A stretch of DNA of 54,569 nucleotides, counting the filler, from Circinaria calcarea (Eukaryota), in NCBI GenBank assembly GCA_051942165.1. It is 2 parts of 2 records of this genome, joined end to end, with 100 filler letters (N's around TTAATTAATTAA, not from the genome) between each part and the next. Parts side by side here need not be neighbours in the genome. Positions count along the whole stretch, not along the records: positions 27,380 to 54,569 come from JAVECS010000069.1; 1 more part is not named here. One strand, given 5' to 3'. Below the pieces are notes generated by a model, which worked only from the letters and a program-made list of their open reading frames with translations, had not been told where the DNA came from and made no database searches. Shown here in pieces: positions 1 to 54,569 of the stretch; the first letter of the stretch is position 1, and each line of letters starts with the position of its first letter. A program made the position numbers and the translations under genes.

Positions 1-457
1 CAGGAGTGGTATCGATTCAGACTAGAAACTCCTGTTTATAGGCAAGATGCCCGAAAGTTCTTAGCCCGGCTGTACAAAAGAAATATGTGGGATCAAAGTG
101 CTAAGTTAGAGATGAAACATTATTGAAATAGTTTAATATCAGCAGCCGAAATTCTTCTGGAGGCCCATCCTTCCTACAACGATCTCAGCTCGAGACCAGC
201 TGCAATAAACAACGGAGTAGCCTATTTACAGCAAGGCACTTGCGATTCTCAAAAAGGGAGGGAAACACCTCTATATATGAGAGCTTGCTTGCCCAGATTA
301 TCAACGCCATCACTTAATCACGCGAAATAAGATATTATATTATATAATCCTAATTATTATCCAGGTTCATATGCTAGAGCCAGTCGACAATTTTAAATCC
401 CGAAATCCTAATTATTGGCATCAGAACTCCTGACACGTTTAGCACTCTTTACCAATA

Positions 458-710
458 ATGGCAGGTCCTCGAATACCAGGGCTGGGAGTAAATTTCGGAG
501 GCAAAGGTAAAGGCAAAGAGGGCATGGTGGAAGAGGACTAGGTAATGTTGGAAGTCATAGGGCTTACCGAGGCATGTGTTGCTTAGGAGGTCCATGCTTA
601 ACACTTCTACACACCATAAAAGCACTTTTTCGTAACATAGATAGTTCCTTAGTTACATACTCAGGTAGCAATGCCACCATACATTCTGCTGCCCAACAGG
701 TAAAGGAGGT
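458..710 (+). pseudogene. Histone H4 (variant)-like N-terminal tail fragment, LTR-interrupted and frameshifted
   Basis: ATG at 458 gives MAGPRIPGLGVNFGGKGKGK. Removing the LTR and one TSD copy restores GGA CTA GGT AAA GGA GGT = GLGKGG, the H4 tail motif, after a 1-nt deletion relative to the 2437 copy. No histone fold follows. Confidence 0.5.
546..698. mobile_element. Solo LTR (153 bp), copy 1
   Basis: Starts TGTTGG and ends CCAACA (TG...CA, 6-bp terminal inverted repeat). Flanked by the 5-bp TSD GGTAA (541-545 / 699-703). Near-identical copy at 18904-19055. Confidence 0.92.
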
Positions 711-2436
711 AACAGTATGATTCACAGGAGGAGGGAGGCACTTCTATATATTCAACACCAAATCTCGAATCCAAACACGTTGGCATCAGAATTCCTGACA
801 CGCTTGGACTACAAGCACTTTTTGCCAGTTATGGCGCTGGAGGGCGCATCCTTCCTACAAGGACACTATCTTGACAAGCGACTGCAGGGAACAACTATTT
901 ACACGTGAGCGACGCGCGATTGTCAAAGGACAAGGGAGGCACTTCTATATATGGGAAATTCCTTGCTTATGTGGAGTTCAAGCTTATTTATTGCTGGGTT
1001 TATTTTACATTCAAGCGATATCCATTGCAGTTTCCCAATAATTTTTAATATTCCGCTTCTTTTCCCTTTCTCTTCTAATGGCTTCTATTTCAATCAACCC
1101 TACCGTAGCCGATATCGCGAGTGGAGTAAGGATCATCACTTTTAGATATTTAATCCAGGCGGCAAGAGGTGAATTATCAAAGTGTTTGGAGGGGGGTTTA
1201 CAGAGGGAGTAATATATCGGAGCTGGCCTGGCCTTCCCGAGGATTTTTCGGATCTTTTTATTATATTTAGCTTAAACATGTCTCGTAATCCTCTAAAGGC
1301 GACTGGCGGATTATATATATATATATATATATTTAGTGATATTTAGTAATATTCTCCCAAGGTGCATATACGGCATGGACTCTACAATTCTTGAATATTC
1401 TCCCGGATCGTGGCCGGCCGAAATAGAGCTATCGCAACGGCGACCGCTCCCCACTACTAATCCTACTGGTCACGAAATTGTGAATCGTTTAGGTATATTC
1501 AAATAGAAGTGGCATATAACGACACAACGTTCCTGGGCCTTTCACCGATCCTGCCATTCTCTTGCTTCATAGCACACGGGAATTATGGGCAGGGAGGCAC
1601 GGGAGGGATTCCCCAACCGTGGTGGTTTTTTAAACCAGCTCTCATCAAGAATCCCATAAGAAGGGTAGCAGGCAGCGTTTTCCGAGACCACATTGTCAAA
1701 GGAGAAGCTTGCTTGGCGCATCACCCAATGAAGCAGCAGCACATCTTCAAAGGGAAAGAACCGTAAGAGGGAATGCAGGAACGCGAAGAGAGCCAACCGG
1801 CCGGTCTCCTTTGGCTTCTTTGGCTACTATGATGGGCGTTGCTTGATACAATACGCCGAATGCTTCCCGGACAGCATATTTAATAGCTCGCGCTCAGCGT
1901 CTACTTTATTGAACTACTACGTCAGAATGAAACCAAGGACCCCGCCGTTGTCATGAACTGGTTGGCAGATGACGCTTTCGAGAGAATATCTGCAACGCCT
2001 TAGGAGGCACCCCCCTGCCCTGCACAAGCCGCTATCAAAAGAAAACTGCCACCTATCTAAAATCGCCCAGGTGGGGGCGGAGCAGCATGCGGGGCGGTGG
2101 GCAGCGCGGGCAACAGGCGGCGATATTCGTGATTCCGATGATATACCTGCCAAAAACAATGTAAACGTGAACATTATAGGAGGGTGTCGCTATATGCTGC
2201 TAGAGAGGAAGCTTATAAAAGATTCATACTAAGAACTCCCATTTGCATGCAAGAAACGCGTGAATTTCAAAGGCGGAGGGAGGTACTTCTATTATTGAGA
2301 GATTGCTTGCCCAGCTTGTTAACGCGATCACTTAATTGCGGCCAAGTTCATGCTGCTAGAGCCACTTCATTCTAAATCGCGAAATTCTAACTTGGCTGTA
2401 TCAGGACTCTTGGACTACAGGCACTCCTCGCCGACA

Positions 2437-2538
2437 ATGGCGCGTCCAGGAATACCAGGGACGGGAGTGAATTTCGGCGGGAAAGGTAAAGGCAAGAAGG
2501 GTGTAGCCCGCAAAGGACTAGGTAAAGACACTGAATAA
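2437..2538 (+). pseudogene. Histone H4 (variant)-like N-terminal tail fragment, copy 2
   Basis: MARPGIPGTGVNFGGKGKGKKGVARKGLGK then DTE*. Homologous to 458-545 and contains KGLGK of the H4 tail. No histone-fold sequence recognised downstream. Confidence 0.5.
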
Positions 2539-3456
2539 AGGGTATAGATCTCGCACTAAGAGAAGTTATTGTCCGTCAGTATTCCAATCCTCGACTAGTG
2601 AAGTCTCTCTCACCACGAACCTCAGGATTGGAGACGATTCGTTCTACATCTTCCTCCCCCCCCCCGGGTTCCCTTGCTACTGTCTAAATAAGCTTCTATG
2701 GCTCTACACGAACCTTAAGACTGTTGCGTCGCTCTCTTGGCCAAAAAGTTATCTTCTCTACCCGTTGTAGCTTCCATCCGGCTCATTGTACCCAACTTCC
2801 AAACCCCTGTGACGCCCGCTTCATTCCTTTCGTCGTATTATGCCATCTCTTGGATTGAATGTGCCGGCTTCCTGAATCACCAAGGGTACTGTAAGTGTCA
2901 GCCTTCCGTTCCACCGTGGGAAAACCACACAGTGCACATACCAACGTACACCTGCCTAAAAGATCAACAGCTGTGAAGACAGCTTGGAGAAATCAACCAC
3001 TAACCAACCAGATACGAAAGCCAGTTGCCACGCATAGGCATTGCTAGAGGAAGAGTCGCTCGATGCAGTATCAATAGCAGCAATTCCACGAAGCGCAACA
3101 CAGCTGACTTGAAGGTTTGTGGCCAGCAGACGAGACCAGGCCTATTTGAGACAGGTCGAAAGAAGCGGCGAGAAAGGTTAACCCGAACCGACGGCTTTAG
3201 GCAGATTGCTGAGCTATTGTTAGGCGGTTAGCCTAACATGAACTTCGTATATGCGGCTTGGATAGGGTCTCCTCGAACTGACAAGTCGTTTCTACGTATA
3301 TTAACTTGGCATGAAAATCATATACTTTCCAGCCAATGCGTAAGCACGAGTGCTGCAGTAATTTATAAGAACAACGTAGACCTGAAGAACACATACCGCG
3401 GTTAGTACACGACGACCAAATCCCTCCCGGATAAGCCCAACCATTATAAAACCCTC

Positions 3457-6400
3457 CTACATTATGATAGGCAAACTGGGAGACCCTCCGACCACACCGC
3501 TGAACGCCTCTGACCGAAGCATGGCGCGCAGTTTAGACTTGTCCAAAATCAACGGTTCAATCTCGTTGCCTTCCGCCATACATTTGATAGTCTCCGTAGC
3601 GTTGCTAGGCTGGCCAACGCGGTGGACGCGAAAGTCAGCTTGAAGTTCAACGCCGGCGCGCCAAAAAGGTTCAATAAGAACCATATAACGTGCTCTGACC
3701 AGATCAACGCCCTTGCCCATAATTTCCGTGGTCGAAACAAGAAACCGCGGGTTGTGGTTCGGATAGAGAGGGGAGCCATCAACACCTTTCGAATCTTCGA
3801 ACATCAATCGGTGCTCCTCACGTTCATCAGTGGAATGGCCGGCATGAACAAAAACAACTGCCGCACGCCCATAGTATTTTTCGAGGCACTACCAACACGA
3901 TTAGCAAATTTGCAGTAGAGGCTACACCCCCACGACCGAACAACACTGAAAGTGCCCACGGAGATGGAAGTACGAACCAAGTAGGCGAGATAAGCTGACG
4001 TAGGGAATTCCGACAACAAAACTGCCTTTTCAGTCCTCCCGACGTCGTCCTTGTCCCATGTGCCAATCCATTCTCTCAACCGCTGGATTTTGCCAGATGA
4101 CCTGGCGATGTCGTCGACCTTCTGCCGAAAGATGCACTCTGAATTAAGATGAAAATCTTTCCCCTTTTGAAAATCTCTCTTCGTCAAGGTGATCCGCTGA
4201 TCTTCCGGGGTGTCATCGTCCTGACCAGACACCATGTCAATCACGTATGGGAATGACGCAGCGATTCTTTGCACACGGTTTCCCACCACGAAATTCTTCT
4301 GTGTCATCACAGGTTTCGGGTCCCGACCAGGGTGCAGACGTTCCACTCTACGCCACCGTTCCATCCGAATATCATAGGCGTTTTGCGCATCCCTTCGCAG
4401 TCCATCGGCCAAGACCTTGAGCTTCGCTGCCCAGTCAGATGTCGTAGGGCACCGGAAAAGTGTATGCTTATGGGGTTTACGGGCAAAGATAGGCCTGCCA
4501 TGCCAAGTTGAATTCTCCGAGCGCCGCAACACGATCTTCTGAAGCATACGCCCGAATTCCGAAGACAGGCTGAGTAAAGCAGGCAAATCACCTTTCTTAT
4601 CAGCAGAATCGATCCTCGATTGCAGCGACTCGATGCTCTCAAACCGCAAAATCTTCATATCACCGTCATCATCCGTACTAGGGCCCCAGACTCCACCCTT
4701 TTCAATAGGCAGCAAGTACCCTTCAAATTCTTTAGGTCCACTTTCAAAGGGGGTTCCCGAAGCTGCCCATATATATGGACGCCAGCCGTAGGATCGTAAA
4801 CTGTCAAACAATGCTGGTGTACCATAGCCCGGACGCCACTCCTCATGAAACTCGTCCCTCATCAAGCAAGACCACTTGATCGGGATTTGGGCGCTCTGTT
4901 TCATTGCCCGTACCACTTTCCGGTACTCCGCCACGACTTCTCTATCCGTAGACTCTGGTAAATCCGGAAGGCTCCTGGGCTTACGGACCTTAGGGTGAAT
5001 GTCGAATAAGTTCGCAACGCAAGTCTGGTAGGAATTCCGCGTCGTAATAACAACAAAACGGTTTTGACCCCATTCGTGCTCACCGTATTCATTTGTCGCG
5101 AGGAGTTTGGCATCGGCGGCGGTGAAAGTAGAAAATCCCTCATATTTCGTAGCATTATGCCCGACGAATATCTTTAGACCGGATGTCCCCCGATCGACGT
5201 GACGTTTCCAATTCTTCAGCCAGTTAACGATCAAACTCTTCCCTACGACCACAAGAGTAGGGCCAGGATACTGAGACATGTCATGTGTAGTTACACTTGG
5301 CAAGCAGGGACATGCGACACCGTACGACCTTTTAACAAGACATGATGACGAACTCGGCTGTGTACTATGCTTCTTGGTCGAAGAAAAATGCCGGTCAGGT
5401 TGCTGTAGGATGTCAATGCGCGCCCGAACGATGTTCCAGCCCAACTGAATCTTGCCTATCATTTGGATAGTCTGCGACTCTGTGAGCATCAAACACCTGC
5501 ATGTCCGAAGGAAACCTACCTTGCCGTAGCCAGGATCGTCACATAAAAAACCTCCATTTGCCAAACCCTCTTCCTGCGACAACATCCATCTCATCCCGTG
5601 CGCCTGGAAGATATAGGGCCGTGTAGTCAACCCTACTATTGATATCCTTTTCGTGGCCGAAGCCCGGTAGCCTTTTTCCTCCGACTCGATTCCAAAAAAC
5701 CCAACCGTATCCCTCCATTCCTCGGCGTCGCAGTGTTCGCAGGCGGTGTTACTTGCTAGATTTTCCATCCTTAACAAGAAAATCAGTAGAGGACACAGTG
5801 CAACGGAGGTAACACCTACAGATCATCTCGATCTTCTGGTTCTTCGAATTGTCCAGCTCCAGGGTCAACAGATTCTTCCTCCAACGGCTCAACGACATCC
5901 AAATCCTCCGTAGTACGTACGTCCGTCTCTAACGATGATGAGCGTAGAGGGGGACGGGGAGACCTCCGCGACGGAAGAACAGAACTGGCAATTAAGGAAG
6001 CGGCATAAGTGTAAGAACCAACGGGAGACGGATTGCCCGGGCGCATCGCCGAGTCAATCGTAACAGGAATTGCCTCGATCGAGCCCGACCGCAGCGCTGT
6101 ATCCCCTTCACACATCTCTGTCCGCGACGTAGCAGGCTTGCCGAACAAACTACTCGGGCCCAAAGCAGGTGATGGTAAGGTAACGTTAGGGGGTGTGGCG
6201 AGGGTGCGCGAAACCTCGATGTTTGACGAAGGAGAAAGAATGGTGGGAAGTTCGAAATCTGCAGGAACGTTATCCGATGGATTCGATGTAGTCGTTGGCC
6301 AGGAAACATTCGTTGGCGTTGCAACTGCATCGGATGCGTGCGGTATACCAGAGGATTGTAGATTTACCGGAGTGCTGCGCGCCACAGTATCAATCTCAAC

Positions 6401-7150
6401 TCCAAATTCGAATCGTTCCGGTTTCCCCCTGAGCTGCTCGGATAGAGCAGCTCGAAAAGTCATCTGGTCGCGGCACTTGTATGGTAGGCCAATGGCCGAA
6501 AGAAGAATAAACCCATCAGCACGACCCAAATGCCTTTTCACCAAATCGGTCCACGCGTTAAAGGAAATTTCGTCAACTGTAACATCATGAGTCGTAGCCG
6601 GGTCAGTAAGGATATCTTTGACGCGGCATACATGAAAATTGGAGGTAACCCCCAAGGCCTCCGAGACTCGACATAAGATAACAAAATCAACATCAACGAC
6701 CAATCGACTCGTAACTTTGGAAGGGGAGGGGGACATAAGTCTGGCGCGTTTGGACTGGGGAGTGCGTTCCAACGTCTCAGAGACTTCTCTTTTAGGCCTC
6801 TCCCTGTTCTGCGAAGCCTTGGCGGCAAGGAGGGCCGCCCTCGCACACCTCTTCATGAAGGCTTGCGGCGCCGATGTAGTAATCAGTGGTGTCCAGCTGC
6901 TCACCATATCATCTTGCAAGCCATCAAGAATACCACTCCGCTCCGTCCCATTGCAATCCCGATCGAAGAGGCGTGCGCAATTAGCAATCATTTGCCATGC
7001 ATCTGCCTTATATTTGTCGTGGTTGCTCCCATCGAGGCCTAATCCGACAGCAGTAGTGTTTGGTAGCCAATTCTTAGGAGGGTTGTCTTCAAACCAGCTG
7101 AACCAATCAGACGTAGCAGGCGTGATGTGAACGGGCGGAAGTTCAGGCAT
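3457..7150 (-). CDS. SNF2/SWI2-family ATP-dependent helicase-like protein (~1168 aa, 4 exons)
   Basis: Exons 7150-5820, 5769-5520, 5471-3978, 3888-3457 are joined in frame by GT-AG introns with CT(G/C/A)A(C/T)-type branch sites. Motifs: QAHGMRWM (Q), GGFLCDDPGYGKT (Walker A), PTLVVV..SLIVNW (Ia), DEFH (Walker B), SGTP (III), GKGVDL..A (V), EPFW...ELQADFRVHRVGQ (VI). Confidence 0.88.
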
Positions 7151-7206
7151 ATTGCAGGAACAACGCAGTCAATTCTTGATGCTCCGAATCCTGTGCGATG
7201 CCTTCC

Positions 7207-7367
7207 AAAGACAGAGGTGAGGTGTAGCACTACAACGACAGAAGTGAGGTGCAGCACTGCAAAGACAGAGGTGAGGTGTAGCTTTACAAAGACAGATGTG
7301 AGTTGTAGCACCGCAGAAACAGATGTGACGGGTAGCACTGCAAAGACAGATAGATGTAAGGTGTAGC
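7207..7367. repeat. 27-bp minisatellite, ~6 copies
   Basis: Unit AAAGACAGAGGTGAGGTGTAGCACTAC starts at 7207, 7234, 7261, 7288, 7315 and ~7342, immediately upstream of the SNF2-like ATG. Confidence 0.9.
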
Positions 7368-9109
7368 TAAAACATCGTAGCAGAACGCCTGACAATTCAG
7401 GGTATACCCGAGGACCGAGAAACTGTGAAGCTAGCCTTTCTGGGTATATTAGGCGAGTGTGTTAGGCGAATAGCCCAGAGCACTGAAATAGAGTTACAAC
7501 GGATTGCAGCATCCTAAGGAACGCGTCACTGACAATTGGCACTGCGCACAGCTGAAATCAAAACCAGACCAGCTTCAAGCCAGAGACAAGCTGATATGAA
7601 GTTGAATAGCTTTGCAAACAGGCTATTGCATCATGTCAAATGCATGACAAGAGAATAAACCAGAACAAAAAAGAAAAAGAATGCTCTCCTCAGACCGCTG
7701 CACCATTTCGCGCAAGGCGCATTCCATGTTCAATATGAGCTCAAACCTGAGTTTAGATCTGAACAGAGAAACCTGTGCAATGCCCAAACAAACAGTACGT
7801 TTCCTCACCTTCACCTCATAACAAAGCTGACATAACATGATAGATCCAGCTTCCCTCTGGAACGCCCACAAGCATATCCCAATGACCTCCGCACCTCCCC
7901 TGCACAATATGCGCAGGTGATATACACTCTTTCATTGCAGCGAATCGAATGCCCATACGTGCGCCAAAGCCACTGGCCTGCGACATCAGGATTCGTCCGA
8001 GGCGATAACAGCAAACCGACAGCTAAAGCGGAGACCCGGCGAGGTGAGATGGAGGAACTCCACGACTCTAAACACACCAGCCCTCGCTAGCAGCTCTTCG
8101 ACTTGCGACCCCACAGGCAGAATGTAGGTGCGAACGGAATGCATGAAGAGAGAAGGTACCTCTGAAGACTTGCTGCTACCAACCCCGGTTGATTGGAACC
8201 AGTCTAATAAGGCACTTCCGCCTCAGCTTGTAGTATGATAAGCAGCAAATTATCACCACCCTAAGGGACCAATACGATCAATAGCAAAGACGGCAAAAGC
8301 CACCGATTCGCAACTACCACACATAGTTGCTAACATGCAATGTGAAACGGACACATGCGGCGACCGGTCACAATGATGAGTAATCCAAGACGCCAATACT
8401 TTTAGTGGCGGTTACCCCCATCGCAATGTGATTTGCTAATGATATGATAAAGAGCTACCTTCTGAAGCAGACGCGGCCCCTCAGCTAATTAAACCAGCTA
8501 ACAGTTCAGTCACAATCGGTTGGCGACGATGACGATAATGGCGAGTCCAACACGTCCATCTTTTCGCAGTCAATGTCCAGGGAAAAGCAACTTGCGAAGA
8601 GATCCCTAATCGATAAAATAACTTTCGGAACCCCCTTTGGTCATCGCGAGGGCCGTAAACTCATCTATCCCACCCGGCGGTGCGACTCTGCAGCCATCTG
8701 ATGGAAAAGATCGTTCAATTATCGCCGCGTCCGCTCTCATCGCCCCTCCCTTCCACCCTTCATTGCCACCAACCGCTCGCCCACCACAGTCACTCCCCCT
8801 TCTTGCAGCTACGCCATCCGCGTTTCCACACCCATCGACGACAGAGGGAAGCTATGCGATCTTACGAACGTGTTGCTGGTTCGCCAACCTTCGTAATCGC
8901 CCTTGGAGGACGTACACAGCCAGGAGAGCAGAAGACCAAAGAGGCTGTGACGCAAGGACGGAACCAGAGCATCTGTGATAGTATCCCAGTCGCATGGAAA
9001 TCGTTCGCAACAACTGGAAGATTGGCGAATGAGAGGCTCGGGAAACCGGGCTAGATATCTGCGATCATGAGATACACTGTTTAGGAGGATCACCTAGATC
9101 ACCAACGTC

Positions 9110-9745
9110 AACCCGGACAACACTGGGAAAGGATTCGACTGGTATCATGTCTGACGTTCCACGGCTCATGCCCGCGCGTATACTTCTCGTACAGGTCGCC
9201 ACGATCTAGAGTTGCGAGTTGGGCCCCGCTTCAAGATTCCTTCGACTCCGTCTTTCGATATGAAAATAAAACCCCCTGGAACGCCCATATCAACCCGGGT
9301 AACGTTCGGAGAGAATTTGACTTGTATTGCGTTTGACATTCCGCCATTCCTACCCGGCGTGTACCCGAAGGGTACCTCTCGTACGACTCACTGGGGTTTA
9401 GAGTTGCTAGTAGGGCCCGCTTCAAGATTTCTTCGACTTCTTCTTTAATTATGGTAATAGGATATCCTGGACCGAGTATACCAACCCAAACAACGTTCGG
9501 AGAGAATTTGACTTGTATTGTGTTTGACATTCCGTCATTGCTAGCCGGTATGTACTTCTCCTATAACCCATAAAGTGTCAAGCTAGAATTCGGTGCACGT
9601 GCCACCATATTTCGGGTATATAGTACTCGCACAATTCAACTGCAATCTGCAGGTCTACATACCACGGTTTTTGCCATTTCGTAAGGTTTGACACAAAGGT
9701 TCAAAGCTGCGAGTTGAACTCGCTTCGAAATTTCTTCGACTCTAT
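9110..9745. repeat. Degenerate ~190-bp tandem repeat (2.5-3 copies plus a partial)
   Basis: AACGTTCGGAGAGAATTTGACTTGTATTG.GTTTGACATTCCG at ~9301 and ~9492. GAGTTGC.AGT.GGGCCC.GCTTCAAGATT.CTTCGACT at ~9209 and 9401, with a diverged copy at ~9704. Confidence 0.8.
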
Positions 9746-11477
9746 TTATGGCAATCGTTATGGCAGATAGTTGGTCTCCTGAATTTTGGACTATCCAAGG
9801 TCCCAACTGATTCTCATTCGATGCACCGTCCTGTACAAAACCATATATGCATTCACAATATCATATATATACTGGCCAATGTACTTAAGTAGCTCGAGTG
9901 TATTCAAGATCTCTATATAACAGCGAAACCTGTCCGCCAAACCCCCAGTTAAGTAGGAGAAGTGTATAACAGAGAGGTGAAATCGGGTACCTTATCATCC
10001 ATCATAACTCATAGAAAGCGGGATCCTATTCTTTTTTCACAAGATGATAAGGACTTGTAGCCAGAAGATCGCTCTCAAAGAGTAAATATCAAATTATCTA
10101 AATAAGAAGCGGAACAGCTGCTGATATATAATATCTAGGTATTCTATCCATTAAAAATGCAATAAATAATTACGTCCTTCGATGCTCTGCAATAGCCGCC
10201 GGCAATTCCTCGTTCAACATACCCCTATCCACCACGACATATACTAAGCCAAGAAGCCAACAATAGTATTCTCTCAAACGCCAGTTTCGCTACCAAATCT
10301 AACGTTCAACATGCGGCCAGTTCCTACTCACACTTCCCAGCCAAATCTCCGCTAGAGCACTGTCGTCCGGGAACTACACCTAGAACCCGGTATTATCCAC
10401 GGGGCCCCGATTAAAAAGAAGGGAGGGGGGGGTTTCGCAATCGAGGGGTCCGAGATAGGGGGGGTCTCCGAGACTTTCTCACCGTTGCCAGAGACGAGAT
10501 GGACGAACCCTCTGTAAAGGAGACCGGTCAAAGAATCGAGGACAACGAGTGATAACTAGGGAGAACGATTCAGCTGAGAGTACCAGCCCGACATGGAAGA
10601 CCAATCGTCTAGCAAAAGACGGCCAAGAAACCACAACGAAAGATCGGGGATGCCATTGATATGCTTCACATTATACTCCATGCCACGCCTTACGCCACGG
10701 ATTAACCAGTAACCTATGCCATACTCCACGCTACACAGTATACTATGCTCAATCCTATACACCATGCCATACCTCATGCCCCACTCCAAGTATATACCAA
10801 TACTATGCTCCATGCTACACCTTATATTAAGCCCGGAGTTATGACATATAATTTTAATATATATTTATCAATACCGCAACAAATAATCATCCTCTCCGTT
10901 ACTCCACCATTGTTATTTATTGGTTTCAATAAATTACACAACCACCCATTCTATTTAAAAAAGCCTGTAAATCCGCGCTTTCCAGTATCTATTCCTAAAT
11001 GTATTTCTCTATTCGATTCCCGGCTAACATTCACGCAATGATACCCAATTCTGCGCACGGTATTATCTTAATCCAATATGGATTAAGATATTACCGTCCC
11101 CGCTTTTTGGAAACTGGTGTTCGATTCCTCATGGGGAACATGGCTAACCTCCACACCAAAATCCAAATTTTTAGTTGCGGTGGTCAAACATGTTCCCCGG
11201 TTCTCCTATCTTTCATCTCCAACCCCTAATTTCAATATTCTCACTCCTATTCCCCGCTCTTCACGCATACTACTCACACCCACCATGTGTGTACACCACA
11301 CGCGTATGCCCTACACAGACTACGCACTACACTGGCATACTACACCTACATTCCAGTTATGCCAACTACGTACGCGCTGCTATGCGTGTTCCTGCACACA
11401 CGCTCCGCAGGCCAAAAAAATAAATAATAAATAGCTTATACTAATGCACCAAGTTAGCTTTCTTATTTCAGTACCAG

Positions 11478-11591
11478 TGCCATGCCTGAGAATTGAACCG
11501 GGACCTCCTATCAGACGTAAAGCTTTTTCAGCATGGTAATTCAGCATGTCGGCTTTGTTAGAGCGGGTGTGCATAAAGCCTCCAGCATGTC
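11478..11591 (-). pseudogene. Possible tRNA-derived remnant (tRNA pseudogene or SINE head)
   Basis: Minus strand reads GACATGC...CTAACA...AGGTCCCGGTTCAATTCTCAGGCATGGCA: a B-box-like GGTTCAATTC, and 6/7 acceptor-stem pairing (GACATGC/GCATGGC). T- and D-stems are imperfect. Confidence 0.25.
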
Positions 11592-13147
11592 CAACATTCG
11601 AGGGTTTTTGGTTCAACTAATTGGCACTGCCTAGAATGGTTATGCTTAATAATCTCAAGTTCTAAATCTATATAATTCTGTATTGTGATGGTTGAGAATA
11701 AGGGTTTTCTTCCCTGTTGCTATTTTGCGGGTATTCGCTTAGGGAATCCCCTTTTCCCCCTCCTTTTCTATACCTCCATATTAATAAATCTTTTTCTGGT
11801 AGTATTTACCCCTTATTCAGCACGCAAGGGTCCTGGAAGTCTGCTGGTCACGCAGAGCAGCCCCACGGGAAGCCACAGTACGAGGGTGGCTATTATATAT
11901 AGATATGGGCTGGAGGAAGGGGACGTGGGCTAGGGAATAAGTGGATCGGAGAGTATAATATATCTGCTTAGTATATCCTAAAGACTGTGATATGATAGTT
12001 ATCTAACTAAAGCTTGTTCTAGGCTGTTGATCCCAAAGAATTCAATCCTATCCCGAACCATCTACTCCCTCGCAAACTATCTAACCTTCCTCGGCTCAGC
12101 ATAAACAGCCAGATAAGGTTTGCTCTCTCACGGTATTACTTAATTGGCGGTACCTTTTATTAGCAAACTTCTGTCCTTGGATGCTTCTAGCCTGAAGGAC
12201 CTTGAAGAATGTTATTCCCAGAATATTTCAACCTTCCTTGAACAGATGGCGAGGAGGAAGCGAGACGGGGATACAGAGCAGTGATTCCTACTACTTTATC
12301 AAATCGGCAGGCATCTCTTTCGGAAAGGGTGTGATGCTGATAGTGATCAAGTCGGGCTCATGCGCTTGCAAGAGATTGCCACCACCTGCCGAGCTCTGGG
12401 CGTCGAATCTGTGCTTATGTAGCAGCTAGTAACCCTTAGGTGAGTACTTCGTCTATGCTGCTGCGTGTCTTATCTCTCGTCCAGGCAAATATTCAGGGGA
12501 TATCCGTCCATTGCTTACTGTGCTGATAGCGGTGCATTCAGATTTATCAAGGTAAATGGGGATTAACTAAATCACGCTATATTTTTACAATATTGTAGTT
12601 AGATAGAATAACTAGCATCAAAAGTACTATTTATAATTTTACTTCCAGATTAATATAGTTTAAAATCTATCGTTTCTAAGGTAATTAGAATGCTGCTCCC
12701 TATCTTCATCTACCTCTTCTACGCCACTTCCACTGAGCTACATTTGGCGGTGGATTCAACGATAGGGTCACTTCGTAGTCATGCGAGAATGAACGACAGC
12801 AGTGCCAAAGATTCATTTCTGCCCTAAAAATACAGTTAGCTATATGCTGTGTTAGTAGTGGCCCCTGATATACAATGCGGTCCTCTTTTTCATCATTTTA
12901 GTGGCCCCCCTCTTCACCCATTCAATAGCCCTCCTCTTGTGTATACACCCTAGCATAGTCCGTCCCATACGGTCAGCACGGTGCGTTGCTAAGGGTCTCG
13001 TTTCCTGCTTCTCCGGTCAACGCGTCTTCCATTATCAAGGTTGTCCTTTTTGAGAATGCTATGCTGCATCCACCCATTTACGCCCTCCGTCATCCTTAGA
13101 CTCGTTATCCCATTATCTAATACCGATGATACTGCGATCATGTATTG

Positions 13148-13963
13148 CTATGGCCATTGACGACGAGAAGTTGATATCGTGGGGGATTCTGACGCCTCTG
13201 CGCCAGGCTGGAATGCCTGAAGCTCTGGCTCAATTGCTGAAATAGTTCCCAGCTTTTTTGTCTCGGCCAGAATGCGCTTTCTTTGATGGGAAGCACGAGA
13301 CATCCATTCCGAGTGCCTGCTCCCTGAATGCCTCGTGCTTACCACGGATCTGGTGCGACTCGAACGGGAGGAGGGTTTATAAAGCTCACCTGTCTCTGCC
13401 AATTCCTTGTTGACCTCCCTCTGCCTCTTCTCGATCTCCGCAGCACTACGCCCGAATGGGTCTATGAATGCAAGGAGATTATAAGAGTTGGATTCAGACA
13501 AAGAAGGATATACCACAGACGCAATAGGGTCTTGTCGGTCCGTGGGCGAAGACTCGACCGCTGGAACGCGACGTCGACGTTTTCCGATAGGGATAGCATT
13601 CGCCCCACTCATAAAGAAAGGCTGCCCCCCGTTGTTGTAAGCAGAATGCGAGTTTCGCCCTTGCCCAAGCCCGCGATTAACGATTGTTGATGTCTCCGGT
13701 TCTTTCCCGGAATCTGGGGCCAAAGACGTTTGCTTCAGTCCTTCTATAACCTGCTGATGCAATGCTTCGGGGTCATGCATCAAATCATGGATGCTAGCAA
13801 CCATCTCCAGCTGCACATCTGCAAAGTCCTTAGCGTCTTGAGACTCTGCGACCTCATCGGAGACGTCATCGTCACCAACGCTCTCAGCGCCCATGTCTTC
13901 AATACCGCCATACATGTATGTATCGTCGTCATTGGAAAAATTGGAGCAGCGTATCGAGAACAT
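13148..13963 (-). CDS. Hypothetical protein (acidic N-terminal part, Ser/Arg-rich C-terminal part), possibly the 3' part of a decayed gene
   Basis: 271-aa ORF with protein-like composition. A TATATATA lies at 14461-14468 upstream, but the intervening frames are closed. No family recognised. Confidence 0.4.
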   Translation of the reverse strand: MFSIRCSNFSNDDDTYMYGGIEDMGAESVGDDDVSDEVAESQDAKDFADVQLEMVASIHDLMHDPEALHQQVIEGLKQTSLAPDSGKEPETSTIVNRGLGQGRNSHSAYNNGGQPFFMSGANAIPIGKRRRRVPAVESSPTDRQDPIASVVYPSLSESNSYNLLAFIDPFGRSAAEIEKRQREVNKELAETGELYKPSSRSSRTRSVVSTRHSGSRHSEWMSRASHQRKRILAETKKLGTISAIEPELQAFQPGAEASESPTISTSRRQWP

Positions 13964-14872
13964 CCGCTCATCCTCTAATACTGCCCAATAGCATGCCTAC
14001 AGCCAGAGAAGGATCCCATGTGCTTGGCTCGAGGGATATGGAGACGACCATCGTACTACATCTGATTGCTATGTAGGTATTATTGGCGAGAAGCCTTCTC
14101 TAAGTCTCCTCTAATGTGTCCGAGGCTGTCCCAGCACTACAGAAACCTCCCGAAATGGCGACTTCTCTCGTTGCCCTCACCATCATGCATTCATTCTTTG
14201 GAAGCTATTTTCCCGGTCGTACTGGCATTGACGGGAACTCCGAAAAGGGTAGGTACCTTCCTACAAGCGATGTCTAAAGAGGGGGGCTTTGCAGGGAGGG
14301 CATTGCACGCCATGTATATGGCTTTGGTCTTTGGGAAAAGAGAAGGGCTCTAGGAATAGATAGATCGTAAGAGGTGGGCATCGGACGTCAGGAGCCGGAT
14401 ACGCAAGGCACTGCCAAAGAAGCTGTGTTGCTTGGGCTGCCAATTGAGTGCTAGATCCTGTATATATAAAACTAAACCTCTGTGGCTAAATCGAGTCTGC
14501 AGCCAAGATGCGACGTGGGAATACGTGAAAATGCACTAAGACTCTGGGCGAGGTTCTCCGCACACACGATGTTCCCTAACCTCGACAGCGATCGTTCAAA
14601 TACAGCAGTGGGCCTTTTGTGCAAAGTGTTACTCAGGTTGCAAATTGTTAAAAGCGTATTCCTATTTCCCTAAATAGAATTTCTTCGTAATATAGAGAAA
14701 AGCGATCCTGCAATCTTGTATAAGTACGGTACTTCCCCGGCCAAAGGTGCGCAATCTATTCACTTATTTTTTCCCTATGCCGCCATATCGCAATCCCTCT
14801 TGCTGATCTTACCAAATGCCTTTCTCTTTATCTTGCCCAGAACCCCTCTCTTTAATAATACATCGGTTCTCC

Positions 14873-15400
14873 TTATATTAGCCCGCCTAATATCACCTTA
14901 CCGAACTCTCCGTCGCGCGACTTATCCAAGTCAGCTTCGCTGTTCTTGAGCTCTTCGGCCAATGCATCTAGCTCGTCATAGCAACACCCCAAGTCGTCCC
15001 AATCCTCGTCAAAATCCTCGTATACGCTTAGAAATCCCTCAGCTTTGTACTCCGCCGCAATCGATTCCAATTGCTTTAGCTTGGGATTTTCGGGCATCGC
15101 CACAGGAGACTCAGCCTCCTCGAGCTCTTCATGTTTGATTTTATGGATGAATTGAGCATAGGCAGCATCCCCAGTTTATATCATCAAGTCCTGGTTTTAT
15201 TATATCTTTTGATATAAGGCGAGTAAGTCCTGATACTCGAGAGTTTTCTGACGATGGTTTTAGAGAGATTTCTCCTCGGCTCTGTGATTTTTCGCCTTCT
15301 CTCGTGCTGCAGCGATTTTTTCATCTAGTTTACTATTCTCTGCTTCGATTTCAACCGTTTCTTCTTTCAGTTTATCAGTCGCTTCCCGTAGCAGCCGTTA
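14873..15400 (-). pseudogene. Coiled-coil/acidic protein pseudogene with in-frame TAA stops
   Basis: One frame reads LREATDKLKEETVEIEAENSKLDEK...EEKSL*NHRQK...YQKI**NQDLMI*TGD and continues into the 14873-15103 ORF. The four stops are all TAA. Confidence 0.55.
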
Positions 15401-16010
15401 GAGTGGGATACGTTGGGTCTGGTAAAATAGCTGGACGGCTTAGGCTGCGGATAACTTGGGATGCTTGCTTTTGGCTCGACATGATGCCTCTTTTTTTGTG
15501 GCAAAGACAAGTCCAAATCTGCAGGAGAGAAGAAGCCAAGAAGGGAGATCAAGGGCTTTTGAGCTTTAAGAAGGAGAATTGTGATCTAGTTGCTTGGAAT
15601 ATCTCGTTGCTATATGTATTGATGGATATATCAAAATGCTCATCTCTCAAAGACTATAAACCGTTGTAGCAGAGAAGTCTCGACTATAGGGGCATAATAC
15701 ACTCAAAGTGGCAAAATTAAGCGCGGTATATGCCTTACTGTGCGTAACGTTGAGCTCATATTCACTATCTACCCTATTCTAACTACCACCTCCAAACAGG
15801 TGGATTTCACGCTATGGTCCAAGCTCCGTATCGCTCGCCTACTGCCCACAAATTCATCATCACAATCATCAAGACTTGACATCAACCAACACTACGATCA
15901 TCATCAGTCGTTGACTTTTGAAGCCTTTGGCCTGTTACGATCAACTGTCAAGACTTTTACTTTACCTCTGCTTATTCTATTCAATTATCGTGTCGAACAT
16001 CAAAGAAGAC

Positions 16011-17272
16011 ATGGATTCGGAGGAGTACTTCAACAGGCTTATGGTGGATGATGGAGCACCAATAAGCCCAGATCTCCTGGTAAGGCCTGGAGACCCCCTT
16101 TACATTGAGTGGGACGACCAAGCCACCAATTCCGCAGAGTCTCGGGCCTTGGGAGGTGCTCCTGCCGCTGCTGCCGCTGCTCCTGCTGGTCCAGCTGGTC
16201 CAGCTCCTGCTCCTGCTGCGCCTGCTCCTGCTGCTCGTGCTCCTGTGCCGGCTCCTGCACCTGCTGCTGCTTCTCCTGCGCCTGCGCCTGCCGCAGATCA
16301 GAGGCGACGACGAACGCGGTCTCGTCGTGGTGGCAATTCCTCTCATGGTGGCGGGGATGCCCGGGTGATGAGAATACCCATGGCGGTAGAGACGCTCGTG
16401 GTGGTGAGCGCTCTGTTCGTGGTGGTAGGGATGCTCGCGGTGGCGAGAACGTTCGTGGAGGTGAGAATGCTCGTGGTAGTGGCGGGAATGTCCGTGGTGG
16501 TGCACCTCCACCTCCTCCTCAACCTGCTCGTCGAGGTCCTGGTCCTCAAGGTCCTCCTCCCCGCAATGCTCCTCGCCAGGCTCCTGCTCTTCGGGCCCCT
16601 CCTCCTCAGGCCCAAGCAGAGTTCAGAATTCGAGGTCGAGCTGCTGTTGCTCCCGCGCTCCCCCCTTCGTCTGGTCCTGCGGTTCCGGTGCTCAGTGGTG
16701 AGCAATATGTCTTCCTCGAGATGGCCCGGATGCTTCAGCAACAGGGACAAGGGGCACCAGCACCGGCACCAGCACCAGTTCCGTTGCCGACTATAGAAAG
16801 AAGCCCGACGGCTCGAGAAGAGCGTCGTGGTCGAAGTAGATATACTTCGGGTCGATCAAGTCGACGTTCTTCTTCACGAGAGCGGTCTCGATCTCCTGAG
16901 ACGCGGTCTCGGTCTCGGTCTCAATCTCGTTCTCGTTCTAGATACTCTGATCGAGGTCATCGAAATCACTCTCCACGATATCGATCATCACGATGTCGAT
17001 CACCATCATGGTCGCCAGATCGTCCAAGGGCGCGCCGTCGATCCCCTTTACCGCAACGATCGCGAGGGCAATATATGATGCTACCTCCGGCGTATATACC
17101 TCAACGACCAGTTGTTCCCAGTGTTCAATGGCGTGCACCGGCCTTAGAAGACGCGAGAAGGCCAGCACCATCGTCAACCCCTCGTGCCCCTGCAGCCTTC
17201 GCTAGGCGTTCGGCCGAAGGACAAGAGCATTGGGTTCAAGGCCAGCGGGCTAGACAGCATTTAGTTAGATAA
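16011..17272 (+). pseudogene. Low-complexity Pro/Ala-, RGG- and RS-repeat protein, frameshifted near 16362
   Basis: MDSEEYF... with an AP-rich tract in one frame. One extra G at GATGCCCGGG|TGATGAG would continue into DENTHGGRDARGG...(RGG)n, a Pro-rich region and an RSRSRS tract in the 16109-17272 frame. Confidence 0.55.
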
Positions 17273-18088
17273 CGCGGAGCGTCAGTTAGCAGAAGTTCGA
17301 GCCGCTTTTGCTACTGCAGAGGCTCGACATCAGGAAAGGAGTGCTCGAGCGCTTATATTTCCGACATCTCCGCCGGCGATAGAGAGCCAGGCATCGCCTT
17401 CGTCCAGTTTGGTGGTAAGTCAGGCACTGTCTGACAGGATGGATGTCGATATCCCGGAGTAATCAGCGGCATCCAGGCCATCCACCGCGTTAGTAAGGAA
17501 TACGGGTCCGACGGACCGATTCCTAGCTCAGACACGCATAGGCAGTGCTGTTCAGCAAGCAAATAGCCATCACGAATAATGGGAGAGGGTCTATAATCTC
17601 CTATCACCCTCTCTGCAACCTGGCGACCCGGCATTGCACACTTTGCAGGCAAGACTGCACAGGGAGGGTCCTTATTGCCGCGGCTGCCAATACAGCCATG
17701 AGGGAAGCATACGAAACTTTGCGGACTACTCCCGACGCAGGTGTGGCAGGTGTTGTGCGAGGAATGAAAGCCCAATGAATGGGTTGATGGAACAACATCG
17801 AGCTTGGCGGCAGAACAGCAATGCCTTGCTTATAAGCCACTTCGACGCGATTGAATCTCTTGTCAGACGCGATCTGACTATGCAAGCCCTTATGAGACGC
17901 TGATCGATTTCTTAGCAGTCTCGGACTTGGCAATAGGTATTCGAGGGAAATTACGATGGAGAGAAGGGCTAATGAAACTTGCGTTGGTGAAGAGAAAGGC
18001 ATCATGTTTCTCTTGAAAATGGATATGATAAATGCGACCACGGTAACTTTATAAGAGCTGGGCTATGGAAATCGGCCTTTAAGATAAG

Positions 18089-18232
18089 TAACTTCCAAAA
18101 GAAGGGCTTGCTAACTATCCAGTTTCAACCCGGGGTTACTAACATAGCTATCGGACTCTAAGGTAGTAATTTTCAAGAGAAGGGCCACCCAACCAGACAG
18201 CTTCAACCGGGGTTACTAACATATCTATCGGA
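18089..18232. repeat. ~78-bp tandem duplication
   Basis: GAAGGGC...TTCAACC(C)GGGGTTACTAACATA.CTATCGGA occurs twice (~18089-18155, ~18167-18232). Confidence 0.75.
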
Positions 18233-18903
18233 TGGACTGGATACCGGCTTGATGGATGGCTAGAATAGACTAGAATTTGGTTACTTAAGATGGACTGGGG
18301 TTGGGCTGAATGAATGATCGGGAATCAACTTGCTGGCCGAATGCGTTCGATGAGATAACTAGGTAGAGACTCTGGTTTCATCATTAATACAAACGGGTTT
18401 TCTCAGACTAGTAGCATGCGTTGCTTCTGTAACTCTGTACAAGCAGGTCGATCTTTGCCTCCCATATTATTCACCCGCACATATCCCGACCTCCCGATCT
18501 AGACCTGCTTGCCACTCCTAATGTAATATCTGCACGCTGACTGTACAACCGTTCAAGATGCTGGAGCCCTCTATAGTTAGATCGTAGCATAACCTATGAA
18601 AAAGAGGTGGAGAAACGTAGACAAAAGGGCTTTAGACCCTTGACGAGATATCAATATCCAGGTGATGGCTTTCCCCAACCACCATAAGACAGACTATGAA
18701 GCTGTCCTGCCACCCACTAATAATTATAGTAAGCCCAAGTAGTTGGCCCAACTTTCAAGTAGAATTAGTGGGATTTGGGGATTTTAGAAGCTCTAAGCAC
18801 ACCCGCGCACAGGCTATGCGCGGGTATGTATAAGCTGTAGTCCTACGAAATTCAAAGGAATTGCCCTCCAAATGACAGGGAGAACTGTCTGCTATCATAT
18901 GCT

Positions 18904-19055
18904 TGTTGGAAGTCATAGGGCTTACCGAGCATGTGTTGCTAGGAGGTCCATGCTCAACACTCTCTACACTCCATAAAAGCACTTTTTCGTAGCATAGATA
19001 GTTCCTTAGTTACATACTCAGGTAGAAATGCCACCATACATTCTGCTGCCCAACA
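18904..19055. mobile_element. Solo LTR (152 bp), copy 2
   Basis: TGTTGG...CCAACA, near-identical to 546-698. Own 5-bp TSD ATGCT (18899-18903 / 19056-19060). Confidence 0.92.
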
Positions 19056-19062
19056 ATGCTAT

Positions 19063-19110
19063 GGGAGAGAAGGAGGGAGAGAAGGAGGGAGAGAAGGTAG
19101 GAGCGAAGGA
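19063..19110. repeat. 12-bp purine-rich repeat x4
   Basis: GGGAGAGAAGGA repeated, with the last copy degenerate. Confidence 0.8.
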
Positions 19111-19479
19111 GCGGTTAGCAGGTCTTGGGCCTTGATGCCGGTCCTCGACAAAAGCCTTAGAGGGCCAGGCAAACTTCTAGCATAGTAGTTACCAAAACCT
19201 CGGAAGATCCATATTATTACTATTAACGCAACAATCGTAACACATCCAGCTGAAAAGTCTTGTAAACGGTATATTGTCACGGGAGTCCACGCCTATGCAG
19301 AAGATGTGATGAATTGTTATTCTATCTAATATCCAAAGGGAGGAGCTCGGTGACAGGGCAGGGTAACAGGAATCTAGGGAAGAAGGCGGAAGTAGGGTTT
19401 ATCAAGTATACAGCAGATACCAAAAACACATGAATTTCTCTAACAGATTTTTTCGATTCCTCACCGATCGATTACCGCA

Positions 19480-21830
19480 GGAGCGATTGATAGAGCCCTA
19501 TTCGGGCACGCGATTAAGAGAGCCCCGGGCCTTCATAAGCTAACCTTCAAGATCCTGAGTCTGCTGTGGGAGTGGGATGCAAAAAGGATCGAATAGCTTA
19601 TTAGGCATTCAATCCGGCTGCAATATCACCCCAGAAGATGGAAATTGGTAGGAGGAGTCCTGTTTAAGAAAACGGGTAAGATACCATCGGTATATTAAAC
19701 GCCCAAAGGCTACCGCGTCATAAGCCTGCTCAGCTGTCTAGGGGAATGTAGTGGAGAAAACTGTGGCGGGAGAGCTGGCGATGATATGCGAGGCGGGCCT
19801 CAAACTGCACCAAGGACAAATGGGCGCCAGGAAGGAAGGTGCGTTATCAACGCCGTAGCAGCAATGCTACACAATGTCCAGGCCATATGGAGCCGGAAAG
19901 GCCTTGCGGAGCGCTTTTCATGGATGTAAAATTCGCTTTCGACCATGTCAACAGCGGTAAGCTGATAAACCGGATGCGGGAAATGGGAATCGATAATGAC
20001 CTAATATGTTGGACCAAATCCTTTCTCGCGGACCACCGAGTAGAACTCGTAATCGACGACGGGTGCATCAACCTGGAGAAGGCGGTGGAAATAGCAATAC
20101 CACAGAGGTCGTCCGTGTCGCTAATCCTATTCCTTATATACCTGAGGGGAGTGTTCACTGCAGTGGAGGCAGTACCACCAGAGGTCACCTCCTCGATCTT
20201 TCGTGAATGATCTGGGATCCATAGCCGAAGGAGGATCTGAAGCAGAATCTCCGCCACACTAGAATTAGTGGGCGAGGCGGTGATTCAATAGGGATTAGGA
20301 AAAAGCCATGGGCTATATGATGTGGAGAAGACAGAAACAGTTCTATTTACCAGAGCCAAAGCAGCTAACAGAAGAAAAATAATTCGGGGTGCTAAATTCA
20401 AAAAGTCCCTAAAGAGGTGTCGTTCAACGAAAGGGCGATCAGGTAGCTAGGGGTGTTTAGAGACTCCGGGCTCGAACTAGGCGCCTATTACGAGCACCGA
20501 ACGTGGAAGGCGAAGGCCGCGCAGATGGGGCTGAGAAGAATCGTGGGCACGTATGGGCTGGCGCGCAGGATACGCTTCACTGAATGCCAGGCAAGGAGGG
20601 TACGGGGGAAGGCTTAGGAGCATACCAGACGGCTACCCAACCAAGGAAATCCTGCCAATCACCTCAAGAAAAGGAGACGGGGCAGCTCAACCAGGGAAGC
20701 AGCCAATCGATGATACCGATTGGGCAGGAAAGAGTCAAAACACATTGAGCCACCATCTAGCAAGACCCATGGCTGCTCAAGGCGGCATTGACCCCGCAGA
20801 AGGAGTGGAACCAGTGGTAGAACCCGGCCAAAAGAGTTTCCAGGGGAGATTATCATACCCCCCACGAGCAAGTGCTCGAAGCGGCGAAGCAACCACGGCC
20901 AGGCCTAGTGCTTTGGTCACGTGGTTCGAGGCTAGAGCACGGTGGAGTAAGGGCAGAAGCTGCATGGAAGTGAGGTTCAGCCTAGTGGACATGCAGAACT
21001 TCGCTAGGCAAAAAGCAAAGGGATTTTGGACGGCAGAGCTCCGGGGTGTTGTCAGAAGCCAAGCCCTAAAAGTAAAAAGTACCGCTGAATATAGCAAGAA
21101 ATAAACAAACAATCGCCATCTTCCTCGACTCGCAAGCGGCGATCAAAGAAGTGCGAGATAGGAGCAGTGGAGCTGGGCAGACCATAGACGCACAGATCCA
21201 TGACAAGACTCAATGGCTTATGGATAGGGTCCACGCAGTAGCTGTAGAGTACAGTGGATCCCCGGACACACAGGGGTGGAAGGAATGAGGTAGCGGACCG
21301 GGCAGCAAAACAGGCCGCGGAAGGTAAAGGGAGAAAAGCGGTAGGGTGGAGCTCTATCGCGCACGTGAGACGCAGGGCCACGGAAACGCTGGCAAAGGAA
21401 ACGAAACACTGACTTCAAACGAGCACAGATAAAAAGGAACGCGAGGCGTGGCGTGTTCTACACACCGCCCCGGAGGAAACGAATAGACCTTAAGTTGGCA
21501 AGGCTCCAAAGTCGCTAACAGGAAGATCCTCCACCTGAAATCAGGGCACGCAGTTGTAGGTACCTACCTGCATAGGATAAAGACGGCAGAGGGACAGAAG
21601 CTGCGGCTAGTGTAGAGCGACAGAACAGTTGGTGCACCATATTCGATTGGGCTGCAGAAATTGGAGGAGGGAGAGGAGGATGCTGAAGGGAACGCTGGCC
21701 GAAGCCAAGCCCGACTGGCCGATAGCGCCGGGCAAGAAATGGCTGGGGGACCTGATGGGTATGAAAGTGGCAGTGGTCCCACTGCTGGAATACCTAAAAA
21801 AACATTGAGGTAGGAAGAAAAGAAGGACCG
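19480..21830 (+). mobile_element. Degenerate, 5'-truncated non-LTR retrotransposon (LINE, Tad1-like): RT + RNase H remnants
   Basis: Fragments across frames: APGLHKLTFKILSLLWEWD, YRVISLLSCLG, LHQGQMGARK, GALFMDVKFAFDHV...WTKSFLADHRVELVID, IPQRSSVSLILFLIYL (RT), ILPITSRKGDGAAQPG, IFLDSQAA and QWIPGHTGVEGNEVADRAAKQAA (RNase H). Many stops and frameshifts. Confidence 0.92.
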
Positions 21831-21868
21831 GCGGAGAGAGACAAGACATGGGGAGAAAGGCGGGATAG

Positions 21869-22384
<516 letters not shown>

Positions 22385-24741
22385 TAATCCTTTTGCGGAG
22401 CGAAAGAAGTCCGGAGGTAGCGCTTGAGCCAAAATATACTGCGCATTATAAAGCTCATTAATCAACACCATTTGAAAACCGGTCTTGCTGAAAGGGCCAC
22501 AAAATGAGCCTGATATTATGTATTATGATTTGAGCGCTGTAAGGTGTTTCCATTGGTAGTGCCTCCAGTGTAGGAATGATGGCTACGGATGACACCCTGT
22601 AGAATAGCGTGCCATATAATACTTCTACAGCGCGTGGAGAAGGAAACGGGGAAACAGCGCTGGTTGGGCGGCCTTTGGCTCCATTTCTCAGCCATCACCT
22701 TGTAAGGTTATGCTGATTGGAAACCCCAGGCTTTACGCTCTTGGTTCCTTCGTTCTCCTAATCTACTTTTTCGAGTGTCCTCAGCAGTAGTCTCATCGTA
22801 CCGGTGTTAAGCCTGGGGTGGTGGAGAATGCCTCCAGTGACTTATGATATAAATACTAAACTCCTTAACCAAATTTTAGTTTCTGCTACCCCTAATTATT
22901 TATGTTGATCAAAGATGGAGGCCGTCAAACGACTAATATAAGACGGGAAGGATATTCTATGTGCGCTCCTGCAGTAACAGCTTAGTATTATACCGCGGAA
23001 CGACTACCGTTGTTCATCTGAATACTCTGGGGGCATCCGCGTCAGCTAGTCGAAACTCGTCCTTGGTTAATAGGTGGATAATGGTCTGCTTCAGCGCTAT
23101 GGAAATATACAACTTTTCGGAATTATAATAGTGGAGAGGTCCCGCCGTAAGTATGTCTTAAAGCAAACGTCTGGAGGGTTTGCACAACTTATCAAGTTTT
23201 CTTCGAGGCTCCCCAAAACGGGAAAGATGCTTCGACATCCGTAAATTTGGTAATAGCCTCCCTCCCTCTTCGCGACGACAAATCGGAAACCGATGGACTC
23301 GACTAGATTAGGATAATTCTTGGCATTTTTTATAAGATATTATCGGCGACGGCGACCCAAGTTTCCTTTGGCAACATAAGAGCTATCGAAAACCGAAACG
23401 GCTTCGGGGCATGTATTGGAAATGGAGACTGACAATGCCTTCGCCGCAGCTGAGGAATATGTGGATGACTATTCAAGGGTTTAAAAAGTCAACTATTGGG
23501 GCACGACACTCTTCCCTTTGACTCCTCGATATTGCTGAGTACGCCGAAGCTCTCCCATGGCTGTGGTAGTGCCCCGCCCCGAGGGATGGGTACATGTAAC
23601 CGCTTAGCCGGATCTCTCTCTCGGGCTATCACGGAGTACCATTCCAACCTTCGCAGCGAGCTGGAAGCGGCCGGGGGTCTCCGCCTTAGCGCTGTGCTAT
23701 TACGAAGTACTCCGTACCCCTCACTACAGTAGGCTACCGCTTCTAGCGCCAACATCGGCCTTGCTAGCGGCAATAGTCTTGCTTCTTACCTGATGAAGCA
23801 CGGAAGGAGAGCAAGGACAAGAAACCTGTGTGTGTGGTTTTGTGTGGGCAAAGTCAGCTTAATCCTATAGCACAGAAATGTGCAAGTCAGCGGCCCCCAA
23901 CGGTATGCAGAATCACTCCTCGGCTTTCCATGAATCCTCCCCTCCATTGGTGGACTCAGTTCCAGCACTTGGCAGCATCCCTGGGCGATTGGTTTGAAAC
24001 ATTCCTTCGTGAATGTTTTGTCCTCCAAAGTCACCCGACGCAGTGCTCACCACATTGTCGATACCTCTCTAGTAGCTTACCTACCCCATGATGCGCCAGA
24101 TAGGCCACAGGACAAAACCAACGAAAAGGAGACTTCGAAAGCCGCAAACGGGGGGTAATATAAGAAGAGGTGCTTGCTGGCTGGGAGTTTTCCCTCCCCA
24201 TGCCGTTCCTCTCCCCTCGCTACTCCTTTGCATTTCCAAACAGCAATCCTGAGCATATCCTCCTCTACCTTTCCCTCTCAACATTCGTCATGCACTTCTC
24301 CTAACTCCCCCTACCGACCCGTGCCTTGTCGGTGTTCACACCTCAGCCCTTCCAAAGCCTGCCCAATCCAGCTCTGCTCTCCCAATTGACTTCCTAGTCA
24401 TGGGTCTCCTCCTCCTGGTGCTCGGCCGCCGGTTGTGTACTACTCGGCCTCCCGATGTTCTCGATAGGCTCGAATGAGTGTAAGTGTCTTTCACGGTAGT
24501 ATACTAGGGGAACTAACCTTTGACACAGCGTGCTCTATGTGTCTGCATCTTGGCCATTGTAAGAGTTTCCCCCTGAGGTCAAAAAAAATACTGGTTTCGG
24601 GAGGAGGGAAGTGCTGATGCTGTGGTGAAATTACTAGGCCGCCATCTGGTCGAAGTAATAGTAGCCGACTTATATGACTATATGAGGGGAGAACGAATTT
24701 GCTTCTATTTGGAGCTAATACTAACGCTATATAGGTCCGCA

Positions 24742-25700
24742 ATGCCTCCCCCTCTGTCTCTCGAGCAAGGAACACGAATCCATTCCTGCCCCAATCAGGT
24801 CGAACTCCCGAATCGATTACTATTGCGGAGGTTGCATCGACAGAACCGTACGCACTATTCGAACGAATTTGCGTATGTTTGGAGCGCCAACCGCTCCACC
24901 TACAGCCTCGCCACGCCGCCCTCGCCGACTGGCTCCCGGGATGGAAGCTGGTTTACGGACATTTCTAGAGGCTAGACATAGGGCCTTAAAAGGATGAGGG
25001 TCAATAGGAAAAATTTGAAACGAGCGGCTGAAAAAAGATCTCGATCGGTGAGAGACAATTATACCCTCCAGACGGGCCGTTACAGTGCTCATCAGTTTGT
25101 ATTCTTGGGTGAGAGTGCTGCCAATGAGCACACGAAAGACCGTAAATATGGATGGAGCTCCTTCGGAGTGTCTCCTACTGTTGTACGCCCGGTTAAACGG
25201 TCAAAGAGGTGGAGTTTTTTGCCGGCATATACCATCAATGACATCCTTTGCCATTATATGCATCAAGGCTCGATTACTGGTACTCGGTACGAGTGGTTTC
25301 TTCGAGAGGAAGTCCTCCCGCGCTGTAAACCGTTTCCGGGGGCAAGATCTATGCTAGTAATGGATAATGCATCTGTTCATCACTCTGAGGTATGTCTTGC
25401 CCTTTCATATGTACCGTTTACTAACTAGTCTGTTAGGAAGTTTGACTCCTTTGCGAGGACGCCGGCGTTCTGCTCCTTTCTCTTCCTCCTTACTCCCCCG
25501 GACTACAACCCAATCGAGGAGCTCTTTCCGGTCATCAAGCACTGAATGAAACGCCATTTCGAACTCGCCGATACTATGGAATATCACCTCTTTATAGAGG
25601 AAGCCGTTCGAGCCTGCCACAGGCCTCATTTCGCCAAGGGACACTTCCCCCATGCCGGCATTGCTTGTGGAAGAATTGGAGGAGGATTGGGTGGATTAAA
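24742..25700 (+). mobile_element. Degenerate Tc1/IS630-family (DD34E) transposase with an intron
   Basis: FVFLGES (first Asp mutated to Gly), RKYGWS, RWSFLPA, QGSIT, PFPGARSMLVMDNASVH. GTATGT..CTAAC..TAG intron at 25390-25436, then EV*LLCEDAGV..LPPYSP/DYNPIE (stop plus +1 frameshift). 34 residues lie between D and E. Confidence 0.9.
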
Positions 25701-25860
25701 ACGGCAAGGATAATACGGAAGAGGATGGGGAAAACGAGGAGGATTACTAGAAATGGGTAGGGGGTGGGGCTGGCACGGTATATCAAAAGAGGATGATTAT
25801 ACTGCCATTCATTTTATGTATTATGTATAATACCATAGGAATGGATCTATATTACATGCT

Positions 25861-27279
25861 TTACTCTTCTTCCTGCTGTTTTGCTTCTTCCTCTTCCTCG
25901 TTATCACCCTCCATAGATGAAGACCTATCGTCTTCATCTGTTGAGCTGATGTATTCGTAATCTTTTCTTCTCCTGCCCCTTCTTGTCCTTCTTCTCCTCT
26001 GTTTGCTGTTTTTGTTTCCTCCGTGCGCTTGCTGTATGTTTGGAGCGGTGGTTCCACCATACACGCAGCAGCTAGATCGTCCAGTGTTCTCGCCGGTGTG
26101 CTTTACTGCGGTGGGTATAGGAGTGGGTATTGCGGTGGATACTGTGGTGCCGTATAACCGTAGAATCCACCGCTATTGTATGCTCTCCCTCCCCTCATCT
26201 CTACATCTATTCCTCTTCTTGTTTCTGCACTTGCTCTTCACCCCCTTTTCTCAGGCAATGTGTTGATGCAGGGGTGGAAATATGCCCGCGGAAATGCTTA
26301 GTCTCTTTGGCAAGTCTAAGCCCCAGCCCTAATGGTATACACAATGCTGACCAATTGTCCCTCTTGAAATCGTGAATGCTTCGAAGGTCATAAAGCTGAG
26401 TCTCCAGCTTCTGATATGCCTCTTCGAGCACTGTTTGCTGACTTGGATGCTTCTGTGTCTGCCATAGGAAATAGTCCTGTAAGAGGCTCCCTGCATCATC
26501 TTCGAGAAGTACCGGGCTGCTTCGCTGCTGCCGGTTTTCCGCGGTTAAGGGACGCGATTGCGCGCTCAGAAGAAGGCAAAGAGGAGAAAGAGACGGCATC
26601 AGGGGTTGATAATAGGGCAAATGAGGTGGGGGGTAGTATGGATGAATGGGGGGCGCCGTAGAAGGTGCGTAAGAGGGAGATGGCATACCGGGCACCCTGG
26701 GTAGTAATGTGGGCTTGGAGGCGGTAGTGGAGGAGAAGGTTGAAGGGTATACGGTGTTGCTGGTGCCACTGGCGTTGCTGACGGAACTATAGGCTGAGTA
26801 GCCTCCATTTCTCCCTCTTTTTTCTTCGTTATCTTTTTCTGATGTGCCCGCTTATCTGCATCGATTGAATATAGATCACCCTTTAAGTGAACAGTGGGCT
26901 ACTCAATTATTGCCTCTCCCATTTCTAAAGCCCGGATCCATTCACGGACGTGTCTACCCCACATTTTATAGTGAGCTCCATCGCTATTCCGGGGTTGCCA
27001 GTAATAGTTGATCTTGTTTTCGCATCCCCCGCTATCACACCTCCACAGTTTAAGCAGTTTATGTCCTAGCTGACCTATTTCTTGATCTAGGGCCCTTTGA
27101 TCCCTCGCTTTTTTCTTCATCTTTTCTGTCGTCGACAGCCGCTTCTTCTTCGGCCGGTTACTGTCTTCGGAGGAAGAAGAGAAAGACGAATACTCAATTG
27201 ATCGTCTCTTTGGAGCAGGGTGTTCCTTTGTCTTTGCGGCAATGATTGTAGCTGTTTTGGAGGTGGGTGGGGGGAGGGG
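25861..27279 (-). pseudogene. Uncharacterised protein gene convergent on the transposase, 5'-truncated by the contig end
   Basis: KKKR NLS-like stretch, WRCDSGGCENKINYYWQP..HY..W motif, Pro-rich linker, then SSPV..LQDYFLW..KHP..AYQKL..W..LCIPLGLGLRL. Broken by a TAG at 26899 and a frameshift near 26695. Confidence 0.55.
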
Positions 27280-27379
27280 NNNNNNNNNNNNNNNNNNNNN
27301 NNNNNNNNNNNNNNNNNNNNNNNTTAATTAATTAANNNNNNNNNNNNNNNNNNNNNNNNNNNNNNNNNNNNNNNNNNNN
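27280..27379. other. Artificial contig spacer (44 N + TTAATTAATTAA + 44 N)
   Basis: Exactly 100 bp. The 12-mer gives stop codons in all six frames, as used when concatenating contigs. Confidence 0.95.
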
Positions 27380-27684
27380 AGATGTTGCCCAACCTGATCA
27401 AGCTCGTATCGTGGGCTTGAATGCACATTTGTACTTGAAGGTTGGGGGTGCCGCATTGGTCAGTATCAAGGCGAACTGTATCGACAGTACAGCTGCACCG
27501 GAAGCCGTGTTTGCAAGAGAAGTACAGAAGATGAGGGAGGAGAGGCTGAAGCCCTTGGAGCAACTGACCCTTGAACCTTTTGAGCGGGGTGAGTTGGGAC
27601 ATTTACAAGTCAAGGATATTTACTGACTGGCTCGATATAGATCATTGCATTTTGGCCGCTAGATATGTTCGCTCTACCACTTAA
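27380..27684 (+). CDS. NOP1: Fibrillarin, rRNA 2'-O-methyltransferase (3' end only)
   Basis: [47 protein letters not shown]...[13 protein letters not shown], then a GTGAGT..TACTGAC..TAG intron (27589-27640), then [14 protein letters not shown]. This is the conserved fibrillarin C-terminus. Confidence 0.95.
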
Positions 27685-29169
27685 TTGTACAATCATGGCG
27701 TTTGATTTGTCCGTGGGGGATTCTGTTAATACTCCCATATCGATGGATATTATCCGCTGTTTGGCCTGTTGGCTAGAGCTGAGAGAGCTCTAGGCGACTG
27801 AACGTCACTCACCTGCCCAACAAAAGTGCGTAAGAGCTAAACCATTAGCTTCTTCCATATCTTTCAATGAAAATGCTACTAATTCAGTGGATTGTCCATG
27901 CCCCCAGCCCGGTTTGTATGAACCCAACTCCCGTGTAAGTGCGTTGATCATTGCTGCATTAGTAGTCTCAGTAAATTAATACAACTACGTTCAAAATATT
28001 ATACTCAAGATAGTAAGGGAGATAAGGTTAAAGGCAGTCACTAGTTGGATCCATGGAATAAGAGCTTAGAATGGCAGAATCAGGGATATCATGCGCTTTT
28101 GCCTTCTGTACTTAAAGTACTTTGTAGAGGGCACATCAAACCCTACGTGGAAATATCTTCCAAAGGAGATCAAAGGGTCACATCTGTTTCCTGTTCGTTA
28201 GGTAGATAGACCTTTCTTGTCACAGCGCCTTCGGGTTTCCAGGCTGTAAGTCTTAATCTATTATCCCATGAAAGAGTTTATGCTCAGCTGTCATAGTCTA
28301 GCTCGTAGAGGTGTTTAGGAAGCCCTCCTGCATTTCACTGTCTATTCCTGCTATGCTAGGTGAACTCCCAATCACTTGTATCATAGGACACTTCTATTTG
28401 CTGATGAATGCCTCGAGATCCAAACCACAAAGGCCCATTTCTGCGTTCGTGATTAGGGTTTCGATGTCTTTCTGAAGGTCGCATAGTTTGGGCTGACTTT
28501 GGTGGTAACCGTAATTCCTTTGGTATTGGCAAGGCTGCATCGCAGAAATTGGCAGGCTTTATCGTGCGAACAAGCGAGGCGAAATCTTGGAATGATTGGC
28601 GCTTGTATAGCACATTGGGAGAAGTAAACAAATGTCTACACTTCAATCCTCGGGTCAAGGATCCAAGCACCATAGCATCACAATTGGCGTTTCCAGCATG
28701 GCAGCGAACTGCAGGACCCTGATAAGTCTCTAAGTGTGAAGGATATAGGGTGCTCCGCTATGCTCCTAAGGTGTAGGCAAGGACGCTGTCGAGAAGGGGT
28801 AATGGGAGCCTGAATAGTGAAGAATCAGAGGGTATATAGCATGAACTGACTGCTACAGTATAGTGCACATATAGAAAGGATATCGGACGGTATCAGTATT
28901 GCATTTCTAACTACTATTCTACTATGCTATGCGTGTAAAAGAGTGTGTATATGTAAGATCTCAGAGTCCTTCATACCTACCTGCCCATTCCATATGCGCG
29001 CCCAGTTACTAGTTGCCTTGGCTCCACCACAATATATAATTTACTCGAGAATTAATTATTATAAAAAAATATATATAAATATAAGGTTTTTATATTATAT
29101 TAAAACGTTAATTAAACGAGGTATCGTCACCCCTTAAGCGTAGAGCCTGATAAATATATCGTTTTCTTA

Positions 29170-32100
29170 TTATCCCGTTTGATTCAGCTCGCCCTTCGGA
29201 GCTATATACTCGCTTTTGCCCGCCACCAGGAGCGTAAATTCATTAAGCGACGCAGATTGAAGAATTTCAAAAACCGAAACCTTGGCTTTAACGGTACTGC
29301 TAATCCAGTTACGCAGCTCTACCCCGACAAGAGAGTCAACGCCGTACCGCGACAATGGCAGCTCGGGATCGATATCAGATAACGGGATATTGAAGATGTC
29401 CGACAGCTTAGCGCCAAGGGCGTTCACGAGCAGCTTCGAGGCCGCATCAATGCTAGGCGCCGCCGCGAAAGCCTGGACAAATGCCGCCGTGGTGGACTTG
29501 CTATCGGACGCTGCAGTATTATTGAGGCCAACCTGGCTCGCAATTCTCAGCGTGCCAAAGCGACGGTCATTCCGCATGGCGGACTCGGTGGCGAAGGCGT
29601 GGAAATTAGGCCCGACGATGACCTGGCTGTCAGCGAGGGAACCTCGCAACGGGTCTCTGATGCCGGCTTCGATGATTCCGAGCACGGCTTCAATATCGAC
29701 GGAGCCGAAGCCGACGTTTTCGACACGTGCACGGAGGCGTTCATCGCCGCTTGCTTCTCTTTCTGCCACATAGCCGACGGAGCGTACAGCGCCCAGGTCG
29801 ATAGTGACGGCTGGCTTGCCATTTGCCGTGCGCTGGCGAGCGAGAGCATCCTGGAAGGTATTACCGGCAGCGTAGTTGGCCTGCGACATGTGGCCTGCCA
29901 CACCGGCGACAGAGGACAGCATGATGAAGAAGGATAGGTTGGGAAGGTGTTTGTGTAGGTTGCGGCTGCCGTTGATCTTGGGTCGCACACCATTGGACCA
30001 TTGCTGGAATGTCATGCGCTCCATGACGGTGTCGTCCAGCACCATAGCACCAGTGATCACTCCCGTGATTGGAGGCAACCCGGCTTCAGCAACTTGCTTT
30101 AAGAGTTGGAGGAGGCTACTCTCATCTGAGACATCACAGTCGCGTATCAGAAGCCGACATCCGACAGCTTCTGCTTCCTCGATAAGCTTCGCAGCTTCAG
30201 GATGGGAGCTAGCTTTGCGAGAAACCAGCACAACGTTCTTGGCACCTTTGCGCATGATCCATTCGGCGACCGCGCGACCAATACCGCCCAGACCACCGGC
30301 TGCCAAATATGTAGCGTTCTCTTTGCACAGGGAGACAGGCGGTGGGCGTGTGATAACCTGTAGAGAGAACTCCGTCAGCATTGCTACTTCACACCCAAGG
30401 AGGCAAGACAAGGAATACTTACATTGACTTTGTCGCCAGGATGAGGTACCAGCACCAACTTTCCCATATGTGCTCCCCCCTGCATTTGACGCATTGCCGT
30501 GGCCATATCAGTGATCGAGAATGGGGTGATGGGATGAACGGGAGGAGCGTGACGTTCACGAACAATGCGGACACACTCCACCAGGGCTTTATGAGTCAAG
30601 CTACCACGGTACTCTGTGAGCTGCAGCAAATCAAAGCTGGTGTAAACGGCGCAGCGACCGAAAGGTGCAGTCTCCAGACCACGGTTCGCCTCGATGTCGA
30701 CCTTGGTAATATCAACAAGGCGACCAAAGCGGGCCACACAGTCCCATGTAGCTTTCAGCAATGGTCCTGACAAGGAGTTGAGCACCACGTCAACACCTTT
30801 CCCATTTGTCGCGACCATAATGGCTGGAGCGAAGCTGGCGTCTCTGCTCGAGAAAATGTGGTCGGGATTGATGCCGTAGGTCTGGACTAGGAGGTCTCGC
30901 TTCGCCTTGGTGCTACAAGTCGCATACACTTCCGCGCCGACAGACTGGGCCAAGTTCACAGCCGCTTGACCGGTTCCTCCTGATGCGGCATGAACCAGAA
31001 CACTTTCGCCTTTTTGCAGCCTGGCAATTTGCATCAGACTGCCGTAGGCCGTGACGTATGCCGCTGGGAATGAAGCAGCATGCTCCCACGAGATATTCAT
31101 GTCGTCGGGCAACTTCACCACCGAAGTCCACCATGTTCGACCTCTGCTAGCAAGACGACCTCGGACCAGAGCGCAGACACGATCACCGACCTTGAGTCCG
31201 CTTGCTTGTGTATCCGGGCCCAGGGCCGTGATGACTCCAGCACATTCATGTCCTTTCAGAGGCTCATCGAGTTCTCCCAACGCGACCATGACCTCGCGGA
31301 AGTTGAGACCGAATGCCTTGGCTTCCACCTCCACCATGCCACTGGGGACATCAGTCGTGCTGATCTCTGTATTGTCGACGAAGTATGGGTTGACTGCAAC
31401 GAATATTAGTATAAAAATGCAAAAATCTGCAAGAGGCCGAAAGTAATTAAGGAGTGATTTGGAAGTACGTCTAGATAAGACGTTCTTACGGCCGCACTCC
31501 TGAATCACTCATATCACTCCTCAACCACCTAGAAACAAAAACGTTTTAAATAAGAAGAAGGGATGGTTACTTCCTGTGGCGCCCAATTTGGGAGTCTCCC
31601 ATATCAGCGGCCGTCCCGGCTGATGGAATGGTTGCGACTCCGGAGGCAGATCGACTGCAAGGTTCTTTGAGAGTGCGTCTTGCATTTTATCCGGATACGT
31701 CCTAGGCACCTGAAGCAATGAGTCTTTGACAGCATATTCCCACTCTACGTCTGCAGGGTTAAGACTGGCATCGAAACTCTGCTGCAACACATGAACAATA
31801 TGCTGAATCTTGTCGCCGGACCATGGGCTCGCATCCTTCTCGAAATCGAGTCGGATCCATCGCTTGCCGGCATCTTCCTGTCTCATAGTTCGTATTAGAC
31901 CATCAGTCGCGCCGAAAGAAGGCTCCGTTGCATCGACGAGGCCACCGCAGCTAAGCCAGATTAGGCCGGAGCTTTGGTTAAGAAGTTTCTTGAGCTGATC
32001 GAAGGCGGTTTCATCCATGCCATCTATAAAAGGTGCTTCCATCTCGGCCGTGAAAATGCAGACTGTGTCCTGCCACGCTTCCACGTCCTCGAGTGACACA

Positions 32101-35100
32101 ATCGACGGAGATTTGCCGGTCAACGACGCGATGGCATTCGATACCTCACGCAGCCATGCTGTCCGCTCTCCAGAGGGCTGTTGGTTTGGCGGCACCACAA
32201 TCGAGAATAGACACTGCACGGTGGTCATTGCCCTGGAAAGCATAACGCGTGCAGACTGGAAATCTGGCTCTTCGTAATCGGGCACGTCAAAGTCCACACC
32301 AGTGAAGCCCACCTCACTCAGAACCCGCTTCCACATCTCGAGAGATGCGTTCGGACTCATTTGTCTTTCGGGTTCCTCTCCAAGCCACCATCCGGGCAGA
32401 GTGCCGAAGATCAATTGGCCTTCCAGGCGGTCTGCTGTGGCTTCGATGAGCAGGAGTGTTCCACCCGGCTTGAGTAGCTGCCGGACATGCGACATAGTGG
32501 TGTTGAGGTTCTTAGTGGCATGGAGACACGATGCGGCCACGATTAAGTCGAAGGTGCCGTTGGTGAAGCCTTGCTCCAGTGGGTCGACCTCGATGTCCAG
32601 CTTCTTGAAGTCCATCAATGACGACCAGGCGGCAAATTTGGACTTAGCCGCTTCGAAGAAGCCTGGCGAGATGTCCGTGAAGGTATAATGTCCAAGTATG
32701 GATCCAGTGCCATCGCCCCTAGTGCCAAAACTCTCCAAGACTGTGGTTGTTGCACCACCGGTGCCAGCACCTATCTCGAGAACATTGGCACCTGGGTTCT
32801 TAATAGCATAGAGTTCTGCAATGGTAGAAAGATGCTTGTAGGAACGGGTCTTGAGGGCTTCGTGATCCATATAGAACTGATTGAGCAGGTTTCCTTCCAT
32901 CATCAACTCAAGAGGGGTAATTTCGCCACGGATGATGGCCGCAAGGTTCCGTCCTACACGGACAGTAAGTCGACCAGCTGCATTCTGGGCGTTGAGCTCG
33001 TCTGCGAGCATGGTTTTGAGACCCTTGCTAGTTTTTGACCACGACTGGCTTCCAGCTCCGAGCTTTCCGCCGTGGCCATCTTGCACGACAGTCTTCATCC
33101 AATCGTACATGCGCTTGTGATGCCATTCAAAAGCTTCAGGATCCTGGCCTCGCAGCTCTGCCATAGCCTCGCAAATGAAGTTGTAAGAGACCCGAACGAG
33201 CTTCCTCTCGGTTTCGACTTCATGTTCCGCCAAGGGAATGGCTAGAGAAGCCCTGAAGTCCGCAGGCACGTTGTGGAGGATATCAAGCTCCCAGCAGCTC
33301 TTCGAGCAGATTCCAGCCTCCTGGCTCAAATCATCGGTGCGTCGAGGCACCGCTTGACCGAAAAAGCCATGCATTTGCAAGAAATTGGGGAAAGTCGAGT
33401 TGTCATCCTCAGGCTCTGGCGTCGCCGCCGCGATGGCAATGTTGGATGTGTACCCATGCTTGTCGGCTTTCACTAATTCAGAGAAAGCCTGTAATTTGTC
33501 TCCGCCCTGTCTCTTAAAGAATTTCGGCACAGTCAAGCTTCGAATAAACCTAGGCAGAACCATGACGTTCTTGTCCATTTCTTTGGGCAGACTACTGAAG
33601 GAAGCTTGCAATACGGAGTCGAGTGTAGTTGGGTGCAGTACATAGTCATGCTCTGTGCATGCAATCTCTGCTATAGCGAAATTGGTGATTGCCCGCTGTC
33701 CAGCGGTGTAGCTATCGATCAGATTCTGGAACTCTGGTCCGTGGTAGATTCCCCTGTCACGGAGCCCTGAGAATAGAGCCTCGATGTCAACTTTGGTCGC
33801 GGAGGTGTCTTCTGCGCTTCCAAGGCCCTGCTGAAGGTATGTGACATCCCGAGGCGTTTCCACTTTGCGAGTCAATTCAGCAGTCCTCGCCTTAGACCTG
33901 TCATCCGTCTGGGCAGTAACGAATCCCTTGCAGTGCTCTATCCAAGAGCCACCGGACGTCAAGGAGCAAAGCTTGAACTCGTACCAGCCGTCGTGGTCTA
34001 GGTGCTTATCACTACAGCTCTGGAGACTAAGCTGAGTTTCCAGCCCGAAAACGGAATCCGGAATGACCATCGCGTTCATGATATCAATATCCCGCAGCTT
34101 GTAGCCTTGAATCGTCGCTTCCGAAGGATCCGTGAGAAGACGCACAGCCTCGATGGCCGAAGCAATGTATCCTGCGCCCGGAAACACCACTGAGCCATCG
34201 ATCTGGTGGTCTTTCAACCACCCGATTTCAGATAGGCGAATGAAGTTCCGCCAAGTTGGTATGAGAGCATTGCCTCCATTGATGGGCGTCCCAAGCAGCT
34301 CATGAGGTGGGAATTGCTTGTATCTCTGGTCTCTGCTGATCCTAGGTTCAACCCAGAAACGCTTTGTATGATTCCAAGGATATGACGGAAGATCGGTGAC
34401 CAGCTGACCTTCAACCCCAAAGGGTGAATTTACTGCCTTGAGATTAACTGGGTAGCCTCGGGCGATCAGGGCACAGGCAACATCTTGCATGGTTTCAACA
34501 GCGTTGTCGGGTCGCTTGAGACACGATACGTAGGGCAGCTCCGTGTTTCGCGCCTTGAGGATTTGTCGTATCGGGCCTGCCAAAGTACTGTGTGCACCAA
34601 TTTCCACGACCATATCAACATTGGAAGTGCCTTCTTCTTCAAAGCACATTCTGTCAAACGCCTGGCTGAAGAGGACCGGGTGCGTCATGTTGCGGGCCCA
34701 GTGCTTAGGAGCCAAGGTACTTGGCGATGTGATTTTGTCTCCCGTGACAGGCGACACAAACGTCGCGGCATCACCCCAAGTCTTCTTAGGCAGAGGAAGT
34801 ATGGACTGGAGTTGGTCGATGTACTCTTGTGAGATGTGTGACATGTGATGAGAGTGGTATGCCATGGGGACCTTGAGCTTCCTCGCAAAGATATCATCTT
34901 TCTGCAGGCGAGAAGCTACCTCATCGAGAGCAGCCAAGTCTCCTGAAAGCGTGATGCTGCTGGGGCTATTGACACAGGCCACGACAACAGTTCCGCCAGG
35001 AGTATCGCTGATGTACTTCTCAACATCTTCGGGTCCGATGGCAGTGGCAAGCATTCCTCCTGCCAGCGAATGCAGCTTCTGGTGCTTTAGGGCAAGTTCT

Positions 35101-37547
35101 CCGCGGAAGTAAGCAACACCAAGCGCTTCTTTGAAAGAGAGTACATTTGTGGCATACGCAGCGGCGATCTCACCACTAGAGTGGCTAGTCACGGCTGTTG
35201 GGAAGATATCCCAAGACCCCAGTAAGTTGATAAGACAGAGCTGAACAGCGACGCTAATAGGCTGGCTGAGATTGATGTCGGCCACGCGAGTTGTAGCTCG
35301 GTCGCGCAATAGTTCGTCTGAAATATGTCATTAACCTCACCATTCAAGAATTGAAAATGGCAATGCAGCTCTCAAAACGAAATTCATACATACCTTTCAG
35401 CGACCAAGAGGCACCATACTCTTTGAGTATCTCATCGGCCCCTTGGATACTGCGGCCAAAGACCGGATAGGTACCGATGAGTTCCCGCCCCATCGCATGC
35501 CATTGCGCACCTTGACCGTTGAAGACGAATGCGAGACGGGGGCGTTTGGAAGTGCTCGAAGGCTTGATAAGTGGATCTCGTAGACGCTCCACCAATTCAC
35601 CAATAGTTCGAGCGCGAACAGCTGCGACCCAAGGATGCGTCGATCGCCGATTTGCTAGAGTATAGGCGAAATCACTGACGGATGGCTTCGTGGTTCCCAC
35701 ATGGGTAGCAAAGATATCCATCATGGTTTGACAGGCGACGGAATCTTTGGCGCTCAGGATGAAAACACGCGATTGATCGACATCGGCGTGTCTGTTGCCA
35801 TCGTGGACTCCATTGCTGGATCCATTGAGGATTCCATTGCTATTAACTTCGCCATTGTGGACTCCATTGTGGCTATTGGTATGTCCATTAAGACCATTCC
35901 TCTTGGTAGATGATGCTGGAGGGGGTTCCAGGATCAAGTGGGAGTTAGTTCCTCCATATCCAAAATTGTTGACTGACGCACGCAGCAACTTGTCTTGGGG
36001 CCACGGCACTGGTATGGTCGGCACCTTCAAGTGCCACCCCTGCAAATCGATCTGCGGATTCGGTATCTCAAAATTCAGATTCGGTGGGATCAGGCGATTC
36101 TTCAAAGCGAACGTCGTTTTGATGATAGCGGCAAGACCACTCACTGGCTCGGTGTGTCCAACATTTGTCTTTATGGACCCGACGATAATAGGGTCGTGTA
36201 CTTCGCGGGACTTGCCGAACGTCCTGGCGATGGCTTCGGCTTCGATGGGGTCTCCAGCTGCTGTTCCAGTCATGTGGGCTTCAATATAGCCGGTGTCTTT
36301 GAGATCGTAGCCTGCACGGGCGTAGCATTCCCGGATAAGGTTGACCTGGGCGTCTGCAGAAGGCGAGGTAATCGTTGTGGTCCTCCCGTCTTGATTGAGC
36401 CCGGTCTCCCTGATGACTGCGTGGACTCTGTTACCAACCTTGAGTGCAGCGTCGAGAGGCTGGAGTATGAGTGCTGCGACACCCTCGCCACGACCGTAAC
36501 CGTGGGCACGCTTATCCCAGGCAAAACATTTGCCTTCTGCGCCGATAGCACTGTGATGGTGTACCCGTCAGCTTTATCGGCATTGTCCCCCACAGCTTGA
36601 GACGCAGGAACAGAAAAGGATACTCACCCGATGGTAGATGCCGAGATAAAGGCATCTTGGCTGAGGAGGGTACTAGCTGCGCCGACAACCGAGATGTCAC
36701 TCTCTCCAGTGCGGATGCTTTGACAGCCTTGATGAACTACCACCATGCCGGCGCTGCAACCAGTGTCTATGGACATGCTCGGGCCTTGCAGGTCGAAGAA
36801 ATGAGAAATCCGATTAGCAATCATAGCAGTACCAGTGCCTGCAAGGAAGGCATGAGGAAGGACCTCTGCATCTTTGGTTTGGATCTCATGGTAATCTTTG
36901 TTGAATGTACCGGCGTATACAGAGGTGTTGGTGCCAGCAAGCGTTTCGACGGGGATGCCGGCTGTGTATCAGATCAGTTGGTGCTCTCGAGGGGATGAAC
37001 ACAAGGACCAAGGGACTTGCCGTCTTCGGTAGCTTCGTAGACAGTCTCAAGCAGAAGTCTAGCCTGAGGATCCAGTCCCTAGAGAAAGCAGATCAGCTTT
37101 CCGGATACAAAGGCTGCAGAAAAGCCTTCTCTGAGGCCTAGGGGACATGCGCTGGCAACGTCCGCAGCCAGATTGAAGAAAGCAGCATCGAACAAGGCGA
37201 TATCCTCGCCCATGAAATAGCCACCTTCAACATGGCTCTGAATGCACCGTTAGTCAATTACACGAGGATGGTTCGATGATATCGTGCCAACCTACCCTTC
37301 CAGCTCTGGAGGAGTTCTTGTGATACAATGACTTGTTATCGAAACGTGACTCGGGGATAGGCTGCCACCCATCTTTAGCCGAAGCACACAACTCCCAAAG
37401 TTGAGATGGCGAGGTCACGTTGCCAGGGAAACGGCAAGCCATCCCAACAATGGCAATCGGCGTTGTAGCTTTCCCGGCCGGGCGGTCAGCCTTGCCAGGT
37501 CCGCTGTCCCTATGGACGCCATTGGTGCCGTTACGAAGTGTTGACAT
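29170..37547 (-). CDS. Highly reducing iterative type I polyketide synthase KS-AT-DH-cMT-ER-KR-ACP (~2597 aa, 8 exons)
   Basis: Introns 37238-37295, 37079-37150 (GC-AG), 36962-37020 (GC-AG), 36551-36627, 35318-35393, 31394-31570, 30358-30422 give a 7794-nt open frame. Motifs: KS DTGCSAG / EAHMTGT / NVGHTE; AT SHSSG, AYHS; DH WLKDHQIDGSVVFP, HPTTLDS; cMT LEIGAGTG; ER LVHAASGGTG; KR GGLGGIG, LDD, QANYAAGN; ACP GVDSL. Alternative start at 37571. Confidence 0.96.
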
Positions 37548-38256
37548 CTCGATCAATTGATCTTTATGCAAAGGTGGTTTGTAGTGTCTCTGTTGAGTGA
37601 AGACGCATGGACTGACTCGGATGGCTCGATAGTTACGCTATACTCCAGGAGTTGTATATTTAAGTCTAAGCGCAGCACACGGCATATCCTCGAAGCCTTC
37701 CTGAATCGGTATCGTTGGATATTTCCTATTCTTCCACACAACGTCGCTCACTCGGAGGTTTCCTGATGCGGAGTCAGTCTCTAATCAGACTGACTCCTTT
37801 ACAGAGTACAGACAGATCCGGCCAGAATCCTTCGCGCGATCGTAGCGGTAATGCTGACCCCGATGCCCGTTTTTACACAAAAATAGCCCATGCAGTAAAA
37901 TACCACCCTGGTATACTCTATATTCCAGCCCGAGCTGTCTGTCCTCTGTATGCGAACCACCAAAGTGTGATGGTGGCTCGTTGTCGGATCGGTGGAATGG
38001 ATAGGACAGATTCTAAATACCTAATTGGTCTGCTCTTTGCTACATCGGGAGACGTGAACCATCTGATGCCTGATTCCTACTCTGTTTGCCTGTTCGAGGC
38101 GGGAAGACACAGTCTCTTGACATATCCCTCTTGAAATATACGCACCACTGGGACAGAGTCACGATCATCAAGTGGTCTGATTTTTCTGCTACCTACGTCG
38201 TTACAGTCTTAAAATACAGAGCCCCTCCCTTCCCGCTAACTTCCACCACAAAACAT

Positions 38257-41200
38257 TCACGCTTTACTCAAGCTCTGCAAGTTGATAAATTCAAAATACA
38301 CGCCCTTCTCCTGCATCAGCTCATCGTGCGTGCCAGACTCGATGATTCGGCCCTGGTTGAAGACATAGATTATATCTGCCTTCTTTACCGTACTTAAACG
38401 ATGGGCAACAGCGATCGTGGTGCGGCCCTCAGCCGCGGCATCCAGAGCAGCTTGCACGACCTTCTCAGATTCCGAATCAAGAGCTGAAGTGGCTTCGTCC
38501 AGCAAGAGGATCTTGGGGTTACGGAGCAATGCTCGAGCAATCGCAAGGCGTTGTTTCTGACCACCTGACAGCATGCAGCCCTTACTGCCAACAAGAGTAT
38601 CAAGACCGCTCGGTAGACTGATGATGAAGTCGTAGATGTTGGCATCCTTACAGCATTGCACTATTTCCTCTTCCAAAATGTTGTCTCTATCAGTACCTAG
38701 CAGAATGTTCTCGCGGATGGTCCCTCGGTAGAGAGTTGGCTCTTGACTAACAAGCGCTAGATGGGAGCGGTATTCGTTGACGTTGAATGATGAGATTTCC
38801 GTACCGTCAACATAGATCCCGCCAACGAGTGGATTGTAGAATCTTTCTAGTAGGGCAATCGCGGTCGACTTGCCACATCCACTAGCTCCGACGAAGGCGA
38901 CGTACTGTCCTGGCTTGATTTGCAAGTTGAGGCCTCGAAGAACAGGCTGATCCGGTCTTGTTGAATATCTAAAGTGCACATCCTTGAATTCAATATGGCC
39001 TTCTATGCTCTGGACCTTCATGCCGTCTTGGCTCCAGCTATCAACCTCGGGCTTCCTGTCGAAAAGAGTTTTAAGGCTAGCAGCAGCATTTCTGGCCTTG
39101 GCCAGGTCCGGCGCAAAGGCAAAAACAGTTCCTGCAGACTGCGCTCCGAAAATAATCGCGCTAAAGCACAGAAAAAATTGGAACCTAAAATAAGAGTCAG
39201 AATTGACTTCACGATGTCTGGAAAAAGTATCTCATCTACTCACATGCTATATTCATGTCTGCCAAACAAGGTACCTCCATACCAAAAGCCGAGCGCCATG
39301 CAAAGAAACTGAAGAGACTGAGATGCAGCGTAAAGTACGGATGACTTCAGAATCGATACAACTAACTGGCGGCTTTGTCCGAGGAGCTTTTCGTGATAGT
39401 GATTCCAAACGTCATCCTCGCGGGTTAAGGAAGCAACGGTCCGAATGGCTGCAGTGGCCTCACAAGCATAGCTTGCAGACTCTTCGTGGACCTTCTTCTT
39501 CTCCTTCTGGAATGTGACAAGCATAGCTAAACGGAAGTACCCGCAAGCGAGAAGGAGGGGAATGGTGGAGATACACACCAGACTAAGTTTCCACCCTACG
39601 GCCAGACCAATGGCGGAGGCGGCAACTAAAGTGGTGATGAGCAAGAGAAACGTCATGAGAGTAATCCCGGACAGTCCAGCCAGGTGGGTGGTCTCGGTAG
39701 ACAGGAAAGAAGTGAGGGCACCGGACGAGTTCTTGTCGAAATAGGCAATGTCTTGCCGTAGAATATATCGGAATGCTTGGTTGCGGACCCGATGGGTAAG
39801 TCGCTCTGCGCAATATGAAAACGCAATACCCTGGGAGATAAGAGCGAGGAGCTGTACAAAGGCAAGCATCAGATACATCAGAGACCAAAAGTTGGCTTGG
39901 CGCCGTATCTCAGCATGCTCTGAAAGAGGAAGCGAAAGGGCTGTGATGGACTTGGCGAGGAAGACAGCCTGTGTTGGATTACCTCCGCCGCAAATGGCAG
40001 AAAGTAAAAGTCCAAAGACCATGATTTTCCATTCTTTCTTGTTCAAGCCGGCAATGAATCGTACCAGTGTGAATAAGGTATAGTTGTCGCCGCTGTCCTC
40101 TTGTCGCTTCTTCGCAAGTGCCATTCTCGACGCGGTCCTATTGGTCTGTGTCTTGCTAAGCTGAAGATCATCAAGGTGTTCTGCATGAGCCTTTTTGCCC
40201 GAGTTGCTGCCCTTCTCAGCGAACTCGGAGCGCAGCAAGTTATCATCCTTTACAGACAGTATGGGATCTTCATCTTGGTTCCTAGATTCTTGCTTAGTGG
40301 CAATTCGCTGAGCCTCGATCAAGTTGTAGTAAGCCTCTTTCTTCTCGAGGAGTTCATCATGGCTGCCCTGCTCGATGATACGTCCTTCAGACATAACCAC
40401 AATGTTGTCGGCATGCTTGATGGTAGATAGTCGGTGAGCAATAATCACAGTAGTTCGTCCTTGGGCAGCTTTATCAAGTGCTGCTTGAACAACTCCCTCA
40501 CTCTTCGTATCAAGTGCGGATGTCGCTTCGTCAAGTAGCAAGATTTTGGGATCGTTAACTATAGCTCTTGCAATGGCAATACGTTGCTTTTGACCCCCTG
40601 AGAGAAGAAAGCCTCGTTCCCCAATGTTCGTCTCGTAGCCTTCAGGAAGGGTAGTAATAAATTCGTGGACCTGAAAGAACAAGTTTAGAATATTATTTCA
40701 TCAAGAGTTTTTACATAAAGAGTATATCTGAGGGAGGATTTTATGCCGTTAGCTATACTTACGTTTGCCATCTGAGCAGCACGTTCTACCAGCTCACGGA
40801 CCGCTTTTTGGGACTCCTGCCCCTGCGTTGTTCCAATAAGACCGTGCCTGATGTTTTCGTATATAGAAGTGGCGAACAAGACTGGCTCCTGGCTCACCAG
40901 GGATATCTGTCGTCGCAGCCAGCATAGATTCAAATCTTTGACATCATGGCCGTCGATATAAACGCTTCCGCCGACTGGATCGTAGAAACGTTCAACTAGA
41001 CCAACAATAGTGCTTTTGCCAGAACCTGAAGCACCAACAAGCGCGGTGGACTTGCCGGCGGGTATTAGTAGGTTTACATCCTCCATCACAACCACCTCGG
41101 GCCGGGAAGGATATATGTGTTTGATGTTCCGAAGCTCTATATTGCCTTGAACTGCATCCACCTTCTTGCCCTCGGTCGATGCAGGATCGAGAGGAGAGAC

Positions 41201-42576
41201 ACGATCGATTACTGCGTAGATCTTATTCGCCGCAGCGACAGCTGAGGTGACGGCTTGAATATTCGGTGCAACGTTCCCTAGAGCAAAGGCCCCGATCATG
41301 ATGGCCAGTTGAATGGTGAGGATCTGCGATAAGCCGACGGATCCATCCACAAGGAAGCGAGAGCCCATCCAGAAAGCGAGTCCATAGTTGAGGTATATGA
41401 ACCTAGCAGACAAGGTCAGAACATCATGTTATTTGAGATGGCTTAAAAGACTGCCTTGCGGACGGCAGGGCATTTTGCCATTTGCTGAACTTACAGAAAG
41501 AGAAAACCAATCATGGAACTAGTGGTGGACTTGAGTTTGAATCCAGCCTTCTCTGCCTTGATGAGATATGTATCGTATTTTCGAGCCAGCTTCTCTTGGG
41601 TATGGAATGCGGTCGCATTTCGGATGGAGCTGATGACCTCTTCTGCAACTGTTCCGCCTTCAGCAAAATGTGCAATATATATTTTACTGAGCTTGCCGAT
41701 GAACGAGCCCACAGCACCCAATGTAACAACAATGGCTACTACGGTCGAAGACAAAATCAGCGTGAGCTTCCAATATCGTATGAAACTAACAACGAACGCT
41801 GCCACAAAGGTGGCAACAGCTGTCAAGGTCAATCCAACTTTTTCTGAAAGACCTTCTTGGACCAGGTTGGTGTCTGCTGTGATTCGTGTAGTGATCTCAC
41901 CGGCACCGAGTTCGTCGAAGAAAGCAATGTTCTGCCGGAGAATAGCGGCCAAGAACTGCTCTCTTATCTTTGAGGAAATGTGTTCACCTGCGTACAGGAA
42001 GCCCACCGTGGCTATGTAAACCATCACAAACTCGCCAATAGCAAGATAGACAAAGTACAGAGAGTACCTGGCAAGCTCGCTGGTGAATTGGCTCGGAGAT
42101 GTGTTGCCTAGGGTATAGCCCTGGAAGGTGCCTGCAAGACCTCCAAACAGTACAGTCATGAGTGGCAAGAGTGCACCACCTATGATCGCCGCGAGCCCGG
42201 CGATGACCAAGATTATCTTGTCGTTCCTTGTCGCATAACGGTATAGAGTCATGTAATTGACCTTGACGGCGGGCAGGTCCAGCTGCCTTTTCAGGATTTC
42301 CTTTTCATGCTCGGGTAGATGCTTGAATGGATCATCAATATCTGCATTTGGTGGAGTTGAATCCACTGTGTCCAAGGGAAGTCTGGTGGGCTTCGCTTCA
42401 TGGGATGCCCGAGTGAACTTTTGCTGACCTCCTTCTAACTGCATTTGAGGTTCTGTGCCTCCAGAAGGTGCAGATTCGTACTGCACGCCCCCCTTTTCTG
42501 TTCCCAGATCAGTTGCTTGTGTGTGAGGCTCCACGTCTCCCTCGAGTGTCTTTTGTGTCATGTCTAAGTTCGCCAT
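38257..42576 (-). CDS. Full-length ABCB/MDR (P-glycoprotein-type) multidrug transporter (~1358 aa, 4 exons)
   Basis: (TMD-NBD)2 layout. Walker [10 protein letters not shown] and GASGCGKST; signature LSGGQKQR x2; [11 protein letters not shown] x2. Introns 41403-41494, 40671-40762 and 39185-39243 give an intact frame. Confidence 0.96.
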
Positions 42577-42883
42577 GTTGTGAGGCTTCGGCGATTGCTT
42601 TAGGGTGCGTGTGAGAGGGGTGCTCTACCCAGCCAGGGACGCAGCCGGTGCTGCTGCTGAGGGCGTATTCTCGCCGAAGAGTAAGCACGAGAGTGAGAAA
42701 TGAGTGAAAATGTAGCTTGAATACACAGCAATGTTGGCCAAAATGTGTTATTGTTGTTGTTGTTGTCGTTGTTGTTCGAGGCAGAGGCTCGATATCAGAA
42801 AGTGGTTCCCTGACCGCTGGTCGCGTTTGTTTACGCGATTAATTTCGGAATGTGATGCATCCACGCCCAAGATGACTTACGGC

Positions 42884-43121
42884 AACTACTGTGGTCGCAG
42901 GGGAAATTGTTCATAGCTCGGCGCTAAAGTCATTAGAATCCTCACTCAGACTATTAAAATTTTTCAGGTATTTTAACTCCATATCCTATTCTGATTGGTT
43001 CAATTGGTATGCATACGAAGTACTAGAAGTAAATAACAAAGCTTTTCCAGAGTTTAACTGCACTAGGCATTGATCTACTAGCGCCGAGCGATGAACAATT
43101 TCCCATCCGACCACAGTAGTT
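42884..43121. repeat. Inverted repeat (43-bp arms, ~150-bp AT-rich spacer), MITE-like
   Basis: Arm 42884-42926 AACTACTGTGGTCGCAGGGGAAATTGTTCATAGCTCGGCGCTA matches the reverse complement of 43079-43121 at 40/43. Confidence 0.85.
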
Positions 43122-43309
43122 CCCGCGTTTCTCCATCCGTAGTGCATCCAGCCGAGCTAAACAGTGACCTTTTCATCAGTTCCGCGAGCCTTACCCTAGT
43201 CTCGGTATCTACGACGCAGATCAAACGGCATGGCTAATTGGAAGGCTACGCATGCTAGCCCCAATTTAGACAGCCGGCACAGGCTGGCGTATCTCGGCCC
43301 GCTTCTGTT

Positions 43310-43402
43310 TCGGGATCTATCCGGTCGGCATTCAATTCGGAACTTATTACGGAGTACTCCGTACACCGGATGTTTCCCGATTCGAGACTCGGAGATCCCG
43401 AT
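43310..43402. promoter_or_regulatory. CGG/CCG-rich patch, candidate Zn2Cys6 binding sites
   Basis: Perfect 16-bp palindrome TACGGAGTACTCCGTA (43348-43363, CGG-N6-CCG). Flanked by TCGGGATCTATCCGG and CCGGATGTTTCCCGA (shared TCGGGANNNATCCGG in opposite orientation) and by TCGGAGATCCCGA. Confidence 0.4.
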
Positions 43403-43602
43403 CTCCCAAATGCTTGTGATCCCGTATAGCCTATATGCTCAGTCAGGATCGCTGATCTCGTGAACAGTGACAGACGAGTGAGAGGCCATCCAGACCATGC
43501 CACCTCCTTTCCACTTTCTCGCCTCCATCGGACTTCACATGCGTTCAGCCGCTCCTCAGATTCATACTTGAATTTTATTCCCAACACCAAACTCCACCAA
43601 TC

Positions 43603-46051
43603 ATGCGGGTTATTATTGTTGGTGGTGGTCTGGCTGGTCTAACCCTCGCAAGTGCATTGGAAAAGGCAGATGTCGACTTTGTACTGCTGGAAGCTCGAGC
43701 TCGATTAGACCCGCAAGTTGGGGCATCGATTGGGCTCAATGCAGCCGCAATGCGCATTTTGGACCAGCTGGGGGCTGCCCAGGATATCATCAAGCATACA
43801 GCACCAGTCAAAGTATCCAAAGTTCATCGCAGCGACGGTGAATTGGTCATGCCTCCAGCCTTTACTTTCCAGATCTTAAAAGCAAGGTATGACATAAGTG
43901 ACTTTCTCGCTTACCGAAAGTGTTGATATTAAAGAAAATCCTAGGTTTGGCTATGGAGTAGCTTTCCTGGATCGACAGCTTGTTCTACGAGCTTTGGCCA
44001 ACTCAATTGCACAGAAGAACAAGATGCTGCTCAATAAGATAGTACTGAATATCGACCACACTGATTCTGGCGTCACTGTGATTTGCAAGGACGGTTTATC
44101 ATACTATGGAGACGTCGTTGTTGGGTGCGATGGTGTCAACAGCAAGGCATCGATCCGTAATGAAATGTACCGTCTTGCTAGCAAGGAGGATCCAGAACAT
44201 TTCCCAGAGGCAGAGAAGATAAGTACGTATAGAAATCTGTGGCTCAGAAACGGCAACTAATAATCTTTACCAGAAATGACTGCCGAGTTTAATTGTCTCT
44301 TCGGTATATCTGACCCCGTGGACGGCCTCAACGAAGGTGACGTCGACACTACTTTTGACAAGGGTAGAAACATGCTTATAATTACCGGTAAACATGGACG
44401 AGTATATTGGTTCTACCACGAGAAGCTGGACAAACTTTACCATGTCGGTGCTAGAGACTTCCCGCGATACTCCAAAGCCGATGCCGAGAATCTCGCACTT
44501 AAGAACGCCTGGCGACATGTGAATGAGACTGTGACGCTGGGAGACGTGTGGGAAAAGCGTGTGTCCTACACATTGGTGCCGTTAGAGGAGGCTCTCTTCA
44601 ACACCTGGAGCTGGGGACGCATAGCGACTGTTGGAGACAACGCCCACAAGATGACACCTAATCATGGCCAGGCCGGAAACAATGCCATCGAGTCTGCCGC
44701 TGCGCTGGCAAATCAACTCAAAAAAGTCCATGATGATGGGCTGATCACCTCCCAAGCAATCAAGTCAGCGTTGCGGAAGTGGCAAGAGAAGCGCTGGGTC
44801 CGCGTCAACGCGACAGTCAAAGAAGCCGCGGCTGTTTGCCGGATGCAGGCGCTGGATAGTCGAATGGCCTACTACGTCATGAACTATGTTGTGCCCAATG
44901 CCACCGAGTGGCTTCTGACATTGGTCACCAACACGCTCATCGGCGCTGAGATCCTCGAGTACCTGCCAGTACCTGCCCAGTCCTTTGAAGGCTCATGTCC
45001 CTTCAATCCAAACCAAGGCGTCGGCAAGCACGAAAGCGTGCTCAAACGTGCGGCCATCGCCGCACCATTGCTCATTTTCTCTTACTGGATGGCGAGATTG
45101 ACATCAGCCGGCGGTATCGGGGATTCTATGAACCAGCTCTTGCAGCCAGGACAATTCACACACACTGATGAACGAACGCAATGGCTCCAAAGCTTACGCT
45201 TCCTCGTTGAAGGAAGTCTCATTTATGTCATCTGGCTGATCGAATCGAACCGTCGAGCCAATGTGCTGACTTTCGCCCAGCTCCCAGCGGTCTTCTGCAT
45301 CCTCGCCCTCAGGTTCGGCATAGGCGTCATCAGTCCTTGTTATTATTTTTTGCATTTCGTATTCTCGCGCGTCGAGAAATTCGCAGCGGCAGATGCAAGG
45401 CTCACCAACGTGGCCTACACCCGGACGATCTTGCCCTTGATACTGCTTTTCATCAGCGCGCCGATTTTCCTGGCCTTAACAGGCTACTCTGTCACCGTCG
45501 ACAAGGTATCGTGGCACTGGCACTGGATACTGCAACCACCGTTTATGGTCGCGATCGTCCAGTGGGTACTGGTCAAAGCTCAGCTCAGCAAGGTCAGTAT
45601 GCACGAGGATACGATGGGCAATCAAAAACGGGATCTCTCGTACATTCGATGGTGCGTGTATACTCTCAGTGCCATCTCTGCAGCGACTTGGATATCAGCC
45701 GAGCTCTCGGACGCTTCCTCGCTTTCTCTCTTACCCGGAGATTCTGTCGAGGCGAATCGGCACGGGATTCTACTCTCGAGTCTCTTCTGGGTCGGTCTTT
45801 TGCTCCACGACATCAAGAGCGCCGGGATGGTCAAAGACAGGTGGGTGAAGATCCTCGCGGTGGGTTTAGTGGCTGGTGTGACTGCAGGGCCGGCTGTGGC
45901 CGTGGCGCTTGAGTGGATGTGGCGGGAGGAGATACTTGCGTCGAAGAGAGAAAGGCAGGCACTCACCAGGGACAGGTATGCAGGGAAATCGATCCTCGAC
46001 GTTCGGAGAAGAGATGTGCCTGCCACTTGTGAGGGCAAAGTCGTAGACTAG
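43603..46051 (+). CDS. FAD-dependent monooxygenase (PaxM/CtvC-like epoxidase type) with a C-terminal multi-pass membrane domain (~779 aa, 3 exons)
   Basis: VIIVGGGLAGL (GxGxxG), VGCDGVNS (DG), TVGDNAHKMTPNHGQAGN (GD). Introns 43887-43944 and 44223-44273. The last ~330 aa carry several hydrophobic helices. Confidence 0.93.
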
Positions 46052-46145
46052 CTGAATCATCTGCCACCCTAGCATCTCGTCCGTGCCAGCCGAGCCTGCC
46101 AATTCTAACCTTGTATTAGAAAACGCACGGTTCATCTTTTACCGT

Positions 46146-46305
46146 TGCTAGCAAAAGCGTAAGCGCTTTTTCGAGGGTCCAATCCCCGCAAGGGTAAAAA
46201 AAAAGCGCTACCGCTGCTGGCTAGCGTTAATTCCTAATCTCTTGCGGAAATCGCTTCAACAGATTATCGTGGACCCTCGAAAAAGCGCCTACGCTTTTGT
46301 TAGCA
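46146..46305. repeat. 160-bp fold-back element (36-bp terminal inverted repeats), MITE-like
   Basis: 46146-46181 TGCTAGCAAAAGCGTAAGCGCTTTTTCGAGGGTCCA matches the reverse complement of 46270-46305 at 34/36. An inner CCGCAAG/CTTGCGG pair is also present. Confidence 0.85.
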
Positions 46306-46715
46306 TGCATACACCGACGCATCCCACTTTCTTTCTTAGATCGAAGAAAATATTTGCCAAGCTTTATTTATTTACAATTAAACTCGGCGAGCAATTGGGG
46401 GAAAAAATACCTTGAGAGTACTTAGAATTAAGTTCAAAAGATATTAATCCAGACCTTACTCGTATGAATCACGCATCGCGATAAGCAATAGACTTTAAGA
46501 ATTTATATTTGTTGACGCAAAAGTGAAATTACGTGAAATCACACTAGTGCGCTAGACGTGCCTCGCGACCCCTTTGTGATAGATTTTCCTTTGTGGAGCA
46601 CACCCAAAAACCGACACAGACAAAGCTTCCAAACAGCTTTCCGCCGTTCGGTATCTGATGTAAGATCGTCTCTTTGAATCCAAGCCGGAGCGCCCGTCAA
46701 AAGGCAAGGACGGAT

Positions 46716-48592
46716 TTACAGAGGAGTGAGCCTGACGTAGCATTGTCTTGGCATTCGGAAAAGCCGCTGTTGGGATTCCATGCTGTCCAACCCTTTAGGG
46801 AGACGCTCGAACTTGAAGTTCAAGACCAGGAGCACGAGGTTTACACGAAACTCCATCAATGCGAGATTTCTGCCTAAGTACCGTATCATTGTTAGCCAGA
46901 TGCTTTCGCACCCATCTACTCTAGTGACCGAAGCAAGGGACAAGTGAAGCGAGACATGGAATGAGACATACCATAGCACATCCGAGGACCAGCAGAGAAT
47001 GCCAGACGTGGGAGTTGGCGAGGGTTGAAGGAACCGTCTTCTGCAAGCCATCGTTCCGGCTCAAAATCATCCATGCCACTCGGGTCCCAGTGCGATTCGA
47101 AGTTGCCCTTGGAGCTATGTGAGGTATCGGATCTCAAACTCTCGGGAATATCGAGAGGCTTCGTACCAATATAAGGGTTGAGAAGTACACTAGTGCCCTT
47201 TGGGATCGGATATCCAAGCACTTGGGTATCGGTTGTAGTTGTTCGAACGAGACGGGGAGAGGTGTTTGCCGCGCGGATGGATTCCTCCATGTATGCTTCC
47301 AGATACGGGATCGAAGTGTATAGGATAGCTTTCGCTAATGGTTGCTCTCCTTTCGATCGTTCTGGAAAGGCGTCGAGCAGGGCCTTTCGCAATTTCTCTT
47401 GCTTTTCGGGGTTGGCGATTAGGAACTTGACGGACCAGGAGAGCAGAACGGCCTTGGTCTCGTGTCCCTATACCACCTCACACGTCAGCTGTCTACCCTG
47501 CAATTGGTATTTTGGCGCAATGAGTCTTACGGCGACCAGAATCATGAACAGTTCATCATGAATCTCCTTTTGAACTGTTTTGGGGAATTTGACGTCAAGA
47601 GGCTGCCCTTGACGTAGGCGGGCAAGAAGATGGCGCCGCACGCCGGTGACCACGGCGGAAGTCTCCTCAAGCTCCTTGAGTTGCTCCTCGGAGAGTCTTG
47701 CTAGCTTCGCGCGGGTGCTTTCTATATGCCCATCAATGGTACTGTTTTTCCGAGCCAATCTCTGCCTGTGGATGGGTTGCTGCCTGAGATACCAAAGGCT
47801 CCAGGTGGGGAACACCGACTTCAATGACTTCGCCACTGTACTTATGAAGAATGACACGTTCTCGCACATTTCGGGCTTCCGAATGGCTGGCAGCTGAGCC
47901 AGCGAGTCTGGTGATGCTGGTTGGATGGTGTCTCGAGATGCCCTGAGGACCTCATTGCGTGTATTTTTGATGGCCTCGCCAGGAGTTCCAAATACCACCT
48001 CACCAATCAATTCGAACGCTGCCACATCGAAGTCTTCAAAGCAGGGAAACGGCCGGCCACCAGCCATTTCAGCTTGCGCTCTGAGCAGCTCAATTAGTCC
48101 CAAGGCGCATTGGTACATCTTAGGCTCAGCGACGCGTCGTAGAAAAGGTGTCCCAGTGACACCCTCCCAGAATTTTCTCTGCTCCTTGAATGCAGGCCCA
48201 GTCAATTTGACCAGACTGCAATGCGGAAGAAGAGCGCGATAAGCATCTTGCGTCCTGGGAGCGCGGTCGAATTCGTGCGTGCGATTGCTAAGGATGTCTT
48301 TGACCTCGCGGACGTCATCAATAATGATTGTGGGGTTGGAAAAGGGCGCGAGAAACATCTGAATGACGGGCGAGTTGAGGATCCTGTTCTGCTGGAAGAT
48401 GTATTTGGCTGGGTCCTGGGTTACCTTGACTGCTTCGAGCAGCCCGGCCGCGTCTCCCCAAAATCTTCTCGCCGAGGCAGCATTGTATGGGATTCCTGGA
48501 AATGGCCTTGGATATGCCCACCGGACAATGTAGAGTACAAAGGCGAATAGACCTAAAGTAATCCACGGGAGACGGTCGAACAAGACATTCAT
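46716..48592 (-). CDS. Cytochrome P450 monooxygenase (~571 aa, 3 exons)
   Basis: N-terminal TM helix plus YPRPFPGIPYN. I-helix VA|GHET across intron 47468-47530; EESIR; PERW; heme motif FSAGPRMCYG|RNLA across intron 46874-46971. Confidence 0.95.
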
Positions 48593-48973
48593 CTTTTCTA
48601 GTAGTAACGTATGGAAGAAACCGCAGAGGCAATGCACAAGATCCCCTATTCACCCGTGGATTGTACTCCGAATAACGATATTACTAGAACTGAAATTCCA
48701 TTTGAAAAGGTAGTAATTCTAACCACTTCTAATCATGTTCGACGAATGGCGGAAGTATCCCAAAAGGGATCTAATAGCAAACGGTGCATTCCGATAGTTC
48801 GATCCTGCAGTTTCTATTCGGCTGTCAGAATAGGATATCTCCGCCGGCAAATTAGCCGAATGATATACACCAAGGGGGGAATAGTCATAATTAATCGAAT
48901 TTGTTGAAAAGCATCGCTCGACGATGTATGATAATACTGGTATGACCGGGTCGGATTCGGATTCAACGTCGAG

Positions 48974-50752
48974 ATGAATAAAGTCCAACCCGGCAGATTC
49001 GAGCTCCAGTACAACTCAGCACAGAGCATCGTCGGACTCCTACTGGGATTATATTTGCTGTATTGGATCATCAAAGTTATTTACCGCCTCTACTTCCACC
49101 CTCTGGCTAAATTCCCCGGGCCGAAACTTGCAGGAGCAACATATCTATACGAGCTCTACTACGATCTATACCCTCACAAACTTCGCTACCTTTGGCAAAT
49201 TGAAAAATTGCACCAACAGTACGGCGCCATCGTACGCATCAATCCAGCCCATCTGCACATCAACGACCCGGATTTCCTGGACGATATCTACGCCAGTGGC
49301 AACAAACACAAACGGAATAGGGATGCCTGGTTCTACCGTTCCGAGAAGAATGGCCCGCTTGGGTGGTCTCTGTTCCAGACAGTCGAGCATGACGTCCATC
49401 GCATGCGGAGGGCGACACTGAGTCCCTTCTTCAGCAAGCGCAACATCCATGCCCTGGAAGGGCTCATCGTCGGCAAAGTCGACGAGCTCGTTGAGCGCTT
49501 CGCCATCGCCCACCAAACTGCGGAGGTTGTTCCACTGCTTCACGCCACTGGAGCGTTGACCATGGACATTATTTCCGTCTACGCGTATGGGAAGGATGTC
49601 CGGAAGCTGCAACAGGCGGATTGGGCCTGCAAGGAGCTCGAGGCGTACAGCAAGTTGAGCCAATTGGGGCCTTTTGGCAGGCACTTCGCATGGATATCCA
49701 AGATGGTGCTGGTGACGCTGCCAATGAGTGTCGTGGAGAAAATCAGCCCGGCTGCTGCACTGATCCCCAGGAATCGGGCCTTTTTTCGAGGGTTGATTCA
49801 GGACGCTTTTGTAGCGGAAGGCTCGACGGATAAGGCTCCGTACCGGACCATCTTTCAAGAGATTGTCCAGAGCAACCTGCCGCCGAGTGAGAAGGCCCCC
49901 GCTCGTCTCTCTGCGGAGGCGAATTTACTTCAGATTGCGGGTACAGAAACGACTGCTAGGACACTGGCTGTACTTATCTTCCATCTGATTGACAGCCCGG
50001 CGGTCCTGGACCGTCTTCGTTTGGAGTTGAAACCATATACGCCGGAATCGGGTTCGACCATGTATCTGGCTGAGCTCGAAGCTTTACCGTACTTCGTAAG
50101 TCTGTGTGCCTGACACGCCATTCCCGCCTACCAACTTCAAGGCAAAAAAACTCCTTACTGATGCCGGCAATAGTCGGCCGTTATAACTGAAGGTATCCGG
50201 CTTTCTCATGTTGTGTCCAGCCGAATGCCTAGGTATGCTCCCGATGAACAAATTAAGTACGGCCAATGGGTGATTCCCGTAGGCGTAAGTTCACACAATA
50301 AGAGCTGCAAGACCAGCCAGGCCAGCTAGCTAACTCGTGTAAATCCGTCCAGACACCCGTCATGCAATCCCACTACTTACACCATACGAATCCCAAGATT
50401 TTCCCAGATCCCTACGAATTTAATCCGCAACGTTGGCTTGACGATCCTGACCTAAAGCCCAAATACTTCATGGGTTTTGGCCGAGGGACTAGGATCTGCT
50501 TGGGGATAAAGTGAGTTAATATGTTCCCAAACACTTCTGGAGTCTTTCCCTGATAACTGGATCAGCCTCGTATATGCCGAGCTCTTTCTAACGGTGGCTC
50601 GCGTTATGACCCGTTTCGATATAGAGTTATTTAAGACTGTCAGGTCAAGGGATGTGGATATCGTTCGAGACTGTATCATCGGACTACCGAGCCCTGAAAG
50701 TCCTGGCATTCGAGTGAAAATAAAGAAGGACAGACTGGCTGCCGCTCCATAA
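48974..50752 (+). CDS. Cytochrome P450 monooxygenase, trichodiene-oxygenase (Tri4/CYP58)-like type (~525 aa, 4 exons)
   Basis: YRLYFHPLAKFPGPKLA..T..YELYYD, LHQQYGAIVRINP, AGTETT, EGIR, FNPQRW, FGRGTRICLG. Introns 50096-50173, 50285-50352, 50511-50565. Confidence 0.94.
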
Positions 50753-51326
50753 TTAAATGTACTTTGCCGGGCAAAACGAGTTCTAAATTCGGCTGTCGTC
50801 TTCCCAAACACTTTTAACTGAGTTCCAAGATATTGTCATACTTTCCTGCAATACACCGTCATCATCTGTGAGGTGATGGTGCATTCCATAGAGCCCAATA
50901 ATAAATCTGCTGCGTTTAAAGTCCTTGAACCACCCGCAGAAGCGGTGTAAAGCTCCTTTGGCTGAATGCGAATATGGCGACTCAAAGACGCTAGATTACG
51001 TGACCTCTGAAGCTTACTGCAAGCCTACCTATAAGCACTCTCATAGTGACAATACATGCTTGATGTACTATACCTTCATAGGTAATGGGAGCACGTGCAA
51101 TATTACCCGCCCACCAAACGGATATTACCATGGTAAGCTTGCTACATCAACACCGCTTGGCTTTTCCGGAAATGGAATTTCCGACCAGGCTACTGCAAAA
51201 TATCGTCGTGTGGATACCATGGCACAACTGTCGACGACGCCCGGGCCAGTCCATATATATGCGCAAATGCTTTGACTGTTCTATGTTGCCAACCACTTTC
51301 CGCCTCCTAGCATCCGAATCACGATC

Positions 51327-52349
51327 ATGTCGACATATCCCGTCAACGGCAAAACTGCTATAGTGACCGGAGCTGGCTCTGGTATTGGTCATGCATTGAC
51401 TAAGCTCCTCCTCTCAGCTGGATGCTCAGTCGTGCTCGCGGATCTCAAGCTCCGCCCCGAAGCGGAGCAGACGTTGGCGGAATATCACCGCCCCGCCTCC
51501 ACTCCCGGCTCGCCAAGCGCCATATTCCACCCCACCGACGTAGCGAACTGGACGCATCTAACGTCACTCTGGGAGATCGCCATCAAGTCGTGTGGCCGTG
51601 TCGACATCGTCGTCAGCGTAGCAGGAATATATGAGCCACCCTCGAGCAGCTTTTGGAAGCCTCCGGGAATCTCTGCCGAATCTCGTGATCCGGCTGATGC
51701 ATGCACTGGTCAATACAGCATGTTCGCAGTCAACCAGATTGCTCCGATCAGACTGGCGCAGATTGCTATGGATTACTGGACACAGCATCGAGACATCCCA
51801 GGTAATTACTTGGCGGTGGCGAGCATGGCAGCCTATCTTCACTCCGTCGAGACACCATTTTACATGGCGAGTAAAGCAGCGCTTATCAGCTTCGTGAAAT
51901 CGCTAGGTTCGGTTCGCGATCTGTTTGGCATACGAATGTCAGCCGTATGCCCTGGCCCAGTTCTTGTACGTCTCTCTCCAGTCGACATAGCCATCTTGCC
52001 TCTTATTACTCTCCGTTCACGCTCCTATTAAACTTTTCAACTGATTCAGCCTGACTAGACTCCCATTTTTGAGCCGGAATGGAACAAGAAGTTGACAGCA
52101 GATGATGTGTCTCTCACGCCAGAAGAGTGCGCAGCTGTGATTCTTCGAGTATTGGTCGAACCCCAATGGGGGAACGGCAGTATTGTGGAAACTCAGAAGA
52201 TAGGAGACAAGAAGGCGTCGAAAATCGTCGTGCGTGATGTGCAGATGGAACGATTGTATCCCACGAATTTCGTAAAGCCGAGTGAGCGCGTGATTCAGAG
52301 CAGGCAGAATCTTATAAGGCAGATTCAGGAATCTGGAATGAGAGGTTAG
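51327..52349 (+). CDS. Short-chain dehydrogenase/reductase (~309 aa, 2 exons)
   Basis: TGAGSGIG Rossmann motif, VAGI, catalytic S and YMASK, VCPGPVL|TP across intron 51966-52058. Confidence 0.93.
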
Positions 52350-52577
52350 CATCGAAGGCGTGATATACTTAGAGAGCTTGCGCTGGCATATTTGCGATTT
52401 TGCATCCAATTAATCTCTAATTATAGATTAATTTAGCTGTGCAAACGCAGAGGAATTTCTTATATAATTTAAAGTAGGATTTTCTTCAACTCATATTTCT
52501 GCCCGTGGAAATTAGGTAATTAAACTTGGTTTGATGTGGCAATTGCATTCAGATATAGCATTAGTAATACTCCTTTA

Positions 52578-54374
52578 TTATTGGTGTGAGACCTTCGAAT
52601 GGAAGGTATCCCACAGTTTTCTAACTTTCAACTCCGTATTGACTAAAAGCTTCCGGGCCCCACGATTCGAACCCACTCTTTGCTTTATGCGAATTAAAAT
52701 CTCCTGTAGTTGGCTGATGTGCAAAAGCAAAGCATGGTATATAAGCTGTAATCGTATTTCTGGACTATTAACCTTGTAACGACCAAAGAAAATGGTCCCC
52801 TCGAGTGAATCGGATGTACTCCGGGCTGGGTCGTCGTTGTTTGATGAGTCAAGGATAGACCCGCTAGTGTCAATCGCTCTCACATCTGATGATCGGGGCC
52901 CTTGAGTGCTGAATCTGCGATTCTGGCGCCAATGCGTGCATTCATGGCTTTCGTAGGGATGTTCGTGCGAAGGCAAACACGTGGTGACACTCGCTACCGT
53001 GGTACCGAGCTGTTCCGCAATTGTGGCAAGAAGCATACCATTTTCAGTGCATGCATTACATTGACCACAGGCAAGCACCTGCTCTGTCATGTTCATACCA
53101 CGAGCGAGTGAGCTGAGTATAATGTCAAGGCCTGCACTTGTATCCTGAGCGTCCGTACCGAGTCCTTGGACGCCCATGTTTTCCAGTACCTTCAACATCA
53201 TAGTTACGCACTGACACGTGCTTCCAGTATCAGAACTTCTAGGCGGCTCACCAGATGGGGCACTGGTGCTTCTGGAAAACGAAGGAAGTCCTGACGTCGA
53301 AGTTACCGAGGTCATATTCGGTGCGACGGAGGCAATGGCTGGTGAATTGTGCATCCGTGACGCATGAAGGTGACTCAGCCCAGATGCAGGCCATGAATGC
53401 TCCTCGGTCGGTACAGGCCGATCCATTATTGAAGCTAAGTCTATAACGGAGTCCCAAGGCTGGCTGCCTCTTTGTGAGCCCACTGTCTGATGCAGCTGCG
53501 CACTGGGCACTTCACGGGGGAAGCTCTTATCGCCTTGTTTAGACATCGTCAAGGACGAATGGCTCGAGTTATGCATCCTCGAGACCGCTATCGAGGCAGA
53601 GGAGACCAAGGACTGATCCGGTTGATGCAGAAATCGACCGCTCGGGTGGCTTGAGTCTAAGTTATACGAAACATCAGCTATGTCATTATCGACTTCTGTG
53701 TCGACATCCAAGCTTTGCGGAAGGCTCTTCTGAGTGAGTGAGGCACAGGAGCTAAAGGTCGGCGTACGGGGCATGTTATCACCGGCCGATGAATCTTGGC
53801 CAACATCCATCATGTGCTGAAAGTCGCCACTAGGAAACTCCCAGTATAAGTCCGGAGCCTCAGGTAGAGGTGATAACGCCCATGAAAGATCCACAGGGGT
53901 AAGAGGGGGGGCAGATGTCGTTTGAGTTTGCGGTCCTCCGCCCACGATATCCGTGTCTGGGGTTTTAGTGGACTGAATCTGATCTCTAGGTTGTTGACGT
54001 GACTGTGGCCTGATAATTTGCTCTATTTCACGATTGCTGTCTGGTGATGACATGGAGGTCGAATGAGCGAACGACTGTGTGGACTGCCTGCGACGCCTGT
54101 CTGTAGACTTGTCCGCATTCGATTGATAGATACAAGTTATAGATACAACGCGGCATCTTTGGCAGCCGTTCTCGTCACCATTACATTTTAGCTGTGTAAT
54201 ATAGGCTTGATTAGCGTTCAGTGTAAGCAGGCGGCTAGAAGTACTAACCTTTCGGATCCGGCATTCATTGCACGCAGTCCTGCTGTAGCCTCGAGCTTCA
54301 AACCCATCAGCCCTTTCCAGCTCAACGTGCTCAACATCTTTGGTGTCCGAGTTATATCGTAAAGTACCGAACAT
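52578..54374 (-). CDS. Zn(II)2Cys6 cluster-specific transcription factor (~579 aa, 2 exons)
   Basis: ACNECRIRK|LKCNGDENGCQRCRVVSITC after removing the in-frame 57-nt intron 54192-54248. C-terminal CQC...CGQCNAC resembles AflR-type regulators. Alternative start at 54446. Confidence 0.92.
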   Translation of the reverse strand: MFGTLRYNSDTKDVEHVELERADGFEARGYSRTACNECRIRKVSTSSRLLTLNANQAYITQLKCNGDENGCQRCRVVSITCIYQSNADKSTDRRRRQSTQSFAHSTSMSSPDSNREIEQIIRPQSRQQPRDQIQSTKTPDTDIVGGGPQTQTTSAPPLTPVDLSWALSPLPEAPDLYWEFPSGDFQHMMDVGQDSSAGDNMPRTPTFSSCASLTQKSLPQSLDVDTEVDNDIADVSYNLDSSHPSGRFLHQPDQSLVSSASIAVSRMHNSSHSSLTMSKQGDKSFPREVPSAQLHQTVGSQRGSQPWDSVIDLASIMDRPVPTEEHSWPASGLSHLHASRMHNSPAIASVAPNMTSVTSTSGLPSFSRSTSAPSGEPPRSSDTGSTCQCVTMMLKVLENMGVQGLGTDAQDTSAGLDIILSSLARGMNMTEQVLACGQCNACTENGMLLATIAEQLGTTVASVTTCLPSHEHPYESHECTHWRQNRRFSTQGPRSSDVRAIDTSGSILDSSNNDDPARSTSDSLEGTIFFGRYKVNSPEIRLQLIYHALLLHISQLQEILIRIKQRVGSNRGARKLLVNTELKVRKLWDTFHSKVSHQ

Positions 54375-54569
54375 TATTCCAAGAAGCAAGCGGCGTGATT
54401 TAGGTTTATTTGGAAAGGGAGAACGCACAAGATCATATCGGAACATATTGGGCGATGAACCGGAGGCCGCGGGATAATAAGAATAAAGCTTATATTTAGC
54501 TCACTCTAATAGATAAGAATAAGCCGGATTAGGGCTTACTGTTATGGCGCCACGTCATATCCTAATTAA

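Follow-up and report, generated by a model that had tools for sequence, protein, structure and literature searches.

PaxA, AscI, AurD and CtvD are membrane enzymes that open epoxides made by a flavin monooxygenase (FMO) or a P450 into tetrahydrofuran (THF) or tetrahydropyran (THP) rings (PMC6486709, PMC12038925, PMC12312803). In paspaline the THP ring is formed by PaxA from the epoxide made by PaxM; PaxA needs Asp279 for this, and AscI has an equivalent Asp (PMC12038925). AscI itself has eight transmembrane helices, carries no Pfam motif and is 27-29% identical to CtvD and AurD; its acidic residues are essential, and its epoxide opening begins by protonation and yields a THF ring (PMC6486709). 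AurC/D, CtvC/D, AstC/D and DovC/D are pairs of an FMO and a membrane epoxide hydrolase or expandase that act on products of highly reducing polyketide synthases (HR-PKSs) (PMC12312803). PaxA-type proteins were shown to be the cyclases behind THP and THF rings only recently (PMC12038925, 2025; PMC6486709, 2019).

Here we analyzed a window of 54,569 nucleotides from Circinaria calcarea (GCA_051942165.1), two genome parts joined by 100 filler letters, and found in it an intact cluster for secondary metabolism, from a filamentous ascomycete, whose predicted product is a reduced, methylated polyketide. The interval 29170-54446 contains seven neighboring genes, each with a spliced model free of internal stops; they encode an HR-PKS, an ABCB-type pump, an FMO fused to a membrane domain, two P450s, a short-chain dehydrogenase/reductase (SDR) and a Zn2Cys6 regulator. 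A Pfam profile search on stop-to-stop exons, together with the spliced models, confirmed the gene order and open frames reported in a first-pass annotation, as well as its two divergent pairs, ABC/FMO with a 1026-bp spacer and P450a/P450b with a 381-bp spacer. Nothing in its general type is out of the ordinary: HR-PKS clusters are numerous in most ascomycete genomes, so that an orphan one would by itself be routine. The FMO-membrane fusion is a modest novelty, and what is new here, judging from sequence, appears to be a fused epoxidase and membrane cyclase.

The fusion gene (43603..46051, plus strand) has three exons and encodes 779 aa; RNA joints coincide with both introns (43887-43944 and 44223-44273), and the orthologue from Daldinia, P0128, is likewise 779 aa long and 73% identical. 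Its N-terminal portion (43603..44983, plus strand) is a group A FAD-dependent monooxygenase domain, combining the FAD_binding_3 fold recognized by Pfam with the GxGxxG (residue 7), DG (residue 157) and GD fingerprints, the last within GDNAH at residue 308. The solved chains closest to P0128, all matching within residues 1-372, are tropone 2-monooxygenase (1.4e-18), SorC, salicylate hydroxylase and AfoD. These closest solved FMOs are aromatic hydroxylases or dearomatizing enzymes, none of them an epoxidase, and the one pointer to the PaxM-like epoxidase subgroup is the source name 'andE', at 34% identity. The fusion is conserved, with full-length versions (at least 700 aa) making up 60 of the 120 FMO homologues listed, and at least 60 are known across Eurotiomycetes, Sordariomycetes, Dothideomycetes and Leotiomycetes. 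These proteins are now annotated only as 'FAD binding domain protein'.

The C-terminal portion is a helical membrane domain of ~330 aa (45026..45960, plus strand), and it fits the description of a multi-pass helical membrane protein of ~350-400 aa that belongs to no Pfam family. It matched no Pfam family at E<=5 and a PDB structure search gave no fold match. In its AF2 model (pLDDT 87.8) the domain is helical throughout, and about 8 of the helices are long. A phmmer search with this tail against 1.84 billion proteins gave 309 matches at E<=1e-3, some of them fusions and others stand-alone proteins with lengths near 360-400 aa. In a set of 30 short homologues, many of which are likely exon fragments, 29 had no Pfam match at E<=0.01. 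One stand-alone relative, P0336 (phmmer E 4.8e-21; BLASTP 3e-26, 30% over 250 residues), lies in a 90% cluster whose members, stand-alone proteins near 375 aa in length, are source-named 'Citreoviridin biosynthesis protein' and 'Paxilline synthesis protein A', names that were probably transferred automatically. We infer that the tail belongs with the CtvD/PaxA group, by a link that runs through the source names of this one intermediate cluster.

Within the tail, residues E511 (45242-45244), R514, R563, K702, R738 and E739 (45926-45928), all encoded on the plus strand, are invariant between the tail and 11 stand-alone homologues, and D700 (45809-45811), within the motif HDIKSAG, is kept in at least 90% of the same set. 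By its position and conservation, D700 may be the equivalent of PaxA D279 and AscI D296. One could suppose instead that the tail is a mere anchor or scaffold holding the FMO at the ER membrane, so that the protein simply hydroxylates or epoxidizes its substrate, ring formation not being coupled to it, as might be suggested by the hydroxylases among its closest solved relatives and by the 30 of 120 listed FMO homologues that end before query residue 400 and hold the FMO with only the first helices. Yet many of these short records are contig-end or single-exon metagenome fragments, and a simple anchor would not keep charged residues unchanged inside its helices, as is seen here (with D700 nearly so) in fusions and stand-alone proteins that are 24-33% identical. 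The stand-alone relatives, moreover, bear CtvD and PaxA names, and acidic residues are catalytic in that group (PMC6486709, PMC12038925). We therefore regard the anchor explanation as quite unlikely.

Because the tail is homologous to CtvD/PaxA-named proteins, and published members of that group open epoxides, we read the gene as a putative one-polypeptide epoxidase-cyclase. The first-pass annotation was right to describe an FMO-membrane fusion, but it did not recognize the likely second step, the opening of an epoxide to a cyclic ether or diol. The epoxidation that it proposed appears better supported than could then have been known, because the FMO tail is related to the epoxide-opening membrane enzymes of the CtvD/PaxA group. 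Our fuller proposal, that the 779-aa protein is a self-contained natural fusion of PaxM-type FMO and PaxA/AscI-type cyclase that sits at the membrane, installs a cyclic ether on a fully processed, methylated polyketide and represents an unrecognized enzyme family, is a tentative one, to which we would give a little less than an even chance.

The substrate of such an enzyme would come from the HR-PKS (37547..29170, minus strand), a protein of 2597 aa encoded in eight exons with the order KS-AT-DH-cMT-(structural KR)-ER-KR-ACP and no release domain. The interval that had been given for the cluster starts at 29170, which is where the PKS stop codon ends. Pfam recognizes the KR (1.3e-60), ER (ADH_zinc_N_2, 9.6e-16), AT (3e-35), cMT (3.7e-18), DH (9.4e-16), KS C-terminal domain (1.2e-36) and ACP (5.1e-12). 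The KS Cys/His/His, the AT Ser and the DH HxxxGxxxxP are kept here and in all seven aligned homologues, which also share VLEIGAGTGG (SAM motif), GGTGQAA (ER), GGLGGIG and YAAGN (KR) and GVDSL (ACP). Unusual active-site surroundings, DTGCSAG, EAHMTGT and SHSSGE, mark the clade and are common to the same seven homologues, the variant KS and AT motifs still keeping the Cys, both His and the Ser. With the full domain set in one predicted open frame of 2597 codons and a motif for each domain, the protein is a fungal highly reducing iterative type I synthase, and judged by its motifs it has all of its catalytic residues, in agreement with its original identification. Since the PKS is complete in domains and catalytic motifs, the reduced, C-methylated chain proposed for it is a reasonable predicted product.

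The splice model of the PKS, built with an alignment to the seven homologues, contains introns at 37295-37238, 37150-37079, 37020-36962, 36627-36551, 35393-35318, 31570-31394 (177 nt) and 30422-30358 (minus strand), of which the second and third keep the frame only with GC donors (GCATGT and GCAAGT), a rare type. These two GC-AG introns and the 177-nt intron might be taken as signs of a mis-spliced PKS in a locus that is incomplete or decaying and yields no product, with essential genes, such as a release hydrolase, elsewhere or lost. Among the RNA contigs listed, none shows a PKS intron spliced, and the sole contig listed over 34570-37548 is unspliced (run X2). No chain-release enzyme, whether thioesterase or hydrolase, was found within the window, which ends just past the regulator, and the left flank is transposon debris with RVT_1 and DDE_3 relics and two runs of N. 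Against decay, however, the spliced PKS is open throughout with all its motifs kept, and a tblastn comparison with the Apiospora homologue P0003 gives seven HSPs at 62-96% identity, six of them at 79-96% and the one at 62% spanning both GC-donor introns. At precisely intron 3 the annotated Apiospora gene shows read-through, which is what a conserved GC donor overlooked by the gene caller would produce. The neighboring genes, furthermore, are transcribed and spliced in relatives: in RNA contigs 90-99% alike, joints match all 11 predicted introns of the ABC, FMO, P450a, P450b and SDR genes, showing that these five are spliced in close relatives. Thus, we consider a decaying locus very unlikely, and continue with the reading of an intact cluster.

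Export would fall to a full-size ABCB-type transporter of 1358 aa (42576..38257, minus strand) arranged TMD-NBD-TMD-NBD, in which Pfam finds ABC_membrane twice (5e-50, 9e-48) along with ABC_tran, and in which Walker A, LSGGQ and Walker B each occur twice, for two complete nucleotide-binding sites. All three of its introns (41494-41403, 40762-40671 and 39243-39185) have counterparts among the joints of RNA runs X1, X2 and X4. The region between this gene and the divergent FMO gene (42577..43602) is presumed to be a shared promoter and carries a 5'-UTR intron of the ABC gene, seen as an RNA joint 42576->42683 in run X1, with borders that are approximate in the window. An earlier suggestion that a dedicated full-size pump points to a toxic product finds no support in any of our results.

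The remaining genes encode plausible tailoring and regulatory functions. P450a (48592..46716, minus strand; 571 aa) carries the heme motif FSAGPRMCYG and a Pfam p450 match on its C-terminal exon (7.6e-25), while its N-terminal 354 aa alone gave no P450 match in Pfam; RNA joints agree with both of its introns (47530-47468 and 46971-46874). P450b (48974..50752, plus strand; 525 aa) carries FGRGTRICLG (Pfam 9.5e-15), and all three of its introns (50096-50173, 50285-50352 and 50511-50565) are matched in X1, X2 and X4. The SDR (51327..52349, plus strand; 309 aa) has TGAGSGIG and YMASK, a Pfam adh_short match at 2e-28, and an intron at 51966-52058 that is matched in X1 and X4.

The regulator (54446..52578, minus strand) is 603 aa long from its first Met, or 579 aa from the second in-frame Met at 54374, which is where the interval first given for the cluster ends. 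Its zinc-cluster motif is complete once the intron at 54248-54192 (GTTAGT..ACAG) is removed, reading CNECRIRKLKCNGDENGCQRCRVVSITC, that is Cx2Cx6Cx6Cx2Cx6C, within the Zn2Cys6 pattern Cx2Cx6Cx5-12Cx2Cx6-8C, and an RNA contig piece ends at 54191, at the acceptor site; the earlier identification of a Zn2Cys6 protein here holds. Because this intron splits the zinc cluster, the protein had no Pfam match at 1e-3, with Zn_clus reaching only E = 0.01 on the unspliced frame, and no middle homology region, AflR domain or other recognized domain was found in it. The first Met lies 123 bases from the window end, and the cluster may extend beyond the window.

In regard to relatives, the best PKS matches are at 84% (Apiospora) and 81% (Neopestalotiopsis) identity, and the closest named ones belong to Xylariales and Amphisphaeriales. 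The cluster had been called an orphan, and it is worth asking whether it instead belongs to a family with a known product, given that some well-studied fungi have homologues of both the PKS and the FMO fusion, at 62%/70% in Aspergillus alliaceus, 60%/67% in Microsporum canis and 68%/51% in Penicillium brevicompactum, and that a fused Stachybotrys homologue (31% identity) is deposited under the pathway name 'StrN'. Yet none of the 120 PKS homologues listed above about 50% identity bears the name of a characterized synthase, and a search of open-access texts gave neither a cluster with this gene set nor a paper on the Stachybotrys StrN. LovF, compactin diketide synthase and azaB are source-given names on a few uncharacterized PKS homologues at 42-84% identity, and no close FMO homologue among those listed is named for a characterized enzyme. 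As far as these homologues and texts reach, a family with a known product seems unlikely, and the cluster is provisionally an orphan.

Taken as a whole, we favor with moderate confidence the reading of an intact cluster that joins an HR-PKS chain, a fused epoxidase-cyclase, tailoring and export. The iterative HR-PKS would make a reduced, C-methylated chain that keeps at least one double bond, and the N-terminal FAD domain of the fusion would epoxidize that bond. The C-terminal PaxA/AscI/CtvD-like domain would then open the epoxide by acid catalysis, probably via D700 and/or E511, with attack by an internal hydroxyl giving a THF or THP ring and attack by water giving a diol. Adjustment of the oxidation state would fall to both P450s and the SDR, with the ABCB pump exporting the product and the Zn2Cys6 protein switching the cluster on. 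The product may be a reduced polyketide that bears methyl branches and an oxygen heterocycle. With a membrane cyclase conserved in fusion with its partner FMO, genomes would offer independent evidence that both activities work as a unit. If the proposal is true, the fusion would provide a convenient single-gene handle for finding polyketides and meroterpenoids with ether groups by genome mining, and engineered pathways could use it as a compact catalyst to form ether rings.

The window PKS shares the domain order KS-AT-DH-cMT-ER-KR-ACP with LovB and the LovF/MlcB diketide synthases, and LovB (PDB 7cpx) matches its AT-DH-cMT exon at 1e-111, but the clade differs from these in its unusual active-site motifs and in having no condensation or reductase release domain. 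The aurovertin, citreoviridin, asteltoxin and deoxyverrucosidin pathways build alpha-pyrone polyenes; they include an O-methyltransferase, and no ER is used by their PKS. In contrast, the PKS here has an apparently intact ER, and the cluster has two P450s, an SDR and an ABC pump with no O-methyltransferase. One relative of the tail is source-named for a citreoviridin protein, yet AurC/AurD, CtvC/CtvD, AstC/AstD and DovC/DovD are all separate genes, whereas the two parts are fused here. Like AscI, the membrane terpene cyclase of ascofuranone, the tail is multi-helical and has no Pfam motif; AscI, however, stands alone, receives its epoxide from a different enzyme and acts on a meroterpenoid. 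The same fused architecture is seen in StrN of Stachybotrys sp. (BDX35614.1, 836 aa), which has FAD_binding_3 at its N-terminus; its alignment covers residues 5-567 of the 595-aa exon used as query, at only 31% identity. As in the PaxM/PaxA (IdtA) system of paxilline, an FAD monooxygenase is joined by a helical membrane partner, and stand-alone relatives of the tail are named after PaxA by their sources; but PaxM and PaxA are two proteins of an indole diterpene pathway, whereas the cluster here is a polyketide one that has no terpene genes and encodes both parts in one 779-aa polypeptide.

The window is fungal, with genes interrupted by short introns, and the seven-gene cluster that the first-pass annotation had described is confirmed in its given order by strong Pfam matches in stop-to-stop frames (29170-54500) and by splice models, built from homologue alignments and GT-AG searches, in which all seven genes are open. 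On the minus strand, matches to KR, ER, cMT, DH, AT, KS and ACP domains are followed by those of a TMD-NBD-TMD-NBD ABC transporter. The plus strand carries a FAD_binding_3 monooxygenase with a last exon of 595 aa, about 350 residues of which belong to no family. Two P450s and one short-chain dehydrogenase (SDR) were also matched, and a 640-aa frame had no match at 1e-3. The models give a polyketide synthase (PKS) of 2597 aa (37547..29170, minus strand), an ABC transporter of 1358 aa (42576..38257, minus), a flavin monooxygenase (FMO) fused to a membrane tail, 779 aa in all (43603..46051, plus), P450a of 571 aa (48592..46716, minus), P450b of 525 aa (48974..50752, plus), an SDR of 309 aa (51327..52349, plus) and a transcription factor (TF) of 603 aa (54446..52578, minus). 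Two pairs are divergent, with spacers of 1026 bp between the ABC and FMO genes and 381 bp between the P450 genes.

To the left of the PKS (1-29169) we found no biosynthetic gene; this flank holds a SNF2-family helicase gene (3457-7168, minus strand) and degenerate relics of a reverse transcriptase (RVT_1) and a DDE_3 transposase (19785-25428), and is otherwise free of Pfam matches. Long frames are few between 8 and 29 kb, where G+C is lower (0.44-0.49) except in two 2-kb bins (0.53 and 0.57). Within this transposon-rich flank, two 44-base runs of N (27280-27323 and 27336-27379) are separated by 12 bases and are 1.8 kb away from the PKS stop. Because the window ends 123 bases past the first Met of the TF, the cluster may continue rightward.

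Transcript evidence comes from contigs of four sequencing runs mapped over 34570-54569, three of them metatranscriptomes (X2, X4 and X7) and one presumed to be RNA (X1). The contigs are 90-99% alike to the window, so their source is close relatives. Their joints agree with 11 of 11 predicted introns (three in the ABC gene, two in the FMO fusion, two in P450a, three in P450b and one in the SDR), and the TF piece stops at 54191, the predicted acceptor. Over the mapped part of the PKS gene (34570-37548), the single contig among those listed (X2 record 6) is unspliced. Depth taken from contigs is unfit for ranking gene expression, and a lack of cover, as over the TF in run X2, is uninformative. 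In the X1 relative, about 106 nt directly before the start codon are missing from the ABC transcript (window positions ~42577-42690, minus strand), which suggests an intron in the 5'-UTR. Between P450b and the SDR (51016-51074 and 51197-51263), an X4 contig has a joint with CT..AC ends, intron-like on the minus strand, and a second, non-canonical joint. The cause may be a short transcript that is antisense or unannotated, or else an indel in the relative; the region has no ORF belonging to a family.

The PKS gene is predicted to have two consecutive GC-AG introns in its KS-coding 5' part, at 37150-37079 (GCATGT..CTAG, 72 nt) and 37020-36962 (GCAAGT..ACAG, 59 nt), for which there is no frame-keeping GT alternative. 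The annotation of the Apiospora homologue reads through the second of these in frame, which is how gene callers behave at a GC donor; conservation of the feature is therefore likely. The 177-nt intron at 31570-31394 is backed by seven of seven homologues; a 144-nt alternative for intron 6 was rejected, as it would add 11 residues missing from all seven. When the AT-DH-cMT exon was used as query, 3840 long proteins matched at E<=1e-30. The best matches are from Apiospora aurea (84%), Neopestalotiopsis clavispora (81%), Collariella (69%) and Penicillium brevicompactum (68%), followed by Aspergillus alliaceus (62%), Microsporum canis (60%) and Beauveria bassiana (57%), and none of them bears the name of a characterised synthase. 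Only for a few uncharacterised homologues (42-84% identity) do the sources give the labels LovF, compactin diketide synthase and azaB.

Key residues are kept in every PKS domain, as judged from motifs in an alignment with seven homologues; among them are HAASGGTGQAA in the ER and VLEIGAGTGG in the cMT. The first-pass expectation of a reduced, methylated polyketide is thus reasonable. The KS cysteine motif DTGCSAG, EAHMTGT and the AT motif SHSSGE are common to all seven homologues; the usual forms are DTACSSS, EAHGTGT and GHSxGE. These unusual active-site contexts lie at residues ~200-340 and ~675 (window ~36900-35200, minus strand). As the ACP is the last domain, the chain must be released by another enzyme, and no release enzyme was found in the window.

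The remaining proteins also appear intact. The ABC protein has two complete nucleotide sites, the heme-cysteine motif is present in each P450, and the SDR carries TGxxxGxG and YxxxK. The first 354 residues of P450a alone give no P450 match, which is not unusual. After splicing, the TF zinc cluster reads CNECRIRKLKCNGDENGCQRCRVVSITC, a complete Cx2Cx6Cx6Cx2Cx6C; the TF escaped Pfam because a 57-nt intron (54248-54192) cuts this motif, and it has no other recognisable domain. The overall interpretation first offered is partly supported: a reduced, methylated polyketide is reasonable and epoxidation has indirect support, while the idea that the product is toxic has no basis.

It is plausible that the cluster is an orphan. 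Searches of open-access papers yielded no cluster with this gene set, no described fusion of an FMO to a PaxA/AscI-type protein, and no paper naming StrN of Stachybotrys. To our knowledge, none of the brefeldin-, seiricuprolide-, fumonisin/sphingofungin- or salicylaldehyde-type clusters fits the gene set. Homologues of both the PKS and the fusion are present in A. alliaceus, M. canis, P. brevicompactum and Beauveria. A PKS homologue (P0006, 69%) and a homologue of the FMO-fusion exon (P0145, 54%) both lie on contigs of 80143 bases, which hints that a more distant relative has them on one contig, with PKS and fusion linked. The FMO exon at 44264-46051 has counterparts of at least 90% identity (the 63-member cluster of homologue P0123) in many environmental assemblies, and also in records that bear the labels of two unrelated lichens, Peltigera leucophlebia and (as a MAG) Circinaria calcarea; among the RNA runs with the locus are metatranscriptomes of lichen, biocrust and root. 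The organism or its close relatives thus seem to be widespread associates rather than the lichens' own fungi.

The last exon of the FMO fusion has 140 homologues at E<=1e-5; among the 120 BLAST matches listed, 60 are full-length fusions of at least 700 aa (28-73% identity), 21 are shorter records still reaching the end of the tail, and 30 end before residue 400. The species include Daldinia, Aspergillus alliaceus, A. flavus AF70, Penicillium antarcticum, Microsporum canis, Dothistroma, Pseudocercospora, Cercospora, Fusarium and Metarhizium, and one Stachybotrys homologue was deposited as 'FAD-dependent monooxygenase StrN'. The solved FMOs closest to P0128, the Daldinia orthologue, are hydroxylases (tropone 2-monooxygenase, SorC, salicylate hydroxylase and AfoD); a single source name, 'andE', would place the FMO domain in the epoxidase subgroup.

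No Pfam family covers the tail. A confident AlphaFold2 model from 50 sequences (pLDDT 87.8, pTM 0.87) is all-helical, with about eight long helices, and matches no solved fold: the best E in Foldseek against the PDB was 0.23, and the best Z in a wide VIA-align search was 4.9 over 61 residues. Such scores are below noise for helical bundles, so nothing follows from them. An Atlas search gave only unnamed ascomycete clusters (0.93) and DUF2834 (0.79), a lead at most, and one homologue matched DUF7937 weakly (E 0.002). In size and in its roughly seven transmembrane helices the tail could recall a Pyr4/PaxB-type terpene cyclase, a reading we do not favour: Pfam is blank, and the homologues are named after PaxA or CtvD, not PaxB.

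Scanning residues 465-779 with phmmer gave 309 matches at E<=1e-3, including stand-alone proteins of ~360-400 aa. Most ~240-aa matches are fragments of fusions that cover one exon (an 824-aa Didymella protein falls in the 90% cluster of one of them), and a search for short stand-alone forms returned nine matches, all fragments. Among ten stand-alone homologues looked up, P0336 (375 aa, Lachnellula) has the source name 'Citreoviridin biosynthesis protein', and 'Paxilline synthesis protein A' is the name given to members of its 90% cluster. The rest comprise unnamed metagenome records and hypothetical proteins from Cadophora, Bombardia, Cudoniella and Stachybotrys. P0336 and the window's tail share 30% identity over 250 residues (E 3e-26). 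When the tail is compared with 11 stand-alone homologues, I83, E87, R90, R139, W181, P185, W269, K278, G302, W311, R314 and E315 are invariant, and D276 and N93 are kept in at least 90%; in full-protein numbering the conserved positions include E511, R514, R563, D700, K702, R738 and E739. The P0336-cluster names, probably transferred automatically, lead us to infer that the tail probably belongs with the PaxA/CtvD group.

This group offers a model for the fusion. AscI, which shares 27-29% identity with CtvD and AurD, is described as an eight-transmembrane protein without a Pfam motif that converts an epoxide to a tetrahydrofuran ring; changing five acidic residues to alanine abolished activity (PMC6486709). 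The epoxide made by the FMO PaxM becomes the tetrahydropyran of paspaline through PaxA, which requires Asp279; AscI is noted to have a corresponding Asp (PMC12038925). AurC/D, CtvC/D and AstC/D pair an FMO with a membrane epoxide hydrolase on HR-PKS products, DovC/D pairs one with an 'epoxide expandase' (PMC12312803), and TreD is an AurD-like protein of another HR-PKS cluster (PMC10682982). In the most likely mechanism, the FAD domain of the fusion would act first, epoxidising a double bond that remains in the chain. Protonation of the epoxide by the membrane domain would follow, for which D700 and E511 are candidate residues, and this domain would also direct an internal hydroxyl or water to attack it. 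Epoxidation is probably followed by ring formation. As a cluster this is one more example of a very widespread kind, and the probable fused epoxidase-cyclase makes it a variant deserving modest follow-up. Whereas a PaxM/PaxA-type step takes two enzymes, the gene in the window would provide both partners in one polypeptide.
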